Notes under the pieces: generated by a model
What the model was told of the DNA's origin: nothing
Database searches by the model: none
What the model saw: the letters and a program-made list of their open reading frames with translations, nothing else
Translations under genes and position numbers: made by a program
Part shown: positions 1 through 64,000 of the stretch, one piece after another
Layout: each line of letters starts with the position of its first letter
Numbering within the stretch: position 1 is the stretch's first letter
IMG/VR virus record: IMGVR_UViG_3300043449_002688
Coordinates: 90,802-154,801 of that record
DNA length: 64,000 nt
Strand: one strand, 5' to 3'
Source: a virus

Positions 1-1099
1 TTAATAATTTTGAGGTAGGTTCCCAAGCTAATGCATATCTGGCCTGAGAATAAGGAGTATTTTTTCTTGGTAAAAAGAATTTTAAATCATCAAAACTGCT
101 TTGAGTTACTCTAAATCTATAATCGTTTGATTCAGGAGGGTCTATATCGGGAGCTGAAGATTTCAGCGCAGTAAAATCTGGTATTTCTATCTCAAAATAT
201 CCTGCATTACTGGCTACTGTACTTAAAGGTGGAAATCCTGATGTAGAAGGTGGAGCAATTTTTGTAACTTCAAAAGTCCCTTCAATGCCATAGCTTTGAA
301 AACCTTGGCCATAAATCATAACATTATCGCCAACAAAAGCTTGATCTAACTTAGGTTTTGGTCCAGATATCCAACGAAATCTATAAGTCGAACCTACGTT
401 TCGAGTAATTTCCCAAACTGTAGTATTGCCTTCTTCTAAAAAAGTATCTCTTATGATAGGGAATTCTAATTGATTTTGAATTCTGCCGCCAAGAATTTGT
501 ATATAAGAATATGGGCCTTTGGCTCCGCCATAAATGCGAACATATTCTAATCCTGATTCTGGGTCAATAATAACTTCTGCGTACCCATTTAACCCAAAGC
601 TTCTGATAAAGTTAGTAATAACATTTGCCAATTCTGGGGCAGTTGCCTGTTGAATGTTTTCAAATTCTGCTTCAGAAATAACTAATGTGAGGATTTGATC
701 ATTTTCTAATGCAAAAGTTAAATCATCTCCATCAGCTAATTGATATGGACCTGCAATACTAGAAGTGCAATGCGCTCTAACGGCTTCATCTCCGTAAAAA
801 GTGCTTAAAATTGCATGAATTGATTCGGTAATTTGTTTTTGGGCGTTTACTTGTATGCCCATTTGCTTAAAGGCTAGATCTTCCATCCCAAGCTCTGGTG
901 GTCTAACAATACCAAGAGCTGACATGTTTTTATCTAAATAAACGCCAGAAGAGGCAGTTATAGTTAATTGGTCGTTAACGGCAATGGAAAGCTGTTCTTG
1001 TTTTTCAGCTTCATCAGCAAGAGCGCCAAGAATAGCATCGAAATTTTCCCCTTGAATAAAGGGGCTAATAAACTGTCTAAGAAACGCCTTTTTGTCCAT
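1..1099 (-). CDS. baseplate wedge-like structural protein (3' end runs off window)
   Basis: Hand-translated open frame from ATG at 1099 (MDKKAFLRQFISPFIQGENFDAILGAL...ASSGVYLD...GIVRP). It has the AxGxYLD..G..R motif of gpI/gp7-type wedge proteins and a GPYQL...EF.....ATAxE module also seen in the 13201-19776 protein. Late motif lies 9 nt upstream. Not in the ORF track. Confidence 0.7.
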   Translation of the reverse strand, partial: MDKKAFLRQFISPFIQGENFDAILGALADEAEKQEQLSIAVNDQLTITASSGVYLDKNMSALGIVRPPELGMEDLAFKQMGIQVNAQKQITESIHAILSTFYGDEAVRAHCTSSIAGPYQLADGDDLTFALENDQILTLVISEAEFENIQQATAPELANVITNFIRSFGLNGYAEVIIDPESGLEYVRIYGGAKGPYSYIQILGGRIQNQLEFPIIRDTFLEEGNTTVWEITRNVGSTYRFRWISGPKPKLDQAFVGDNVMIYGQGFQSYGIEGTFEVTKIAPPSTSGFPPLSTVASNAGYFEIEIPDFTALKSSAPDIDPPESNDYRFRVTQSSFDDLKFFLPRKNTPYSQARYALAWEPTSKLL

Positions 1100-1108
1100 T
1101 ATTTCAAT

Positions 1109-1117
1109 AAGATTAGG
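1109..1117 (-). promoter_or_regulatory. putative late promoter motif CCTAATCTT
   Basis: One of 11 identical copies upstream of minus-strand structural genes. Confidence 0.7.
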
Positions 1118-1120
1118 CTA

Positions 1121-1342
1121 TTAAAATCTAACCTTTGCAGCTAGTTTGGCAAAATAAACTCGTGCTTCTAAAGAGAATTTAGAGTCTACAGCAAGCAGAA
1201 TTAAAGCCTTGTCTAGGCTTAAGTTATGTTTATGCCTGTAAGCTTCAACTACAGCCCTCAAGTTCTTTTCCATTTCTAAGCCAATTTCACCGAATTTTGT
1301 TATTTTTTGCTGCTCCACTACGGGACACTGTAATTTGTTCAT
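1121..1342 (-). CDS. hypothetical protein
   Basis: 73 aa ORF, ATGA-coupled to the upstream ORF. Confidence 0.6.
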   Translation of the reverse strand: MNKLQCPVVEQQKITKFGEIGLEMEKNLRAVVEAYRHKHNLSLDKALILLAVDSKFSLEARVYFAKLAAKVRF

Positions 1343-1479
1343 TCTTCTTCCACCTTAATATACCCAATTTCTTCAGAAATCATAACAATTTTAAGTAATT
1401 CCGACTCTTGCTCGACTAAAGAAGAAATAACTTCATTGCCAACTGAAGTAATTAAAAGCTCGACTTGCTCTTTAGTCAT
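1339..1479 (-). CDS. small hypothetical protein (46 aa)
   Basis: Hand-translated MTKEQVELLITSVG...KVEEE*; ATGA overlaps with both neighbours. Confidence 0.55.
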   Translation of the reverse strand: MTKEQVELLITSVGNEVISSLVEQESELLKIVMISEEIGYIKVEEE

Positions 1480-1712
1480 GTATTTTCCTTTGCTTGGTTT
1501 AATTTTTCTTCTAAGTCTTTAACAATTTTTCTTAATTGGACAATTTCTTCAATTAGAGCACAATATAAATGGGCGTCATTATCGACCAAATTTGTATATC
1601 TTGTAACCGTTACTTGAAATGTGCTATCTTTAGCTAAGATAACTTCATCGAAAAAATTTGGTTTTGCAGGAACAACAAAAGTGGTTTTATTTTCTGTTTT
1701 TGGATCTTCCAC
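1476..1712 (-). CDS. hypothetical coiled-coil protein
   Basis: 78 aa ORF, GAGG upstream of GTG start. Confidence 0.6.
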   Translation of the reverse strand: MEDPKTENKTTFVVPAKPNFFDEVILAKDSTFQVTVTRYTNLVDNDAHLYCALIEEIVQLRKIVKDLEEKLNQAKENT

Positions 1713-1805
1713 AATTACCTCAAAAAGTTAAAAACGTAGGGAACAAGTTTGTTAGAATTCCGTCTTTTTAAATTAACCTGTCCCCTACATTTTTGTTAAT
1801 TGTAA

Positions 1806-1979
1806 TTAATTTAAAAGAAAAGCCAATTTCATCATTACAGCTATAAATACTGGGGAAGTAAAGGCTATTATTGCTGATGAGACAACAAAATTTGCAATAT
1901 CTGTTTCTGGCTCAGAAATATATTCATTACCTTCTTTGTCCACAAAAATATAGTCTTCTTTGCAGTATTCTTTAAACAT
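1806..1979 (-). CDS. small membrane protein (57 aa)
   Basis: Hand-translated MFKEYCKEDYIF...; hydrophobic C-terminus; GAAAGG upstream. Confidence 0.45.
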   Translation of the reverse strand: MFKEYCKEDYIFVDKEGNEYISEPETDIANFVVSSAIIAFTSPVFIAVMMKLAFLLN

Positions 1980-2150
1980 AAAAACCTTTCTGTTTAAAAG
2001 GTACTTATTTAGTGTAGCTTATATTTTTATAAAAACAACAAAAAATAAATAAAAGCGCGGCAAATAACGGTTAACGGTCCTTTTACTCTTATATGGGTTG
2101 AAGGTTCACCAAATTTTACGTTACTGCCGCAAAAATAATATTAACAAAAG

Positions 2151-2307
2151 TGTGGTAGGCAGGGCGCGATTCCTGCTCTAATCGTCATTAGTCAACCGCA
2201 TCGGAACGTCTCCGAGTCTAGGTTAGCGTGTCTCCAGTGGCGGTTCAATTTATTGTTTATAACTGGCTGCCGCCCCAGTCACCACAGCTTTCCACGCCGC
2301 TACCACA
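2151..2307 (-). ncRNA. tRNA-like ncRNA (expanded D-loop, no canonical anticodon arm)
   Basis: Terminal stem TGTGGTAG/CTACCACA, GCGTG...CACGC D-like stem, T-like hairpin GCAGG-AATCGCGC-CCTGC abutting the 3' acceptor strand; GC-rich within AT-rich DNA. Confidence 0.6.
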
Positions 2308-2326
2308 AAATAATATTAGCTAAAGC

Positions 2327-2518
2327 GAGACCAGCCAGACGCGACCCTGGCTACGAGCGTACTGAGGTTCAACAGCTACCAGGGACGTATCCCATGCAAG
2401 TGATTACCCTCGTCTTCGGCTCCGAGTATTGTCTTCTCTCTGCGTGTCCCAGAGTGAGCAGCTAACGCATCTCCTGACGAATTCTGTTCACCACTCAGCG
2501 ACTTCACGCCTTGGTCTC
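2327..2518 (-). ncRNA. tRNA-like ncRNA, paralog of 2151-2307
   Basis: Terminal stem GAGACCA/TGGTCTC, GCGTG...GACACGC, T-like hairpin GCCAG-GGTCGCGT-CTGGC; stems co-vary with the neighbouring element. Confidence 0.6.
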
Positions 2519-2530
2519 AAGAATAAACTA

Positions 2531-3493
2531 TCACAATCTGCTACCATTTTCAAGAGCAGTATTACTACTAACTTGAACAACAACAGCTTTTTCTCTAAAT
2601 TCTCTAATATTGCTTGCGCCTACATAAGTAAAAGCACTTCGAATTCCGCCTTCAATGTCTTGCATTACATCTTTAACAGTAGAGGTAACTTTAACATGCC
2701 CAGAAACACCTTCTGCCGTTCTCCAGTCAGCCAATTTATTTTGAACAGCATAAGATTCTTGGGAAGCACTGCCCCTATATGTTTTATGTCCATTGATATT
2801 AGGTGCAGCAGATTCTTCTGTTTGGGCAAGCATTTTGCCTACCATTACAGCTTCAGCTCCTGCGGCTAAAGCCTTTACTACATCGCCTGCAGACTTGATT
2901 CCGCCATCAGCAATAACGTAATGCACTTTAGCGCATTCTTTTACGGCACTAAATTGCGGCATCCCTACGCCAGTTTTAATTCTAGTAGTACAAGCCGCTC
3001 CAGGACCAATTCCAACCTTAAAAGCAGTAATGTTATACCCTTTGCTGCGTTTCAAAAATTCTTCTACGGAAGAAGCGGTAGCAAAATTGCCTACAATTAA
3101 TTCTACGTCATAACGATCTAATAGCCATTTTGCTTGATCTACAACCTGTTGTTGTGCCCCATGAGCTACATCAATAATAAAACGATAAGCTCCACTAACT
3201 GCTAAAGCAGCGGCTCGCTCTCGCTCTAATTCTCCCATACCGATTGATACCCAAGTTTCTTTAGGAGAGTTTTTATATAAATTTATGTTTTCTTTAATAT
3301 CGGCAAAACGATGAAGGCAGCCCACACCTCCGGCATTTGTCATAGCATGAGCCATATTAGGTCCAGTAACAGAATCCATATTGGCTGAGATTACTGGTAT
3401 TTTTAAACCAAAACTACTAACGTCTACATCTTTTCTTGAGTTTATTTCTGAAAACTGTGGCAAAATTAGAACATCATCATAGGTCAAAAGCAT
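2531..3493 (-). CDS. IMP dehydrogenase / GMP reductase family protein (no CBS domains)
   Basis: LTYDDVLILP, ISANMD, IDVAHG, KVGIGPGAACTTR (catalytic Cys), IADGG, YRGSAS and EG motifs. Confidence 0.9.
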   Translation of the reverse strand: MLLTYDDVLILPQFSEINSRKDVDVSSFGLKIPVISANMDSVTGPNMAHAMTNAGGVGCLHRFADIKENINLYKNSPKETWVSIGMGELERERAAALAVSGAYRFIIDVAHGAQQQVVDQAKWLLDRYDVELIVGNFATASSVEEFLKRSKGYNITAFKVGIGPGAACTTRIKTGVGMPQFSAVKECAKVHYVIADGGIKSAGDVVKALAAGAEAVMVGKMLAQTEESAAPNINGHKTYRGSASQESYAVQNKLADWRTAEGVSGHVKVTSTVKDVMQDIEGGIRSAFTYVGASNIREFREKAVVVQVSSNTALENGSRL

Positions 3494-3544
3494 TGAAGCT
3501 CCAATGAGGTTAGGTTTGGTTAAAAAGTCAAAGAACTGTTTTTA

Positions 3545-4699
3545 TTATTTCACTGAGGTCATTGCATTTTCAATCAAAACTTCATACTTGGAAATATTTT
3601 CAGGATTGTTTATCATATATCTGTAAGCAAATTCTCGTGACTTCTTAAGATACTTTTCATTTGGATGCTCAACGCTATCAAAATGCTTAGCAATATAATT
3701 TATATGCTCTACAGCAATAACGGAATTGTTTTCTGGATAATACCAGCCTAAATCTTTCATCATAGGGCTGTTGTGAACTACAGGCCAGCCAAGCCAAGCA
3801 GCATCAAGATAAAGATAATTTAATTCGCAACCATTTTGATGGCAAAGTAAAATATCTACGTGTTTATACAGTGACCAAACAACTGGATATCGTGCTTCGA
3901 ATGTCATCTTTTTGGCTTTATAAATATCTAGCCCAATAGCAAAGTTAATTAGGTCTTTTTTCTTTTTAACTTCTGCTGCACCAAATACTTTCATGTCGCC
4001 AACTGATTCAGGATATTTTCTGTATAATAATTCCGCAGTAATGATAGGAACTGAGCAAGTTTTAACCATATTTAGGTTGGGCTCCATAGTTGCTATTTTC
4101 TTTGCTTGAACCCCATTTGGCGCATAAACTCCATTGTAATCTGAGTTTTCTTTTTTTAAGACTTCAACGTGATGTTGGATAAACCTTGGGTCCCAGATAT
4201 ATGGTCCTTCTAAAACTGGACAATCAAACATTGCTTCAAAAAAGTAACGATCTCGATCATAAAAATGGCCGCTCATCCAAATAGCGCTCAAATGAGGGTT
4301 TCTTGAATAAATCCCACTAGTAGGAAGATTAAATAACATAACCTCGTTAAACATATTAAGTTCTGCTCCAAGAACTTGCTTAACGATTTTTTTACCTTTG
4401 CTTTTAAAGTGAGCATATTCATCTAAATGTAAACTGCCATGACAAACTACAATTAGATCGCACTTTTCTTCAATCTCTTCTAATGGAATTATGTAATCAG
4501 CGTAAGGCTCCCAAGACGTATTTTTAAAACTTTCTTTTGTTACGTTGGGATGGGCATTGATGATATATGCATTGTTGACGTTTTTACATTTAGAATACAT
4601 TTCTCTAAGCAAAATAACATTTTGCCTAATGCCATTGCTAAATAACGAATCTTCTTTAGGGTTTTTAATAATTATTGTAATGCCAACATTATATTTCAT
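3545..4699 (-). CDS. DUF2827 family protein (putative glycosyltransferase-like)
   Basis: SLFSNGIRQN N-terminal motif, MEPNLNMVKT, NYLYLDA...GWPVVHNS C-terminal motif. Confidence 0.75.
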   Translation of the reverse strand: MKYNVGITIIIKNPKEDSLFSNGIRQNVILLREMYSKCKNVNNAYIINAHPNVTKESFKNTSWEPYADYIIPLEEIEEKCDLIVVCHGSLHLDEYAHFKSKGKKIVKQVLGAELNMFNEVMLFNLPTSGIYSRNPHLSAIWMSGHFYDRDRYFFEAMFDCPVLEGPYIWDPRFIQHHVEVLKKENSDYNGVYAPNGVQAKKIATMEPNLNMVKTCSVPIITAELLYRKYPESVGDMKVFGAAEVKKKKDLINFAIGLDIYKAKKMTFEARYPVVWSLYKHVDILLCHQNGCELNYLYLDAAWLGWPVVHNSPMMKDLGWYYPENNSVIAVEHINYIAKHFDSVEHPNEKYLKKSREFAYRYMINNPENISKYEVLIENAMTSVK

Positions 4700-4731
4700 T
4701 TTGCCGCCTTAGATTGTGTTTATTTATAATT

Positions 4732-4760
4732 AATATACTTGCAAAAAGACTTAAAATCAA
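4732..4760 (-). promoter_or_regulatory. sigma70-type promoter (TTGATT-17-TATATT)
   Basis: Consensus-like hexamers upstream of the DUF2827 gene, divergent from the 4814 promoter. Confidence 0.5.
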
Positions 4761-4813
4761 GTTTAATTGTCTTTAATGAGAATATCTAAAATTGATACAT
4801 TTGTAAAAAATAC

Positions 4814-4841
4814 TTGATTATTTTTGTTAGTATGATATTCT
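4814..4841 (+). promoter_or_regulatory. early sigma70-type promoter (TTGATT-16-TATTCT, extended TG)
   Basis: Same architecture and A-rich UP tract as the copies at 8847 and 9347. Confidence 0.65.
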
Positions 4842-4869
4842 ATGTTTGTACCTAACCAAAGGAGCTTTT

Positions 4870-5106
4870 ATGTTTAAGGCAATGGAAGATCTAATTGAAG
4901 AAGGTAAAACTGTTGATTTGCGCCTTCGCCCTTCTTATCGTCTTGGTTTCCTTAAAGGTGCAACTATGGTTACAAAAATTCAGCTTGAAACTCTTATGGA
5001 GAAAATCCAAAGAGGTGACAGCAAAGAAAGCCTTGAAAGATATGTGACTTCTATTTTGGCTGATTTGGCTAGGACTGAAGAAGCTGTAGAAAAAATGGGT
5101 TCTTAA
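4870..5106 (+). CDS. hypothetical early protein
   Basis: AAGGAG then ATG at 4870 (track start 4846). Confidence 0.65.
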   Translation: MFKAMEDLIEEGKTVDLRLRPSYRLGFLKGATMVTKIQLETLMEKIQRGDSKESLERYVTSILADLARTEEAVEKMGS

Positions 5107-5118
5107 AAAGGAGCATGT

Positions 5119-5316
5119 ATGTCACGTATAAAATGTGCCGTATGCAATAAAAACCCAGTTAAAACTAAAATTTCTAAGCACTGGAAAACAAATAAGATTA
5201 TTAAACTTTACGAAGCTACTTGCAATGGCTCTGATTGCGTTAACCAGTATAACGAAGTTTTAGCCGAGCTTTCTTTTCAAGAAGTATATTTTAGTTCGGA
5301 GTCTAACAATGGATAA
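5119..5316 (+). CDS. small Cys-containing hypothetical protein
   Basis: SD AAGGAG; CxxC and Cx4C. Confidence 0.6.
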   Translation: MSRIKCAVCNKNPVKTKISKHWKTNKIIKLYEATCNGSDCVNQYNEVLAELSFQEVYFSSESNNG

Positions 5317-5557
5317 CTGCCCTAATTGCAAGTCTAGCTGGATTGGTGAGCCAATTCCTGAAGTCCTTCGTCAGCATTACGGCGATGAAACTCATTGGCG
5401 CAGAGAAATAAACATTGACGGTGGCTACATGGGCATTTATGATGGAATAGTCGCAGTTATATGCCCAGACTGCAAAGAAGAATTTCCCCGAAACGATAGT
5501 TCTTGGGCGTTAGAAATGTTTAAGAAGTACCAAGAGGCTGTAAATGAGAGTAAATAA
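5309..5557 (+). CDS. zinc-ribbon hypothetical protein
   Basis: CPNC...CPDC; overlaps both neighbours. Confidence 0.65.
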   Translation: MDNCPNCKSSWIGEPIPEVLRQHYGDETHWRREINIDGGYMGIYDGIVAVICPDCKEEFPRNDSSWALEMFKKYQEAVNESK

Positions 5558-6146
5558 AGAAATAATCTCAAAATTAGGTCCATGTAAAAATAGGTTCGAT
5601 AATTATTTAGAATATTACTCTGACTTTGATGGAACCTTACAAGAATTTATTTTGCTAGATAAAATTACTCATAAAGACAAAATTTGGGTAATTACAAAGC
5701 TTTTTGATGACAAGCAAAAAAGTAAATGGGCTATTAAATGTGCTTTTAGCGTTTTATATATATACGAAAAGAGTTTTCCGTCTGACGATAGACCAAGAAA
5801 AGCTATAGAAGCCGCACAGGAATGCCTAAGTAATCCTGCTGCTCGTGCTGCTGCTTATGCTGCTGCTGATGATGCTGCTCGTGCTGCTGCTTATGCTGCT
5901 CGTGCTGCTGCTTATGCTGCTGCTTATGCTGCTTATGCTGCTGCTTATGCTGCTGATGATGATGTTACTCGTGCTGCTCGTGCTGCTGTTGATGCTGCTC
6001 GTGCTGCTGCTTATGCTGCTGCTGATGATGCTGCTCGTGCTGCTGCTTATGCTGCTGATGATGATGTTACTCGTGCTGCTGCTTATGATACGCAAAAACA
6101 ACTTAATTTAAAGTTTGCTATCGAGGTCTTAAATGAAACGAAGTGA
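5544..6146 (+). CDS. Imm5-like domain protein with Ala-rich repeat
   Basis: CA..VL.IYE...DDRPRKAIEAA followed by AAYAA/AARAA repeats, typical of this phage family. Confidence 0.65.
   Translation: MRVNKEIISKLGPCKNRFDNYLEYYSDFDGTLQEFILLDKITHKDKIWVITKLFDDKQKSKWAIKCAFSVLYIYEKSFPSDDRPRKAIEAAQECLSNPAARAAAYAAADDAARAAAYAARAAAYAAAYAAYAAAYAADDDVTRAARAAVDAARAAAYAAADDAARAAAYAADDDVTRAAAYDTQKQLNLKFAIEVLNETK
5837..6088 (+). repeat. low-complexity GCT-based tandem repeat
   Basis: Shuffled GCT/TAT/GAT/CGT codons, e.g. gctcgtgctgctgcttatgctgct repeated. Confidence 0.9.
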
Positions 6147-6366
6147 AATGATTGACCATATTGTCGCTGAGATGGTAGATGCTGAAGCCAATAGAAAATA
6201 TAGCAACGAAGCAGGCGAAGCTTATTTTAAGCGTAGAGCGGTTAGCTTACTAGATATGATTGAAGGGTTCGGTATGCTGCCTCCAGAGGTTCCGACTCTG
6301 ACTATCAATGGCGTCTCTTTTATAGCTAAAAATATTTGGGAGCCTGAAGATGAAAGCACTAAATGA
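6133..6366 (+). CDS. MKRSE-family paralog 1
   Basis: MKRSEM...GMLPP...WEPEDE. Confidence 0.7.
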   Translation: MKRSEMIDHIVAEMVDAEANRKYSNEAGEAYFKRRAVSLLDMIEGFGMLPPEVPTLTINGVSFIAKNIWEPEDESTK

Positions 6367-6805
6367 AGCATTGAATGAACTATCTTGGCAATTAAAAAAA
6401 ATTTCGCCATCTTTTAGTCAGGAAATTGATAGGTGTTTAACTGATTGGGCAGAAAAGAATTTTGATGTAATGTCTATCACTACGCATTTAAGCCAAGAAA
6501 TGGAGAATAGCGCTGCTGATCCCAGTTCTTTAAAAGCGCATTTATTGCAAAAAGCTCTATACGAGTCTGCAATTCAAATTGGTGCCAAATACGGTTTTGG
6601 GCAAGAAGAAGTAAAAATGCCTTGGAATCATTTAAGTAGGTCTACCGACTATTATGCTACATGGAAAGTAAATCCACATCAATATTCAAAAGAATTGTCT
6701 TTATCATTTGTTGTTTTGAAAAGACATCCTACATCATGGGGTTCTAATGAAAGCACAAGTGATTGGGTTAAAAAAATAGTAGGGGCTAAAAATGAAACGA
6801 AGTGA
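6350..6805 (+). CDS. hypothetical protein
   Basis: 151 aa; start embedded in the WEPEDE junction. Confidence 0.65.
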   Translation: MKALNEALNELSWQLKKISPSFSQEIDRCLTDWAEKNFDVMSITTHLSQEMENSAADPSSLKAHLLQKALYESAIQIGAKYGFGQEEVKMPWNHLSRSTDYYATWKVNPHQYSKELSLSFVVLKRHPTSWGSNESTSDWVKKIVGAKNETK

Positions 6806-7037
6806 AATGATTGAGCATATTGCCGCTGAGATGGTAGATGCTGAAGCCAATAGAAAATATAGCAACGAACCCAAGCAAGATTATTATTTACGTAAAGCTA
6901 CCGGACTATTAGATATGATTCAGGGATTTGGTATGCTGCCTCCAACTGTAGATGGAATTATTGAAGTTGAAAAGACTAATGATGAGGGCCTAGCCTTAAA
7001 GCTTTGGAGTTGGGAGCCTGAAGATGAAACGAAGTGA
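6792..7037 (+). CDS. MKRSE-family paralog 2
   Basis: Near-identical N-terminus to 6133-6366. Confidence 0.7.
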   Translation: MKRSEMIEHIAAEMVDAEANRKYSNEPKQDYYLRKATGLLDMIQGFGMLPPTVDGIIEVEKTNDEGLALKLWSWEPEDETK

Positions 7038-7461
7038 GATGGTTACATATCTTCATAATTTATTAAATACGTTTGAAAATTGCAGTCTAGATCGAGCAGC
7101 AGTAGATGAAATCCTAGAAGGATTAGAGAGCATGGGCATGCAACTAGTTGAGCAGTTAGAAGTAGTCCCTTGGGAGCCTGAAGAAGGCTGGGATATATAC
7201 TTACAAAAACAAGACGAAAAAGCCGAAGCTCGTGACTTCCATATCGCACCTAGACTGAATCCTTATAAAAACACCTATGATTATGAAATGACTACTCCCA
7301 TGATAATAGCTAATAGGTATTTATGGGGAGAATCTATTAAAGATCTTGCTAACGCATATAATGTGCCTCGTGAACGAATTAGGCAAATAATAGCAAAAGA
7401 ACGGCGTAGATATCAAAATTGGAAAAAAAGCCAACAAGGGTCTGAAGATGAAACGAAGTGA
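7024..7461 (+). CDS. MKRSE-family paralog 3 fused to a sigma70 region-4-like HTH
   Basis: C-terminal RYLWGESIKDLANAYNVPRERIRQI matches the sigma-4 helix-turn-helix. Confidence 0.7.
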   Translation: MKRSEMVTYLHNLLNTFENCSLDRAAVDEILEGLESMGMQLVEQLEVVPWEPEEGWDIYLQKQDEKAEARDFHIAPRLNPYKNTYDYEMTTPMIIANRYLWGESIKDLANAYNVPRERIRQIIAKERRRYQNWKKSQQGSEDETK

Positions 7462-7714
7462 AGTAGTAAAACAATTAACCGAACGATTTGAGCAAATGGA
7501 TTTGAATATTACTCCAGGCGTACTGGCAGAAATCGCTATGAGGATTGTTGAAGATGCAGGCATGCAACCTCCAAACATTACACTAAAAGAAATGTTCCCC
7601 GACTCGCCATTGCTTACAGCAGAAAATCATTATTATGGTGTTTGGGAAGAAGAAGATCTAAGCAGCTATCCTTCAATGACTGAAGATATCGACGACGTTC
7701 CTTTAAAAGGATAA
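7448..7714 (+). CDS. MKRSE-family paralog 4
   Basis: MKRSEV...GMQPP...WEEED. Confidence 0.7.
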   Translation: MKRSEVVKQLTERFEQMDLNITPGVLAEIAMRIVEDAGMQPPNITLKEMFPDSPLLTAENHYYGVWEEEDLSSYPSMTEDIDDVPLKG

Positions 7715-7716
7715 TT

Positions 7717-7935
7717 ATGAACAAACGTGAGCAAATTTTACTTGATTATGTTATTCAAAAAAGCTACACTGATCCAGAAGCTCAAGAAGTTTTAAATCAA
7801 TATGATGCTGAAAGAACAGGGCAAGAGTACAGCTCTGTAGCTTTAGTTAATTCCCTTATTAGAGATGGAAACATCAAGCTTGCTGAGCGAATTTTACAGT
7901 GTATGACTGGCGGAGATTATAAATATGAAACTTAA
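7717..7935 (+). CDS. hypothetical protein
   Basis: 72 aa in the tightly packed + strand operon. Confidence 0.6.
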   Translation: MNKREQILLDYVIQKSYTDPEAQEVLNQYDAERTGQEYSSVALVNSLIRDGNIKLAERILQCMTGGDYKYET

Positions 7936-8137
7936 AGAGCAATTAGAACTACAAAAAGACATCGAAGTTCCTTGGCATGTTTTTAGGTTTTTTGATGGTA
8001 ATACAAAAAAGATTGTTTTGGCTGGAGATCAAGCAAGTTTATCTTCAGAAGGCGATTTTGGCAGCTTACAAGAGCTACAAAAAGCCGTACAATGGTATGT
8101 AGAGCAACTGGGCGGTAAAGTTAAGTGGGATAAATAA
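7925..8137 (+). CDS. hypothetical protein
   Basis: 70 aa, GGAG upstream. Confidence 0.6.
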   Translation: MKLKEQLELQKDIEVPWHVFRFFDGNTKKIVLAGDQASLSSEGDFGSLQELQKAVQWYVEQLGGKVKWDK

Positions 8138-8200
8138 TCCAAGCTAAACATCTAATATTAATAGTTTATTCTATATTGGAATATGGAATAAGAACAGAGT

Positions 8201-8461
8201 GTGGTAATTAATATGGAAAGCGTACTTTGGCTATTTACAGGTACATTCTATTCTGGAGTATTGTTAACTGTAGGCTTGTTTGTATATAAGATTATTAAAA
8301 ATCAACCTTCTAAAAAGCTGTTTATTAATTTCTTAAAAATCTTAGGGATTGGGTTTGTTGCTTCTATGTTTCCTTGGCTTTTGTTTGGATTACTAGGGTT
8401 CCCTTCTGTTTTAGTAGCGAGTATAGCTGTTACCTTTGTCTTTCAAAAAGAACTTTCGTGA
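8201..8461 (+). CDS. small membrane protein
   Basis: About three hydrophobic segments. Confidence 0.55.
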   Translation: MVINMESVLWLFTGTFYSGVLLTVGLFVYKIIKNQPSKKLFINFLKILGIGFVASMFPWLLFGLLGFPSVLVASIAVTFVFQKELS

Positions 8462-8591
8462 GGCTTTATGGAGCTTTTAATTGTTAGCCCTGTAATTCTT
8501 TTCTGTACTTTAGTTTTAGCAGTTGGCTTTTTAAAGTTAACTGAACATTTCGATTCCGAAGATTAATCTTTTAAAAATTAAAGGCAATAAA

Positions 8592-8816
8592 ATGAAAACA
8601 AAGTTTTATGCAAAAGATACAAGTAACGGCGATTTTTTTCCAGAACCTAAATTAATCCAAGCCGATATGGGCATTCTTATTGAGTATGGAAACAAAAAAT
8701 TTACTATTCAAGAAGATAATTTCGGCAGGCTCATTCTAACGTCTGTCGGTTCAGGATTAGGTTTGGTTTTAACGCCCAGAAGCTGGAATTCTGTTGTTAT
8801 AAGTTCTGAAGATTAA
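8592..8816 (+). CDS. hypothetical protein
   Basis: 74 aa, AAGG upstream. Confidence 0.6.
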   Translation: MKTKFYAKDTSNGDFFPEPKLIQADMGILIEYGNKKFTIQEDNFGRLILTSVGSGLGLVLTPRSWNSVVISSED

Positions 8817-8901
8817 ATCTCAAAACAATACATATATAAAAAATACTTGATTATTTTTATAGTCATGGTATTCTGTATTTGTAAGTAGGTAATTAACTGA
8901 A
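8816..8901 (+). repeat. 86-bp direct repeat copy 1 containing an early promoter
   Basis: Identical to 9316-9401 except one base; contains TTGATT-16-TATTCT. Confidence 0.9.
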
Positions 8902-8931
8902 ACTAGACATTTTTATTTGATGTGGTGATTA

Positions 8932-9105
8932 GTGGAGATTTATTTTGGCATCGGTTTTGGGGTTTGGCTGGGTTTATTCTCTTACCGACTTAAAAGAGAC
9001 AAGTTTAAGTATATTATGTACCATGTAACCCCTATAAGTTTTTTGAGGGGTTTTATAGGTGCGGTTTTATTTTGGCCCATTTGCATATTTTTAATCCAGG
9101 AGTGA
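8932..9105 (+). CDS. two-TM membrane peptide (57 aa)
   Basis: Hand-translated from GTG: MEIYFGIGFGVWLGLF...FIGAVLFWPICIFLIQE*; GTGA overlap with the next ORF. Confidence 0.45.
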   Translation: MEIYFGIGFGVWLGLFSYRLKRDKFKYIMYHVTPISFLRGFIGAVLFWPICIFLIQE

Positions 9106-9350
9106 TTAGAAAAAATATCCAGCGTCCTCCCTGTCCGTTTAATGATTTTGGTAAAAATCGTAATCCAGAAAATGATATGATCGAAAGTTCTGGTGGTCTT
9201 TGTGGCGTTAAGCCTGGACTTAAAAGCATTGGTTGGGATTTTGAAAATCATATTGACAATTCAAAATTTGAAGTTACTTGCCCTAAATGCAAGAAGAAGC
9301 TCGAAAAGTTAGTTGAATCTCAAAACAATACATATATAAAAAATACTTGA
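9102..9350 (+). CDS. Cys-rich hypothetical protein
   Basis: LCG...VTCPKC; GTG at 9102 is in frame with track ORF 9072. Confidence 0.5.
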   Translation: MIRKNIQRPPCPFNDFGKNRNPENDMIESSGGLCGVKPGLKSIGWDFENHIDNSKFEVTCPKCKKKLEKLVESQNNTYIKNT

Positions 9351-9401
9351 TTATTTTTATAGTCATGGTATTCTGTATTTGTAAGCAGGTAATTAACTGA
9401 A
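9316..9401 (+). repeat. 86-bp direct repeat copy 2 containing an early promoter
   Basis: Exactly 500 bp downstream of copy 1. Confidence 0.9.
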
Positions 9402-9411
9402 GGAGGACCCA

Positions 9412-9570
9412 ATGATCAAAGTAACTTATAAAAGCAATTATAAAGTTAAAGAAGGTCGTAAGTGGGTCGAAAAAACTTCTCAGTGGGATGAAGTGATTAA
9501 AACTGAAGCCGACGCTAGATTGCGAGCTTTGGCCCTTAACTGGCAAATCGTTAAGGTGGAGTCTGTATGA
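9412..9570 (+). CDS. small early protein (52 aa)
   Basis: Perfect AAGGAGG SD right after the promoter; MIKVTYKSNY...KVESV*; ATGA-coupled. Confidence 0.65.
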   Translation: MIKVTYKSNYKVKEGRKWVEKTSQWDEVIKTEADARLRALALNWQIVKVESV

Positions 9571-9833
9571 AAAATTTAGCACAAATGATGCAAAGAGTTT
9601 TTCAAATTAAAAAGGGCGATATTTTAACTAAAGGCGACCTTTATATAATGAATCAAGCAACTGATCAAATTTTGTCCGAATATGATACCTTAAATCCTGA
9701 TTCTTTTGATGATTCACAAAAATTAGACGAATATGATTATTTTTTGGATTATTGTGAAGAAAGTCTAACTGATAGCCTAAAAAAGGCTAGGATTAGAGAG
9801 AGTGGTTTAAAGCTCGTAGTCAATAATTCTTAA
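9567..9833 (+). CDS. hypothetical protein
   Basis: 88 aa, coupled to the upstream ORF. Confidence 0.6.
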   Translation: MKNLAQMMQRVFQIKKGDILTKGDLYIMNQATDQILSEYDTLNPDSFDDSQKLDEYDYFLDYCEESLTDSLKKARIRESGLKLVVNNS

Positions 9834-9862
9834 AAAACAATTTTGTCGAATTTGGATATCAT

Positions 9863-10018
9863 ATGAAAAAACAAATTGATAAAAAAGTCAGAGCAAAAGC
9901 TTTAAAGGATTTGACTAAAAACGGCAAAAACCGTTATATGATTGCGCAATTAGACCGTCTCATGTCAGACAAAGAGACCCTAGAAATCCTCAACGCTTTA
10001 TTTGCTGCGACAAATTAA
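9863..10018 (+). CDS. small hypothetical protein (51 aa)
   Basis: Hand-translated MKKQIDKKVRAK...AATN*. Confidence 0.45.
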   Translation: MKKQIDKKVRAKALKDLTKNGKNRYMIAQLDRLMSDKETLEILNALFAATN

Positions 10019-10020
10019 TA

Positions 10021-10049
10021 TTGCTTTTTTAATTAAACTTTGACAGAAT
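10021..10049 (+). promoter_or_regulatory. sigma70-type promoter for the tRNA
   Basis: TTGCTT-17-CAGAAT with TG extension, 6 nt before the tRNA. Confidence 0.5.
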
Positions 10050-10055
10050 ACACAT

Positions 10056-10132
10056 GGACACTTAGCTTAGCTGGTGAAAGCATCCCGCTCATAACGGGAG
10101 GATCGTAGGTTCGAGTCCTACAGTGTCCACCA
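10056..10132 (+). tRNA. tRNA with CAT anticodon (probably tRNA-Ile2, otherwise elongator Met)
   Basis: Cloverleaf: GGACACT/AGTGTCC acceptor, TCCCG-CTCATAA-CGGGA anticodon arm, GTAGG-TTCGAGT-CCTAC T arm, encoded CCA. Confidence 0.95.
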
Positions 10133-10398
10133 TTTTTCGCTGGAGTTTTTATGCTCTTACTTATGACTTATTTCGTTGCTATCCATACTGCCGCAGTCGT
10201 AATTGATTTGTGTAACAAATCGTTAAATTAAAGAGTTATAGCGCCTCAATTTGAGACATGGAGTTTAAGGATCTTTGCTTTTAAGCCAAAATATAGATCG
10301 AAACTCTAGTTTTAGGTCTATTTTTAAAGAAAATGGAGCGGTCTCTTTAGAAAAGAGCTAATATATAGACTAGTAACAAATGATATTTAGGAGATATT

Positions 10399-10614
10399 AT
10401 GGCAATGGGTATATTAAAATATAAACTGCCGGAAGAAAAATCAGAATTTGAATTGGCTCAAGCTGCCGGAGGTCTTTATTCAGATATTTATACCTTTGAA
10501 CAGTGGCTTCGTTCAGTATGGAAATATTCAGACAAAAAAGAGCTTACAGTTCAAGAAATTCGTGATAAATTTTACGAAGTAATGCAAACGTATCAAAACA
10601 TAGAAGAAGATTAA
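10399..10614 (+). CDS. conserved phage hypothetical protein
   Basis: AGGAG SD; LKYKLPEE..EF..A motif. Confidence 0.65.
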   Translation: MAMGILKYKLPEEKSEFELAQAAGGLYSDIYTFEQWLRSVWKYSDKKELTVQEIRDKFYEVMQTYQNIEED

Positions 10615-10686
10615 AAGGTGTTGATATGAACGGTGTATTGGTGTTATTATTAGTAGTGTTAATCCTCATCTCTCTATCTGACTAAG

Positions 10687-10920
10687 GTGGTAAGTATGAA
10701 GCAAGGTTGGGTTCTTATTAATTGGACTGGCAATCGTTGGGTTACTAATGGGCCAAAAGTTTATGAGGACTTAAACGAAGCTAAATACGAAGCTAAGCAA
10801 GCTGAATTGCCGTACACAAGAACTCTACATATTACTTGGTTAGATTGCCTGGAAGAATGGCCTGAACCTGACTTTTTCCAAAAACTAGAAAAAGAAAGAT
10901 TAATCAATGAAAAAGAATAA
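10687..10920 (+). CDS. hypothetical protein
   Basis: 77 aa ORF. Confidence 0.55.
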   Translation: MVSMKQGWVLINWTGNRWVTNGPKVYEDLNEAKYEAKQAELPYTRTLHITWLDCLEEWPEPDFFQKLEKERLINEKE

Positions 10921-11080
10921 TGTTTATTACATGTCTGCTTTTATTAGCCAAACTCGTGAAATGGCAGTAAAACATTCCTCTCTTTTGAAAAACATAAAAG
11001 ACTATGCTGAGACTGGCGAAAACAAATATTTGGATAAATCTAAAATGCGCAAACCTAATGGGTCTTTACCTAAGCGCTAA
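10907..11080 (+). CDS. small hypothetical protein (57 aa)
   Basis: Hand-translated MKKNNVYY...LPKR*; overlaps the upstream stop. Confidence 0.45.
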   Translation: MKKNNVYYMSAFISQTREMAVKHSSLLKNIKDYAETGENKYLDKSKMRKPNGSLPKR

Positions 11081-11201
11081 TATTTATCTTACGCAAATGC
11101 CGTAAGATTTTACGCAATCTTAATAAAACAATTTAATTTACAATCCCTTGCAGATGGATTTGCGAGGGTTGTACCCTTTTGATACGTTCATAAAAATATA
11201 T

Positions 11202-11230
11202 TTGCAAAAGTTACACAGCAATCATATACT
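11202..11230 (+). promoter_or_regulatory. sigma70-type promoter (TTGCAA-17-TATACT)
   Basis: Upstream of AGGAGG and the PIN-like gene. Confidence 0.55.
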
Positions 11231-11258
11231 GATTATGCACTAACCAAAAGGAGGAATT

Positions 11259-11540
11259 ATGCGTATCGCTCTAGACAATAATTGCCCAAGCTGTGTAATT
11301 AAAAAACTAGAAAAAAATGGCCACACTGTAGTTTTATATGCTAGACATGAAATGGATGAAGATTGGGTAAGTACAGCTCTTTCTCTTGGCGCAGATCTAT
11401 TTATATCAAATGATCTAGATATCGTTAATATGCTTGATCGTTGGAATGAATCAGCAGCTTTCATTGAGTTGCCTCAACGAGTATCTGGCTACAGACTTTC
11501 AGAATGGATTGTCAAACAAGTAAAACTTTTGGCTGCATAA
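11259..11540 (+). CDS. DUF5615 / Mut7-C-type PIN-like domain protein
   Basis: MRIALDNNC...L...GH.V...DEDW..A......IS.D.D acidic pattern. Confidence 0.7.
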   Translation: MRIALDNNCPSCVIKKLEKNGHTVVLYARHEMDEDWVSTALSLGADLFISNDLDIVNMLDRWNESAAFIELPQRVSGYRLSEWIVKQVKLLAA

Positions 11541-11635
11541 TAATTGTCTTGTTTTGATATAATTGTAAAAATATAATTGTTTTTGAAATAAAAGTATAAT
11601 AATATAAATAAAGAACACAAACAGAGGAGTTTAGA

Positions 11636-12586
11636 ATGGCACATGAAGTAGAAAATATGATGTACGTTGGTTCACGCCCTTGGCATGGTCTTGGCCGCGC
11701 TTTCGAGGTTCCACCTACGTTAGAAGAGGCTATCATTGCTGCTGGACTCAACTGGAATGTCGGTCTGAGAAAGTTACAGACTGTAGACACTATGGAAGCT
11801 GTTTCAGCTATGGCGACTTACCGAGAGACCGATAACCGTATCCTTGGGGTAGTAGGCCCTAATTATCGCCCGCTGCAGAACTCAGAAGCTTTTGATTTCT
11901 TCCGTCCGTTTATTGATGCTAACGAAGCTTCAATTGAGACTGCAGGCTCTTTGCGTGATGGTCAACGAGTGTTTGTTTTAGCTAAAATTAACCGTGACCC
12001 AATGGTTGTAAAAGGTAATGACGTAGTAGACAAATACGTTCTACTTTCTAACTCACATGATGGCACTTTGGCCGTTAGAGTTGGGTTTACGCCAATCCGA
12101 GTAGTTTGCAATAATACTTTGACTTTGGCTCATAACGACAAAGCATCAAGACTACTTCGCGTCAAGCATAGTGGTAATTTGGTACAAAACTTGGAAAAAA
12201 TCCAAGAAGTAATGAACTTGGCTAACGCTGAGTTTGAAGCTACTGCAGAACAGTACAGAGTTTTGGCTTCTAAGCAAATTAGCTCGCAAGATCTGGAAAA
12301 GTACGTTAAAATCGTATTTGCCCAGAAAAAGACTCTGGAAGAAAAGTCTGTAGAAGAAATTAATTCACGAGTTATTAGCAGCGTACTTCCTTTGTTTGAG
12401 CAAGGTCGTGGAAACGACATGCAAGAGATTAAAGGCACTTACTGGGCTGCGTACAATGCAGTAAATGAATACCTTCAATATGAGCGTGGAGAAACAGAGC
12501 AAAGCCGATTTGACAGCTTGTGGTTTGGTTCTTCTGCACAGTTGAACAAAAAAGCTTTGGAAACAGCTTTGATAATGGCTGCTTAA
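11636..12586 (+). CDS. DUF932 family phage/plasmid protein (TIGR03299-like)
   Basis: MAHEVE...PWHGLG, YRPLQN, ETAGSL, LSNSHDG, TPIRVVCNNTL, GTYWAAYNAVNEY. Confidence 0.9.
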   Translation: MAHEVENMMYVGSRPWHGLGRAFEVPPTLEEAIIAAGLNWNVGLRKLQTVDTMEAVSAMATYRETDNRILGVVGPNYRPLQNSEAFDFFRPFIDANEASIETAGSLRDGQRVFVLAKINRDPMVVKGNDVVDKYVLLSNSHDGTLAVRVGFTPIRVVCNNTLTLAHNDKASRLLRVKHSGNLVQNLEKIQEVMNLANAEFEATAEQYRVLASKQISSQDLEKYVKIVFAQKKTLEEKSVEEINSRVISSVLPLFEQGRGNDMQEIKGTYWAAYNAVNEYLQYERGETEQSRFDSLWFGSSAQLNKKALETALIMAA

Positions 12587-12658
12587 TTAATTGATTTTTA
12601 AAATGTGATGGATTACACTAAACCCATGGATGGGTTTTTAATTAATGAGGTAAAAAAA

Positions 12659-12850
12659 ATGAGCGATAAGGTTCCAGATTTTAATCCAGAAGATGCAGTT
12701 GAACTAAGCGAACAGGAATCGGCTGCATTTGGAAATTTAGTTAAACAAATGGATGAAGCTATGAAAGCTGGCGATGATGAGCTTTTGGTATCATTGAGAG
12801 GTCAAATGGACGAGTTCTTCAAGCAAGTTTCTGAAAGCAGAACAAAGTAA
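12659..12850 (+). CDS. hypothetical helical protein
   Basis: GAGG SD before ATG 12659 (track start 12605); TTGATT-17-TACACT promoter at 12591-12619. Confidence 0.6.
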   Translation: MSDKVPDFNPEDAVELSEQESAAFGNLVKQMDEAMKAGDDELLVSLRGQMDEFFKQVSESRTK

Positions 12851-12896
12851 TATGGCTAAACGCGCCTTTGAAGTTTCTTCTGTTTTCGGAGTTTTC

Positions 12897-13091
12897 ATGG
12901 GGAAAGTTATTTCATTGGATGAGTTTAAACGCCTCAAGGAACGAGGCGAATCTATTCAGAAGCTACTAAAAATAGCCATGGAAGCGGCGGAGAACGGTAA
13001 CGAAGAGCTACTTTTGGCCATGGAAGATGAGCTAGAAGAATTATTAGAATTAGAATTAGAATTAAATTTAATTAAAGACAAGGATGAATAA
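12897..13091 (+). CDS. hypothetical helical protein, distant paralog of 12659-12850
   Basis: GGAG before ATG 12897; shares an A...G..ELL....E pattern. Confidence 0.55.
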   Translation: MGKVISLDEFKRLKERGESIQKLLKIAMEAAENGNEELLLAMEDELEELLELELELNLIKDKDE

Positions 13092-13196
13092 CAGGGAGCA
13101 AGGAAGCTCCCGTTGTAAGCATTTAGCAGGACGCTATTTTGAGCAGGACGCTCAGTGCTTATGGTTCCCCAGCTCCGTAAAAAGAGCTGGGTTTTT
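13078..13196 (+). ncRNA. CsrB/RsmZ-like RNA element with GGA-loop hairpins
   Basis: ACAAGGATG, GGGAGC-AAGGAA-GCTCCC, TAGC-AGGAC-GCTA and TGAGC-AGGAC-GCTCA, followed by an intrinsic terminator. Confidence 0.6.
13168..13196 (+). terminator. Rho-independent terminator
   Basis: CCCAGCTC/GAGCTGGG stem plus TTTTT at the convergence with the late module. Confidence 0.85.
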
Positions 13197-13200
13197 ATTT

Positions 13201-16200
13201 TTAATTTGAAATTAAACTAACTGTAATATCTGCTGTAGGGTCAACAATGTAAGCTTTTTCAAATGCAGCAACTGGTATTAGATCATTTGCAGAAGAGTAG
13301 GACGGAGAAGTTACAGCTACTGCTACAACGCCAGGAATATAGTTGGCTGCAGATACCATTTCGCTGATAGAAACAGATTGACCTACTCCAAGAGCATTAA
13401 CATAACCAGCAATTGCAGCTTTTACGTTTTCTCTAATTTCAGAGAAAGGTACTCCAGTTTTAACTCGAACTGTAAATGCAGCAGTAATTCTACGAACAAT
13501 TGCTTGTTTAATATCAATGTCAGTACCTGCTGCCCTAACACCAGGATAAGTTAATGGATCTGATGAATCGCCATAAATAATACGGTTAAGCTCTTTAACA
13601 AGACCTTGATAATAAATATAAGAATCTATACCAAAATTAAGCGATTGATTAAATCCAAGCTTTCCAGATACAGACAATGTTGCACCTAAAGAAGCACTGA
13701 CTTTATCCATCAGTTCTGGGGTATTAAAAAGAACTGTAGCTTGAGAAGCATTGGTCGGTCCAACTGCAAAGACTTTTTTGTATAAAGTTATCGGATCTTT
13801 TTCTTCTACATTTACATTTAAATATTCTCCGCCCAATGCAGCAGAAATGCTTTGGTTGAAAGTAGGAGATATGTAAATTCTACTAGGAGTTGGGAATGGA
13901 GTGTTATTATCTGCAGGTCCCAATACTGTATATCTGCCATAGTTTTGTGGACTCAAAATGTTTGTAGCAATATTTAAAACATCTCCTGGCATAACTGAAT
14001 CGTATGAATAAAAATTGATATTGTTTACGTCGCCAACTTGAGCAATTTCTTCTACGCCATTGTCGTTTTTAATCCAGAAGGCATTTCCAAACACTCGAAC
14101 AACTTGGAAAGTTCCTAGATTGCCTTTGTTGAATTCGCGCTTTTCCCAATAAGTGCTATTTGCAGCATCAGGAAGATTGCCAATATTTCCGTTAACGAGA
14201 GAAGCATAGATAGTTCCAGCATAGAAAACTCTTTGATCAACTGCATAAGTAGTAGAATTAGACCAATCAGTTGTAGCGTTTTCTTCTGAAATTCTTACCC
14301 AATCACCTTCTTTTACTCCGCCAGCTAGCAAACCAAGAGAACTTCCAGCGATTGGAATATAAGCCATGAAGTCGCCATGTTTTTCTATCTTAAACTTAAC
14401 AGTAGTATTTAGAGTAATAGTGCGTTTAGTCTGGAAAGTACCAGGACCAGTGATATCGACCCATCCTCCGGCGTTATTTAAAGAAAGGGTTGTTGTGGTG
14501 TCAAACCCAAGAGATTTGTTTTGTCGAACTGTATTTTTTATAGTTACCCATTGATTAGGCAACAAACCTTTTTTAGTTTCAAAAGGTACTTGTATTGCAC
14601 CAAGTTTATTGTTAACTTTTCGGCCTGAGCCTGAAGTAGCGATTTCAACTCTATTAGAAGTTCCACCAGCAATTTGAATGCTGCCAGTTGTACCAAATGT
14701 TTTAGTAGAAATCTGTAATTGCTTTCCGTATTTTGAAAGATTAATATTAGCTACATTTGAAAGACCAGTAACTGATAGTTTATTCCAAAACCTAACAAGT
14801 TGTTCAGATGTAACTGCTACAAGTCTAATTTCTTCGCCAATTTCAGGCTCTGTTACCCAAGATTTTTTAACCTGGAACATTGGGTCATATTGAGCGGCAG
14901 CAAGGTTAGTAGTTTTGATCGAGTTTTCGCCATCGCTCATCATTAAATATTTAGTTGAACCGATTACAGTTCCAACAATAGTATTCGTAGAACTGCTCGT
15001 AGCAATTATTGAAGATTGAGTCTCTATAATGTTTTTAGCTAAAGCAGGGTCATAATAAGAATCTATAACCACATAGCTGCCACTATAAGATTGATAAGAA
15101 GGTGTGGCTATTGTTATCTTAATATCTGCTCCTTTTGGAAGCAGAGTATTTGTTGCAAATCTTACAAATCTAGAGCTAGATCTAATGTAGAGATTTGTAA
15201 CCGTAGTGCTTATGTATCCGCTAGAAAGTAATATATCTTCAGTAGAAAGATCTATTATATCTTCTGTCGTTCCATCAGGGCCGATTTCTGCCAAAGCTCT
15301 ATTTGGTAAATAAGTTGCTACATAATCTACTATATCTTGAGCTGTAGTGTTACATGAACCAAACTGTAGGTTTTCGTCAGCTTGCCCGCCTAAACATCTA
15401 GCTAGATAACCTTGATCTACACATTCACCGTAAGTACCTCCAGTAGCCGAAGCATTTCCACCAACTGGGTAAGTAAATGTAAACATGCTTGAGTTGTAAG
15501 TATTTACTGTAAAAGTTCCATTCAAAGATTCAACAGTAGTTTGCCAGTAAGCAGTTGCAGAACTTGGTATGTTGTTTGTGTTGCTTGCCTGTAATGAGAT
15601 ATAAGTTTGGCCTAAATATTCAACTAAATCATTAACTCCATAAGTTGTAGCACTACTCCAATCCGCCAAATCACTATTACTAATACGAACAATATCTCCA
15701 ACTAATAGACCTACAGTTGAAGCTGTATTAACTGTAACAGTATTACCTACTTTAGTAATAGAAGTAATATTTGTTAGCGCAGAAGGTGCTTTAGATTGGA
15801 AGTCTACTCGTCCAGTGTTAATGCTTCCAGCAGTAGATCCAGGTTTAATGTACTGAAATTGATTTGTTCCCAAAACTCTATAAACTGCAGTTAATCCATT
15901 ATAAGGAGTGCCTGCATTTGAGACTAAAATAACATTTCCTTCGCTTAAATTATGGGCCGTAGAAGTTGTAATAGTTACAAGATTGTTGGAATGAACACCG
16001 TAAGTAATGTTACTTCCAATTCCTAAACTAGGAGCTTTAACTGTGAACTTAGTTGAGTTTACTATACTGTCAATAGCATAAGTTCCATTAATTGGGCTAT
16101 TAATTCCATCAGAAAGTACAGTGCCTGCTAAGCCAATTCTTTGTCCTTTTATAGCATTGTGAGCAGCAGTTGTTTCTACAGTAATAACCCCATTTTTATT

Positions 16201-19200
16201 TTCTAAGCTAGTAAAGTATAATTTATCAGAAACATAATCGCCAGTTGGAACTTCAACAGTAAATGAAGTTGGGGTAACATTTGTAACTTTACCTGTAATA
16301 TTTTTATTAGCAGCTAAGAAATCCGTTGTTCCGATATTAACGACATCGCCTACATGAACTTCTGCTGCGCCAACGTCAAATCCAGTGAATGTACCTACTT
16401 CATAAGTAAAGGTAAGAATATCTTTTGCTCCGCTAGTAGTTTTTTCTATAGTAAAGGCTGTAGTATTATCCCAATTTGGAAGTCTTGGCTCTACGATTGG
16501 TAATGTAATGGCTAAATCAATTACTTCTGAAGCAGTAAGAGTATGAGTAAGTCCGGTTACATCGTTTGATTTAGGGTAAATAAAGCCTACTCGCATTTTA
16601 TTGCCAGAAGGACCAAAGTCTGCTGCCTTCATCTTCAAGCTAAAAGTATCTCCTGTAAGATTTACATTTGCTTGTCTAAATACTTTAAAGTTATCAAAAA
16701 CAAATCCATTAAAAGAAGATGGACTGTTTAAGGGTAAGTTTGATTCTAAGTCTGTTGCTGAAAAATCTTGTTGCGTAGGAGCTGAATTACCTGATACTAA
16801 AAGTTTACGTGAAACTGGTAAAGTATAAGTTTTAACTTGAGCGTCTTGATCGGCAACAACTAAAGAAGAATCTTCAGAATCAAATTTATAAGAAGACCTT
16901 AAGAAATACCTGTCAGAACTTTGTATATATGATCTTTTAGCAAAATTAGGTAAATTACTGTTATATGTACTAGGAACCAAATTTGGATTTAAATATGAAG
17001 GTGGTAAATAATTCAAATAATTATTAGCATCGTTATATTCAACTGCAAAAATCCTTTCATTTTTATTGCTTTCAGGAATAATAGTTTCAGTTGTAGTATT
17101 ATTTTTTGGAACTATTTCCAAGAAGTCTGCTTCATCTCCACCTAAATTTTTGTAATTAGAAACAGTAATAGTTGTTCCGTCAATTCCAGTCCCAAGCGTA
17201 CCATATGTAAATGACGGAAACCCAACTTCAGAATCTGTTTTTGCCACAAATCCGTAATGTGATGGGATGTTTTTTCTAGCCACATTTAATGGTAAGTTCA
17301 ATGCTTGTCCGCCTTGATCCATTGCTGCTATAAAAATTTCACCATTTGAATCTAAACTTATTGTAGAAAATCTAATTTTAGAGCCAATGATTTCTGCATC
17401 TACTCCAGATAGCTGTATTTTTGTTTCATTAATAAAATCAACTAATGACCCTGGAGTAAAGTTAAGCTCTTGCATAGGGGCAGAAGATCTAATGATAGCT
17501 ATTCGGTTTGTATTAACAGTAACAGAGCCAGAAATTGGGCGAGAAACTGCACCGTCATCAACAATAATTTGACCTAATGAAGCTTCTTCTATTCTCCAGA
17601 ATCCTTGAAAATTTTTTAAAACAGTTGGATCATCTGGATTAGCCCAAACTAATAACCAATCATTTTTTTCTGCTAGATCAAATCCTTCAGGAGAACCGCC
17701 CAATGATTCAGAATTAATAGTAAGTTTTGTTCCTGATTTACTAAAAGTAAGAGTAGAATTTATATTTAATTTATTTGGAATATTTACACTATCGCCATCC
17801 ATCAAAAACCATATTCTACCATAAGAAGAAATACCATTTAAAGGTGCGCTAGTTACATTTCCTCTTGCGTATTGAGACCCAGCAGTAATTTTGTCTTTTG
17901 GTTCTAATGGAATAGTAAATCCGATTTGCCCAGTTTGTTTGTTAAGAGTAAAATCTGATTGTTGGCCTGTTGAGCTTAAATCTGCTTCAGCATTAAAGAT
18001 TTGAGGTAAGAGTGTTCCGCCTGTAAAAAGTAAAGAAGCTTCACTGCTAACTCCTCTGGCAGAAGTAAATGCCAATCTCTCACCTACTATTGTTGTAATA
18101 ACCCCAGGCATTTTAGCGTTAAATACTTTAGCCCAAGTTTCCAGAGAAGTTGTTGATGAAACAGAAGCTTGTGGATCAATTTTTTGAAAATCTACGTTAT
18201 TAAATGTAACTGTAATTTCTTCTGTATTATCTACAATATAAGAAAGAGTTACACCGGCTGAAATACCTACTAACCAATCTGATTTTAAATTAGTATAAAT
18301 TCTAGCAACTTTGCCATCTTGGAATAAAGGTATGTCATTTTTATAAAGTCTGATTGTTAAAATTTCTTCTTTTGGAAAATTAAAGATGTCGTTAGCATCT
18401 TCGCCTTGTGTATAATCTACAACTTTAATTGAGTTAACGTCTCTGTCTCTTGGATAAAGTGCTAGGCTAGTTCCACCATTTAATGTAGCAGCGTTAAAGT
18501 TTAGTGAAGTATTTCCATTAATACTGGACATAACTTCAAAACAAGTTGCAGAACTTGGTACTGTAAAGTCTGCAATATTAAAATTATGCACAGTTTGAAC
18601 GCCGTTTATTTCTACTGCTAAAGAAGGTGAGTTTTCTAAATTATAAGGACCTGGAGTATAATTTTGTACAGTAGCTTGAGCGATTGGTTTTTGTCGAAGC
18701 TGAACTTCTATTTCTCCACCTACAGCTTCATCTACTACCGTTTCAAATTTTGAACCAACAAAATTAGGCTCGTATCCAGTTCCGTCATCAAATATTAATG
18801 CTGCTGTAGAATCAGGATATTCAATTACTTTTGCTGAAGCGACTTTTTTTAGCTCATCTTTAGCGATTACTCCAATTGAATAATATTCAATTGCAGAAAT
18901 AATGCCTTTTGCTTTTGCTTGTTCATAGCTTTTAATTCTAGCTCTAATATCGTCATCAGTATCAGCATCTTTACCGTTAATAAATGCATTTTCGTTAAAA
19001 ATAGAAGCAGAGAAAGACATTCCAACAGCTTCTTTAATTGCACCGCGAGGTACATTCCCTGATGTTCCTGGTTGTTCACATTTTACAGGAACATTCGTTA
19101 TGGTAGTTTCTCCATCAATGATTGTAACTTTTGTAGTTGTTTTAAATACAGAAGGACTACCATTAACATCAGGTGCAGTTCTAACAGAAGCTCCTACATT

Positions 19201-19776
19201 AATAATTCTATTTCCGCCTTGAGCTAAAACTACAGCCTCTCCAATATTATGAAATTTAGTAGTAGGAGAAGTTGGGGCAAGGTTAATAGACCAGAAAGCG
19301 CCGCCTGATTCAGGTTGTGCGCTTATGTAATCTAAAGGACCTTCAGAGTTAGCTGTTCCGCGTCCTATGTAAATTTTTCCAGTAGGACTAAAAGTAGATG
19401 CATCAGAAACGTATATAACAGATGAGCCAGCAATTGGAGCTGGTTGACCTGAATAAACTCTAGTGCTTCTTTTTTGAAAAGATGTATCTGTAATAGTTAC
19501 TTGGCCAGTAGCTGCAGTTGCGGCAAAAATTGGCACTTTTTTATCAGAAGCCAATCTTTGTAAAGCTTCACCACTAGCTCGATCTACTGAAAGAGCATCG
19601 ATCATCCCAATCATGTCTGCCGAAGCCTTGAACATATTTTGAGAAATTGCTTCTATAAGCTGAGCAAGAACTGAACTTTGGTTAAGGTCAATATCTTTTC
19701 TAAGTCTCGCAAGAATTCCGTCAATTAAATCGCCTGCAATTTGTTCTTTAGACCGTAGCTGTGGAATTTCAGACAT
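13201..19776 (-). CDS. giant baseplate J / wedge protein with inserted beta-rich and carbohydrate-binding modules
   Basis: Baseplate-J N-terminus (ASGEALQRLA...ATAATGQVT; G..GNV..G.I; G.DADTDDDIRARI) and C-terminus (VRAAG...YVNALGVG...IPGVVAV); two WS..TTY...V.Y.G..Y CBM5/12-like repeats. Confidence 0.8.
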   Translation of the reverse strand: MSEIPQLRSKEQIAGDLIDGILARLRKDIDLNQSSVLAQLIEAISQNMFKASADMIGMIDALSVDRASGEALQRLASDKKVPIFAATAATGQVTITDTSFQKRSTRVYSGQPAPIAGSSVIYVSDASTFSPTGKIYIGRGTANSEGPLDYISAQPESGGAFWSINLAPTSPTTKFHNIGEAVVLAQGGNRIINVGASVRTAPDVNGSPSVFKTTTKVTIIDGETTITNVPVKCEQPGTSGNVPRGAIKEAVGMSFSASIFNENAFINGKDADTDDDIRARIKSYEQAKAKGIISAIEYYSIGVIAKDELKKVASAKVIEYPDSTAALIFDDGTGYEPNFVGSKFETVVDEAVGGEIEVQLRQKPIAQATVQNYTPGPYNLENSPSLAVEINGVQTVHNFNIADFTVPSSATCFEVMSSINGNTSLNFNAATLNGGTSLALYPRDRDVNSIKVVDYTQGEDANDIFNFPKEEILTIRLYKNDIPLFQDGKVARIYTNLKSDWLVGISAGVTLSYIVDNTEEITVTFNNVDFQKIDPQASVSSTTSLETWAKVFNAKMPGVITTIVGERLAFTSARGVSSEASLLFTGGTLLPQIFNAEADLSSTGQQSDFTLNKQTGQIGFTIPLEPKDKITAGSQYARGNVTSAPLNGISSYGRIWFLMDGDSVNIPNKLNINSTLTFSKSGTKLTINSESLGGSPEGFDLAEKNDWLLVWANPDDPTVLKNFQGFWRIEEASLGQIIVDDGAVSRPISGSVTVNTNRIAIIRSSAPMQELNFTPGSLVDFINETKIQLSGVDAEIIGSKIRFSTISLDSNGEIFIAAMDQGGQALNLPLNVARKNIPSHYGFVAKTDSEVGFPSFTYGTLGTGIDGTTITVSNYKNLGGDEADFLEIVPKNNTTTETIIPESNKNERIFAVEYNDANNYLNYLPPSYLNPNLVPSTYNSNLPNFAKRSYIQSSDRYFLRSSYKFDSEDSSLVVADQDAQVKTYTLPVSRKLLVSGNSAPTQQDFSATDLESNLPLNSPSSFNGFVFDNFKVFRQANVNLTGDTFSLKMKAADFGPSGNKMRVGFIYPKSNDVTGLTHTLTASEVIDLAITLPIVEPRLPNWDNTTAFTIEKTTSGAKDILTFTYEVGTFTGFDVGAAEVHVGDVVNIGTTDFLAANKNITGKVTNVTPTSFTVEVPTGDYVSDKLYFTSLENKNGVITVETTAAHNAIKGQRIGLAGTVLSDGINSPINGTYAIDSIVNSTKFTVKAPSLGIGSNITYGVHSNNLVTITTSTAHNLSEGNVILVSNAGTPYNGLTAVYRVLGTNQFQYIKPGSTAGSINTGRVDFQSKAPSALTNITSITKVGNTVTVNTASTVGLLVGDIVRISNSDLADWSSATTYGVNDLVEYLGQTYISLQASNTNNIPSSATAYWQTTVESLNGTFTVNTYNSSMFTFTYPVGGNASATGGTYGECVDQGYLARCLGGQADENLQFGSCNTTAQDIVDYVATYLPNRALAEIGPDGTTEDIIDLSTEDILLSSGYISTTVTNLYIRSSSRFVRFATNTLLPKGADIKITIATPSYQSYSGSYVVIDSYYDPALAKNIIETQSSIIATSSSTNTIVGTVIGSTKYLMMSDGENSIKTTNLAAAQYDPMFQVKKSWVTEPEIGEEIRLVAVTSEQLVRFWNKLSVTGLSNVANINLSKYGKQLQISTKTFGTTGSIQIAGGTSNRVEIATSGSGRKVNNKLGAIQVPFETKKGLLPNQWVTIKNTVRQNKSLGFDTTTTLSLNNAGGWVDITGPGTFQTKRTITLNTTVKFKIEKHGDFMAYIPIAGSSLGLLAGGVKEGDWVRISEENATTDWSNSTTYAVDQRVFYAGTIYASLVNGNIGNLPDAANSTYWEKREFNKGNLGTFQVVRVFGNAFWIKNDNGVEEIAQVGDVNNINFYSYDSVMPGDVLNIATNILSPQNYGRYTVLGPADNNTPFPTPSRIYISPTFNQSISAALGGEYLNVNVEEKDPITLYKKVFAVGPTNASQATVLFNTPELMDKVSASLGATLSVSGKLGFNQSLNFGIDSYIYYQGLVKELNRIIYGDSSDPLTYPGVRAAGTDIDIKQAIVRRITAAFTVRVKTGVPFSEIRENVKAAIAGYVNALGVGQSVSISEMVSAANYIPGVVAVAVTSPSYSSANDLIPVAAFEKAYIVDPTADITVSLISN

Positions 19777-19811
19777 AAGCCTCTCGTTTTAATTTAGTGT
19801 GGAATACTAAA

Positions 19812-19820
19812 AAGATTAGG
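19812..19820 (-). promoter_or_regulatory. putative late promoter motif CCTAATCTT
   Basis: Overlaps the upstream TAA; 35 nt before the baseplate J start. Confidence 0.7.
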
Positions 19821-22800
19821 TTTTATTTTTTTTTGAAGTAACAGTAATTCTTGGTAATTCTGCCGAAATTGGCAATCTTATATCAGTATTTGTAATATTT
19901 AATAAACTGTTAATTGTAATAGCAGGACCGCTTTTTTGAATTTCTACCGCTACCAATCCTGCAAATCTAGGATCATTCTTAAAGCTTTCGTTTATTGAAT
20001 CAGCTATAGATTGAGCTTTAACTTCTGAAGTATTTTGTCCAATAAGATCTGGAATACCAAAATTAGGATCTTGCAATAAAGAATTTGAATTAGTTTTAAG
20101 AATCATGGTTGCTGCTTGAACTATATTCGTTAATCCTGCTGCGTATTTTATATCTCCTCCGCCAGTAAGAATTAAATCACCTTCGCTATTTAACAAAAAA
20201 TCTATTTTTGCTATTTTTGCTAAATTGTTTAAATCTTTTAATTCTGGGGTTATTTTATAAATAGGCTCTTGATCGGGAGGAAGATTAGATGGCATTGCTA
20301 TTATCATGTCTGAATTAACAGTATGGGGCTGATAAATTCTTATATAAGCATTATCTGACGGTTTGTAAGAGGTTATTGGAGTAAAATTGCCCGCTTCAAA
20401 AGTTATAAAAGTTTGAGCAGTATTAATTATATCGATTGATTTAATTTTTCTTATGCTTATCGTAGAAGTATTTGACCCAATTTTAACTATTTGTCCTACA
20501 TAAAGCTTTTCCCCAGAAGGTATAGAGATAGTATCTCCACTAAATGAGGCTAAAATTTTAACTTTTTTTCCTTCTTCATCTACGTATGGAGCTTTTAATT
20601 GATTTAATGCTGCTATTTCAATCCATTTTTCAGGATCTCCCAAATATTGGGTAGCTAATTGCTCTAAAGTTGCATTATAAGGAAAAGGAACATAAATTTT
20701 TGAAGTATATTCGCCTGAAAAAGTTAAACCTTCATTAGTAGCAAGATCTTTGTAATATGTATAATAATCTTCTTTATATTCTGAATTAGCAGAATCCATT
20801 AATTGAACAAAAGAATTTAATTGCATTATAATATTATTAAAATAGGAAAGCAGTTCAATGTCATTGGTTGATAATTTTTTCTTTACCAAAGGAGTTGAAA
20901 CTAGATTAACCCTGTTATAAGTTTTAGAAGCTCCACCCAATGCAGCAGAAATATAAGCGGCAAAGTTAGATGATTGTTTGATTAGGTTAATAAGATCTTC
21001 AGTTGTTTTATCTTTTGCGGCCTCAATTGCTTTAGTTATAGAAGCTCTTTGCTCGTCCGTAAGAGGCAATTCATCTATATTAATTTCTTCTAATAACGCT
21101 GCATTTGCAGTGGGGTCATCAAATATTTTTGATAAAGGGTCTGCTGTTTCCTGCTCTTTGCTTTCTTTTGGCACATTAGTAGGCTTATTTGATTCCTCGG
21201 CTTCCGCAGATTGATTTGCGCTAGCTTGTGCATTAGCTTCGTCGGTTTTTCCATTATCACTTGGAATACTTTCCCCAGTTTTAGTTTTAGCTTTGGGTAT
21301 TTTTACTGTAAATAATATAGGATTTGTAATTTTTTCTTTTAATCCACTATTGTAATATCCTTTAATTCTTAAATAATAAACACCGTTATCTTCTAATTGA
21401 TTGTCGGGGATTTCACTTTCGTTTATATTTTCCCAACCATTAATAGTTCCTTTATAAGTTGCAAAAAAACCAGTTGTTGTTTTTTTTCTCCAGTAGCTAT
21501 TAAATTGAATATTTTTTGAAATTTCAACATAAAAAAAATTAAAAGCACCTATTGCAGACCATTTAAAAGTTGGAGTTAAGCTTTCAACAATACTATTAGG
21601 AATAGTTATACTTACTGAATTTGTTTTATCCGCTTCAAGTTCTGCAATAGTTTCTGTACTGTAGCTAAGTCTAGTTCCTATAGGCTTAGCTTTAGGGTTA
21701 TTTTTAACATACTTATCCAATATTGAAGAATTTTGATTTATATATTTGCCAATTGGATCTGAAAGATCTTTAATAATACTTTCTTTAAAATCTCCTACAG
21801 AAAGTGCTACACCGGCTATATCTTTCATAAGAAGTAAAACTTCGCCTATAGGATTAATAAAAGTTTGCTTAATATCAGATCTTATTCCAGAAAGAATTTG
21901 TAATGAAGAAGATATTGCTCTACGGGCTTGGCTTATTCCAGCGATAATATTAGAAAGCTTATTTTTGTCAGTTGTAACAGACGATAAACGAGGTTTTACA
22001 AAAATATCTCCTGTTAATGGCGCTCGTCTCCAAGCTGTCAATTCAATACTATAGTTGTATTCTAAAGATCCTGCTACTTTTTGAATAGAATAGCTGTTTA
22101 ATGTACAATAATATTTTTCACGATCTTTTTTCATCCAAAAAGTTAAACGCCATTTATTGTTTTTGCTTTCTTTTTTTGCCGATATGTAAAAATCAAGAAA
22201 TCTTTTTAGATCATGAACAGTTGCAAATCCTGTTGATTTTAAAACTTCAGCATTTGCAGTAAACTTTCTAGTTAAAGGAGAGTTATAAAGATTTTGTTGT
22301 GGTCCCCCCTCCTCAAAAGCTGCAAACTTTTTAAATTGATTTACGGTATTCCCAGCAGCTTTTATAGTATTTTTAAAAGCATATTCTAAAATTGGAAAAT
22401 CAGAACTATTAGTGCTAGAAGAGCTTTTTAAAATCGGCCAAACCCCTGTAGTTCCGCTAATGCTAATTTTTCTTAAAGGAGCACCATTATGTGTTTCTAC
22501 AATACCTTTCATGGTAACTTCTGTTAAAGTTGCGGTAGGGGTTTGAATGCTGATTGCTGATGGATTTATAGGAAATGTATAAATTGCTGGAATCTTTTCT
22601 ATTTGAACAGTAGAGCCGTTTTGTTCAATCTGAAAACCATAACCATAGTCTGCATTAAAATCGTTTAAATCTAATTTAGCATAATTAAAAAAGTATGCTG
22701 CGTCAGAAAATCCATTATAATTAGGTCCAGTAACTATGCCAGTAAATGAATCTTCAAGAGGATTTTTTCCATATATAATGCCGTCTTTTTTGCTGATTGC

Positions 22801-22851
22801 ATTTGCGCCAGTCGGAATTTGTGGTGGTATTCTTGAAATATCGATTGCCAT
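19816..22851 (-). CDS. fused baseplate protein (tube-initiator-like N-terminus, LysM-like, gp25-like C-terminus)
   Basis: F.INP..I...ISISGTTG N-domain; TLEQLATQYLGDPEKWIEIAALN LysM-like; LLQDPNFG...IG...DPR gp25-like. Confidence 0.7.
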   Translation of the reverse strand: MAIDISRIPPQIPTGANAISKKDGIIYGKNPLEDSFTGIVTGPNYNGFSDAAYFFNYAKLDLNDFNADYGYGFQIEQNGSTVQIEKIPAIYTFPINPSAISIQTPTATLTEVTMKGIVETHNGAPLRKISISGTTGVWPILKSSSSTNSSDFPILEYAFKNTIKAAGNTVNQFKKFAAFEEGGPQQNLYNSPLTRKFTANAEVLKSTGFATVHDLKRFLDFYISAKKESKNNKWRLTFWMKKDREKYYCTLNSYSIQKVAGSLEYNYSIELTAWRRAPLTGDIFVKPRLSSVTTDKNKLSNIIAGISQARRAISSSLQILSGIRSDIKQTFINPIGEVLLLMKDIAGVALSVGDFKESIIKDLSDPIGKYINQNSSILDKYVKNNPKAKPIGTRLSYSTETIAELEADKTNSVSITIPNSIVESLTPTFKWSAIGAFNFFYVEISKNIQFNSYWRKKTTTGFFATYKGTINGWENINESEIPDNQLEDNGVYYLRIKGYYNSGLKEKITNPILFTVKIPKAKTKTGESIPSDNGKTDEANAQASANQSAEAEESNKPTNVPKESKEQETADPLSKIFDDPTANAALLEEINIDELPLTDEQRASITKAIEAAKDKTTEDLINLIKQSSNFAAYISAALGGASKTYNRVNLVSTPLVKKKLSTNDIELLSYFNNIIMQLNSFVQLMDSANSEYKEDYYTYYKDLATNEGLTFSGEYTSKIYVPFPYNATLEQLATQYLGDPEKWIEIAALNQLKAPYVDEEGKKVKILASFSGDTISIPSGEKLYVGQIVKIGSNTSTISIRKIKSIDIINTAQTFITFEAGNFTPITSYKPSDNAYIRIYQPHTVNSDMIIAMPSNLPPDQEPIYKITPELKDLNNLAKIAKIDFLLNSEGDLILTGGGDIKYAAGLTNIVQAATMILKTNSNSLLQDPNFGIPDLIGQNTSEVKAQSIADSINESFKNDPRFAGLVAVEIQKSGPAITINSLLNITNTDIRLPISAELPRITVTSKKNKT

Positions 22852-22904
22852 AATAATCTAAATCCTACAAACCCTTAAATACTTTAATTAATTGTTTAAT
22901 TCAT

Positions 22905-22913
22905 AAGATTAGG
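22905..22913 (-). promoter_or_regulatory. putative late promoter motif CCTAATCTT
   Basis: Intergenic copy upstream of 22851. Confidence 0.7.
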
Positions 22914-22914
22914 G

Positions 22915-23472
22915 TTATACTGGGATAAGGCATTTGCATAAATCAAAAACTGCCTCCCCTAAAGCTAAAGAAAGCGAATTCATGGCTGCGGCTGGCAATC
23001 CCAAGCTTGCTCCAGCGCTTATAATAATACCTTTTATAGATCCTAAACTGGGTAATTTAGGAGAAAGGCCAATTATTGAATTGATTATTTCTGTAAATAT
23101 TTTAAAAGGTATCATTGCAAAAAGTTCCAACATTTTCGGTATAGCAACTGGATTAAAATTTAAAATATTAGGAGTATTTAATGGACCAATTTTACCTAGA
23201 CTTACAGGGCCAACTGCTAAATTAGGAATAATCGCTGGAATTGCTAAAGTAGAAAGAAATGGTTTTAAAAACAAATCAAAGCTTGGTAAAGATGGTAGGT
23301 TTTCTGGGTTTGGAGGTAAAAAACTTAGAACGTAGCTAGCTCCAGCAGAAATAGACATAAAAAGACCGGCACATAAACTTGGTAATCCTGGTTCAGATAT
23401 TGAAGGAAAGGTAAAAGTAGGATTCATTTTTACTGTTATTTTGGAAACAAAACCATCTAAAGTACAATTCAT
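22915..23472 (-). CDS. Pro-rich hypothetical structural protein
   Basis: 185 aa, immediately downstream of the spike gene. Confidence 0.6.
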   Translation of the reverse strand: MNCTLDGFVSKITVKMNPTFTFPSISEPGLPSLCAGLFMSISAGASYVLSFLPPNPENLPSLPSFDLFLKPFLSTLAIPAIIPNLAVGPVSLGKIGPLNTPNILNFNPVAIPKMLELFAMIPFKIFTEIINSIIGLSPKLPSLGSIKGIIISAGASLGLPAAAMNSLSLALGEAVFDLCKCLIPV

Positions 23473-23474
23473 AT

Positions 23475-24215
23475 TTACTCCGTTTTAACTTTTTTGCTCA
23501 AAGCAGAATTTGGCATTGGTGTCATCGGTGGAGACGTAGGTGCTCCTAGATTACCAATGTGTGTATGGCTATCAAAAATAGCCTTAAAGCTTTCTCCTTT
23601 AACTAAAGATTCTGCCGCTGCTTTTCCTAATTTAATGGAAGATCCTTCTATATTTGTATTACCTTTTGCAGTTATATTACAATTGCCATTGATTGTAATA
23701 TTTGTATCGCCGCTAACATTTACTGTCCATTTATTTGCATTTATTGTTATACTCTTAGCTTCTTTATCTAAAACTATGTTATCTCCCGTAGAGTCATCTA
23801 TTACTATCTTATTAGTATTAACTTGAAAATTTGGCCCAGAATCCGATTTTACAGAATAATTAAAATTTTTATCAATACCAAATTCTACTTTGTTAAATCT
23901 AGTTAAAAGATATTTTCCTTTACTAGAATCTTGAGATTTAGGGTAAAATCTTCCTCCTCCCATAATTACGCCCATGTTTGGGTCTCCTTTTGGGAAAAGC
24001 ACGAATACATTTGTATTAACTGATAGAATTGCATCGGTATAATCATCTGCAGTAGCAAATTCATCTATACGGATTGCTCTGCAAGGCATTTGAGCATAGC
24101 TATCTCCAGTTATTAAAACTTCATATTCAGTTTGGTATTTAGTTCGGTTATTAACATGATTTATTGGAAAAACTTTGGTTATTTTACCAAAATAAAATTC
24201 ATTCATTCTTACCAT
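23475..24215 (-). CDS. baseplate central spike (gpV/gp5-like)
   Basis: N-terminal OB-like region, beta-helix repeats (V.G..NITI.G), C-terminal HTH(HxH)IGNLGAPTSPP metal-binding tip. Confidence 0.8.
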   Translation of the reverse strand: MVRMNEFYFGKITKVFPINHVNNRTKYQTEYEVLITGDSYAQMPCRAIRIDEFATADDYTDAILSVNTNVFVLFPKGDPNMGVIMGGGRFYPKSQDSSKGKYLLTRFNKVEFGIDKNFNYSVKSDSGPNFQVNTNKIVIDDSTGDNIVLDKEAKSITINANKWTVNVSGDTNITINGNCNITAKGNTNIEGSSIKLGKAAAESLVKGESFKAIFDSHTHIGNLGAPTSPPMTPMPNSALSKKVKTE

Positions 24216-24227
24216 AAGTTATTCCTT

Positions 24228-26330
24228 TTACTTTTTCTTATCGGTATTTGGGATTTTTTCACCAAAATCATCTCTATCTTTGGCTTCCCCAGTATTTTGA
24301 ACGTCTGTTCTACCTTTTAGGTCATAAATTGCATTTACAGAATCTGTAAATTGGCCAAAATTTCTTGGATATTGAGGTTGATCGTTTGGAGATTTTAATG
24401 ACCTTGCTAATATACCATTTTCTACTTCTAAAGTGGTAATAAAACTTTTTATTCCATTAGCATTTAAAGACGCTTGATGGTTGACTCCAGTAATATGAAA
24501 AACGATACCATTAAATTCAATATTATCACCTTCGCATATAGGTTCTTGAATCCCCATTAAAGTTATTGTTCCAGAAGGTTTTAAGTGACCATTAAATAGC
24601 CAATCAGCTCTCATTCTTGCAAAAACATTAGAAAGTGAACCAGTTTCACCAATTCTTATGTCATAAAGAGTTTCTTTAACATCAGCTCTTAATCCGCTTC
24701 TAGCTATATCTGATTCATCAGCAACAAAATTTTTATTAAAATATTGGGCTTGTTTAAACGTTTCTTGGTCCCAAATTTGTCCTACTGAATATTCTACAGA
24801 TGAAGCTCTTCCCCAAACTTGCACAAAATTTACTCGCCTATTTTCGTCTAATACAAAACTAAAAGATATAATTTTTTCGTCAGGTACAGTCCATCTAGGT
24901 AAATTACAATAAAAAGCTCTTTGCTTTAAAGGCAATCCAGCCCTAACTTCTTCTTCTTGCAATTGTTGTTTTTTTTCTGATTGTTCAATTAATTTTTTAT
25001 TTTTTTCTCGGTTTTCATCTAATTTTTTCTTTAAGGCATCAACATCTGGGCTTTTTTCTGTTCCTTTTGGCAAAGACTTAAGCGAAAAGGTAGTGGCTTT
25101 TCCATCTAATTTGTTATACATTCCAGTTCCAAAAGGCTTTTCTCTAACTATTAATGTAGGAACAATTTCATTAAATTTATTAACTCGTAAACAAGTGTAC
25201 ATTTCATTTACGACATCATTCAAAAATGAAGACATAATTTGCCATAAACTTCTGTTGTCCCAAATTGGTGGAATTTGCAAAGGAACAGAGCCTTTTGTAG
25301 AAAAAGGCGTTTTAAAAAAAACACTTGTTCTTCCTAAATTTGCAGAATCTGAATCTAAATTAGGAAAAAGAGACCGATGAAGCTCTTTATTTGTTTGGTA
25401 GGTTTGTAAACCAAGAATTACATTGTACATTTGCCACAGCTTGGTTTTATTTGGTCTTTTTAATATTTTAGCTACTTCTTTTGGAACTCCTATTGCATCG
25501 CTGAAGCTGCCGCTTAATCCTTGGATAACATTCACTACAGAATCTTCTTTATCTACTCCCATTATCAAAATAAACATTAAAGCTATCATTTCTTCTGGAG
25601 CGACTGCACCAGAACTTTTTGCTATACCTAAAAATTTATCAGCTATATTAGTCATAGCCTTTTCCATTCCATTTTTACCTTCTTGCTTAGAGTCAATTCC
25701 TAAAGATCTTAAATTTTGCTGGGTTAAAGCTTGAGAGCCTTCAGCTTTATTATCCGGATTTCCTCCAGTCATTAGTTCTTGTGCAATATAAGTATAATAA
25801 ACGGAATTAGCCATTTCTAAGAAAGCTTGACAAGAAACGTTTTGAGTTATGCTTATAACGCCATTTGATTGAACAGAAATAGCACTTCCTAATCCAATTA
25901 CTCTACCAACAAATTTTAACCCAGAGTTATAATGATTTGCAGACAACTTTTCATCATTTCTAACACTTTTGGCTAAAGTATAAACAATGTTCATTATATC
26001 GACCGATTCTTGCCTTGAATTAACCATCCAAACAAAAACCCAATCGCCAGGAGAAACAGCATTTTGATACCAAACCTCTCCAGTTCTCATGGTTAGATTA
26101 CAAGTTTTCGCAAAAGAAGATTTTTTATTGCTTATTGTAAGATTTATGCAATCGTTTTCTACGACCAAAAGTTTTTCAGTTGTTTTAAAAGCTTCACTGC
26201 TTTTACCAGAATACATAGCGCAAGGTTCTTCGAATCTTACAAAACAAACAATCCAATGCGGATTACGATTTACAACAGAAATCTCTCTATCTGAATTTTC
26301 TGAAGGTATGTTAATTTCTGGTCCGTTCAT
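24228..26330 (-). CDS. baseplate hub protein (gp27/gpD-like)
   Basis: Lies between tape measure and spike; GTITLMG...I..G..I......FHI.GV.H C-terminal pattern. Confidence 0.7.
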   Translation of the reverse strand: MNGPEINIPSENSDREISVVNRNPHWIVCFVRFEEPCAMYSGKSSEAFKTTEKLLVVENDCINLTISNKKSSFAKTCNLTMRTGEVWYQNAVSPGDWVFVWMVNSRQESVDIMNIVYTLAKSVRNDEKLSANHYNSGLKFVGRVIGLGSAISVQSNGVISITQNVSCQAFLEMANSVYYTYIAQELMTGGNPDNKAEGSQALTQQNLRSLGIDSKQEGKNGMEKAMTNIADKFLGIAKSSGAVAPEEMIALMFILIMGVDKEDSVVNVIQGLSGSFSDAIGVPKEVAKILKRPNKTKLWQMYNVILGLQTYQTNKELHRSLFPNLDSDSANLGRTSVFFKTPFSTKGSVPLQIPPIWDNRSLWQIMSSFLNDVVNEMYTCLRVNKFNEIVPTLIVREKPFGTGMYNKLDGKATTFSLKSLPKGTEKSPDVDALKKKLDENREKNKKLIEQSEKKQQLQEEEVRAGLPLKQRAFYCNLPRWTVPDEKIISFSFVLDENRRVNFVQVWGRASSVEYSVGQIWDQETFKQAQYFNKNFVADESDIARSGLRADVKETLYDIRIGETGSLSNVFARMRADWLFNGHLKPSGTITLMGIQEPICEGDNIEFNGIVFHITGVNHQASLNANGIKSFITTLEVENGILARSLKSPNDQPQYPRNFGQFTDSVNAIYDLKGRTDVQNTGEAKDRDDFGEKIPNTDKKK

Positions 26331-26338
26331 TTTATGCC

Positions 26339-28756
26339 TTATTGTTTTTTGCCTGTTGAATTATTTGTCGTATTATCTTGTGGAGGGTTAAGAACAGGGC
26401 TAACAGTAGTAGGAGAGACATTGGGGAAAAAAGTATTTTGTAAAGCATTTTGTACGCCTTCAATAAGACCTGTGCTTTTTTTAGAATTAAATAAAAAGCC
26501 ACCTGCAGAAGCGATTTGGTCGCTCATATTTCTAAATCCATCTACAGTTGCCTGCCTAATAATATTTGCAACAGAAGCTCCTTGTTCATTTGCTAATTTT
26601 TGCATGACAGCTTCTATATCTGCCGAAATCTGCGCTCTAAGGCCAGATTTTTCATCTTCTACCGAGATACCACCTTGAACTTTCGTGGTATCTATTTTAG
26701 TTTCTTTTTGACTCATAAACTCTTGATAAGCTTTATCTGCTGTCATATTACCAAGAAATACATCTGCGGCCAATTTTTTATTTCTCGTTAGTAACCAAGT
26801 TTTTGGGTCTAATTTAGCTTTTTTAAGTTGCTCCCAAGCTTCTGATCCTTCTTTGATTCCTGTAGTTTCGCCGATTGCTTGATTTTCAGCTTGAGTTGCT
26901 TCATCTAAAATAGCATCTACATCAACTCCTTCTGCTACCATTTCTTTAATACTGTTTCTTACATCTTTATTATTTAATCCTTGCTCAATTAATGCGGTTT
27001 GAACAAAAGGACTAGTTATACCCATTTTTGATAAAGCCATTTTTAATAAAGTATTAGTTATACCGCCAGATCTTGTTTGTCTTTCTCTAAATACGTTTGA
27101 AAGGTCTACGGCAGTTGTTGCTGCTACTTGTGAAGGAAGATTTGCTCCAATTGCAGATGCTATATTTGCTGCTCCAGCTCCGGTATAAGAAACGCTTGTT
27201 TGACCAAATCCTTGTTGTAAGGCTAATTGAGAAGCGTAATCAGCTAAAATTTGTCTTCCTGGCATTGATTCTTGTGAAGAAAATCCTGCTCTTGCAGCTA
27301 AATCCTTATAACTTTCTATTGCAAAATATTCACCAGCTTTTCCGCCTCCCAAAGCGGCAGCAGTTCTTGCTAATTGAGATTTAGCTGCTTCAGAAGACAT
27401 ACCGTATCTTTCAGAAAAAACCCCAAATGTAGCGTCTCGCATTTCTCTTATTCCATATTGCCCAAGCCTATTCCTCATATCAGCCAAATCTGACATATCT
27501 GCAACTTTTTGCTGCATTAAGTTTGCAGTATTAATGTGAGTCTGATCTATGCCAAACATTCTTTGCAAATTACCATGCAATGAACTTTCTTGATCTAAAT
27601 TTCTTCCAGCTTGACCTAAAGTAATATCATAAAGTTGTTTATCTTTTTCAGCTAATTGTGAAATTCTTTTAGCATAAGCTTCTTGTTGACTGATGGGCTT
27701 AGCAGACATATATCCATATGTGCCTCCAACAGCCACACCAGCCGCAATAAGAGGTAAAGCTACTCCGCCAGTAGCTACTGTAGCTAATCCAGCTACCCCT
27801 AGTTTAGCAAGAAGTGCGGCAGTTCCTACTACTCCTGCTACACTTGCTCCACCTAATAAACCGCTTATTGTTGCTTGAAATCCTCTACTGCTCAATGTGC
27901 TTTCTGCTCTATCTGCCATTAATCCAGAAGGAGAAGATGCCTCTCTTGCTTCTACGCCCAAACCAGCTCTTCTTAAAATTGCATTTGTGTAATCTCCTTG
28001 AATTGCTGCAGCAGTATATTGTTGTACAGCTCTTTGAGCCAATAACTGATTGGCTGGCTGGAGAGATCTTTCGTAAGATTCCATTCCATAATAAGCTCCA
28101 GGAAGTTGTATGCCTGTTTTGAGAGCAGAAGCTGTGGAAGCCATTAAAGCCCCAGCTAGGCCAAATCCTGCAACATTTGTCATAGCACCTAATTGAGCAC
28201 CAGGACCACCAAATTTACTTAGAAAATTAATAGCATTTTGGTTAAAAAAAGGTGATTGTTGCCAAATTTGATTTTGAGCTTTTACTAAATCAACTGTAGC
28301 TGCAATATTTTGAGATTTTAATTTATTAAGATTGTTGGCCCAAACGGTTTGGTTTGCAATGTCTTCTTTTGTTAAAGAATCTTTTCTTCTGTTTTCAAAT
28401 TCGCCTAATTTTTTTTGAAGCTGATCTATCTGAGTTTCATTAGTTTTAATAAAAGATTCTAAATCTTTAGACTTATCTTTATAAGCGTCTAGAATTTTCA
28501 TTCTAGTCTCGCTTGTAGCCTTATAAGCTTTAGTCGAAATATCGTCAAAAAGTTTAGATACGCCGCCTAAACCTGATTGCTGTTTTGCTAAATATTGAAG
28601 GGAGGTTTCAAAATCTTTTAAAGAGCGGTTTAACGCATCAAATGCTGTTCCACCAGATTCACCAAGTCCTTTTGTTTTAGCCTCTATTTTAGATAGAACT
28701 TCAAGGAGCTTTTCTCCTCCTTCTATCTTGGCTTCAAAAGTTAACTTACTGTTCAT
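26339..28756 (-). CDS. tape measure protein
   Basis: Helical Ala/Gly/Gln-rich 805 aa with a hydrophobic middle, downstream of two chaperone-like genes. Confidence 0.7.
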   Translation of the reverse strand: MNSKLTFEAKIEGGEKLLEVLSKIEAKTKGLGESGGTAFDALNRSLKDFETSLQYLAKQQSGLGGVSKLFDDISTKAYKATSETRMKILDAYKDKSKDLESFIKTNETQIDQLQKKLGEFENRRKDSLTKEDIANQTVWANNLNKLKSQNIAATVDLVKAQNQIWQQSPFFNQNAINFLSKFGGPGAQLGAMTNVAGFGLAGALMASTASALKTGIQLPGAYYGMESYERSLQPANQLLAQRAVQQYTAAAIQGDYTNAILRRAGLGVEAREASSPSGLMADRAESTLSSRGFQATISGLLGGASVAGVVGTAALLAKLGVAGLATVATGGVALPLIAAGVAVGGTYGYMSAKPISQQEAYAKRISQLAEKDKQLYDITLGQAGRNLDQESSLHGNLQRMFGIDQTHINTANLMQQKVADMSDLADMRNRLGQYGIREMRDATFGVFSERYGMSSEAAKSQLARTAAALGGGKAGEYFAIESYKDLAARAGFSSQESMPGRQILADYASQLALQQGFGQTSVSYTGAGAANIASAIGANLPSQVAATTAVDLSNVFRERQTRSGGITNTLLKMALSKMGITSPFVQTALIEQGLNNKDVRNSIKEMVAEGVDVDAILDEATQAENQAIGETTGIKEGSEAWEQLKKAKLDPKTWLLTRNKKLAADVFLGNMTADKAYQEFMSQKETKIDTTKVQGGISVEDEKSGLRAQISADIEAVMQKLANEQGASVANIIRQATVDGFRNMSDQIASAGGFLFNSKKSTGLIEGVQNALQNTFFPNVSPTTVSPVLNPPQDNTTNNSTGKKQ

Positions 28757-28758
28757 CT

Positions 28759-29256
28759 TTAATCCTCATCAAAAGTCGGAGGCGGATCGTCAAACTCTAC
28801 AAATTCTTTATCTTTTGCATTATCTGTTTTATTAAGATTAGGCTCTTGATTGTTTTTTAAGTTAGCGTTTTTATTTTCTTTTTCTTCAAATTGCTTGTTA
28901 AGCTTTTCTATTTCTTTTTCATACCATTCATCATCTTCTTTTTCTCGTTGAGATTTTTCCATTTCAGCTTCTAATGGATTGGTTTTAAATCTAACCAAAG
29001 ACTCTATTTCCTCTTGGATAGCCTTTTGAGCATTTTCTTCTGAAGAATTGATTAATTTATAAAAAACATCATCATAATATGTCTTTAAGACTACTTCAGG
29101 TGGCATTTCTTCTACTTGAAGTAATGGTGTATAAAAATTACGAGAATACCATCTACAAATATTTGAATACCAAGATTTAAAGCCGTTTTCAACGGCTTCA
29201 TTTAGGCTTAAAGTTTTAATATTACTAATGTTTTCAAAATTAAATAGTTTACTCAT
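28759..29256 (-). CDS. tail assembly chaperone (GT-like)
   Basis: Synteny; RWYS..F.TPL..VE motif; ATG at 29256 overlaps the upstream stop. Confidence 0.55.
   Translation of the reverse strand: MSKLFNFENISNIKTLSLNEAVENGFKSWYSNICRWYSRNFYTPLLQVEEMPPEVVLKTYYDDVFYKLINSSEENAQKAIQEEIESLVRFKTNPLEAEMEKSQREKEDDEWYEKEIEKLNKQFEEKENKNANLKNNQEPNLNKTDNAKDKEFVEFDDPPPTFDED
28834..28842 (-). promoter_or_regulatory. putative late promoter motif CCTAATCTT
   Basis: Intragenic copy 77 nt upstream of the tape measure start. Confidence 0.6.
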
Positions 29257-29641
29257 TTTTTGAAACTTTTTTAGCAAGCGTTTTAACGGCTTTGTCAGCT
29301 TCTTCTTTTAAAGACTGAGATCTTTCTTGTTCTTTTTGCATAGTTAATTCAAATACTTCTGCGATTACATTAGTATCTTCAAGATCTAATCCGTTATCAG
29401 AATCTGTCCAAAATTTAGGAGCTTCCAAGATTCTTACATAAAGCTGCCCAAAAAGATAAGCTTCCCCCTGTACGGTGGGAGTTGCTGCCTGTGCGTTTGC
29501 TCCGAGAATCATTCGGCGGCGTTCATCTGCTGTAAAATAATCTCTGCGAGAAATGACTGTTTTTACCAAAAATTTTCCAGTATAAACTCGACCTGTATTT
29601 TCGCCAACCGTATTGATAGTAAAAGTAGCTGTGGTTTCCAT
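29249..29641 (-). CDS. tail assembly chaperone (G-like)
   Basis: G..Y.G.F..K...L...I.EAP.FW motif typical of myovirus chaperones; synteny. Confidence 0.6.
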   Translation of the reverse strand: METTATFTINTVGENTGRVYTGKFLVKTVISRRDYFTADERRRMILGANAQAATPTVQGEAYLFGQLYVRILEAPKFWTDSDNGLDLEDTNVIAEVFELTMQKEQERSQSLKEEADKAVKTLAKKVSKNE

Positions 29642-29723
29642 TATATTCTCCTAAAAGTAAATTAAAATGGCAAAAATACCATTTTGATACTTATTTTAAC
29701 ACTATTTTTTTTGGATTACAAGC

Positions 29724-29732
29724 AAGATTAGG
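29724..29732 (-). promoter_or_regulatory. putative late promoter motif CCTAATCTT
   Basis: Restarts the minus-strand unit next to a + strand island. Confidence 0.7.
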
Positions 29733-29733
29733 C

Positions 29734-29762
29734 TTGTTTTTAAAAAAATATAATGCTAAAAT
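29734..29762 (+). promoter_or_regulatory. sigma70-type promoter (TTGTTT-17-TAAAAT, TG extension)
   Basis: Back-to-back with the late motif; drives the exonuclease island. Confidence 0.55.
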
Positions 29763-29792
29763 AAAGCGTAACTCATTAATAAAAGGCAAATT

Positions 29793-30230
29793 ATGCAAGA
29801 AAATCAAACATATCATGTTCTTGGTTTAACTTCCAGAGAACAAGTCGCTTTAAGGGCGCTTCTTTTTAATTCTTTTGCAGGTTGGATAGATAAAACCATT
29901 AGAGAAGTGGTTGATTCTACTGAAGAAAATGCTCAAAATAAAGCTTCTTATACTTATAAATTATTTTGTAAATATAACGACATTATTGATTTGTTAATTA
30001 GCGAAGATTCTTTAGGAAAGGCTAAGCCTACTTTTTTGCTTATTACAGCAGATACAATGAAACTTTTAAATATTGCAATACGAGCATTTGATGAAAAGAA
30101 CAACTTAATGGGTCCTAAAAAAACTCAGCAAGTTAAGCTCTGCTTTATGGATTTATCTAAAAAAATTTTGCAATCCTCACAATATCTATACACAAAAGCT
30201 GAAATAGATTTGGTTAAACGAGAAAAATAA
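29793..30230 (+). CDS. hypothetical protein
   Basis: 145 aa, TAATG-coupled to the exonuclease. Confidence 0.65.
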   Translation: MQENQTYHVLGLTSREQVALRALLFNSFAGWIDKTIREVVDSTEENAQNKASYTYKLFCKYNDIIDLLISEDSLGKAKPTFLLITADTMKLLNIAIRAFDEKNNLMGPKKTQQVKLCFMDLSKKILQSSQYLYTKAEIDLVKREK

Positions 30231-31126
30231 TGAAAAAACTTTTAATAATTGATGTAAGTAATTTATTTTATAGATGTTTTTACGGATCAACTCCATTGAT
30301 TACATCTAAAGGCATACCAGTTCAAGCTTTGCATGGATTTGTTCGAGGTATGAATTCTTTAATTAAAGAACGTGCTCCAGATTACATAGCTTTAGCCATG
30401 GAAGGGTCTGGCCCGTCTTTTAGGAAAGCTATAGAGCCTCTTTATAAGGCAAATAGATCTGAACTACCTAACGAATTAAAAGGACAGCTTAAGTTGCTTC
30501 CGGACCTTATCGAAGCTTTAGGGTTTAAGTCTTATCGCTATCCTGGATTTGAAGCTGACGATGTAATTGGTACTTTAGTTATTGAAGCAAGAAGAAAGTT
30601 TCCTGATATTGAAGTAGAAATTGTATCTTCTGATAAAGACTTTTCGCAATTAGTAGATGAAAAAGCTAATATTTTTGATTTAGCAAAAAATTTAACATTA
30701 GGTGTAAAAGAAATTCATAATAAATATGGTATTTGGCCGGAACAGTTTGTTGATTATTTGGCTATTGTCGGAGATACTTCTGATAATATTAAAGGAGTTC
30801 AGGGTATTGGACCAAAAGGAGCTTTAAAGCTTTTGCAGCAGTTTAAAACACTAGAAGGAATATACGTTAACTTATCTTCTATTAAAACTTCTATGCAGGT
30901 AAAACTTCTTCAATCTAAAGACGAGGTTTTTAAAGCTAAAAAGCTAGCTAAAATTAACACAGAAGTTCCTTTAACTTTAGATTTAAACGAAGTTGAATAT
31001 CAGGGTCCCATAGAGCCTAAATTACGTAAAATGTTCAGAGAGCTTGAATTTAAAGATTTAGAAATTTCAATGTTAGGACCAGGAGTACAAATTCTAGGTG
31101 GAATTGAAATAGGAGTAAGATCATGA
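30230..31126 (+). CDS. 5'-3' exonuclease / flap endonuclease (Pol I N-terminal-like)
   Basis: LIIDVSN, SFRK...YKANR, FEADDVIGTL, SSDKDF, GDTSDNIKGV.GIGPKGA H3TH motif. Confidence 0.95.
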   Translation: MKKLLIIDVSNLFYRCFYGSTPLITSKGIPVQALHGFVRGMNSLIKERAPDYIALAMEGSGPSFRKAIEPLYKANRSELPNELKGQLKLLPDLIEALGFKSYRYPGFEADDVIGTLVIEARRKFPDIEVEIVSSDKDFSQLVDEKANIFDLAKNLTLGVKEIHNKYGIWPEQFVDYLAIVGDTSDNIKGVQGIGPKGALKLLQQFKTLEGIYVNLSSIKTSMQVKLLQSKDEVFKAKKLAKINTEVPLTLDLNEVEYQGPIEPKLRKMFRELEFKDLEISMLGPGVQILGGIEIGVRS

Positions 31127-31611
31127 AGCAAATTTTGATTAAAGAAACAAATACTATTGATAAGATGGCTGGAACAAAATTTTCTCTTTTAATTAGCAAA
31201 AATATTTGCCCTAATTTAATTTTTAATGCAAAAAATATAACTAAAATTGAAATTCCTTTAGATTTAAAAGTTTTAGCTGGAGGCGAAGATTGGTCTCTTG
31301 TTTTTAACATTACTCCCATTCTTGCTGAAAATGGAATTGCTTTGCTTTCTGCTGAAAAAACTAAAGATAAAGTAAATGCCGTTTTTATGAATCTTACAGA
31401 TACAGATATTTCTTTAGAAGAAGGATTGCCTATTGTTGAAGTTACTCTAGCTCAATTAGTTTCTTTTAGACAAATTAAAGAAATGTCTAAGGTTGGAAAT
31501 GGATCTGCAGTGGCTATTTTTGATGCAGATGGAATCGCTAAAATTCAAACAGTAAAAGAAGAAAGAAGATCTGAAGCTCAGGCTAAAAAGACAAAAAAGA
31601 AGAAAGATTAA
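31123..31611 (+). CDS. degenerate dUTPase-like protein
   Basis: Secondary pattern IPLDL.V...I...LA..GI.L...V...NLT......EG..I....AQ, but no RSG or GxIDxDY motifs. Confidence 0.45.
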   Translation: MKQILIKETNTIDKMAGTKFSLLISKNICPNLIFNAKNITKIEIPLDLKVLAGGEDWSLVFNITPILAENGIALLSAEKTKDKVNAVFMNLTDTDISLEEGLPIVEVTLAQLVSFRQIKEMSKVGNGSAVAIFDADGIAKIQTVKEERRSEAQAKKTKKKKD

Positions 31612-31916
31612 TCTTCATCTTTTGAATTAAGTTCTATAGATTTGTCTTCTAAAGAAATTTTTGCGTTATCTAGTTTTCTTATCCTATAAAACACATAAGA
31701 AAGAACCCAAAATAGCATGGCAAAAGAAGTTGGTATTACCGATTGCGGCTTATAATGAAGCCATAACACAGAAGCTACTGTTATATAAAGCGCAATATAA
31801 TATGTAAGTAGGGTTACAGAAGGTTTTTTGTTTACCGGGTCATGAGCAAAAGGAAATTTTAATCCTTTCTCACATGCTTCGTCAATCCATTGTGCAATTT
31901 TGTAAAAAAAATTCAT
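31608..31916 (-). CDS. holin-like two-TM membrane protein
   Basis: D....KPSVTL plus two hydrophobic helices and a charged tail. Confidence 0.55.
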   Translation of the reverse strand: MNFFYKIAQWIDEACEKGLKFPFAHDPVNKKPSVTLLTYYIALYITVASVLWLHYKPQSVIPTSFAMLFWVLSYVFYRIRKLDNAKISLEDKSIELNSKDED

Positions 31917-32344
31917 TACATAATACCAAAAAATTTAACTAAGGCAGCGACACTTAGTATTGCTGCCGAAATTGCTCCAATCCATTTAATAAAAACACCA
32001 GTTGTTTGTATCCATTTGATTGGTTTTTCTGCAATATCTAAACGCTGAGACCATTCTTTTTCTCTTAGCGCGTTTTCTTCTCTTATTAGTTGGTTTTGTG
32101 TTTTAAGCTCTTGAACGCCTTGAATATGAACTTTTAATTGATGATTGTATTCAGATAGTCTCTCATTAACTTCTGTTAACGCAAAATTAATTTGATCTTG
32201 TTGTTTTGTATAAATACTGAGAATTGCTTTTTGGGTAGCTAATTCCTCTTTTACTTCTGTTAAAGCTAGCGTTTGAGAATCTTGCTTTTCGTGAAGTAAA
32301 TCTAAAGATCGACCGACTTTTCCGTTTTGCTCTGAATTGCTCAT
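31916..32344 (-). CDS. coiled-coil protein with C-terminal TM (XhlA/holin-associated-like)
   Basis: Heptad region followed by a hydrophobic C-terminal helix; ATG at 32344. Confidence 0.55.
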   Translation of the reverse strand: MSNSEQNGKVGRSLDLLHEKQDSQTLALTEVKEELATQKAILSIYTKQQDQINFALTEVNERLSEYNHQLKVHIQGVQELKTQNQLIREENALREKEWSQRLDIAEKPIKWIQTTGVFIKWIGAISAAILSVAALVKFFGIM

Positions 32345-32384
32345 AAAACCCCAAAACCTTAATGATAACAAAGACGTGTTATAT

Positions 32385-32393
32385 AAGATTAGG
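32385..32393 (-). promoter_or_regulatory. putative late promoter motif CCTAATCTT
   Basis: Intergenic, upstream of the lysis-like pair. Confidence 0.7.
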
Positions 32394-32449
32394 AAATGTT
32401 TTTAAAAAACAATAATATAAACCAAAAAGTGCTTAAAATATTAGAATTA

Positions 32450-34147
32450 TTAAACTATTTCACGCCATTGAAGGCTTACAGCTACGTTAGCAGTAGCATT
32501 TGCTTGCGAAGAAAGGGTTCTAGCTAAAACTACATAAACTTCTGAATCTGTAGAATCCATGTTTTGGTATATGATATTTTTGACAGCGGAAGAAAGCGAA
32601 GTTGCAGAAGCTGATGTTGTAGAGTTTTGACTGGTTCCTGCTGTAATAAATCCAGTAGATAGAGGATCTAAAACAACAGGAAGAAGGCTTGTAGCATTTA
32701 AACAGTATTCGGTAGCGCTTACATTTGGCTCTGTAGAAGTCCAAACGAGACCACCTGGGGCAGTAGTTGCAAGATAGCTTGCATTAGGTATTTTAACTAT
32801 TACATATTCTATGCTGGTAACTTCTGCATAAATAGAAGAATTAATAATTTTTACTCCAATTCTGTTTGGAAGCCCATTATAAGTATTGCTAAGTCTAACG
32901 GCCAAAACGGGCAAATAAGTGCGGCCTGGAGTTAATGTAGTTCTTATTCCAGTTGAAGCAGAAAAGTCTTTTCCTGCCTCGATATATCCACCTTCACTTA
33001 TAACCGTAGAGCATATTTGTTCCATTTTACCGCCAGCAGTTTCTCCTGTATTAAAAATTTCACATCTGACAGGTAGATTTGGATTGCTTAAATATGGAGT
33101 TTCCAAAACATTTGAATGATAATATTCATGAGCTACAATTACTTGTCCATTGTGAACAAAACCGCATCGAACTCTACCAACTCCTAACCATTGAAAGTCA
33201 ATATAAATAAGTTGCGTTTTGCTAGTATTAATATTGAATTTACTAGGGCCAGTCCCATCACATCTATCTATATTCCAATTTTGTTGAGGAACCCTTCTTA
33301 AATAAGAACCTATGTTAGCTTCGCTTGGAGTGCCGCCTATCTTAGATCTAATGACAAAATTAAGTTGACCGTTATCGGTTTTATTTGAAGTGTTTGAGCC
33401 AACTTGTTCAAAATAAATTCCATTATTATTATCAAAATATCCAGTTCTTTTTGTTACATTTTTTTCAGCATATCCAAAACAAATAGAAGAATAAATTAAT
33501 TGAGATTTCCCAGGCTGATATGGATGATATGCTTTGGTTTGATGTTGAACCGAGGAAGCAGGGTTACTGCTTGTTGTTAAAGTTACTGAAGCATTATTGG
33601 CAGTTGTTGTTGCTGTTCCGCCATTTAAGGTTTTTACATTATGATCTGTATCGTCGTATATATGTTTGTAATCGCCAAGAGAAAATACTTCTGAAATTCT
33701 AGTTCTTCCAAAGGCATCGTCATTTGATGGTTTTGAAATTATTGGAAAAAAATTATTAGAATTATAATATCTTCCAAATTCATCTACAAGAACATTTCTT
33801 AAAGCAACAGTAGGTTCTTCATCGTAAACTGCACGAATTATAAGTTCAGAACCCATCTTATTGCGTTCTTGTTCGTACATTTCTAAAGAACCGCCATCAT
33901 ATTCTGTTGGGTTTTCTAGTCGATTAAATTGAGGGTCTATTAAGCCAATTTGCAGTTGAGTGTCCGATAAAACTCTTTTAATTACATAATTTTTTGCTAC
34001 AATTCCAGTTTTCTTTAAAGTAACAATTTGCCTAACTTTAAGCCCAACTGTAGAAGTTACAGTTATAATATGATTAGAAACAAAAATAGGAGCAAGCAAT
34101 ATAGTTGGCCACTTGCTTTCTAATACAGAATACAAAGTTGACTGCAT
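32450..34147 (-). CDS. virion structural protein (lectin-like beta-sandwich domain)
   Basis: DAFGR.R.S, YQPGKSQ, R.GYFD.NNG.YFE and DFQWLGVGRVRCGF motifs of a widespread phage structural family. Confidence 0.7.
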   Translation of the reverse strand: MQSTLYSVLESKWPTILLAPIFVSNHIITVTSTVGLKVRQIVTLKKTGIVAKNYVIKRVLSDTQLQIGLIDPQFNRLENPTEYDGGSLEMYEQERNKMGSELIIRAVYDEEPTVALRNVLVDEFGRYYNSNNFFPIISKPSNDDAFGRTRISEVFSLGDYKHIYDDTDHNVKTLNGGTATTTANNASVTLTTSSNPASSVQHQTKAYHPYQPGKSQLIYSSICFGYAEKNVTKRTGYFDNNNGIYFEQVGSNTSNKTDNGQLNFVIRSKIGGTPSEANIGSYLRRVPQQNWNIDRCDGTGPSKFNINTSKTQLIYIDFQWLGVGRVRCGFVHNGQVIVAHEYYHSNVLETPYLSNPNLPVRCEIFNTGETAGGKMEQICSTVISEGGYIEAGKDFSASTGIRTTLTPGRTYLPVLAVRLSNTYNGLPNRIGVKIINSSIYAEVTSIEYVIVKIPNASYLATTAPGGLVWTSTEPNVSATEYCLNATSLLPVVLDPLSTGFITAGTSQNSTTSASATSLSSAVKNIIYQNMDSTDSEVYVVLARTLSSQANATANVAVSLQWREIV

Positions 34148-34168
34148 TGCTCGCTCCTTTTAACTTGA

Positions 34169-36856
34169 TTATGCTATAGCATTATCTTTAACTGCTATAA
34201 ATCTTTGATAAATAGTGTTATACATAGAGAACGTTCCACCAATGCAAACTTTTCCATCATTTTTTACAAGCACAGCATTAACTATACCGATAATTTTTCC
34301 GCCATCAACTATAGCAGTCATGAATGTAGAATCAAGCACACCAGAACTGTTAACTTTAATTAAACAGTTTCTATTAGTTGCGCCTGGATATCCTGTAAAT
34401 CCTCCACCAACGTAAATAACATTATCTGAATCAAGAACTATAGAGTTAACAGCTCCATTAACAATCTTACTTCCATCAACTGCATTGGTCATAAACGTAG
34501 TGTCAAGATTTCCAGAGCTATCAGCTTTAATTAAGCGACTTCTTCCAACTGTACCGCCATAAGTAATAAAATCTCCTCCAATGTAAACGTTGTTGTTTGA
34601 GTCTGCAATAATCGCATAGACGATATTGCTAAACTTTGTGCCATCAACTGCATTGGTCATAAATGTAGTATCAAGTACACCAGAGCTATTAACTTTAATT
34701 AAACGATTTCTTCCTGATGTACCAGCATAAGAAGTAAATGCTCCTCCAATGTAAACATTGTTGTTTAAATCTTTAGCAATTGCAAAAACCGTACTACTAA
34801 ATTTTGTGCCATCGACTGCATTAGTCATAAATGTAGTATCAAGCACACCGGAGCTATTAACTTTAATTAAACGATTTCTTCCTGATGTATTGTTATAATT
34901 AGTAAAAGCTCCACCAATGTAAATATTGTCATTTGAGTCAATTGCTATTGCTCGAATAGTGCTGCTAAATTTATTTCCATCAACTGCATTAGTCATGAAT
35001 GTAGAATCAAGCACACCAGAGCTATTAACTTTAATTAAATAGTTTCTAAAATTTGTTCCACCATAAGTAATAAAATCTCCACCAATGTAAACATTGTTGT
35101 TTGAATCAATAGCAATAGAATAAATTTGATTATTAAATTTACTTCCATCAACTGCATTAGCCATGAATGTAGCATCAAGCACACCAGAACTATTAACTTT
35201 AATTAAACGATTTCTTCCTGATGTATTGCCATAATTAGTAAAGTTTCCACCGATGTAAACGTTATTGCTTGAATCTGTAGCAATGGCAGAAATTTGGTTA
35301 TTAACAAAAGAAATCCCAATAACATTTGTTACAAAAGGTTCAGATAATACTCCGCTAGTTGAAACTTTAGTTAAATAATTAAAAAACAATCCGCCTATAT
35401 AGATATTATCGTTTAAATCTTTAACAACAGTGAAAACTGTATTATTTAATTTAGCTCCATCAACTGCGTTGGTCATAAATGTAGTATCAAGTACACCAGA
35501 GCTATTAACTTTAATTAAACGATTTCTGTTAGTTGTGCTGGCGTAGTTAATAAAATCTCCTCCAATGTAAATGTCGTTGTTTGAGTCAATTGTAATAGAA
35601 TTAATTACTGCACTGATCTTGCTTCCATCAACTGCATTAGTCATAAATGTAGTATCAAGCACCCCAGAGCTATTAACTTTAATTAAACGATTTCTTCCTG
35701 ATGTACCAGCATAAGAAGTAAAGTTTCCTCCAATGTAAATATTAGAATTTGAATCTACAGATATGGCAAAAACAGCTCCTCCAACAAATTTAGCTCCATC
35801 AACTACATTAGTCATGAATGTAGAATCAAGAGTACCAGAGCTATTAACTTTAATTAAATAACCTCTACCTGAAGTTCCTCCGTAAGAAGTAAAAGCTCCA
35901 CCAACATAAACATCATTGTCAGAAAGGATAAGGACTTTGTTAACCCCAAAATTAAATTTACTTCCATCAACTGCATTAGTCATAAATGTAGTATCAAGCA
36001 CACCGGAGCTATTAACTTTAATAAGACTATTTCTACCTGCTGTACCACCATAAGTAATAAAATCTCCACCAATATAAACGTTATCGTTTGAATCAATAGC
36101 TATAGTAGCTACCAAACGGTTAACTGCTCCAGGAAACTTTCCGCCATCAACTGCATTAGTCATGAATGTAGAATCAAGCACACCAGAACTGTCAACTTTA
36201 ATTAAACAACTTCTGTTAATTCCGCCGTAGTTAGTAAATTGTCCACCAATGTAAACATTATCGTTTGAATCAATAGCAATAGAATAAATTTGACCATTAA
36301 ATTTAGCTCCATCAACTGCATTGGTCATAAATGTAGTATCAAGTACACCAGAGCTATTAACTTTAATTAAATAGTTTCTAAAAGTTGTATTATTGTAGTT
36401 TGTAAACCCTCCACCGATATAAACGTTACCATTTGAATCAGTAGCAACAGCCCGAACGGTACTGGATATCAAAGATTTTCCCGCAATGGCTTGAGTAAAA
36501 GTAATTAAACTTTCAAGCTGCATAGTTAGCCCAGGAGGAATATCTGACTTACTAACAGCAAAAGATCCACCATCAAAATCCACTAAGATAATTTTTAAAA
36601 CATTAAATTGTGCTCTGGCTTTTTGCGAAAAAAGTATAAAAGTTTCAGGAGTAGCTTGAGACAAATCAAAGATAATATTTTTAAGCTGTTCGCCTTCAGA
36701 GGACTTATAGATTACTTTTGCAAGTTTAACGTTTTGTGGATCTGAAAAATAACTATCTGCAACAACTGACGCTAAATCAAATAATGCAGTTTTATCTAGT
36801 GTTACAGAAAACACTACGTTTTTAGCTGCAGACTCTGTTCCGTTTATTAATGCCAT
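34169..36856 (-). CDS. delta-60-like (DUF5122) beta-propeller repeat protein, putative fibre/receptor-binding or decoration protein
   Basis: 14 repeats of IAIDS..N.YIGG.F..Y....R..LIKVNSSG.LD.TF; N-terminal MALING domain. Confidence 0.8.
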   Translation of the reverse strand: MALINGTESAAKNVVFSVTLDKTALFDLASVVADSYFSDPQNVKLAKVIYKSSEGEQLKNIIFDLSQATPETFILFSQKARAQFNVLKIILVDFDGGSFAVSKSDIPPGLTMQLESLITFTQAIAGKSLISSTVRAVATDSNGNVYIGGGFTNYNNTTFRNYLIKVNSSGVLDTTFMTNAVDGAKFNGQIYSIAIDSNDNVYIGGQFTNYGGINRSCLIKVDSSGVLDSTFMTNAVDGGKFPGAVNRLVATIAIDSNDNVYIGGDFITYGGTAGRNSLIKVNSSGVLDTTFMTNAVDGSKFNFGVNKVLILSDNDVYVGGAFTSYGGTSGRGYLIKVNSSGTLDSTFMTNVVDGAKFVGGAVFAISVDSNSNIYIGGNFTSYAGTSGRNRLIKVNSSGVLDTTFMTNAVDGSKISAVINSITIDSNNDIYIGGDFINYASTTNRNRLIKVNSSGVLDTTFMTNAVDGAKLNNTVFTVVKDLNDNIYIGGLFFNYLTKVSTSGVLSEPFVTNVIGISFVNNQISAIATDSSNNVYIGGNFTNYGNTSGRNRLIKVNSSGVLDATFMANAVDGSKFNNQIYSIAIDSNNNVYIGGDFITYGGTNFRNYLIKVNSSGVLDSTFMTNAVDGNKFSSTIRAIAIDSNDNIYIGGAFTNYNNTSGRNRLIKVNSSGVLDTTFMTNAVDGTKFSSTVFAIAKDLNNNVYIGGAFTSYAGTSGRNRLIKVNSSGVLDTTFMTNAVDGTKFSNIVYAIIADSNNNVYIGGDFITYGGTVGRSRLIKADSSGNLDTTFMTNAVDGSKIVNGAVNSIVLDSDNVIYVGGGFTGYPGATNRNCLIKVNSSGVLDSTFMTAIVDGGKIIGIVNAVLVKNDGKVCIGGTFSMYNTIYQRFIAVKDNAIA
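34260..36460 (-). repeat. tandem ~165-175 bp coding repeats
   Basis: Recurrent ccatcaactgcatt(a/g)gtcat...tcaagcacaccagagctattaactttaattaaa. Confidence 0.9.
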
Positions 36857-36902
36857 TTTAAAATTCTCCCTATATTTTTAATAATAATGTTAATGTTACA
36901 GA

Positions 36903-37247
36903 TTAAAAAGTGATGTTTAATCCTGAAGGAATTTGAGCGCCTTCTAAAGATAAAATATCTTTTTCGTAATCAATTAAAACAATCTTTTCTACCTCAAAAG
37001 AACTTCTTGCTTTTATTGAAAAAAGTATTTGACAAGAAGGAGTTGCTTCTGCCAGATTAAAGGTAAAGGCTTTTTTTTGATTTCCTTGAGTTGATTTATA
37101 CATTATTCTTACGGATTTTACATTTGTTTGACTAGAAAACCAGTCATCTGCTAAAACTCCAGAAAGGCCAAATAGAGTTGTTTTATCTAGAGTTACTGTA
37201 GCTACTACACCTTTTTGTAATCCTGTTATTCCATTTAATAAAGCCAT
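36903..37247 (-). CDS. small structural protein, MALLNG paralog
   Basis: Homologous to 37274-37624 and to the N-terminus of the propeller protein. Confidence 0.75.
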   Translation of the reverse strand: MALLNGITGLQKGVVATVTLDKTTLFGLSGVLADDWFSSQTNVKSVRIMYKSTQGNQKKAFTFNLAEATPSCQILFSIKARSSFEVEKIVLIDYEKDILSLEGAQIPSGLNITF

Positions 37248-37273
37248 TTTTAAATTCTCCTCGTTATTTTAAA

Positions 37274-37624
37274 TTAAGGTGTAAAATCAATATCTAATCC
37301 AGCAGGAAGATCTGCTCTTCCTACGGAAAGTTGATCGTCTTCATAATCAATTAAAATTACTTTTAATAAGTCAAAATTATCTCTTGCTCTGGCAGAAAAG
37401 CTAATATTTGCCGCTGGATTAGCAAGCGTAAGATCAAAAATAACTGTTTTAATTTGAGACCCAACTGAAGACCTATAAATTATTTTTGCAAATCTTACGT
37501 TTGATTGAATTGAAAACCAATCATCTGCGGCTACTGGAGTTAAGGCAAATAATGCAGTTTTATCTAGAGTTAGAGCAGTAGTTTGTCCTTTGGCTACCGA
37601 ATTTAGCCCATTTATTAATGCCAT
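37274..37624 (-). CDS. small structural protein, MALING paralog
   Basis: TLDKTALF...D.WFS...NV....YKS..G.Q.K...F.L...FS..AR..F. Confidence 0.75.
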   Translation of the reverse strand: MALINGLNSVAKGQTTALTLDKTALFALTPVAADDWFSIQSNVRFAKIIYRSSVGSQIKTVIFDLTLANPAANISFSARARDNFDLLKVILIDYEDDQLSVGRADLPAGLDIDFTP

Positions 37625-37690
37625 TTTAAAAATTCTCCTTGTTCTTACAATAGTTTATCTTTATTTTAATTTTACCTTTTCTTGCTTAAT

Positions 37691-37699
37691 AAGATTAGG
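37691..37699 (-). promoter_or_regulatory. putative late promoter motif CCTAATCTT
   Basis: Upstream of 37624, next to a + strand island. Confidence 0.7.
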
Positions 37700-37784
37700 C
37701 TTATAGTACCTATGATGCCTAAAAAATATGTATAATTTACATTTTTTATTAAATTCTCAAAAAAAGACATTAAAGATAAAATCA

Positions 37785-37813
37785 TTGTTTTGAAATATCA
37801 AAAATGCTATAAT
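37785..37813 (+). promoter_or_regulatory. sigma70-type promoter (TTGTTT-17-TATAAT, TG extension)
   Basis: Upstream of AAGGA and the 37838 ORF. Confidence 0.65.
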
Positions 37814-37837
37814 TAAAGAATAACAAAGGAAATAAAA

Positions 37838-38113
37838 ATGAATCAAAATATGGCTAATCAATACGGAATGCAGTATCTGGAAATTTCAGCAGAAATCTCT
37901 CGCCTAGAAAAGAAAAAAGAAGAGCTTAAGAAAATGCTTCTTCAAGAAGGCAGTTTTGAAACTGATATGTATTGTTTTGACGTAAAAGATGTTGATCTTT
38001 TTAGGGTTGTAGACGCCAATACTTTGCTAGAGAGATTGGGTATGATGACTGTAGAAAAAAATGGTCTTATTCGCCAATCTAGTTACAAAAAACTAACTGT
38101 AAAAGCTAAATAA
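37838..38113 (+). CDS. hypothetical protein
   Basis: 91 aa, N-terminal coiled coil. Confidence 0.65.
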   Translation: MNQNMANQYGMQYLEISAEISRLEKKKEELKKMLLQEGSFETDMYCFDVKDVDLFRVVDANTLLERLGMMTVEKNGLIRQSSYKKLTVKAK

Positions 38114-38118
38114 AAAAC

Positions 38119-38199
38119 GGGCAAGCGAGGTGGTGTGACACCTTGGCGAAAGCTGGTCCTTGGTAAGACAAGGCAGGGTTTAAATCCCTCTTGCCCACC
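38119..38199 (+). ncRNA. tRNA-like RNA lacking an anticodon loop
   Basis: GGGCAAG/CTTGCCC-ACC acceptor, AGGTG/CACCT D arm, GGC-GAAA-GCT mini hairpin, CCTTG/CAAGG long variable arm, AGGG-TTTAAAT-CCCT T arm. Confidence 0.55.
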
Positions 38200-38212
38200 T
38201 TTTGAGGTTTTT

Positions 38213-38443
38213 ATGAAGAAACGTCGCCCTAGTCACGAAAATCCTTTTTTAACAAAAAATACAAAATACGAAAAACAATGTAATCAGCTTATGGGCGATA
38301 ATTTGCCAAAATCTAAAAAAAGACAATGTAAGATGGTTAAAAGCGGTAAAAAATGTAAAAATGCTGTGCCTGAAAAGCGTTATTTTTATTGCAAAGATTG
38401 TCAGCCTTTGTTGCCAGTCGAAAATGGATTTGATACATTTTAA
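38213..38443 (+). CDS. small basic Cys-rich (zinc-finger-like) protein
   Basis: GAGG then ATG at 38213; C..C...YCKDC. Confidence 0.55.
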   Translation: MKKRRPSHENPFLTKNTKYEKQCNQLMGDNLPKSKKRQCKMVKSGKKCKNAVPEKRYFYCKDCQPLLPVENGFDTF

Positions 38444-38465
38444 TAGCTAAAAAAAGGAATATTGA

Positions 38466-38711
38466 ATGCAAGATAGTTCTAATAATAAGCCAACCTTTGA
38501 GTCTCGTGATTTTATTAAAATTGCCGATTTTGCGCAAAGTTTTTTCTTAGAATCTAAAAAATTGCCTCTTAATTCTAGGGAATTGCAAATTTATTTGGTT
38601 TTAAATGGATTAAAACAATATTGCGCTCAAATGAATTTAAATCTTCCTTTTGAAATTGAAGACCTTAACAAAGAACGCCTTGATGCTGGAGGCTTGGATG
38701 ACATTGGCTGA
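38466..38711 (+). CDS. hypothetical protein
   Basis: 81 aa, AAGGA upstream. Confidence 0.6.
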   Translation: MQDSSNNKPTFESRDFIKIADFAQSFFLESKKLPLNSRELQIYLVLNGLKQYCAQMNLNLPFEIEDLNKERLDAGGLDDIG

Positions 38712-38937
38712 TTTACAATTTAAAATAAAAGTTTTAGCCAATTTTCAACTTAATCTAAAAAGATCAAATGGAAATATATCTTTTGAAAAGCTTTTAATTA
38801 ATCAAGCTAAAAAAGTAGTATTTGAAATAGATCAGGCAATTCATAAAAAAACAGTTAAATCTTCTGATGCGATTGATCTTGTTAAAAAATACAAGTTGCA
38901 AAAAATTATGAGGCTTGTTAGAAATGACAAAAACTGA
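38698..38937 (+). CDS. hypothetical protein
   Basis: GGAGG then ATG at 38698 (track start 38650). Confidence 0.55.
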
Positions 38938-39736
38938 TAACGAATATGAATATTTGCGTTTTTTAAAGCATATCTTAGAAAATGGTAAAGAAAAAACTGA
39001 TCGAACTGGAACCGGAACTATTAGTGTTTTTGGGTATCAAATGCGTTTTGATCTAAGGAAAAGCTTTCCTCTTTTAACTACTAAAAAAATGTTTTTTAAA
39101 GGAGTAAAAGCTGAGCTGCTATGGTTTCTTTCTGGCTCTACTAACATTAAATATTTAAAAGATAATGGAGTTGGCATTTGGGACGAATGGGCGGATGAAA
39201 ACGGAGAACTTGGGCCGGTTTACGGTAAACAATGGCGCTCTTGGCAGACTCCAGATGGCAAAACAATCGATCAGATCTCGCAAGTCATTGAGCAAATTAA
39301 GACCAATCCCGATTCACGCCGACTCTTAGTCGTTGCATTTAATCCTGGCGAAATTGACAAAATGGCTCTTCCGCCCTGCCACGCTTTTTTTCAATTCTAT
39401 GTACAAAATGATAAGCTTTCTTGTCAATTATATCAAAGATCGGGCGATGCTTTTTTAGGAATACCTTTTAACATTGCTTCTTATGCTTTACTTACCCATA
39501 TGATTGCGCAAGTTTGCCAATTAAAAGTAGGCGAATTTATTCACACTATTGGTGATGCACACATTTATTTAAATCATTTAGATCAAGTTAAAGAGCAATT
39601 AACCCGTATTCCAATCGAAGGCCCTGAACTGTTTATTAATCCTAAGATCAAAGATATTGATAATTTTACTTTAGATGATATTACAGTTGTAAATTATAGT
39701 TCGCATCCTGCGATAAAAGGAAAGGTAGCTGTTTAG
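38924..39736 (+). CDS. thyA: thymidylate synthase
   Basis: [62 protein letters not shown]. Confidence 0.97.
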
Positions 39737-39748
39737 GCTACCTTTTTT
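39721..39748 (+). terminator. intrinsic terminator (possibly bidirectional)
   Basis: AAAGGTAGC/GCTACCTTT stem plus T run between convergent thyA and tube genes. Confidence 0.75.
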
Positions 39749-39774
39749 AAAAAACAACAATTATTAATTGTTAA

Positions 39775-40266
39775 TTATGTAGAAGAAGAACCGTCATCTA
39801 AGTTGGCTGCAGTGATATCATTTTGCTCATCACTTTCATCTTCGCCAAGCAATCCAATTATATCTAATCTGATATCTGAAACGCCTCGCGCAGCAACACC
39901 AGAAGACCAGCCCTGAACTCTGCATCCTAAAGCTTTAAAAATAACTAATTCGTTGCCGGTAGTATCATCTTTTGTAGCTCTATCAGTTACTTCTACAGAG
40001 AAATCATTTTCTGTAAGAAGGTTTTGCAAAAGTGTGGCATTTGCAACTGCATAGGGTCCACTATTTACTACTCGGTATCCACTTAAAGTAAGGGCTACTG
40101 CTTCTTGTGTAGTAGGAGTAATTTCTGCTGGATTAAATCTGCCTAAAATAAAAGCAGGTTCTTTTCCTTGTCTGATTTGCCAAGTGCAATTATTAAATAA
40201 TCCAACTAACTTACCATTAATGTAAATTTTCGCCCTCGCACCTGTTAAAATTTTTGGTGTACTCAT
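39775..40266 (-). CDS. tail tube protein
   Basis: TGARAKIYINGKLVG...ILG....EI pattern; directly downstream of the sheath. Confidence 0.8.
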   Translation of the reverse strand: MSTPKILTGARAKIYINGKLVGLFNNCTWQIRQGKEPAFILGRFNPAEITPTTQEAVALTLSGYRVVNSGPYAVANATLLQNLLTENDFSVEVTDRATKDDTTGNELVIFKALGCRVQGWSSGVAARGVSDIRLDIIGLLGEDESDEQNDITAANLDDGSSST

Positions 40267-40281
40267 TTTTATATTCTCCTA

Positions 40282-43035
40282 TTAAGCTGTTTGCTGTACT
40301 TCACTGATGCTCAATGAAATTGGCACAAAATAGATTAATCCTGCAAGTTTAATTTCTACGCTAATTTCAAGGACAGGCCCATTAATTCTTGCTGTCGCAT
40401 TTTTAAATCCTTTAATAGCATCGCTAGAAGGAGCAATCCAACGCAATCGTAAAAAGTTAAACATTTCTGCTTCTAGTATAGAAAGTGCAGCGTTTGCAGA
40501 AACTTGAGCTACAGACTTTCCTACTACCAGTGTATCGAATCGTTCTATGAGAGTTAGAACCATAAGATCTGATAGATAAACGGCCTGCATACTGTTATAA
40601 ACAAAGTTATTATCTATAGTGTAAGTAGATTGGTCTGAGACCCAACGGAATCCACCTGTAGGTACTCTTTCCATGAACAAAAGACCTGATTTTAAAGCAT
40701 CTTCGGTACTACCTGGATTGCCTGAATCAAAATCTCCGCTTTCCATTACAGTGCCAGAAACATTAGCAAATTTTTTGACAATCCCCTTGTATCCTGCAGC
40801 GGCTTGCATTCCAGCTGCTACTACAGCTCCCATCCAAGGTTGGAATAGAACTATATTACCTGAAGCATCTACTGATTTTACTGACTCAAAGCACATGTAA
40901 GTACGGAAAGAATTTAATTCTCCTGCTGCATCTTTTGCATCTGAATAACTAGTTTTTTTAGAAACAACAGCAATTCGATTTTTACGCATTTTTACAGATG
41001 ACATCTTTAATATATGAGCTTGAGTGTAAGCATTAATTGCATCAATTGTATAAGTAGAAGAGCTTTCTGTTTCTCCATTTGCAATATCTTCATCTGCATC
41101 GACGGAGAAAAGAGGTACTATGAAGTTGGTAGTTAATTTTTCTGCTGCATCAATTGCTGCAGCTATTAAAGCAGAAGTAGTTCCACCTTTTGATCCGCCA
41201 GACAAAAACTGATAAGTTTCTGTAGTAGCTGGCAGCCCTGATTTAACGCTTAACTGAGGTTTAATTAAAGCAGATTGTGAGTTTTGAGCTAACCAATCTG
41301 CAGAGTCTTTTTTCAAACGGCCATTTTTATGAGTTGCTAAACCTGATATGCCAAATGTCCCTTGATCTAAAGATGAAGGAGCTACGTTTGAAAATCTTGG
41401 AGATACTAACGATGCTGAAAAGTTTGTTTGAGAAGAAATATAGGCTGCAAGATCATTTAGTGTTTTAAATTGTTTAAACGTAGCTGAAAATCTGACTGTT
41501 GATCCAACTTTAAAATCAATTTTATCTGAACCTATAACCATAGTTGCGTTTTCTTCAGAACATCCAACTGCAAGAATAACGTCTCCACCAGATACAAAAG
41601 TTTCTGCTGAGTTATCTTTAGAATATGTCATTTGATTTTTAAGTTCGCTTGCGGAAACAATCTGTAGATTTGCAAGACCTGCGCTTAATCCAGCAGAAGT
41701 TTTTGCTATAACAGCCATAGTTCCAGAAACTTGTTCTTCAATGCAAAGAGTTTTGCCAAGCCCTTGAACTACAGGAGATATTACCTTAAACGGTTCAGAG
41801 GCTTCTGTTGGAGCAGAAATTGTAGCAGAAGAACTTGAACCTGCGCTTCCATTTGAAAGTCTTACCATTTTTAATGTTTGAGAAGTTGAAGCTGTAATTT
41901 GATAAAATCCGGCTTCAATTCCAGCAAAAGTTGCCTCTACTTTAACGATGTCATTGATTGAAGGCTGATTTGCCCAAGCTGCCTGAGCTGTAATTGTTAC
42001 TTCTGAACCAGTAATAACAGATTGATACTGGCCTCCAACTCCAACTGTAGAAAGCTTTCTGTCTCCAGACATATTTTTAATTTCCATTTGAGAAACTAAA
42101 ATTAAATCTTTTTGAGTAGTTGAAGCAGATGAAGCAGAAGTTAAAGCTCCTACAGTTGAAATTTTCTTAAGCGTAAGAGTAGCTGAAGTTGAAGTATTAG
42201 TTACTCCTTGAACAATGTAAACGCCAGCATTTACTTCACCTGAACCTGCAATTACTGAAGCAGTAGCTCCAATAGAATATTCATTTGCGTTTGGAATAAT
42301 AGCTGTATCTCCTACTGCAGGAGAGTTTGCCCAAAGTTGGCCTGAAGGTAAACTAACCAACAATAAATCTGTAGTTAAAGAAGCAGCGGAAAGTACCTGT
42401 CCTACAGGTAAAACTTCTTTTACTGTTCCGCCTTTACACATAATACCAGCAGCAACGTCTTCTACTAAAGGTTGAATAGTATCTGTTTTAGCTGGAACAG
42501 ATACTGATTTTAAAGCTTGTCCATTTACGCGAATTCCAAATGAAACAGAGCTAGAAGAAGGAGTATATGTAAATAGTCCTGTTGTAGGAGCTGTTTCTAT
42601 TTGTGAGATATCAGATTTAAATTTAATTAAATTACTGTTTACACCTGCTTTAATTGCTTGAAAGCTAGCAAAATCGCCAGAAACGCCTTTTAGTAAAGCA
42701 GAGCCTTTTTGAGATTGATTAGTTTTAATAACTCGAATCAAAGTTGCTGCACCAACAATATTAGGGTCATTAGCTGCAGAAATTACTGAGTTGAAAGCAT
42801 CAACAAGACGACCTGAACCGTATTTTTGCAATACTTGAATATATTGAGATGGAGAATATGCAACTTCAGAAAGATCGGCTTCATCTAAAAACCCAGGACC
42901 TTCTTCGGCTTCTCCAATAAGAGTAACTACTCCTGCCGTAGCAATATTTCCTTGTCCAGGTTTAACACTTACGCTTACGTAAGTTCCTGGATTAATTAAT
43001 GTAATACCGTCTTGTGTTGTAAAAGATTGAGCCAT
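40282..43035 (-). CDS. tail sheath protein
   Basis: PGTY N-terminus, LIGEAEEGP, LSGGS.G, C-terminal sheath domain; 917 aa with inserted domains. Confidence 0.85.
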   Translation of the reverse strand: MAQSFTTQDGITLINPGTYVSVSVKPGQGNIATAGVVTLIGEAEEGPGFLDEADLSEVAYSPSQYIQVLQKYGSGRLVDAFNSVISAANDPNIVGAATLIRVIKTNQSQKGSALLKGVSGDFASFQAIKAGVNSNLIKFKSDISQIETAPTTGLFTYTPSSSSVSFGIRVNGQALKSVSVPAKTDTIQPLVEDVAAGIMCKGGTVKEVLPVGQVLSAASLTTDLLLVSLPSGQLWANSPAVGDTAIIPNANEYSIGATASVIAGSGEVNAGVYIVQGVTNTSTSATLTLKKISTVGALTSASSASTTQKDLILVSQMEIKNMSGDRKLSTVGVGGQYQSVITGSEVTITAQAAWANQPSINDIVKVEATFAGIEAGFYQITASTSQTLKMVRLSNGSAGSSSSATISAPTEASEPFKVISPVVQGLGKTLCIEEQVSGTMAVIAKTSAGLSAGLANLQIVSASELKNQMTYSKDNSAETFVSGGDVILAVGCSEENATMVIGSDKIDFKVGSTVRFSATFKQFKTLNDLAAYISSQTNFSASLVSPRFSNVAPSSLDQGTFGISGLATHKNGRLKKDSADWLAQNSQSALIKPQLSVKSGLPATTETYQFLSGGSKGGTTSALIAAAIDAAEKLTTNFIVPLFSVDADEDIANGETESSSTYTIDAINAYTQAHILKMSSVKMRKNRIAVVSKKTSYSDAKDAAGELNSFRTYMCFESVKSVDASGNIVLFQPWMGAVVAAGMQAAAGYKGIVKKFANVSGTVMESGDFDSGNPGSTEDALKSGLLFMERVPTGGFRWVSDQSTYTIDNNFVYNSMQAVYLSDLMVLTLIERFDTLVVGKSVAQVSANAALSILEAEMFNFLRLRWIAPSSDAIKGFKNATARINGPVLEISVEIKLAGLIYFVPISLSISEVQQTA

Positions 43036-43053
43036 TTTTATTCCTCCAAAATC

Positions 43054-43326
43054 TTATTTAAGATTAGGTATATTATATCCAAAGTCTTTTAGACCTTGTT
43101 CGAACTTTGAGCTATCGTTAATAAATCCGCGAGCCATAAAATGTTTTTTAATAGCTTCTTTAAGTTCGGGTTTAAATTTATATTTACTTTGAGTTTGCAA
43201 CCACCAAGCGTCAAAAGAAATAGGTATGTGCAAATCTTGTTGTTCTTGAACTTGGTTTTGTGCAACTGGAGCTTGTTCTCCAACTACAAGAAAATCTTTT
43301 TTAATCTCTTTACGTTTTTGACTCAT
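43054..43326 (-). CDS. hypothetical protein
   Basis: 90 aa, upstream of the sheath. Confidence 0.65.
   Translation of the reverse strand: MSQKRKEIKKDFLVVGEQAPVAQNQVQEQQDLHIPISFDAWWLQTQSKYKFKPELKEAIKKHFMARGFINDSSKFEQGLKDFGYNIPNLK
43060..43068 (-). promoter_or_regulatory. putative late promoter motif CCTAATCTT
   Basis: 24 nt upstream of the sheath start. Confidence 0.7.
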
Positions 43327-43329
43327 AAA

Positions 43330-44508
43330 TCATCCTTTTTTATATTTAGGTTTCCACTCTTTTTTAAGATCTTCTTTAATTTCTTTTTTTGACATTTTCA
43401 TAGAACCACATTTTTCCATATCTTTATCGGCTTTTTCCATATCTTTTTTAATTTTAGGAAGGTTTGGCTTAATTTTGCGTTCTTGTGAAATATTTTGTCT
43501 TTGAGCTTCTTTTGCTGAAACTCGCGCAGACGCCGCCGCTCCTCGTAAGGTAGCGCCAGCGCTTCCAACTTTATCATGATAAGGAAGTTTATTTTGAATA
43601 TCTTTAATTGCTCGACCGTATTCCAAGTGTGGAGATAAAGGGTTAGTTTTTTGGCCAGCCATAGAACTTGCCGCCCTTGCTTCTCTTGCATGCATTTTTT
43701 GTCTAGGAGTTTTTCCTTCGTCAATGCGAGCTTTTTCCATATCTTCTTCTTTTTCATCTTCTTCAGATTCTTCTTTTTCCTCTTTCATCATAGGAGGAGC
43801 TTGCATTTTAGGTGGTTTTGGTACAGACATTTTAGGCTTAGGCATTCCCATTTTAGGAGCAGGAGCTGCAGCAGGAGATATAGCTTTTGAAAGCTCTTCA
43901 AATTGTTCAGGGTTTTCTTGAGCCGCTTTAAGCAGCTCTTTAGCTAATTCTAAAGCTGTTTTTTCTGATTTGTTCATATCTTTATCTCCTTTTTCCGTAT
44001 TTTTTTCTGATTTAGGAAGATTTGGTTTTTTCATATCTTTAAGTTCAGATAAAACTCTTTTATGCTCTTTTTCAATATAATCTTTTGTTGTTCCCGAAGG
44101 TTTTACCCCAGACATAAGTCTGGCCCCGACATCTGAAGTTCCGGTTTTTTTTCCTGCTCCAAAATGAGGTTTATGTACGCCTTTTTCATTTTCTTTAGCA
44201 AAAAGAGGATTGGACTGTTTTTCCATATGCTCTTGCCCAACTTCTTGGTTTTCAGGTGAACGCAAATCAGCTTCTTCTTGAAGAGATCTGAGATGTTCTA
44301 GCATTTTACTTCTTTTTTCTGGAGTATCCAATAAAGATAAAGCTTGTTTTAAGCTTTCGTTTTCTTCTTTTACATCATGAGCTTTATCTTCAGGAGAATT
44401 AGCTGGATGAGGTTGATCATCTTTAAGCAAAAGAGCAAATTGCTCTGGTGCAGTTTTTGCTGCTTTTAATAAAACTAAAATGTCTTGTAAAATTTTTGTT
44501 TTTTCCAT
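43330..44508 (-). CDS. charged low-complexity putative internal head protein
   Basis: Repeated DMEK[ACQ], MNKSE, LSKA and KPNLPK modules shared with 44574-48446. Confidence 0.7.
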   Translation of the reverse strand: MEKTKILQDILVLLKAAKTAPEQFALLLKDDQPHPANSPEDKAHDVKEENESLKQALSLLDTPEKRSKMLEHLRSLQEEADLRSPENQEVGQEHMEKQSNPLFAKENEKGVHKPHFGAGKKTGTSDVGARLMSGVKPSGTTKDYIEKEHKRVLSELKDMKKPNLPKSEKNTEKGDKDMNKSEKTALELAKELLKAAQENPEQFEELSKAISPAAAPAPKMGMPKPKMSVPKPPKMQAPPMMKEEKEESEEDEKEEDMEKARIDEGKTPRQKMHAREARAASSMAGQKTNPLSPHLEYGRAIKDIQNKLPYHDKVGSAGATLRGAAASARVSAKEAQRQNISQERKIKPNLPKIKKDMEKADKDMEKCGSMKMSKKEIKEDLKKEWKPKYKKG

Positions 44509-44517
44509 ATATCCTCA

Positions 44518-44526
44518 AAGATTAGG
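44518..44526 (-). promoter_or_regulatory. putative late promoter motif CCTAATCTT
   Basis: 9 nt upstream of the 44508 start. Confidence 0.7.
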
Positions 44527-44573
44527 TATTTAAAACTTTTTTTAACCTATTTTAATTGTTATAAAAATTACAA

Positions 44574-47500
44574 TTATTCTTTTAATTTTGGGCCTATACC
44601 AAGTAGTTTAGATGACATTCTTTCGCCTTCGACCCTGTTTCTTCTCCATACATCTGTTACAAATTTAACGGCAGTTTCCCTATTTTTATGATCATAAGGA
44701 ACTACTTGCCCTGAATGATAGTGATCATGTAATTCTAATGGCAAATCTACTCCAGCTACGTTAACTGGTTTAAAAGCTGGGGGTTCATCGCTCTTTTTAA
44801 TTGGAGCACAAGAGCCTTTTGAATAAGGTTTTTTGCCAGGAACTGGTTTATACCCTTCCCAACATCTTTTTTCTATATCTTGTTCTTCTTTAGAACATTT
44901 CCAGCGTTTTAATGCTGCACCTTTAGGAGTAAGCTTTCCTTCTTTTGAAGTTGGACCTTTTACTCCAGACATTCTAGCGCAAAAACTTTTTTTTCTAGAA
45001 CCACCTTCAGGTTGAGGGCGCTTTAAATCTCTACCTTCTTCACGGTTAATTCTTTCACGTTCTTTATCGTTTAATCCGCCAGTTTTAGCATGTTTTTTAG
45101 GATTATATCCATGAAAAGGTTTATCTTTTTTCTCCATATCTTCTTCTGATTTAGGAAGATTTGGTTTAATTTTTTTAGACTCACCTAGAACTCTTTTTGC
45201 TTCTTTTTTAGCATCTTTGTTTTGTAAAAAAGTTTCTTTATCTTCATGTACGCCTTCTGCTATAGCAGGCTTTCGTTCGGTCCTAATATCTTTGATGGCC
45301 CGTTCATAGTCTTCTTGACTGCCGCCAGCAGAGCGAATCGCTGATTTTACTTTTTCATCAACTCGTGCTTTATTTAAATCTTTTTCTTTTTTAAGCTCAT
45401 CAGCTAAGTTTGCTTGTTTTAATTTAGAATAATATTTTGCATCTTCACTCAAATGATCGGCTACAATTTCTTCTGCTGTTTTTTTATCATTTGTATGTTC
45501 CATTTCAACTTGTAGGCCCATTTTAACTTCTTTTTCATCAAAAGATTTTATATCTTTTTTATCGCCTTTTCCGCCTACTAATTCTTCTTTTTTCATTTCT
45601 TTTTCAGAAGCAGCTAGTTTTTCTGGTTTTTGCAATAAAGATTTAAAATAGCTGTTTGGGCCATTTTTTGCAGCTAATCTTGCCCTTCTATTAATTTTAG
45701 CATCAATTGAAGTCCCTGGAACCCAAGTATCTTTTTCAGGACTATATTTAAGTTCACCAGTATCAATCATTTCTGTTCTTTCTTTCATTTCTGGGGAAAG
45801 AAGTTTTCCGGCTTTTAATTGATCAACTAACTGTCCTTTTTTATCTTTATATCTAACTGCCGCAGGTTCTCCGGTTACTAAAACTTTTCTTTCTCGTGCT
45901 CCTTCTTTAATTTTAACGTGAGTAGTTAATTTAGGAAGGCCCATTCTTGCTCTTAATTTATTTTCAGCGGCTCTTGCTTGAACTTCGCTTCGGTGTCTAA
46001 AAGGAGAACCTTTAAGTTTGGAAGCCTCTCCTACTTCTTTATCCATAATAGTTTGATGTTGCGATGGAGTTCTACCTTCAGGCATTTGCTCTAAATGTGC
46101 AAATTCATGAGTAATTGCGCCTGGATTCCATTGAACTTCCAATTCCTTACTTCTCCAGTCTGGTTTACTAACTCCTTCTATTGCGCCCTTTTTCCTTTCT
46201 CCAGTTTTTTGATTAATTTTTCCTTTTGATGTAACAATTTCTTTGCCATATCTTTTTAGGCCAAATTTTTTATGTTGTTCTATTTGTTTTTGCCCAAATG
46301 GAGATTTAGAAGAAGGATTTCCTTGTATGCCAAAAAGTTTTTGTCTTTGTTCTCTGACGTTTTTAGAAGCTTTTTCCAAACTTTCAAATTTGGCTAACAA
46401 GGTTTTAAAATAATTTGCACTTTTTTTCATAAAACTTCCTATTAACTTTTGTTTTTTAGTTAATTTTTGAGTATGCGTATTTTTTAAAGCTAGAATTGGG
46501 CTAGTTTGAGTTTCTATGTCTCCATACCTTCCGCCTGATTTATATCCAAGCTTAGGTAAAGACTGTTTATAGGTTTGTTGCATATGAGCAGGTATTGGTT
46601 TGTTTAAGTCCATACCAGAAATTCCTGCTTTTGATTCTGCGTCCCAAATATGAACTTGCTTCCCTACGTGGCCTTTATTCCTTAAATGCTGCAAAAGAGA
46701 TTCATGAATAACTTCATTTGGGTTATTTTGATTAAAAAGTATTTTAGATATTGTATTAAAATGCTCATCGGGATATTTTTCTTTTAATTTTTTAAGATAA
46801 TTTTGCCCTTCTTGAGGAGACATTCTAATTATCTGTCCGTTAGCATTAAATCCTTCCGGAGACATTGCTTGCTTAATTTGGGCAGCACCTTGCTTTACGA
46901 AAGATTGGCCAAAATCAGATTGAATTTCATCTATATGAACATTTCCATCTTTACCTTTAGTATATCTTGCCCATCCAAGAGTTTTATCTGAAACAGGATG
47001 TCCACTGTTTTTAGAAGCATTTAACATTTCTTGAAATGTATTAAAAACGCCAGCCTGTTTTAATTGTTTTTCATGCTCAGGAGTATAGTTTAATTGAAAA
47101 ACTTGAGACGGTTCCACGGAATGCCTTTGTTCGTCATAAGCATCTTCATAAGCTGTACTTTTTTTAGGAGTGTATTTAAAATTATTACGATGTTCTTCTT
47201 TTGCATTTTCTATATCATCTCTATATTGATTAACGCTAGGATAATTACTTCTATATACGCCGTAATCTGCTGGGTCAAAAGCATCCATATGTTCATCTAA
47301 TTGCTGTTCTTCTTCTGACTCAGAGTCCATAGCTTCTAATGGTTCGCCATAAGTTGTATGAGAAATGCCAAATTTCATTTTTGGTGAGTTATTAATAAAT
47401 TCACTGACGCGAGAATGATGTAGATTACCTTGACCATCTAAATATTTGCTTAATCCTAATGATTTTAAATCATGTCCTAAGCTTTCTAATTTTCTTTTAT

Positions 47501-48446
47501 GTAATTTTCCTTCAGGATGAGATTCTAACAGCTCTCTTAAAGCTCTATGCCTATTTAATCCTAAAGATACGTCAACAGACTCATCTTCTGGGTCTGCTTT
47601 TTGTAAAAAACTTACATCAAAATTATTTTCTTTCTTTTTAAGCATTTTTTTAAAATACTTAGATGGAGTTAAGCTTGGAGCAGGAGTTCCTTGGCCTTGC
47701 GTTGGGTCAACTCTTTGCATTCGGTCTGCTTGCTGTACCATTCTTTCAGCTTCAGCCATTTTCCTTTCTATTAAAGACTGATCTAGTTCACCTTCGTCGT
47801 ATTCTTGGCCGCCTTCGCCAATATAATTGTCTTGTTTTATTTGTTGAAGCCTTTTCCATCCAATATGTTTAGAAGGAGATTTAATGGACTTCGACATAGG
47901 ATATCCAACATTTAATTGAAAACGAACCTTTTTACCATTTGGTAAAGTAATTTCTGAATAATTATCTTCAATATGATCTCCAATTATGTGGCCGCTGCCG
48001 CCTTCTGGCGGATTATGTTTAGGATCATGAGAATGTTCTTTATGAAATCCTGTATTAGATTGTATGTGAGCTTGTTGATTATATTTTTTAGCAAAATTAG
48101 AAGCTTCTTCTGGAGAAATATCATGAACCATAACTGTAGGTTCAGCTTCACCGCCAAGCCATTTACCGCCAACATGTTGCCAACGATGTCCGGCAGCTTC
48201 AAGATCAGCAATTAGATCATTATGTTTTTGTTCTGATTCTTCAGGAGACAGTTTGTCTTTTTTGTGCCCAGTTAAAAGAGCAAATTTGCCTTCTTTTAAG
48301 TATTTATCTACATCTTGTTCGGTTTGAAAAGGATTATGTTCAGCTTTTTTTAAAGCTTTTTGTTTTTTAGTCAAATATTTTTCTCGCAATGCCAAACCAG
48401 GCATTGTAGAAAGTCCATAATCTTTAGAAAGTCTTTTCTTTGCCAT
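44574..48446 (-). CDS. polyvalent protein: DUF3293/SAM-lyase-like, EIQSD domain, HExxH zincin, DUF5661, DUF6321-like, CWxGY module
   Basis: LLTGH...SPEE...H..L..DL...G.W...EPTV.V...A.KYNQ; HIDEIQSD; THEFAH...EVQAR; MG..VEMEHT.D...A.EI..DHL.ED..YY.KL; RKKSFCARMSG...RWKC; CWEGY. Confidence 0.75.
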   Translation of the reverse strand: MAKKRLSKDYGLSTMPGLALREKYLTKKQKALKKAEHNPFQTEQDVDKYLKEGKFALLTGHKKDKLSPEESEQKHNDLIADLEAAGHRWQHVGGKWLGGEAEPTVMVHDISPEEASNFAKKYNQQAHIQSNTGFHKEHSHDPKHNPPEGGSGHIIGDHIEDNYSEITLPNGKKVRFQLNVGYPMSKSIKSPSKHIGWKRLQQIKQDNYIGEGGQEYDEGELDQSLIERKMAEAERMVQQADRMQRVDPTQGQGTPAPSLTPSKYFKKMLKKKENNFDVSFLQKADPEDESVDVSLGLNRHRALRELLESHPEGKLHKRKLESLGHDLKSLGLSKYLDGQGNLHHSRVSEFINNSPKMKFGISHTTYGEPLEAMDSESEEEQQLDEHMDAFDPADYGVYRSNYPSVNQYRDDIENAKEEHRNNFKYTPKKSTAYEDAYDEQRHSVEPSQVFQLNYTPEHEKQLKQAGVFNTFQEMLNASKNSGHPVSDKTLGWARYTKGKDGNVHIDEIQSDFGQSFVKQGAAQIKQAMSPEGFNANGQIIRMSPQEGQNYLKKLKEKYPDEHFNTISKILFNQNNPNEVIHESLLQHLRNKGHVGKQVHIWDAESKAGISGMDLNKPIPAHMQQTYKQSLPKLGYKSGGRYGDIETQTSPILALKNTHTQKLTKKQKLIGSFMKKSANYFKTLLAKFESLEKASKNVREQRQKLFGIQGNPSSKSPFGQKQIEQHKKFGLKRYGKEIVTSKGKINQKTGERKKGAIEGVSKPDWRSKELEVQWNPGAITHEFAHLEQMPEGRTPSQHQTIMDKEVGEASKLKGSPFRHRSEVQARAAENKLRARMGLPKLTTHVKIKEGARERKVLVTGEPAAVRYKDKKGQLVDQLKAGKLLSPEMKERTEMIDTGELKYSPEKDTWVPGTSIDAKINRRARLAAKNGPNSYFKSLLQKPEKLAASEKEMKKEELVGGKGDKKDIKSFDEKEVKMGLQVEMEHTNDKKTAEEIVADHLSEDAKYYSKLKQANLADELKKEKDLNKARVDEKVKSAIRSAGGSQEDYERAIKDIRTERKPAIAEGVHEDKETFLQNKDAKKEAKRVLGESKKIKPNLPKSEEDMEKKDKPFHGYNPKKHAKTGGLNDKERERINREEGRDLKRPQPEGGSRKKSFCARMSGVKGPTSKEGKLTPKGAALKRWKCSKEEQDIEKRCWEGYKPVPGKKPYSKGSCAPIKKSDEPPAFKPVNVAGVDLPLELHDHYHSGQVVPYDHKNRETAVKFVTDVWRRNRVEGERMSSKLLGIGPKLKE

Positions 48447-48455
48447 AACTTATCT

Positions 48456-48464
48456 AAGATTAGG
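48456..48464 (-). promoter_or_regulatory. putative late promoter motif CCTAATCTT
   Basis: 9 nt upstream of the 48446 start. Confidence 0.7.
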
Positions 48465-48465
48465 G

Positions 48466-49374
48466 TTAGTATTCTTTAACTATTTCATTGCCAGATTTTA
48501 ATTGAGCAGAATGTATTTTTAGTCCAATTTTATCGGCGGTTAAAACAGGTCCCATTTTACTAAATTTTTCCCAATCTTCTTTATCTATTGAAATATGGGG
48601 AAGGAAATTTTTTAAATAAGGCCCATATTTAGCTGAACCTTCTCTTATATGATCTATATGAGGCGGAGCGCCATAAGCTAAAAGCACATGATGAACTCCT
48701 CCATCTGCTGCTGGTAATTTATGGGGCATAAACAACAATTTATTTTCATTAATTGAATTTGGTATTGAAAATTTTTCAAGATGTTTTTGTATTTCTTGAG
48801 GATTTATTTTGCTGTTATCGCCAAAAAATTTAACAGTCATATGCATGGGTACGCCATCGCTTCTGTGAGTTTTACCTGAAAGACTTATTGGATGTAAAAG
48901 TATTACTCCAGTTGAGGCTTTTTTAGCATAAGATTCGGATTTAATTAAATCTTGTAAAAAAAGTTTAATTTCTTCTTTTTTAATTTTAACAGATTTTGCC
49001 TTTAACCAAGTGTCGTGCCATTTTTTAGCATCTTCGGTCATATCTGGAGATGGGATTATATTTTTTTTAGATATTTGCTCTGCATGTTCGGCAAGTTTTG
49101 TGCCTATTTTTTTTCTTCGATATTCTTTTTCTACTTCAAATTGGAAAGGCATTATTCCTTGTTTTTTGTGAGTTACAGCAATAAAACCAAGCTGTTCGCC
49201 ATCTTTTGTTGCTTTTACAGTAAAGTCATGTTTTTTAGGGTCAAAATATTTTGCATCAACAGTAAAAGGCTCTACCGTAATTTTAGTCCGAGGTTTTTTA
49301 TTAACTTTTTTTTCAGGAAAAGTTTGCTGTAATTCTTGTTGGTATTCTTGTGTTAGTCTTTTAAACTTATTCAT
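48466..49374 (-). CDS. GNAT acetyltransferase fused to 2H phosphoesterase
   Basis: VEKEYRRKKIGTKL (GNAT motif A); HMTV and PHISI (two Hx[TS] motifs). Confidence 0.75.
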   Translation of the reverse strand: MNKFKRLTQEYQQELQQTFPEKKVNKKPRTKITVEPFTVDAKYFDPKKHDFTVKATKDGEQLGFIAVTHKKQGIMPFQFEVEKEYRRKKIGTKLAEHAEQISKKNIIPSPDMTEDAKKWHDTWLKAKSVKIKKEEIKLFLQDLIKSESYAKKASTGVILLHPISLSGKTHRSDGVPMHMTVKFFGDNSKINPQEIQKHLEKFSIPNSINENKLLFMPHKLPAADGGVHHVLLAYGAPPHIDHIREGSAKYGPYLKNFLPHISIDKEDWEKFSKMGPVLTADKIGLKIHSAQLKSGNEIVKEY

Positions 49375-50155
49375 TTGAATTTTTCCTTACATATTCAAAT
49401 GTATAACCTTTGCACGATTTTCTATGTCCTATTAAAACATTTGAAACTGAAGATCTTGATACATTAAGATCTTTTGCTGCATCTGTAACTAATCTATAAA
49501 CTTTTCCATTTTGATGACAAAGAATTGAAGGTAGGTTGTCAATTCTTTTTTGTTGAGCTGTTTTAATATTTTGCAATTGTTTTTTATTTAATTTTTTTCC
49601 AAACATTGGATTTTTTTCACCAAGTTTGGAGTTTGATATATTTTTTTTAGATTCTTCAGATAGTTTTTTGCCGCGTTTTGGATGGAATCCTTTTTCTATT
49701 TGAGCCTTATTCCAGTTTTTAAGTGCTATAATTGGTAAAATTAACTTTTCAGGATTTTTCCTAAAGACACTTTTTACCGAGTTTGAAATATTAATTTTAT
49801 GTTCTTGAGAAAGTTTTTTACCTTTATGGGAGTTAGACATTTTAATTTTTGAAAATTCAGACCATCTTTTATTTAAACCGCCTGTATTTAAATTATAGCC
49901 ATTTGGATACACTGTATTTAATTTTAAAATCCATTCATTTTCTTTTTTATTAAGCTCTTCAATTGTTTCCGCCGAATCTATCTGCTCTATTTTGAAAGAT
50001 TCTATTCCGTATTTTTTAATAGCGGAAGATATAGCAATGCAATCACTTCGTTTTAAATGCTGGTTTATCCTTTTTTCCAAAGACCTAACGGTTTGGCCAA
50101 CATAAATTTTATTATTAATTAAATTTGTTAATATATATATTATCATTTGTGCCAC
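49367..50155 (-). mobile_element. free-standing GIY-YIG homing endonuclease with NUMOD3/NUMOD1 DNA-binding repeats
   Basis: IIYILTN...IYVGQT...R...H, E..WI, NGYN; KKLSEE.K..IS repeats; NPMFGK; C-terminal Y....DAAKDL...KGYTFEY. Confidence 0.9.
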
Positions 50156-53100
50156 TCTGTTTCTAATATGTTTTCAGGAAGTAATCCAGCTTTTTGCTCT
50201 GCATAAATTGTTTTAGAAGGATTTTTACGATTATGTTCTCCAGCTTTTTCGGACCAATTAACCCAATTATTTTGGCCCATAGTCTCTGAAGCTAAAGCCT
50301 TCTGCGCTAATGGGCTAAACATTTCTTTATGGGCTAAGTAGCTCATATGCTCACCTTTAGGGCCAAATTGACTGTTAGTTAATCCATGGCCAAAAGCATC
50401 ATGTACAATTCTAAACACATCATTAGCTAAAAGTGGAGTGCCATCGTGTTTAAATTCTGTTTGCGTTAACATTGGATGATTTTGAGATTGCCCTTCTGAA
50501 CCAAACCCTTGCTCTGTAGGATAATACCATAAATGATTGTTAACATGTAGATCATGAAGCATATCCTTAGAAGATTTATATGGATTTTCTTGCCCAGGCT
50601 GCATTCTAGAAATTTTAAGACCACTATTAATTAAATGTTTAAATTGTTTTCCGGTTTCACCAATTAATGCATTATAGGCAGCTTTAGTCTCATGATGCTC
50701 AGGTTGATGCTGCATTGACTCATATGCTTGAGCTATTGTTTTTCCATGCTCTGGGTTAAGATTAACTTTATAATTATGGCTTAGTTTGATGTTATTTAAC
50801 TTGGCATAACTATCAGCTATATTTTTTATATTGGTAGTATTTTTTTGTAGATCTTCTGATTTACCAAATATTTTTTGCCATTCCCATTGATCAGAATGCC
50901 GTCTTGTATCTTTATGAATTTGATGAATTTCAGCATCAATTCCAGGTCTAACAATAACTTCCTGTTCTTTTGCCGCTCTAGAGCTTAAAGGTCCAACTTT
51001 TTGTTTTTCTATAAATTGGCCATATTGAGGTAAGAATGATTTAATTTTATCTTCTGGAATCCAAGCTGAAACTATATGATTATAGCTTTGTGAATCTTCT
51101 GGATCAAAACTGCTTTTAGGGTAAATGCCTGAAGATTCTGTAATATTTGTTAAAAATGGAGTCCAAGAAGAATGTGTTTGTTGGTTAAAAAATTTACCAT
51201 TTTTATGGTATTTATCCATTTCCGATTGAGATAACTGTCTATGTAATAAAAATTCTCTTTGTTTTGTATTTGGGTTTATTCTTGATTCAGTTCTGCCAGC
51301 TAATTTATTTGTCATTCTTAATTTTGCATGTTTAGACGGATCAGGGATTTTAGCGCGAGGGTCATACCCTGCAAATGTTTCGCCAGATGTTCCACCTGTC
51401 CAACGCTCTACGTTTTTTGCTGCATCTGTAGTTAGTTCTGAATGAGGTTTAAATGGGCCATAAAGTCTGCGAGCAGCACCTTTATTTAAATTTTCTGGTT
51501 TTTGCAATAAATTTTTAAAATAATAAGAAGCTTTTTTAAGATTAAGTTCTATATTTTTTTCAGAAGCAGCAAGCTTTTCTTTTTTTCGTTTTATATAATT
51601 TGGATTTTCTGTAACTTTTTGCTTTATTCTAGTATCGTTAGTTGTATTATATATATATTCTAAAGTATGAGAATTGGTATTTTTATTTTGAGCTATTGCC
51701 CATTGAATATTGTTATTTCTACCATTTTTACTTTTAGCTAAATAATCTAAATCATTTGAATCAGTTTTAGAATTTTGAGATAATCTCAATTGTATATCAA
51801 AATCATCAGTCGCTCTAGTCAAATAATTTAAAGTATTTTTAGAAGCACCGGTATTACCGGCGATCTTTTTTTGCATATTAATATCATTATTTTTAATAGC
51901 TATGTCAGCTATGTTATGTATAAAATTTTCGCCAAGTGCGGGATTTTCAGCTATTGTTTGTTTTATATTATCATTATTAGTCTTGTTATAGACATCATAT
52001 AAAAAAAATGGGTCAGCGCCAGTATTTGATGCTACCGATTGTTTTATGTTATGGTCATTAGTTGTAGTATATATATGGCGCATAAAATCTTTATGAATAT
52101 TTGGATTTTTTGCTACTGATTGTTTTATGTCATCTTGATCAGTTTTATTGTATATGTCATATAAAAAATCTGGATGCGTATTTGGATTTTGCGCTACCAG
52201 TTTTTTTTGCCAAGATTTAGATGTATTGTATATGTGCTGTAAAGTATCTTGATCAGTTTTAGGATTTTCTGCTATTTCAGAAATAATATTTATATGTTTT
52301 TCAGGTATTTGTAGATTTTGAATTTTTTTAATATTTTTTAATGATTTTGTATCAGTAATTAAATTAGGGTTATGTCTTAAAACTTCCGCTTGATGTTCTG
52401 GAGATAAATCTGAAAATTCAAAGTTATTTTTAAGTTCATAATCATCAAATCCTCCACCAAAAATACCTTTAATTTCAGGATTTTTAAGTAATTCAACAAT
52501 ATCTTTATGATATTCTTTGGTAGGCTTAAGATTGCTTTGACCCTTCATTTCTCCTAAAAATCCATTATTTAAAATAAAACTTAAATGAGGCTCATGAAAA
52601 GTTTTATTGTCAAAACTACGAGATGTGCGTAGGCTTAATATTCTATCATCTGGATGATAGTCTTCGTTTCCGCAATGTCCTAAAGCTTTACCTTCTGCTT
52701 CACATGATGGAACATTTAAATTAAACCAATCTCTATTAAATTTAATTCCATTAATTATTTTTTTTGTTTTTTCGGTAGGTATAACTAGTTCACGGTTTTG
52801 AGATAGCTTGTTAATATAACTTTGTTTCGCTTGGTCAAGTAGTTTAATACCTGAATTTAAATCATGTTCTTTATCAAATCTTACATCAGCTATATTTGGA
52901 ATATGCTGTGAGCTAGAAAAATCTGATATTTTTTGTTTTATCTCAGGTGTGAATTGTTTTGGATTTTGTCTATAATTTTTTGTAGCCCAAGTTTGCCAAT
53001 TTGAATTAGGTAGCTGTGAAGCCCAATTGACGAATTCTACATGTTCAGGTTTTGCAGAATCTGCGCCTAGCATTTGTAAAATGTCTTTTTTACCTTTTTC

Positions 53101-53946
53101 AAGATCTTCAAATTTATTTTGCTGTGATTTTAAAGCTTGCTCTTCATGAACAGCTTGTGGATGATATAATTGTACTACATGAGTTTTTGGACTAATCGAC
53201 CATTTAACTCCATTAAATCCTTTTTGCTTTAAAAGGCTATGGAAAAGATCTTCGTTCCAAGCACCAGGACCGCCAGGATTTTTAGCTTTGACTTCTTGTA
53301 TGATTTTTTGCGGATCTTTGCTTAAATCATAAATATTTTCTGGCATTTTAATCTTATACTTAAAGCTAGCCCTATCGGAAACTAAACTTTCTGGTTCTGA
53401 ATCTTCGGTGTAAAAAAAAGATGTTTTATTTTCTGGAATACCTCTTTTTGTTTGTAAACCTTTAACGCCTGTACCCATTTTTTCTGGGTCAATTTGCTTT
53501 AACCCTTTTTGAGAACTGTAATGAACTAAATATTTAGGACCTTCACTTAAAGATTTTTTAAGAGGTTTTTTATTAAGCCAAAGTATTAAAATGTTTCTAT
53601 TTGCTGGTACATGTAAATTGTTATGCGCTGTAGGGTCAAGCCATTTAAATAAAGTAAATTCACTATCTGGATCATTGCTTGCGTCAGGAATAAAATCCGC
53701 TGGGCAATCACAGCAATATAAATGAACATCATTATTGCCAAATCTTTGATTAGCTAATTTATTCAATTTAACGCCACTTAAGCCCGTTTCTTCTTCTAAT
53801 TCTCTGCAAGCAGCTTCATAATCTGTTTCGCCGTTTTCAGCATGCCCACCAGCCAAAGCCCATTTTCCATTGTCTTTTCTAAGACCATGTAAAAATAAGT
53901 TTGGCTCAGTCGGATGTTTTATGGCTACAACAGAAACCTTTACCAT
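50143..53946 (-). CDS. polyvalent protein: Nudix, ART-like, PcfJ-like, LRV repeats, R-S-E ADP-ribosyltransferase-like, C-terminal HDxxGH domain
   Basis: GGHAENGETDYEAACRELEEETGL (Nudix box); LVHYS...GTG...FFY; EG..LGHC...SLR...PH...EMKG..N; A.NP.T repeats; LHR..SSWT..EQEV; NDVFRIVHDAFGH...ETMGQN. Confidence 0.8.
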   Translation of the reverse strand: MVKVSVVAIKHPTEPNLFLHGLRKDNGKWALAGGHAENGETDYEAACRELEEETGLSGVKLNKLANQRFGNNDVHLYCCDCPADFIPDASNDPDSEFTLFKWLDPTAHNNLHVPANRNILILWLNKKPLKKSLSEGPKYLVHYSSQKGLKQIDPEKMGTGVKGLQTKRGIPENKTSFFYTEDSEPESLVSDRASFKYKIKMPENIYDLSKDPQKIIQEVKAKNPGGPGAWNEDLFHSLLKQKGFNGVKWSISPKTHVVQLYHPQAVHEEQALKSQQNKFEDLEKGKKDILQMLGADSAKPEHVEFVNWASQLPNSNWQTWATKNYRQNPKQFTPEIKQKISDFSSSQHIPNIADVRFDKEHDLNSGIKLLDQAKQSYINKLSQNRELVIPTEKTKKIINGIKFNRDWFNLNVPSCEAEGKALGHCGNEDYHPDDRILSLRTSRSFDNKTFHEPHLSFILNNGFLGEMKGQSNLKPTKEYHKDIVELLKNPEIKGIFGGGFDDYELKNNFEFSDLSPEHQAEVLRHNPNLITDTKSLKNIKKIQNLQIPEKHINIISEIAENPKTDQDTLQHIYNTSKSWQKKLVAQNPNTHPDFLYDIYNKTDQDDIKQSVAKNPNIHKDFMRHIYTTTNDHNIKQSVASNTGADPFFLYDVYNKTNNDNIKQTIAENPALGENFIHNIADIAIKNNDINMQKKIAGNTGASKNTLNYLTRATDDFDIQLRLSQNSKTDSNDLDYLAKSKNGRNNNIQWAIAQNKNTNSHTLEYIYNTTNDTRIKQKVTENPNYIKRKKEKLAASEKNIELNLKKASYYFKNLLQKPENLNKGAARRLYGPFKPHSELTTDAAKNVERWTGGTSGETFAGYDPRAKIPDPSKHAKLRMTNKLAGRTESRINPNTKQREFLLHRQLSQSEMDKYHKNGKFFNQQTHSSWTPFLTNITESSGIYPKSSFDPEDSQSYNHIVSAWIPEDKIKSFLPQYGQFIEKQKVGPLSSRAAKEQEVIVRPGIDAEIHQIHKDTRRHSDQWEWQKIFGKSEDLQKNTTNIKNIADSYAKLNNIKLSHNYKVNLNPEHGKTIAQAYESMQHQPEHHETKAAYNALIGETGKQFKHLINSGLKISRMQPGQENPYKSSKDMLHDLHVNNHLWYYPTEQGFGSEGQSQNHPMLTQTEFKHDGTPLLANDVFRIVHDAFGHGLTNSQFGPKGEHMSYLAHKEMFSPLAQKALASETMGQNNWVNWSEKAGEHNRKNPSKTIYAEQKAGLLPENILETEWHK

Positions 53947-54956
53947 TATTCTTCTTCCTTGTATTCTGTCGGCGTAAGATTAGAGTTGGTATTTTCAGGA
54001 AAATCTTCGTTCATTCCCCATCCTTGATTTTTTGCATACGATTCCATGCTATCAGGAGTTTTTGGACCATCCATAATTTTTATTTGTCCAGTTACTGCTT
54101 GTATTTTTGGAGCTGCAAATTTTATAAAATTAGCTTGAGTTTGCCCATTGACATTCATTGGGCAAGTCCAAATAAGCTCTACTCCTTTAAATTCTGGGTT
54201 TTCTCCAATTGCACCTACGCTAAAGGTAGATAGCTCAAATCCCCTTCTATCAAGATAAGCTTCTTTATATCTTAAAAAAATATATTGCATTAGCTGTCTA
54301 AGCCAAATTGCTTGATTTAAGTCAGATTGAGTGTGTAATCCAATAATAAAACTTTCTAACATAAAAGTAAGTTCTTTATGTAAATTCCAAATAGATGTTG
54401 GAGGAGCAATGTAGCAATCTGTAAAATTTTCTTTTATATTTGCAGCAACTTGAAATTTTTTACTATCTATAACATCTTGTATCACATAAGCTTTTTGTGT
54501 TTTTGATGAAACCAAAAATTGACCTTTAATTATATAATTAGTATTCATATGTTCTGGAACAGTAACTATACCGTCCGTTGAATTAAAAGCTAATGGCGTA
54601 AAATTATCATAAACTTTTTGAACTCTTTTTGTGATAGCATAAGGTTCTATTTCGTTTATAAACCCTTCATCCGAAAGGGAAGTTCTTTCCGTCATTTCCC
54701 TTGAATCTGTTTGTACAATAGTAACGCAGGGGAATCGTGGTGTATCAACTCGGTTAACTAAATACACATCAATGTTGTTGTTTAAAAACCATTGTTTTGC
54801 TGCAGAAACTTCTTTGTATCCATAGTGATCTTTTGCTAAAGAATCTGTTGCCAATTCAGCATATACATCATCTAATATCCAAGAATTTTTGCGTAAGTCA
54901 GCAAAAGCAGCTTCGATCATTGTTTTTAATAATACATCGGAAGATAAAATTCCCAT
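53946..54956 (-). CDS. putative tail terminator / neck protein
   Basis: PRFPCVTI strand and mixed alpha/beta pattern of tail-completion proteins; synteny upstream of the sheath. Confidence 0.55.
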   Translation of the reverse strand: MGILSSDVLLKTMIEAAFADLRKNSWILDDVYAELATDSLAKDHYGYKEVSAAKQWFLNNNIDVYLVNRVDTPRFPCVTIVQTDSREMTERTSLSDEGFINEIEPYAITKRVQKVYDNFTPLAFNSTDGIVTVPEHMNTNYIIKGQFLVSSKTQKAYVIQDVIDSKKFQVAANIKENFTDCYIAPPTSIWNLHKELTFMLESFIIGLHTQSDLNQAIWLRQLMQYIFLRYKEAYLDRRGFELSTFSVGAIGENPEFKGVELIWTCPMNVNGQTQANFIKFAAPKIQAVTGQIKIMDGPKTPDSMESYAKNQGWGMNEDFPENTNSNLTPTEYKEEE

Positions 54957-55867
54957 TACCTAGAAACCTCTTCTTCTATAGATTTTACTATTTTTTCTAA
55001 TTCTTTTAAAGCCCAATCATAAGCTTGCGGGAAAATATTGGCAGCAGTAACTTTAGGATACATCCATCTGTTTTCGGCTTTATGTTTTGAAGAAATTACT
55101 CTAAATACCACAGTTTCTCTTTTAACTTTTCCTTTTTTATTTTTTCTTTGAACAACTACCGCTCCTTCAAGTTTGTAAATTCCTCCATGAGGCTTAAGAC
55201 CTGTTTCCGCAGCTTGTTCTTCAGTTCTTGGTCTACTAAAAAGGCTTGGAGCTTTTTCTTGAGTTGAAGTTGGTATCATTCTTAATTTATGTAAAGTTCC
55301 AAGCTTAGGAGCACCACTTTCGTCTCTTTCAATATTCCTTAAGCTAATTCCTTGTCTTTTGGCTTGTTTTTTAACTAATTCAGCAAATAAAGGTTTTGCT
55401 CCTTCTGCTTGCTTATTGCCTTGTGTTTGTTTAAAGGGAATTACCCTGTAAGAAGAACCATCTTTAGCTGTTTTAACTCCAGAACTTCCTGGTTTTAAAA
55501 GCCATTCTCCCATAAAAGTAGGCTCACGTCCTTCTTCTAGCCATGTAGCTTTTTCATCTAATTCTACCATCCAAATATTATTTGAAAGCTTAATCCATCT
55601 AACATGTTTTGCAGTATTATCAATTCTTTCGTCATGAGTAGATTCTTTTTGAGCTTCATTTCTAGGCAAATTTAAACCAAGATAATATTCTCTTTTAAAT
55701 TTTGAATCCTTAAAAGTTTCGTTTGCTTTATTAACAATAAAAGCATGAGTTGCAATTGAAAGATTTTCTATTGCAGGCTTAAGTTTTGTTTCTACAACTT
55801 CTTTTGTCTGCGATATTTTGGCCGCAATTTCTGATGCGTCTACTTTTAATCTAAAATAACTGTTCAT
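54956..55867 (-). CDS. putative neck / tail completion protein
   Basis: LEEG..P..M...LL, K..KDGS.Y.VIPF and FRVISS......W.YP motifs of large-myovirus neck proteins. Confidence 0.6.
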   Translation of the reverse strand: MNSYFRLKVDASEIAAKISQTKEVVETKLKPAIENLSIATHAFIVNKANETFKDSKFKREYYLGLNLPRNEAQKESTHDERIDNTAKHVRWIKLSNNIWMVELDEKATWLEEGREPTFMGEWLLKPGSSGVKTAKDGSSYRVIPFKQTQGNKQAEGAKPLFAELVKKQAKRQGISLRNIERDESGAPKLGTLHKLRMIPTSTQEKAPSLFSRPRTEEQAAETGLKPHGGIYKLEGAVVVQRKNKKGKVKRETVVFRVISSKHKAENRWMYPKVTAANIFPQAYDWALKELEKIVKSIEEEVSR

Positions 55868-57048
55868 TTTGCACCAATATTGCCTTCGTCGGCTTGAGCA
55901 TTATGTGATGCAACGGAAATAGCGTTTCCTTCGTTATCTTTAACCATTCCCGACCTTACAGATCTCCAAACTGCTCTACCATTTTTAATAACTTTTTTTC
56001 TTCCTTTTTTAACAGTTCCAACTGGATAAAAAAGTTTTATAGCTTTATTTAAATTTTCGGTAAGGTCATCAACTTCTGATTTAGCTACTTCTTTCTTTTT
56101 ATCTTTAGCCATATCTACAATTTTATGTACTAATCCAATTACTTTTTTAAAAGCTTCTGGATTTTTATCAGCTAAATCAGTAAGTTTTGGAATTTTTTCA
56201 TTTACCATTTCAAGAAGATTAGCAATTTTGTTTGCTTGCTTAGCATGATCTTCATCTTCTTTATCGCTTTGCTTAGCTTCTTCTACTGCAGAAGCTCCCA
56301 TCTTTTCTTTGGGTTCAGATCGTTCAGATTCAAGCTGTTGTTGAGCTTGTGGGTTAGATTGTTGGCCGCTTAAAGCTTCCATTAAATTATTTGGTTGAAA
56401 TTGTTGAGCCTGCTGTTGCATTTGTTGTTGCATTTGTTGTTGTGATTGTTGAGCCGGAGCATTTATTTGTTGAACTGTTGCTTGAATAAATTGAGATTCT
56501 AATTCTAATGCCTGCTTTGCATCTGGGCCTGCTACAAATTTACCAATTTTAGCAGCTTCAGCTACAGGTTCTGGAGATTTTGGTTGATGTCTATCGTAAA
56601 GATTTGGCGGTAAATTTAAATTAAATAAATCATTTTCAAGAGTAAGCTCGTCCTTTTGCATTTCTTGATATTCTTGTTGTTCTGGATCATACATTTCAAT
56701 ATTTCCAGTGTAACCTGAAAGATCTGAAGCTTTTTTGGCTTCGATTAAAGTTAAACCAATTCCAACTTTCATTTTTTGGCCAAATAAAGATTTGTACCCA
56801 TCTATTAAAAATGGAAGATTTTCTGCTATTGAAATAGGAAGAAGTAATACTTGTCTTTCGTAAGTAGAAAGAAGAACTTCGCCTCCTCTTTCTATTACTA
56901 TAGATTTAACTTTGTCAATTAAAGACCAAATTTGATAATCTAAGCTTTTTGCATCTTCAAAATAGCCAGCATCAATTAAAGAATTAATTTTGTCGGAAAC
57001 ATCTTCTAGCGATATGAGGATATAAACTTTGTTTTCTGTAGATGCCAT
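55864..57048 (-). CDS. degenerate mCpol/GGDEF-like palm domain protein with poly-Q linker
   Basis: VYI.I..EDV..KI...; RGGEVLL; MKVGIG.TL.EA..A......G spacing matches mCpol, but DGD and GGD are replaced. Confidence 0.6.
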   Translation of the reverse strand: MASTENKVYILISLEDVSDKINSLIDAGYFEDAKSLDYQIWSLIDKVKSIVIERGGEVLLSTYERQVLLLPISIAENLPFLIDGYKSLFGQKMKVGIGLTLIEAKKASDLSGYTGNIEMYDPEQQEYQEMQKDELTLENDLFNLNLPPNLYDRHQPKSPEPVAEAAKIGKFVAGPDAKQALELESQFIQATVQQINAPAQQSQQQMQQQMQQQAQQFQPNNLMEALSGQQSNPQAQQQLESERSEPKEKMGASAVEEAKQSDKEDEDHAKQANKIANLLEMVNEKIPKLTDLADKNPEAFKKVIGLVHKIVDMAKDKKKEVAKSEVDDLTENLNKAIKLFYPVGTVKKGRKKVIKNGRAVWRSVRSGMVKDNEGNAISVASHNAQADEGNIGAK

Positions 57049-57065
57049 ATTTTAAACTCCCCATA

Positions 57066-58730
57066 TTAAATATCAAATTTACGTTTAACAAGAAGATGTG
57101 CTTTTAGTGTTAACAAAAATACTTTTACTGCATCTTCATCTGCGTTTGGATGAAATTTTAAATCCCAAACTCCGTTTTCTGTTTTTTTAATAACTTCAAC
57201 AAATTTATAAGGATTTCCTTCTTCATCTTTTTTCATTACAGAAAAACATGCGCAAGGATTAAATGCTGGATTACCATCTTTATCTTTTTTAAATTCAGGA
57301 ACTAAGCAGTGTGGGCAGTGAGATTTATAAAGCTCTTCTTCTGTAGTCGTATATTTTTCAGATTTATTTAATTTTGATTTAAAATAATCTGATTTAATAA
57401 CAGAACCTGCAGGTTTTGGTGCAGCAGTAGCTTTTGGTTTTGCTGTTGGATTTTTAGGCATTTTAGCCCCTGGTGTTTTTGGTGGGGTATAATTGCCTTT
57501 AGCAGAAGACTGCGCTTGCTTTGCTGCTGATGCTGCCGGATTATTGCTAGCAGGAACCGGAGGCTTAGGTTCTTTCGGCATAGATGGTTTTACAGGTTGG
57601 CCAGCGCCTTTTGGCATTTCAGCTTTAGATACTTTTTCTGGCAAATCCTTGCCTTTTGATTCTCTATCCCATTCTTTAACTTTTTCTTTTCCGCCTAAAG
57701 CTTTAGTGCCAGTTTTAGTGTGCGCCCAGCGACGTTGTGCTTCAGAAGCATAAGGTTTCATTAATAGCTCTGCTTTTTTCTTAAAATAAGAATCAGCTTT
57801 TGTCATAGGGGTTTTTGGAGCCGGAGCTGTATGGGAAGGAGAAACTCCTTCAAGAGAAGTCATTGGAGCTTCTACTTGAGCTTCTGGTAAAACTTGTTTT
57901 TTAATTTCACCTTGTTTTGTATCAATTACTTTTTCTTTCGGAACTTTTTGTTCATCAGTAGGTTTGTTTTTAATTTCAGCAAGTTCTTTATAAGAAATAG
58001 ATTCTTCTGTAATATTAGAATCAGTTTGTTTTGCTTTAAGTTCTTTTTTAAATTTTTCTTCTGGGGTTATGCTTGTTTCTAGTTTGTTTTCAACGTCAGC
58101 AACTTCTTTTTCTGAAATTTTATCTAAATCTTCTTCTATTTTTTTTCGTCCCATTTCTTTTGTCATTAAAGCATCAACAAGTTTACCAATAACTGAAGTC
58201 AATTCTTTAATATTGGCATGAGACATTTGCCATTTAACGCTTTCACTATCTAAAGAAGGTTTGATTTCATTTAAATTAATTATTTCTTTTATTACACTTA
58301 AATCAGGTGTAGTTGAATCTGAAGATATTTTACTTTTGACTTCATCTATTTTTTCTTCAAAAAAATCATAGGTTTCGCCGACTGTCATCATATGACCAGA
58401 AACAGCAGGCAAACTTTGTTTTTCAAACGAATGTATAACTTTTCCGTTTTGAACGAATTCAGCTCGATATTGATCTATATCTTGTTTATCAAATTGAATA
58501 ACAATATCGTCTTTACCAGGGAATTTAACAACCTTAGATTCTCCTCGTTTCATTGGTTTAATTGTCTGAATTAACCAAGATAATATTGTTCGAGGAACTA
58601 CAATTAAGGGTAAATAAAACTCAAGAGGATCGACTACCGAAGAAGTTCCTCTTTTAAAAATAGCTTTTTCCAAGACTTCATAGCCTTGGTCTCCAATTAT
58701 AGATTTAAGGAGTTTTTCGCTAGTATTCAT
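57066..58730 (-). CDS. multi-module putative internal head protein
   Basis: PYASEAQRRWAH...EWD..SKGK.LPEKV module, Pro/Lys linker, C-terminal CPHC..CAC. Confidence 0.65.
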   Translation of the reverse strand: MNTSEKLLKSIIGDQGYEVLEKAIFKRGTSSVVDPLEFYLPLIVVPRTILSWLIQTIKPMKRGESKVVKFPGKDDIVIQFDKQDIDQYRAEFVQNGKVIHSFEKQSLPAVSGHMMTVGETYDFFEEKIDEVKSKISSDSTTPDLSVIKEIINLNEIKPSLDSESVKWQMSHANIKELTSVIGKLVDALMTKEMGRKKIEEDLDKISEKEVADVENKLETSITPEEKFKKELKAKQTDSNITEESISYKELAEIKNKPTDEQKVPKEKVIDTKQGEIKKQVLPEAQVEAPMTSLEGVSPSHTAPAPKTPMTKADSYFKKKAELLMKPYASEAQRRWAHTKTGTKALGGKEKVKEWDRESKGKDLPEKVSKAEMPKGAGQPVKPSMPKEPKPPVPASNNPAASAAKQAQSSAKGNYTPPKTPGAKMPKNPTAKPKATAAPKPAGSVIKSDYFKSKLNKSEKYTTTEEELYKSHCPHCLVPEFKKDKDGNPAFNPCACFSVMKKDEEGNPYKFVEVIKKTENGVWDLKFHPNADEDAVKVFLLTLKAHLLVKRKFDI

Positions 58731-58739
58731 GTTGGCTCG

Positions 58740-59135
58740 TTATAAAATGCCAGCTTGTGAACTATATTTTAAATCGTCAACAATCAAATAGGCAAATACT
58801 GTATTGACGTTTGCAATTATCCCTTGATTTGGGCCAACTGAAATAATAGTATAATCGTTTGGCTTAAGGCAAACTCCATCAGCGCCTCCAGTCGGAGCAG
58901 TCAATGTGGCTGGGTCTCCGATTTTGGCAAAAGCTGTTGTGCCTGTGCTGTTGTAAAGAGCAATTAGGCTTCCTGCTTCAACTCTTAAAAGAGTGTTTGC
59001 AGCACCTAAAACTTGAACGTGCCCTAAAATTGGACCTACTACTTTTAAACCGCCTGCATATTGGTTAAAGCTGTAATCTGTAGCGTCGTGTCCACTGTAT
59101 CTATTATTTGATGCTTTTGATCTTGCTCCGTTCAT
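58740..59135 (-). CDS. small structural/hypothetical protein
   Basis: 131 aa beta-rich; AGGAG SD; own late motif. Confidence 0.65.
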   Translation of the reverse strand: MNGARSKASNNRYSGHDATDYSFNQYAGGLKVVGPILGHVQVLGAANTLLRVEAGSLIALYNSTGTTAFAKIGDPATLTAPTGGADGVCLKPNDYTIISVGPNQGIIANVNTVFAYLIVDDLKYSSQAGIL

Positions 59136-59156
59136 GATAAACTCCTATTTTTACTT

Positions 59157-59165
59157 AAGATTAGG
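59157..59165 (-). promoter_or_regulatory. putative late promoter motif CCTAATCTT
   Basis: Intergenic copy. Confidence 0.7.
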
Positions 59166-59167
59166 CT

Positions 59168-60073
59168 TTACAGCTTGCCACCTTCAGAACCGTTATTGTC
59201 AGAACCTATAAATCCGCCAGTAGAAGCATTTTGATATCTAATATCCATAATATCTTGGTTAGGGTCATTATTTAAATCACTTAGCACATGTTCTCTTATT
59301 ACCATACATTGATATGGCATTCTTTCTAAAGTCCTTTGAAAGGTATTGGGATTTGTTACTTGAGAAACCCTAACCTCGTGTAAAAGTCTTGCTACAATAA
59401 AATATGGAGTATATCTGTATCTAATTGAATATACTGTGCCTTTCATAGTTTTTGGGTTATATCCAGGTCGGTTTTGAGTAAGCCATTTAATAAAGCCTTC
59501 TGCTGTTATTGAAAAATCTACATTCTCCTGATATTCTTTCCCATCTGCATCAATCAAATGTTCTACGCAAGTTGCAGGATATTGTAGCTTATCTATTCCT
59601 ATAGTATTTGCTTCAACATATTGCATAGCAACAACTCGCATTTCAATATCTTCTAGGTAGAATCTATCGTAAGGTGCTAAAAGCACTGGCTTATCGCAAT
59701 TTTCATATTGCATTTGTGGAGTGCAAATAGAAACATCATGCTTAACCATACCTTCTACTTCTATGTTCCAATCTGATGTATTATTGCTAAAGGAAAGGTA
59801 AAGTTTGCCGATTTCTTTGTAAATAAAGCCATCAGAAGATCTTTTGTCGGATTGAACGGCATGTACATCTCCAATAGAAGCCATACCAGTAGGATCTGGA
59901 ATAGCCCTGTAATGAGTTACATAAACGCCTTGTCCTTCAATTAGGCGATTAAAAGCTTGAACGTCAAACGACTGTTGCCATTGATCTAATTTAAAAACCT
60001 GCTGACCACCAGTTGGTGATTTCAGTCTTTTTTGTCTTGGCCCGCCTTTTCGTTTTGGAGTTCCTACATTCAT
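59168..60073 (-). CDS. putative head closure / neck protein
   Basis: F..LI...G..V...RA..DP, DGFIY, L.PYDR..L, YSIRY...P pattern of myovirus head-completion proteins. Confidence 0.6.
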   Translation of the reverse strand: MNVGTPKRKGGPRQKRLKSPTGGQQVFKLDQWQQSFDVQAFNRLIEGQGVYVTHYRAIPDPTGMASIGDVHAVQSDKRSSDGFIYKEIGKLYLSFSNNTSDWNIEVEGMVKHDVSICTPQMQYENCDKPVLLAPYDRFYLEDIEMRVVAMQYVEANTIGIDKLQYPATCVEHLIDADGKEYQENVDFSITAEGFIKWLTQNRPGYNPKTMKGTVYSIRYRYTPYFIVARLLHEVRVSQVTNPNTFQRTLERMPYQCMVIREHVLSDLNNDPNQDIMDIRYQNASTGGFIGSDNNGSEGGKL

Positions 60074-60075
60074 TT

Positions 60076-61494
60076 TTAATCCTTTTTAAGATCTAATAAG
60101 CATATGGCATCTTCAGTTCCATTTATTTCTTTTGCCAATGCATATGGGCTTAAAGTTTTATTTTCTAATCCTTCAATTATTTCGCTTTTTTTCATGAAAG
60201 AAATTTCATTTAAGTCTGCGTTATATACAACATAAATGTCAGAAGATTTTTTATTTTCTGCTTTTTTTGTATTTGAAAAAATAAACTTACGAAGAATTTC
60301 AAACTGTTCTTCTTCTGATTTATTTGTATCTTCAGGTTTTATTTTTTTTGCCCATTCATAAGCTTTTTGGTGCCCTTGTTTGATTTCTTTAATATTTTTT
60401 TCAGCATTTTCTTTTGCGTATTCTTTGTATTTTTTTCTTTTAACAGGATTAACTAGAATATCTCTAGCGTGAGCTAAAATTTCTTCAGTAAATTTAGGGC
60501 TTTTAGGATTGTATCCATATACATCAGTAATAAAGCTGCCAACTGAAACCAAAGCATCACGAGAAAAATTTGAAAGCAGTCCAGAATGGATTTTTTTAGC
60601 TTGCTCTTTTCCATAATGACGCTCTAATTGACTCATGATATTATGAAAACCTTCATGATAAATAGTAGAATCTACCGCTCGCCCTCTTTCTTTTTGTTTT
60701 TCAGGGGTTAATTCAGTAGTTTCTTTTTTTTCTTTTGAAGGCTTTCTTGGCATTCTTGGTTTTTTAGGTTTTTCTCGTAAAAGCCTTTCATGTTCTTCTT
60801 TGTTATCTCCTAAAGATGCTGCATACATTTTTTTGTACCAATCATTATAGCGTAAGTTATAATCTTTTATTATCTCTTTCTTTTTTTGGGCATGTTCTGT
60901 AAGTTTTTGTTGATAATCGTCATCGCCTTCTTCAAATTTAGATCTTAATTTCCCTACTAAAGCTGCAGATTTTGGACCATGTGGAGTAGGAGCATTTAAG
61001 CCTAAAGTATTTCGATCAAATTTATTAGATATAGTTTTTGCTGCAGCGTCTAACCCAGATTGTTTTGTATGTTTTGTCGCACTTCCGCTTAATCTAAAAA
61101 CTTGTTTTTGATCTAAATCTTTCAATTGAGCGTTAGCCACTCTTTTTCCATATAAATCTTTTTGCCTTTTAGTTTCAATAGGCTGAACTTCTTGATCTGG
61201 TCTTGTAGAAGTTTTAGGAAAAAATGGGAACGTAATCTGGGGCCTAGACATTTTGCCTAGTTCTTCTGATTTATCAAGCTCTTCATTCCATTTAATTCCA
61301 GATTCTTTTTTTTCTGCTAAAAATTTAGCAATAGATTTATGTGGAGCAGCTCCTATAGCAGAAATATCGCCATTTTCATCTTTACAAAAAAAGGCATGTA
61401 GCCCACCATGAGTTGCTACATAAACAATATTTTTACCGTCTTTAGTTTTACCGGCAATAAAAGTTTCTGCTATTTGATCTTTGTCTATTTTCAT
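60076..61494 (-). CDS. protein with inserted HExxH zincin metallopeptidase-like domain
   Basis: TIYHEGFH...EEILA; bounded by LDKSEE and TNKSEE. Confidence 0.65.
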   Translation of the reverse strand: MKIDKDQIAETFIAGKTKDGKNIVYVATHGGLHAFFCKDENGDISAIGAAPHKSIAKFLAEKKESGIKWNEELDKSEELGKMSRPQITFPFFPKTSTRPDQEVQPIETKRQKDLYGKRVANAQLKDLDQKQVFRLSGSATKHTKQSGLDAAAKTISNKFDRNTLGLNAPTPHGPKSAALVGKLRSKFEEGDDDYQQKLTEHAQKKKEIIKDYNLRYNDWYKKMYAASLGDNKEEHERLLREKPKKPRMPRKPSKEKKETTELTPEKQKERGRAVDSTIYHEGFHNIMSQLERHYGKEQAKKIHSGLLSNFSRDALVSVGSFITDVYGYNPKSPKFTEEILAHARDILVNPVKRKKYKEYAKENAEKNIKEIKQGHQKAYEWAKKIKPEDTNKSEEEQFEILRKFIFSNTKKAENKKSSDIYVVYNADLNEISFMKKSEIIEGLENKTLSPYALAKEINGTEDAICLLDLKKD

Positions 61495-61496
61495 TT

Positions 61497-62552
61497 TTAC
61501 TTCTGCTTATTGACAACTTTAATATTATCTTTAAGCTTCTCCTCGGAAGTTTTTTGAGAATTTGATTTAATTTTATCTAAATCTTCATCTCTTTTTCTGC
61601 CTGTATCAGGCACAAAATTTCTATCTCTCATAGGCTCTTTTGTTTTTTCATCAATTCTTTTTTTATACCAACTTTGAAAATTAGTTGAAAAATTAAATTC
61701 TGTAGAATCTTGATTCTTTTTTACGCTAGCTGGCATTCTACCTGATTGAATGTTAAATGGGCTATTTTTGCTATATTTTTTATATTTAATTACATAAGGT
61801 TCATTATGTAATTTATTTTCAGGGATATCGCTGGGGTAAAGATTATGCCCATATAACCATGCGTATGCAGCCCTATGATAATCTCCTTTTTGCCGCCTAA
61901 CAATATGGTCAGCTAAATGTCTTGCCAAATCTAATTCCATTTGAGGCTTTTCTTTTAAAAAAGATTCTGCCTGATCTCTATTCATGGCTTTTAGTTTTTC
62001 ATATTCTGGTGTAATTTTTCCAGCAATTTTCATTCTATTGACAACTTCATCAATAGTATTTTTCATTAATCCCCATTTTCCTATTGCAATTTGACCTTTG
62101 TTTGCCCCACCGCCTGGAGCAGGCTTATGTTTAACATTTTTTCCGCCTGAACTTTCGATTTGCATGGTCGTCCATAAAAAAGAATCCATAGGATGAGACC
62201 CAAAATCTGTAGAAGCAGTTTTAGTTTCTACTTTAGGCGTAGGAATTGATGGAGTATATTCAGGTTTGTTAATTTGAGTTAAAGTTGGACTTAGCATGGT
62301 AGCTAAAGAAAATCCTACTGCTGCAGCTTTTTCTTTAAGTCCTTTTTCTAGGTCATTAAACTCTACCCAAGAATGAGAATGTCCTGTAGAAAGATATTTA
62401 GAAATTTTAATAGCTGCATCTTTTAAGTTTTTAGATCTTAAAGCAATTCTTTCTGTTCTAGGAAACATTGCAAATAAAGGAGCTAAATCCTCATAAGAGT
62501 TGATTTTAAATTGTTTCCTATTAAAATTATGCGTTTCAATATACAAAAACAT
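61497..62552 (-). CDS. lytic transglycosylase (SLT-like) domain protein
   Basis: QIESSGG catalytic Glu motif, AIGKWGLM, AAYAW..G. Confidence 0.75.
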   Translation of the reverse strand: MFLYIETHNFNRKQFKINSYEDLAPLFAMFPRTERIALRSKNLKDAAIKISKYLSTGHSHSWVEFNDLEKGLKEKAAAVGFSLATMLSPTLTQINKPEYTPSIPTPKVETKTASTDFGSHPMDSFLWTTMQIESSGGKNVKHKPAPGGGANKGQIAIGKWGLMKNTIDEVVNRMKIAGKITPEYEKLKAMNRDQAESFLKEKPQMELDLARHLADHIVRRQKGDYHRAAYAWLYGHNLYPSDIPENKLHNEPYVIKYKKYSKNSPFNIQSGRMPASVKKNQDSTEFNFSTNFQSWYKKRIDEKTKEPMRDRNFVPDTGRKRDEDLDKIKSNSQKTSEEKLKDNIKVVNKQK

Positions 62553-63853
62553 TATCCCGCCTTTCTAGTAGCTTTTCCCATTAATTTTTCTAATTTTTTG
62601 CCTATAAGCTTATGAACAGTGTGATCACCTTGCGATTCATCAATAGTATCAACAATTGATTTTATATGATTTAGCTTATATGCTTTTTTATTTTTATTGT
62701 ATTCTTTTGGCTTAACCAAATGATCAAATATCATGTTGTTAATAGAAGTTAATCCTGGATGGTCCCAATTTGGGTTTGACATTCCGGCTTTATAAACATC
62801 TGCCATTTCTTTTGGAGACATTTTATCTATTAATCCATCAAAAAGATTTGTTAAATATTTTTTTTCTCTAGGAGAGAGCATAGCTTTTCGATTGGCTACA
62901 TCAAAAACAGCAGAAACCGCATCTCTTGGGTTTTTAGGTAATGATGAAAAAATTTCTTTATTAATTGGCTGTTTAAATTGTTTTATTAAAGCAGGATTAA
63001 AATGTTCATGAGCAAATTCGTCGTTATAAAGATAGTTTTTATCGATAAAATTTGCCCATTCATCCATTCTTTCCCATCTAGATATAAAATTATTATAAAC
63101 GTGTTTTCGTATTGCCGGATCTTTAATATGAGATACTTGATTAGCTAATTGTTTTTGAATTTTCATTCCGTTTTTTTTCCACCAATCAACTAAAGGCTTA
63201 TGTGAAGATATTTGATTTTGGCTAATATTAGAAAGAGCATTAAGCCCATGCGATTTTAAATAGCCAAAAGGAGTTTCCGGTTCATCATAGTCCACATCTT
63301 CCAAAGAATCTTTGTACGCAAAACTTCTTTCATGATCAATTGCCAAAGGTACGGTATTGCCTTTTTCTTTATAAATTAGAAGGTTGCCTAAATGCCGATC
63401 TAAATTATTTGTCAAATAATCCATAACTCCAATTTGATGAATATGTAAAGGATTAATATTATGTTCACCTATTTCATATTGTCTTTCAAATATAGGGTCA
63501 GCATTGTTTTTAAATTTATGAACAGTAAAAGGATGATTTTCATGCTCATGGACAGAGACATCTTCACAAAGATGACCGATACCGGCAGCATTAAAAAGAC
63601 TTTTAGTTGCGATTGTTGCCCAACCATGCAAAGGAAAGTCTGTCATGTCTGTTTCGTCATTAACTGGATGATATGGTTTTGCCATATAAGTTTCTGGACT
63701 AGAGAGTTTTTTAGTTTTTTTATTTGAAAGATATTGTACTGTATGCGTATGTACCAATTTAGGGCTAATGCCTTCATCAAAATATTTTGAATTTTGTTTT
63801 TCTGGGTGCTTAATAAAATTAACGTAATTAGCATGCGCAGGAAAATCTTTCAT
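62552..63853 (-). CDS. PI3/PI4-kinase / HipA-like kinase domain protein
   Basis: YMAKP, DYLTNNLDRHLGNLL (catalytic DRHxxN), LAIDHERSF. Confidence 0.8.
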   Translation of the reverse strand: MKDFPAHANYVNFIKHPEKQNSKYFDEGISPKLVHTHTVQYLSNKKTKKLSSPETYMAKPYHPVNDETDMTDFPLHGWATIATKSLFNAAGIGHLCEDVSVHEHENHPFTVHKFKNNADPIFERQYEIGEHNINPLHIHQIGVMDYLTNNLDRHLGNLLIYKEKGNTVPLAIDHERSFAYKDSLEDVDYDEPETPFGYLKSHGLNALSNISQNQISSHKPLVDWWKKNGMKIQKQLANQVSHIKDPAIRKHVYNNFISRWERMDEWANFIDKNYLYNDEFAHEHFNPALIKQFKQPINKEIFSSLPKNPRDAVSAVFDVANRKAMLSPREKKYLTNLFDGLIDKMSPKEMADVYKAGMSNPNWDHPGLTSINNMIFDHLVKPKEYNKNKKAYKLNHIKSIVDTIDESQGDHTVHKLIGKKLEKLMGKATRKAG

Positions 63854-64000
63854 ATGTTGTTTATGGTCAACAATGTTCTTTCCTTCAGGATGAGTGTTTT
63901 GTTTTATTGATTCGTTAAAATCTTCATCATCAAAAGCTTTTTTTAGATCAAATGCAGAAAGATAATATAGTGTTTCGCATAAATTTTTAGCGGATTAAGG

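Follow-up and report, generated by a model that had tools for sequence, protein, structure and literature searches.

RESULTS

Genes and RNA features at the end of the small-ORF block

The window, a 64,000-nt stretch, comprises bases 90802 to 154801 of the 154,801-bp IMG/VR record of an uncultured phage with a CheckV completeness of 96% and a G+C content of about 34%. The phage has a contractile tail and a portal protein that shares 52% identity with its counterpart in Myxococcus phage Mx1 and 63 to 67% with those of several uncultured genomes of 140 to 160 kb. Within the window, a plus-strand block of small open reading frames (ORFs) converges on a baseplate gene read from the minus strand, and the element under study, a cluster of hairpins carrying GGA in their loops, occupies the 109-nt gap that separates the two. 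Because the small-ORF block carries sigma-70-like promoters and a tRNA-Met gene, it is presumed to be early. The features, in window coordinates, are as follows.

About 4846 to 13091, plus strand: block of small ORFs with sigma-70-like promoters and a tRNA-Met gene
12852 to 13091, plus strand: last ORF of the plus-strand unit, 79 aa, helical and acidic, stop codon at 13089 to 13091
13078 to 13086, plus strand: candidate single-stranded site ACAAGGATG (RNA core ACAAGGAUG), overlapping the final codons (KDKDE) of the 79-aa ORF
13094 to 13111, plus strand: hairpin 1 (hp1), GGGAGC-AAGGAA-GCTCCC, a 6-bp stem with a hexaloop closed by a C-G pair (CAAGGAAG)
13116 to 13161, plus strand: enclosing helix, UAAGCA (13116 to 13121) paired with UGCUUA (13156 to 13161), around hp2 and hp3
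13124 to 13136, plus strand: hairpin 2 (hp2), TAGC-AGGAC-GCTA, a 4-bp stem with an AGGAC pentaloop
13140 to 13154, plus strand: hairpin 3 (hp3), TGAGC-AGGAC-GCTCA, a 5-bp stem with an AGGAC pentaloop
13168 to 13202, plus strand: intrinsic terminator, CCCAGCTC-8 nt-GAGCTGGG followed by TTTTTATTTTT, with an 8-bp stem (6 G-C pairs), an 8-nt loop, and a U5AU5 tail
13201 to 19776, minus strand: late, convergent baseplate-J-like gene, 2191 aa, 46 to 52% identical in related phages

The element lies 2 nt past the stop codon of the 79-aa ORF, has a G+C content of 50% compared with 34% for the genome, and places three loop GGA sites and one single-stranded site inside 77 nt. Other convergent junctions in this phage span at most 38 nt and contain one hairpin each, whereas this gap contains four hairpins in 109 nt. 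An initial annotation, made from the sequence alone, had described the cluster as a CsrB/RsmZ-like sponge at the 3' end of an early transcript, and direct reading bore out the layout on which that description was built: all four motifs lie exactly where it had placed them, the last two hairpins are indeed enclosed by a TAAGCA/TGCTTA stem, and the terminator that it had claimed is present. The element likewise ends the plus-strand small-ORF block, with the terminator directly after it, and the early timing of that block is our reading of its promoters and tRNA gene.

Searches of 5.8 billion proteins returned no homologue of the 79-aa ORF, nor did IMG/VR, and neither known functions nor homologues were found for the small ORFs near the element. 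A 41-aa ORF at 13084 to 13209 was dismissed: AAGGA abuts its ATG. Nothing in the window reached an Rfam gathering score except the tRNA-Met at 10056, which is also the sole tRNA in the window; ARAGORN and the Rfam tRNA model found no cloverleaf or T-loop at the element, disposing of a tRNA or tRNA-like reading, and the element has no relation to the tRNA-shaped RNAs at 2151 to 2518. Elsewhere in the window, a listing of ribosome-binding regions showed CCTAATCTT repeated 10 to 20 nt before the start codons of many late-type minus-strand genes.

Two small ORFs and further GGA hairpins may form one unit with the element

Upstream of the 79-aa ORF, a listed 81-aa ORF with a GTG start (12605 to 12850) probably begins instead at the ATG at 12660, 9 nt behind a GAGG, and encodes 63 aa. 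The later start leaves a 73-nt gap of 25% G+C after the DUF932 gene. Two hairpins with GGA in their loops lie in this gap, and a third lies inside the 79-aa ORF.

12604 to 12617, plus strand: hairpin UGUGA-UGGA-UUACA, in the gap after the DUF932 gene
12620 to 12637, plus strand: hairpin AAACCCA-UGGA-UGGGUUU with a U tail, reading CAUGGAUG, terminator-like, in the same gap
12930 to 12948, plus strand: hairpin CGCCUC-AAGGAAC-GAGGCG, inside the 79-aa ORF

No promoter-like site was found between 12115 and 13168, and the element has no obvious promoter to itself. The sequence TTGATT-17 nt-TACACT at 12591 to 12618, with TGGAT just before the -10 hexamer, resembles an early promoter that is repeated at 8838 to 8872 and 9338 to 9372 (TTGATT ... 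TGG TATTCT). If this is a promoter, it may drive a separate transcription unit made up of the last two small ORFs and the GGA element, and the hairpin at 12604 to 12617 would be promoter DNA rather than RNA.

The element is a structured RNA module

The 131-nt region is far more stable than shuffled sequences on the plus strand (z = -3.8) and also on the minus strand (z = -5.2), and in a 611-nt context both hp2 and hp3 appear in the minimum free energy (MFE) structure. The arrangement proposed in the initial annotation is not the MFE structure in isolation, where the three-way fold of the 106-nt element (-39.8 kcal/mol) loses to one long irregular hairpin (-44.7 kcal/mol, the MFE) and its class accounts for about 4% of the ensemble. 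The long hairpin prevails because the repeated AGC/GCT cores pair crosswise, and in it the first G of each AGGAC is base paired. Every GGA in a loop keeps its GA unpaired in both folds, the GGA of hp1 has an unpaired probability of 1.0, and the ACAAGGAUG site is mostly unpaired in the ensemble. The enclosing helix can be extended to 13115 to 13123 paired with 13154 to 13162 through two G-U pairs, which is possible on the plus strand only. We conclude that the plus-strand unit ends in a genuine structured RNA module, formed by the element, and that this structure has been under selection.

An 11-nt core, AGCAGGACGCU (direct repeat AGCAGGACGCT), is common to hp2 and hp3 and has no further copy in the genome. 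Beyond this core the flanks of the two hairpins differ from one copy to the other yet are complementary within each, extending each stem with different letters.

The loops fit the CsrA/RsmE binding grammar and cluster beyond chance

The top-affinity RsmE target described by Duss et al. is an ANGGAX hexaloop seated directly on a stem, and the next class consists of AGGAX pentaloops such as those of RsmZ SL3 and SL4 (PMC4005645). As predicted sites, hp1 falls in the hexaloop class and hp2 and hp3 fall in the pentaloop class. The CsrA SELEX consensus is RUACARGGAUGU, with ACA and GGA invariant, and one CsrA dimer bridges sites 10 to 63 nt apart (PMC7652899). The single-stranded ACAAGGAUG is an exact match to the core of this consensus, ACA and GGA included, and the four GGA motifs are spaced 20, 27, and 17 nt apart, all inside the bridging range.

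To gauge how often such an arrangement would arise, we used a strict grammar in which an ANGGAN or AGGAN loop must be closed, with no gap, by a stem of four or more Watson-Crick pairs. Across 1.02 Mb of loci, sites of this kind occurred at 0.049 per kb per strand, and the element was the sole strict triple within 80 nt. The expectation under independence is about 7.5e-4; counting the directly repeated hp2 and hp3 as a single event leaves two independent loops instead of three and raises the chance to about 1e-2 per genome. Four complete related phages (0.63 Mb) contained no strict pair or triple in noncoding DNA, and the triple is unique across the approximately 1.65 Mb of unselected phage and bacterial DNA made up by the loci and these four relatives. 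Within the 155-kb genome itself, only 2 of 21 strong intergenic hairpins, namely hp1 and hp3, carry GGA in a plus-strand loop, and the density of CA(N)GGA at the element is the genome maximum on either strand (5 per 80 nt; mean, 0.10). The genome maximum on a 600-nt scale is found here as well (10; mean, 0.74). A looser hairpin definition proved too noisy, and under it the 600-nt enrichment is unexceptional; the loose-grammar clusters seen in relatives were Gly-rich coding repeats. By the strict measure, the clustering of GGA loops at this locus exceeds chance.

Likeness to known Csr/Rsm RNAs lies in the loops and the order of parts

Rfam offered no support for a sponge of a known family: no Csr/Rsm model reached its threshold, the best, rsmX, giving 16.4 bits (gathering score, 56) and an E value of 1.2 even in a search of only 601 nt. 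A genome-wide search with the rsmX family was too insensitive to add to this, as even the local match at the element was not recovered. The rsmX model (RF02144) nevertheless aligns over its full length (1 to 114 of 114), covering hp1, the enclosing helix with its two inner hairpins, and the terminator, while skipping the second hairpin of RsmX. RsmX, a Gac/Rsm decoy small RNA of Pseudomonas of about 115 nt, is similar in length to the phage element, and its parts follow in the same order: at the 5' end a hairpin with an A(A)GGAA loop, then a helix that encloses two GGA hairpins, and finally an intrinsic terminator. The phage element differs in lacking the second RsmX hairpin, in having no stem sequences in common with RsmX, and in being phage borne and placed after a coding region in a genome of 34% G+C, without a GacA box upstream (no similar match to TGTAAG-N6-CTTACA was found near the element). 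The sponge claim finds support in its loops, which fit the binding grammar, and in its rsmX-like order of parts, but not in Rfam membership. Given its score and its lack of a promoter of its own, we do not class the element as a homologue of RsmX; should it be functional, it would be a phage-borne variant that arose by convergence.

Other RNAs of the family resemble it in part. RsmZ/PrrB (RF00166) presents the same loop words in the same order, CAAGGAAG, CAGGACG, and CAGGACG, each on a short stem. The phage element shows no homology to RsmZ beyond these loops, has fewer sites, lacks the RsmZ 5' hairpin and single-stranded GGA tail, and goes undetected by the Rfam RsmZ model. CsrB and CsrC (RF00018 and relatives) share with it the plan of repeated short AGGA(N)-loop hairpins followed by a terminator, but CsrB, transcribed from a BarA/UvrY-dependent promoter of its own, packs about 18 to 22 sites into some 360 nt, against four sites here. 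The flaA mRNA of Campylobacter jejuni (PMC4894983) offers a different parallel, that of a coding transcript with CsrA sites that can antagonize the protein, and would be relevant if the host CsrA is of the FliW type, as in the Bdellovibrionota MAGs; there, a host gene carries the sites in its 5' leader and ribosome-binding site, whereas the candidate sites here follow the stop codon of a phage gene. Finally, csrA/rsm genes carried by phages and plasmids, with csrA found in 30 of 2517 phage genomes, are mobile elements that touch the host Csr/Rsm network, as is proposed here (PMC7366521). Such genes add the protein, whereas the phage element would remove it.

Used as a query, the loop pattern retrieved genuine RsmZ genes and a CsrB-like array. 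A 22-base pattern built from the three loops and their closing pairs matched at least 120 stretches of metagenomic sequence, and among the matches listed, RsmZ was represented by six copies, five with stems of at least 4 bp at both AGGAC motifs and one with a 3-bp stem at one of them; the one other match with stems of at least 4 bp at both motifs was a CsrB-like array, and the remainder was coding noise. Two of the retrieved RsmZ copies scored 135 and 131 bits with RF00166, and the CsrB-like array scored 60.6 bits with RF00018. The element shares the loop language of proven sponges, although this retrieval is not independent functional evidence. A model built from the phage sequence alone scored one RsmZ copy at 19 bits, a check that is circular.

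The element has no relatives in the collections searched

A covariance model of the element found no match in 17 related phage records, phage Mx1 yielding two hits only, both with E values above 1.5, and produced only terminator-type noise in 151 Bdellovibrionota genomes. A DNA pattern of two AGCAGGACGCT copies matched only unrelated high-GC coding repeats, and a looser loop pattern run against viral contigs returned a T7-like helicase coding region, one RsmZ-bearing contig, and chance matches. Approaches through neighboring genes were no more productive: IMG/VR contains no relative of the baseplate protein's C-terminal 700 aa, and DUF932 neighbors, tried as a route to homologues, are not syntenic. 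The element is a one-off, without relatives in any phage or collection searched.

The DNA behind the conserved baseplate gene differs in every relative examined. It holds a tRNA-Met gene in one (G005; L126:181-259), a same-strand gene of 741 aa in another, and high-GC coding DNA in two, and in the three relatives that carry a DUF932 gene, about 50 to 90 kb separate it from the baseplate gene. Within this phage clade the early region has undergone heavy rearrangement. Members with 63 to 67% portal and 46 to 52% baseplate identity range from genomes of about 34% G+C overall (G000, G005, and G007) to ones with high-GC stretches (G004 and G006), which suggests that the clade spans hosts of very different base composition; Mx1 is the sole isolate found.

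Clues to the host

Upstream of phage start codons, GGAG and AGGA are enriched about 7- to 9-fold, and the host therefore uses Shine-Dalgarno (SD)-dependent initiation. This argues against hosts such as Bacteroidota, which largely lack SD-dependent initiation. The host of the closest isolate is Myxococcus, through phage Mx1. Phage ThyA is 64 to 70% identical to proteins across many phyla, and metagenome-assembled genomes (MAGs) of Bdellovibrionales are among its best matches; GMP reductase was discarded as a host marker on finding that it belongs to a viral clade, and the phage portal protein was not found in 401 Bdellovibrionota genomes. Bdellovibrionota is a weakly indicated candidate host phylum. 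CsrA is present in 46 of 61 sampled Bdellovibrionota genomes and in all five of the MAGs among the best ThyA matches, csrA adjoins fliW in at least one MAG (G021), and the CsrA of B. bacteriovorus is functional (PMC13443453). The phage itself encodes neither CsrA nor FliW, and neither csrA nor fliW turned up in 13 related phage records or in Mx1. The initial annotation had taken the sponge to imply a csrA-positive host, and such a host is a prediction of the decoy hypothesis, not a result.

DISCUSSION

The reading that we favor, with a probability of about 40%, is that the element works like the RsmX and RsmZ decoys through putative binding of CsrA. Under this proposal, the last 120 nt or so of the plus-strand unit would fold, present four sites of the CsrA/RsmA type (one single-stranded ACAAGGAUG, one AAGGAA hexaloop, and two AGGAC pentaloops), and end in a strong intrinsic terminator. 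Early in infection the RNA would be produced in large amounts as part of an mRNA whose 3' end it forms, possibly trimmed to a stable fragment, and each copy could hold about two CsrA dimers, each dimer bridging neighboring sites. Titration of CsrA would then relieve its control of translation in the host, and perhaps of phage translation, presumably to the benefit of the phage. More tentatively, we suggest that this is a virus-encoded decoy of the Csr/Rsm type and the first of its kind, convergent in origin rather than captured from a host, which would be carried as the 3' end of an early mRNA and would switch off CsrA in a host that may lie outside the Gammaproteobacteria and have FliW as its only other antagonist.

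Several points count against a decoy. The Rfam scores stay below threshold, comparisons with other phages lend no support, hp2 and hp3 are copies of one repeat, the long hairpin wins when the element is folded by itself, and hp1 has an everyday alternative role as a minus-strand terminator. Four sites are few compared with CsrB, and the weakly indicated host phylum has FliW adjoining csrA. In Serratia, CRISPR-Cas expression goes up when RsmA activity is lost (PMC8450108), an effect of no help to a phage. Small RNA antagonists of CsrA are documented essentially only in Gammaproteobacteria (PMC7652899). The element is a readily testable lead rather than a finding.

A quite possible alternative is that this is an ordinary 3' end module between convergent units, in which GGA came to lie in the loops by chance and a local duplication of 17 nt doubled those loops. 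Its parts could then each have a routine role: hp1 may end the minus-strand baseplate mRNA, the hairpin at 13168 to 13202 may end the plus-strand unit, and the middle helix, acting for instance to block exonucleases or as a processing hairpin of the RNase III type, may stabilize 3' ends or insulate the two units. The two outer hairpins score accordingly, hp1 as a terminator for the baseplate mRNA when read on the minus strand, where a U-rich tract follows it, and the main hairpin as a terminator on the plus strand, having no U tail on the minus strand. Such a module would also sit well with the better folding of the minus strand relative to shuffles, the single long hairpin that is the MFE structure of the isolated element, the 11-nt repeat common to hp2 and hp3, the lack of conservation in any relative, and Rfam scores at noise level. 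It leaves unexplained why one hairpin suffices at the other convergent junctions of the phage, and why three loops and a flanking single-stranded site should match the CsrA grammar exactly at the genome maximum of CA(N)GGA density and in the sole strict triple in more than 1.6 Mb. The flanks that extend the stems of hp2 and hp3 also count against it, as they differ between the repeat copies while being complementary within each.

CsrA could instead act in cis, although we consider this improbable. Host CsrA would bind putative sites at the 3' end together with the hairpins at 12604 to 12637 and 12930 to 12948, and would control the stability, termination, or translation of a small two-ORF mRNA, coupling its expression to host physiology instead of titrating CsrA. 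GGA-loop hairpins do occur in the leader and inside an ORF of the two-ORF unit, the 600-nt unit as a whole shows the maximal CA(N)GGA density, the sites at the 3' end number only four, and CsrA is known to alter mRNA decay and termination (PMC7652899). However, no GGA overlaps the GAGG ribosome-binding site at 12647, the enrichment over 600 nt is the one that becomes unexceptional under the looser hairpin definition, and the densest and best sites lie past the stop codon, where translational control is impossible.

Least probable of all is another ligand for the repeated AGCAGGACGCU hairpins, either a phage RNA-binding protein that recognizes C-AGGAC-G pentaloops, in the manner of coat proteins or N, or a DNA-binding protein on two 11-bp direct repeats 17 bp apart. 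In its favor are the exact repeat unique in the genome, the neighboring small ORFs without known function or homologues, and a structure equally possible on both strands. Against it are the lack of a nameable candidate protein, an hp1 and single-stranded site that share just the GGA core with the repeats and so fit CsrA better than a sequence-specific coat-like protein, and the odd location of an operator of two half-sites between convergent genes.

Carbon flow, motility, biofilm formation, and, in some species, CRISPR-Cas expression are under the control of CsrA/RsmA. A full-text literature search, itself incomplete in coverage, found phage csrA genes (PMC7366521) and phage noncoding RNAs, but no description of an RNA encoded by a phage and titrating CsrA. 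Should the decoy reading be correct and CsrA be bound, protein-sponge RNAs would join the toolkit of phage takeover, and a handful of short hairpins would be seen to suffice for such a decoy to emerge de novo. A cluster of A(N)GGAN loops followed by a terminator would also provide a simple grammar for searching other viral genomes.

Additional observations from the pattern searches

The T7-like match obtained in viral contigs comes from a primase/helicase-type gene like that of T7, in which 48 nt of coding sequence (..KEEKKGYWDRTLG.GRIF..) are conserved across about 12 viral contigs of marine podoviruses; hairpins are absent from it, and it is a chance coding match. In IMGVR_UViG_3300016652_000397 (L376; 21,473 bp), positions 1630 to 1675 on the minus strand have almost the same sequence as the genuine RsmZ genes on L257 and L314, and the sequence is probably host DNA flanking a prophage or part of a misclassified contig. 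The CsrB-like array retrieved by the loop pattern lies on contig Ga0209305_1000001 (L290; 442,718 bp; local G+C, 39%), at 230 to 569 on the minus strand, where its RF00018 score of 60.6 bits falls short of the Rfam threshold of 71 and its E value is 6e-15. It contains at least five tandem 26-nt units, each a CUUC-AGGAC-GAAG hairpin followed by single-stranded CAAGGGAC, the 4-bp hairpins being shaped like hp2, and it is probably an unannotated Csr small RNA of a low-GC bacterium.

Follow-up and report, generated by a model that had tools for sequence, protein, structure and literature searches.

A lysine motif shared by the module borders of polyvalent proteins and the head proteins of an Mx1-like phage

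Nine polyvalent genes in the late region

The window, a 64,000-nt stretch (positions 90,802 to 154,801 of IMG/VR record IMGVR_UViG_3300043449_002688), comes from an uncultured 155-kb relative of Myxococcus phage Mx1. It encodes nine minus-strand late ORFs, named here by their first coordinate, which are present as a preliminary description of the sequence had listed them (43330, 44574, 48466, 50143, 55864, 57066, 60076, 61497, and 62552). The terminase, portal, capsid, scaffold, and protease genes lie directly upstream, and neck and sheath genes are interleaved with the nine or follow them. The nine genes are tightly packed, with overlapping stops and starts, and their order is kept across the clade. 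Below, "sites" are matches to the motif [LM]-x-K↓[SAG], where the arrow marks the predicted cut and P1 is the Lys before it.

43330..44508, minus strand: protein of 392 aa, Lys-rich (16.8% K) and of low complexity, its gene just upstream of that for the tail sheath; 7 sites against 1.3-1.7 expected
44574..48446, minus strand: 1290-aa polyvalent protein with Pfam DUF3293 (65-126), DUF5661 (965-1011), DUF6321 (1119-1182), and further modules
48466..49374, minus strand: 302-aa protein, Pfam GNAT (43-104) and then a C-terminal module (the preliminary description's putative 2H); LIK↓SES, P1 = 145, nt 48937-48948
50143..53946, minus strand: 1267-aa polyvalent protein with Pfam Nudix and LRV_2
53946..55867, minus strand: two interleaved neck-type genes, 336 and 303 aa; 0 sites against 0.4 and 0.7 expected; internal negative controls
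55864..57048, minus strand: 394-aa protein with, by sequence, a Gln-rich linker and one conserved site, LNK↓A (P1 = 335)
57066..58730, minus strand: 554-aa protein with N-terminal LLK↓S (P1 = 9) and LEK↓A (P1 = 22); junction sites at P1 = 311, 374, 456, and 469
58740..60073, minus strand: two genes for virion structural proteins of 131 and 301 aa, likewise interleaved (PHROG 1004 "virion structural protein"); 0 sites
60076..61494, minus strand: 472-aa protein, a conserved N-terminal 80 aa, LDK↓SEE (P1 = 75, nt 61267-61278), then a module
61497..62552, minus strand: 351-aa protein, an N-terminal part, LEK↓G (P1 = 70, nt 62340-62351), then a module
62552..64000, minus strand: PI3/PI4-kinase-like protein (Pfam PI3_PI4_kinase); LKK↓A at nt 63935-63946 ahead of the kinase part

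The nine ORFs are polyvalent proteins of the type described by Aravind and colleagues, in which 2-15 unrelated, shuffled domains are encoded beside portal/terminase-type virion genes, with packaging and injection as their predicted fate (Iyer, Burroughs, Anand, de Souza, Aravind 2017, PMC5512222; NAD/ADPr follow-up, PMC9503650). Their modules are swappable and mostly enzyme-like. Architectures vary between this genome, two relatives (G001 and G002), and the 76 polyvalent relatives of the 50143 ORF, and Pfam recovered several families per ORF in the multi-domain set. The genes had been described as strings of unrelated domains; Pfam bears this out for the 50143, 44574, 48466, and 62552 ORFs, and the domain content proposed for the set could be verified only in part. 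Relatives of the 50143 ORF carry ART-PolyVal (PF18760), DUF3293, DUF5661, GNAT, Nudix, and ParB. Among the phage's own ORFs, nothing ART-like appeared in Pfam at E <= 1, even when the domains read as ART-like were searched as isolated segments. Similarly, the transglycosylase (SLT) reading of the 61497 ORF is by eye, from the motifs E-S / GLMK / AYAWLYG in its C-terminal module, since neither Pfam nor the PDB returned a sequence match. The contig ends overlap by ~130 nt; with the overlap removed, the 62552 ORF is continuous across the contig end, at 567 aa and starting MDLKSW (591 aa in the G002 orthologue). The neck-type pair at 53946..55867 is kept in G001, G002, and a third relative, G005.

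Motif enrichment and its position at module borders

Across the nine ORFs we counted 31 sites against 13.0 +/- 3.6 in composition-preserving shuffles (0 of 1000 reached 31), a count whose motif was defined after these same sequences had been inspected and in which some sites are members of repeated linker modules and hence non-independent. The other 162 ORFs, tail and baseplate included, hold 82 against 77.6 expected. Tail and baseplate genes, in which the preliminary description had by eye judged the motif much rarer, are each at expectation, and every motif that it quoted is present, including the DLKKA ahead of the kinase (63935-63946). Control variants in the nine ORFs gave 1.23x (reversed), 1.08x ([LM]K[SAG]), and 0.69x ([LM]xxK[SAG]), and residue swaps gave 0.61x ([LM]xR[SAG]) and 0.48x ([IV]xK[SAG]). 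By P1' residue, enrichment was 2.8x for S, 3.0x for A, and 1.05x for G. Of the [LMIV]xK[SAG] pattern that the preliminary description proposed to count, [LM] with S or A at P1' is enriched; [IV] is not, nor is G in this genome. The extended form [LM]xK[SA]E occurs 8 times in the nine ORFs against 0.8 expected; genome-wide there are 12, the remainder being three in the scaffold and one in the capsid protein, with none elsewhere. Joints frequently show the tandem form xK↓SE(D/E)LxK↓[GAS], and several polyvalent N-termini also bear [LM]-x-K followed by S, A, or G.

One might ask whether this enrichment is a by-product of a Lys-rich, helical, low-complexity composition, given that the polyvalent ORFs contain 10-17% Lys and the 43330 ORF is largely low complexity. 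Such a reading is already disfavoured, and we consider it highly improbable: shuffles that keep composition yield 13.0 sites instead of 31, the register-shifted, reversed, and Arg variants are flat, and a Lys-rich 2152-aa head-module ORF (11% K) is unenriched both here and in the six relatives whose stretch holds it.

Part of the site count does reflect duplication, because several sites sit in linker modules that are repeated also as DNA. A 61-nt repeat is found in three copies (43410-43470, 43968-44028, and 45107-45167), and a 32-nt repeat of 94% identity is shared between two different genes. The 43330 ORF contains LLK↓AA..PEQF twice and KPNLPK..DMEK twice, and its 199-aa orthologue in G001 again has 7 sites, against 1.0 expected. 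The 55864 ORF is itself unenriched, as its single site compares with 1.0 expected. Among the 76 polyvalent relatives, a raw 2.0x shrinks to 246 distinct contexts against 176 expected, and the reversed motif also reaches 1.8x.

The motif had further been said to recur at domain borders, and the homology data support this. Of 20 homology-block boundary peaks, ten have a site no more than 12 aa away, against 2.8 at random (0 of 20,000 permutations reach 10). The other ten lack a site within that distance, five of them being more than 50 aa from one, and of the 32 internal sites only 12 fall at a module boundary. Siteless boundaries include aa 389 of the 60076 ORF and aa 938 of the 44574 ORF; the latter is marked instead by a second linker, YFKxLLxKPE / KLAASE, which elsewhere accompanies the [LM]xK motif.

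In order, the 50143 ORF encodes a Nudix domain at aa 16-118, a module of alpha/beta type at ~139-271, helical and beta modules, a run of LRV/HEAT repeats at ~566-814, a further module at ~823-1035, and a C-terminal domain (1036-1267) that is common to cyanophage "lysin / large polyvalent protein". Its boundaries at aa 140, 277, 818, and 1035 (HSP ends n = 37, 36, 24, and 74) fall 0-9 aa from the sites at P1 = 131, 284, 822, and 1035. Three of its junctions are as follows:

53551..53562, minus strand: LKK↓S after the Nudix (P1 = aa 131); 29 HSP starts in aa 121-140
51478..51540, minus strand: double junction LKK↓ASYYFKNLLQKPENLNK↓GAARRLYG (P1 = 805 and 822); 23 HSP starts in aa 801-820; low pLDDT at 813-832
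50839..50850, minus strand: (FGKSED)LQK↓N before the C-terminal domain (P1 = 1035); the strongest boundary peak (n = 74), at distance 0

In G002, the Nudix is fused directly to GNAT and the putative 2H, and homology with the 50143 ORF stops at aa 132. At the place of the double junction G001 reads LNK↓AEDLEK↓GAARRLYG, and at that of P1 = 1035 it reads KSESLEK↓GLKGDW. The AF2 model of this ORF predicts several separate confident segments, with pLDDT <50 at 88-135, 275-279, 813-832, and 967-1037. Five of its seven sites are at or near predicted low-confidence linkers; the model places the other two, 488 and 738, inside confidently folded blocks (pLDDT 89 and 96).

In the 44574 ORF (P1 = 34, 186, 283, 675, 692, 1026, and 1099), all sites fall outside the Pfam envelopes; of its boundary peaks, 184 and 687 have a site 2 and 5 aa away, and for 257, 938, and 1010 the distances are 26, 88, and 16 aa. 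The 57066 ORF has peaks at 319 and 371, which are 8 and 3 aa from sites; its sites 9, 22, and 456 are kept in the G001 and G002 orthologues, and at site 374 G001 has a ~110-aa module inserted. The 60076 ORF has a peak at 73 (n = 12), 2 aa from its site, and its aa 65-393 match aa 683-1020 of G001's 1688-aa Nudix polyprotein. Of the 48466 ORF, G001 has only the C-terminal module, with homology from aa 149, and G002 has both halves within a Nudix fusion. For the 61497 ORF, HSPs start at aa 41-80, and orthologues read LTK↓G and LSK↓S at the site. Modules have moved between genes in this genome, G001, and G002, with junctions at sites.

The motif in the scaffold, capsid protein, and head protease

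Counts in the scaffold and capsid protein provided an independent test, on proteins outside the preliminary description's view. The phage's own scaffold-like ORF (L001:9293-10126) has 4 sites against 0.4-0.5 expected. The 23 distinct scaffolds of relatives, with GC from 0.31 to 0.60, contain 141 against 16.7 (8.5x), 92 of them followed by E, and the Arg version of the motif is at 2 against 2.0 expected; the motif is likewise crowded in the scaffold of Mx1 itself. In 117 of the 120 relatives listed for the capsid protein, which is related to SPO1 gp6.1 and Herelleviridae capsid proteins, a variable 7-20 aa is followed by L-[VMIA]-K-[TA]-LEAG, just before the conserved start of the predicted mature protein; the remaining three start further in. 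An LxK↓, conserved in orthologues, occurs no later than aa 35 in the 43330, 44574, and 57066 ORFs, where it resembles this capsid N-terminus and may belong to a targeting peptide of the T4 IP/Alt type; it is missing from the N-termini of the other six. The preliminary description had suggested looking for the motif in the N-termini of the capsid protein and protease, among others; the capsid N-terminus has it, and the protease bears it at the end of its catalytic domain. Overall, the data support a real, specific, clade-wide signal common to scaffold, capsid N-terminus, and head protease.

L002:724-2418: head protease, 564 aa including a PI3/4-kinase-like fusion; PHROG 1028 "head maturation protease", E 1.6e-8
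L001:3054-4145: complete ClpP paralogue, fused to HNH
L001:1786-2511: second complete ClpP paralogue

On modelling, the first of these is a prohead protease with the T4 gp21/herpes assemblin fold and a conserved His and Ser. AF2 predicts domain 1-160 with pLDDT 84-96 in 14 of 16 ten-residue blocks (70 and 80 in the other two). Its best structural match by VIA-align is T4 gp21, with Z 9.8 at an rmsd of 2.9 A over 118 aa; herpes assemblins score Z 7-9 against Z 5-6 for unrelated MCE-domain rows; the top Foldseek matches are herpes proteases, at E >= 2e-3. H42 and S119 are invariant in 16 relatives; in alignments they correspond to NYEH and GFSIEGA of a Twort-like head maturation protease, which is 26% identical across NFEH/GFSIEGA, and with VGFSV of HK97 gp4. 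None of the 16 family members matched Pfam Peptidase_S78/S77 at E <= 0.1. The assemblin-fold protease occurs in all relatives. Homology stops at its own K284↓G285, a motif copy kept in relatives, and the protein carries a conserved LxK↓[TA]LxAG copy of the capsid N-terminus. In Mx1 it is fused to more than 1000 aa of cargo, and relatives join polyvalent-type modules directly to the head protease.

The motif common to joints, scaffold, capsid protein, and head protease suggests that the head protease probably cuts the polyproteins into separate enzymes, which is our best reading of the sequences. Another possibility is that the junction peptide is an uncut conserved linker or docking element, such as a capsid-targeting signal binding scaffold or portal, or a recombination joint, and that the chains act intact. 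Modules are visibly shuffled between genes, junction modules are repeated as DNA (61 nt in three copies; 32 nt, 94%, in two genes), the YFKxLLxKPE / KLAASE linker marks aa 938 of the 44574 ORF without any [LM]xK, and polyvalent proteins of the N4 vRNAP type are packaged uncut (PMC5512222). However, the 8.5x enrichment is in scaffolds, classic protease substrates that are not shuffled, and both the capsid N-terminus and the end of the protease domain keep the motif as a fixed feature. P1 is strictly Lys, with no Arg-like enrichment even at GC 0.6, which suits enzyme specificity better than a generic linker. We judge this alternative unlikely, if worth keeping in mind.

The sites might also be cut by a different enzyme, a phage ClpP paralogue or a host protease, the assemblin-fold enzyme acting on capsid and scaffold alone. 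Both ClpP domains are complete and match PHROG "head maturation protease" families, and their genes stand between those for the capsid protein and the polyproteins, within this late region. Yet ClpP turned up solely in the closest subclade (L008, L009, L013, L014, and L018); Mx1 and G005, in the stretches read, lack it and have scaffolds and polyproteins with the same motif, whereas the assemblin-fold protease is universal among relatives and bears the motif itself. We therefore consider this option improbable.

Equally doubtful is a view of the nine as late cytoplasmic enzymes outside the virion, with the motif serving turnover or an unrelated role and its likeness to the scaffold incidental. 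Fusions to MuF or portal are missing from all nine, and the C-terminal domain of the 50143 type is tied to virions by a weak annotation, the "structural protein" gp205 of Rhodococcus phage E3. Against this, the genes are packed in between those for neck and sheath proteins, immediately downstream of the head module and in a clade-conserved order, their N-terminal LxK↓ peptides resemble the capsid propeptide, and relatives fuse such modules to the head protease.

A possible processing route and its relation to known systems

The idea of polyvalent effectors packaged in the head, some of them fused to assemblin-like peptidases, is already in print, and Nudix domains fused to the capsid-processing peptidase have been noted as well (PMC5512222, PMC9503650). 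In those papers, processing is attributed mainly to embedded zincin-like metallopeptidases, with no cleavage motif defined. We found no such embedded metallopeptidase in the polyproteins here, and, unlike in that model, the joints share a short motif with scaffold, capsid protein, and head protease. What is new is this shared inter-domain code, presumably one for cleavage.

A single assemblin-fold protease, gp21 in T4 (with IPs and Alt among its substrates) and gp175 or SPN3US gp245 (PMC10052503) in phiKZ-like phages, processes many head proteins at a short motif; propeptides are sometimes cut several times, and cargo is ejected. Specificity in phiKZ-like phages is after Glu, and 13 of 14 SPN3US cuts remove N-terminal propeptides (PMC10052503). 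The motif described here is after Lys and between modules, which would imply dicing of polyproteins into several retained products, unlike the T4/phiKZ type. Closer in specificity are HK97 gp4 (MEROPS S78) and the Herelleviridae proteases, which cut after Lys where P3 is hydrophobic and P1' is Ser/Ala, and which distantly resemble the present enzyme in sequence near the catalytic His and Ser. HK97 gp5 is cut at FNK103↓S104, and its delta domain contains LIQK↓A, ELTK↓S, and ELIK↓S. In a Twort-like Staphylococcus phage, the capsid protein carries LSK↓S and the protease FVK↓S, and xK↓S is frequent in the scaffold. Unlike HK97 gp4, the present enzyme lacks a Pfam S78 match and is fused to a PI3/4-kinase-like domain (to cargo of >1000 aa in Mx1), and, unlike in both groups, its predicted substrates would include effector polyproteins.

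We propose that the polyproteins would be made late, together with head and neck proteins, and enter the prohead, where the assemblin-fold, HK97 gp4-like serine protease would cut them after Lys, in one step with scaffold destruction and the trimming of the capsid protein. The freed modules would remain in the head and exit with the DNA. We assign a probability of roughly 55% to this reading, namely polyvalent polyproteins with [LM]-x-K↓[SAG] joints that are cut by the prohead protease, packaged in the head, and ejected with the DNA. Cleavage, packaging, and ejection are all inferred from sequence, and the earlier figure of about 15 enzymes is a guess. Tentatively, and at somewhat under even odds, a large clade of Mx1-like phages, most of them uncultured, may use one code, [LM]-x-K↓[SAG], read by a cargo-fused assemblin-fold protease that dices modular polyproteins into many separate enzymes in the capsid. 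If this is true, modules bring their own cut sites when they move between genes, and the injected arsenal could be freely reshuffled without re-evolving packaging or processing.

Genomic setting of the variable late region

The source contig is 154,801 bp long, with the window forming its last 64 kb, and it closes on itself, since its ends overlap by ~130 nt with 2 mismatches (window 63854-64000 joined to genome 1-405 in L001; L001 and L002 are stretches of the phage's own genome outside the window). Once the terminal overlap was removed, the kinase-like ORF 62552 (ORFs are named by their start in the window) was continuous, 567 aa long and starting with MDLKSW. We could thus rule out a frameshift or an intron in this gene, as the frame simply runs across the contig end; the gene is neither broken nor without a start. 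Among named phages, Myxococcus phage Mx1 is closest, with a capsid protein that is 53.6% identical and a conserved gene order. Metagenomes contain more than 1500 homologues of the capsid protein, many of them carried by contigs 135-173 kb long, and SPO1 and other Herelleviridae have capsid proteins that are distant relatives. A search for related loci with ORF 59168 as the sole query returned no relatives.

The nine-ORF region (minus-strand ORFs 43330, 44574, 48466, 50143, 55864, 57066, 60076, 61497, and 62552) consists of variable ORFs alternating with conserved neck-type genes, and is flanked by the head module and the tail-sheath gene.

Features in and around the nine-ORF region, with the head module in gene order
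genome 403-24390, minus: head module, across the contig join, directly upstream of the nine-ORF region
head module, 1: terminase and portal
head module, 2: 284-aa gene downstream of the portal, with weak PHROG minor-head-protein and head-morphogenesis matches (E about 3e-4)
head module, 3: L002:724-2418, minus: 564-aa protease-kinase fusion
head module, 4: L001:11681-18139, minus: 2152-aa ORF between protease and scaffold
head module, 5: scaffold-like protein and capsid protein
head module, 6: L001:3054-4145 and L001:1786-2511, minus: two ClpP paralogues
head module, 7: adaptor-like gene
window 40282-43035: tail-sheath gene, at the far end of the nine-ORF region
window 49367-50155, minus: GIY-YIG/NUMOD3 homing-endonuclease gene between two polyprotein genes; the position is gene-free in the related genomes G001 and G002

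A lysine motif in putative cargo, scaffold and capsid

The preliminary description had noticed a short motif, [LM]xK[SAG], recurring in the nine ORFs and, by eye, much rarer in tail and baseplate genes, and had proposed that the polyproteins are cut at it (P1 denotes the lysine). The recurrence was confirmed: the nine ORFs hold 31 sites, not all independent because linker modules are repeated, against 13.0 ± 3.6 in composition-preserving shuffles, so the enrichment survives a control for Lys content. The remaining 162 ORFs hold 82 (77.6 expected), and each of the large tail and baseplate proteins is at expectation. Reversed, one-shifted, Arg-for-Lys, Glu-for-Lys, and Ile/Val-for-Leu variants were not enriched in the nine ORFs. 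Admitting Ile or Val at P3 diluted the signal ([IV]xK[SAG], 0.48x), and at P1' Ser and Ala were about 3x enriched, with no enrichment of Gly in this genome. Asn at P1' was rejected, as it admits false sites such as GLMK↓N inside a putative SLT motif (arrows mark putative cut points). The extended form [LM]xK[SA]E occurs only 12 times in the whole proteome (49,452 residues): eight times in the nine ORFs, where 0.8 are expected, three times in the scaffold-like protein, and once in the capsid protein. Many joints carry a tandem form, xK↓SE(D/E)LxK↓[GAS], which recurs in G001 and in 76 polyvalent relatives (multi-domain homologues of ORF 50143). Across these 76 proteins, the raw enrichment of the motif is 2.0x, but counting distinct contexts leaves 246 where 176 are expected; the reversed motif reaches 1.8x in the same set.

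Two repeated elements were observed among the linkers. A KPNLPK(SE)..DMEK module, present in two genes, is encoded by a direct repeat of 61 nt whose copies are 69-80% identical. Polyprotein genes also share a second linker peptide, YFKxLLxKPE, frequently accompanied by KLAASE. At aa 938 of ORF 44574, a module border without an [LM]xK site carries this second linker, YFKSLLQKPEKLAASE, instead, and the same linker is repeated in ORF 50143 at 94% DNA identity.

Repeated linker elements
window 43410-43470, 43968-44028, 45107-45167: 61-nt direct repeat
window 45619-45650, 51491-51522, 57355-57386: second linker, YFKxLLxKPE; copies in different polyprotein genes are up to 94% identical in DNA

The motif also marks scaffold and capsid proteins. 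The acidic, scaffold-like ORF just upstream of the capsid gene, rich in PEME repeats, has 4 sites (0.4-0.5 expected), and its equivalent was flagged for the motif in nearly every locus of 31 IMG/VR relatives (GC 0.31-0.60). Among 23 distinct scaffolds we counted 141 sites against 16.7 expected, 92 of them followed by Glu; the Arg version appeared twice (2.0 expected). Across this GC range, Lys stays steady at 12% and Arg at 1.5% of the scaffolds. The pattern recurs in Mx1, both in the scaffold and in the giant proteins annotated as 'NUDIX hydrolase', 'kinase', and 'prohead protease'. The motif was also found where it had been sought at the capsid N-terminus: 7-20 residues of varying length precede L-[VMIA]-K-[TA]-LEAG in 117 of the 120 relatives listed, the other three starting further in. 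The Lys-rich 2152-aa head-module ORF, which close relatives conserve at 1989-2200 aa and which matches nothing in Pfam or PHROG, serves as a negative control: it shows no motif enrichment in this genome or in any of the six relatives whose stretch includes it. In distant relatives, an ORF of ~165-177 aa downstream of the capsid gene is also motif-enriched, with 3-4 sites against 0.2-0.4 expected:
L025:16692-17198, L031:16003-16497, L032:17475-18008 (stretches from relatives): motif-rich ORF downstream of the capsid gene

Sites and module borders

Between our phage, G001 (83% capsid identity), G002, and G005, gene order is conserved and module content is not. G002 has a single 746-aa protein combining Nudix and GNAT with the C-terminal module of ORF 48466; the main module of ORF 60076 sits inside a 1688-aa Nudix protein of G001, which also has a ~110-residue insertion exactly at site 374 of ORF 57066. 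We pooled the ends of BLAST blocks against G001, G002, G005, Mx1, and the 76 polyvalent homologues (a MAFFT alignment used 30 of 77 polyvalent proteins). Ten of 20 boundary peaks lay within 12 residues of a site (2.8 expected; reached in 0 of 20,000 permutations), and all but one of the seven largest lay within 9. A smaller first test had given 10/26 against 4.0 (p = 0.002). The match between sites and borders is incomplete: just 12 of the 32 internal sites fall on a peak, and there are strong boundaries with no site. Sites kept in orthologues include the N-terminal LLK↓S and LEK↓A of ORF 57066 and LLK↓A of ORF 43330.

No site falls inside any Pfam envelope. In the AF2 model of ORF 50143 residues 1-1200 (mean pLDDT 69.8), sites 131, 284, 805/822, and 1035 lie in or beside low-confidence linkers, and sites 488 and 738 are within confident helices. 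The ART-like, 2H, and transglycosylase assignments in the preliminary description were left unconfirmed: Pfam returned none of these families on ten isolated segments, a PDB sequence search of ORF 61497 gave no match, and Foldseek with a 1200-aa model returned only HEAT/ARM/LRV repeat proteins and was thus uninformative on other modules.

The head protease and the proposed processing

Over its first ~285 residues, the 564-aa ORF has a match to PHROG 1028, 'head maturation protease'; Pfam S78 gave none. This protease is 26% identical to that of a Twort-like Staphylococcus phage (E 5e-5) across NFEH and GFSIEGA, and aligns weakly with HK97 gp4 at VGFSV. H42 and S119 do not vary across 16 relatives. 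AF2 models residues 1-160 with confidence, and the best structural matches of this model are T4 gp21 (Z 9.8, rmsd 2.9 Å, 118 aa) and the herpesvirus assemblins (Z 7-9). The domain was found in every relative examined, either alone (300 aa) or fused to variable cargo; in Mx1-type phages it heads proteins of 1137-1342 aa ending in a kinase-like domain. In our phage, protease homology ends at K284↓G285, a motif site. The partner is a PI3/PI4-kinase-like domain (Pfam E 2.5e-12), separated from the protease by LKK↓G at aa 282-285; ORF 62552 is a second kinase-like domain.

Between protease core and joint lies a conserved segment, LxK↓[TA]L[TD]AGxGNxAPSxLxGGAAL, which copies the capsid N-terminus (LxK↓TLxAG..APS..GGAAL) and matches residues 15-70 of SPO1 gp6.1 (PDB 9VEL, E 0.021). 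The Twort-like phage shows the same mimicry. This copy may be what admits the protease to the procapsid.
L002:724-2418, aa ~203-235; L007:2045-2833, C-terminus (L007, a stretch from a relative or comparison phage): copy of the capsid N-terminus

Lys-specific cutting with a hydrophobic P3 is established for HK97, at FNK103↓S104; its sequence has this site and, in the delta domain, LIQK↓A, ELTK↓S, and ELIK↓S. A511 is cut at Lys23↓Ser24.

The late region also encodes two complete ClpP paralogues, that at L001:3054-4145 with an in-frame N-terminal HNH-type domain. Being peptidases beside the capsid gene, they were considered as enzymes reading the motif. ClpP genes were confined to the nearest subclade, and the stretches read of Mx1 and G005 have none, which makes these paralogues less likely readers; ClpP as the universal motif-cutting enzyme was rejected given its absence from Mx1-type relatives.

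The nine ORFs fit the published class of polyvalent proteins, for which head packaging and injection were already predicted and assemblin-like peptidases mentioned (PMC5512222). Nudix and ART domains packaged in virions have been noted for myoviruses, and Nudix has been noted in fusion to the capsid-processing peptidase (PMC9503650). In T4 and phiKZ-like phages, the prohead protease processes ejected head proteins, cutting after Glu and nearly always removing an N-terminal propeptide (PMC10052503). Our phage differs in having a Lys-type code common to scaffold, capsid, protease, and cargo-module joints, which implies that the polyproteins would be diced by the morphogenetic protease. The earlier reading of the nine ORFs as effector polyproteins is partly supported. 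Judging from sequence, we consider the full mechanism of predicted dicing, head packaging, and ejection slightly favored, with a probability of roughly 0.55. Our literature search found no paper on Mx1 virion proteins or phage E3 gp205; the prediction is directly testable, since Mx1 can be cultivated on Myxococcus xanthus.

Among predicted 'first-strike' effectors of phages, polyvalent proteins form a widespread class that has hardly been tested, and it is a question how chains of this length are loaded and whether they work intact or as fragments. If true, a cut motif common to scaffold and capsid would provide a concrete, testable processing rule, would let one predict the mature products, as module boundaries, from the sequences of hundreds of uncultured genomes, and would explain the free exchange of modules.
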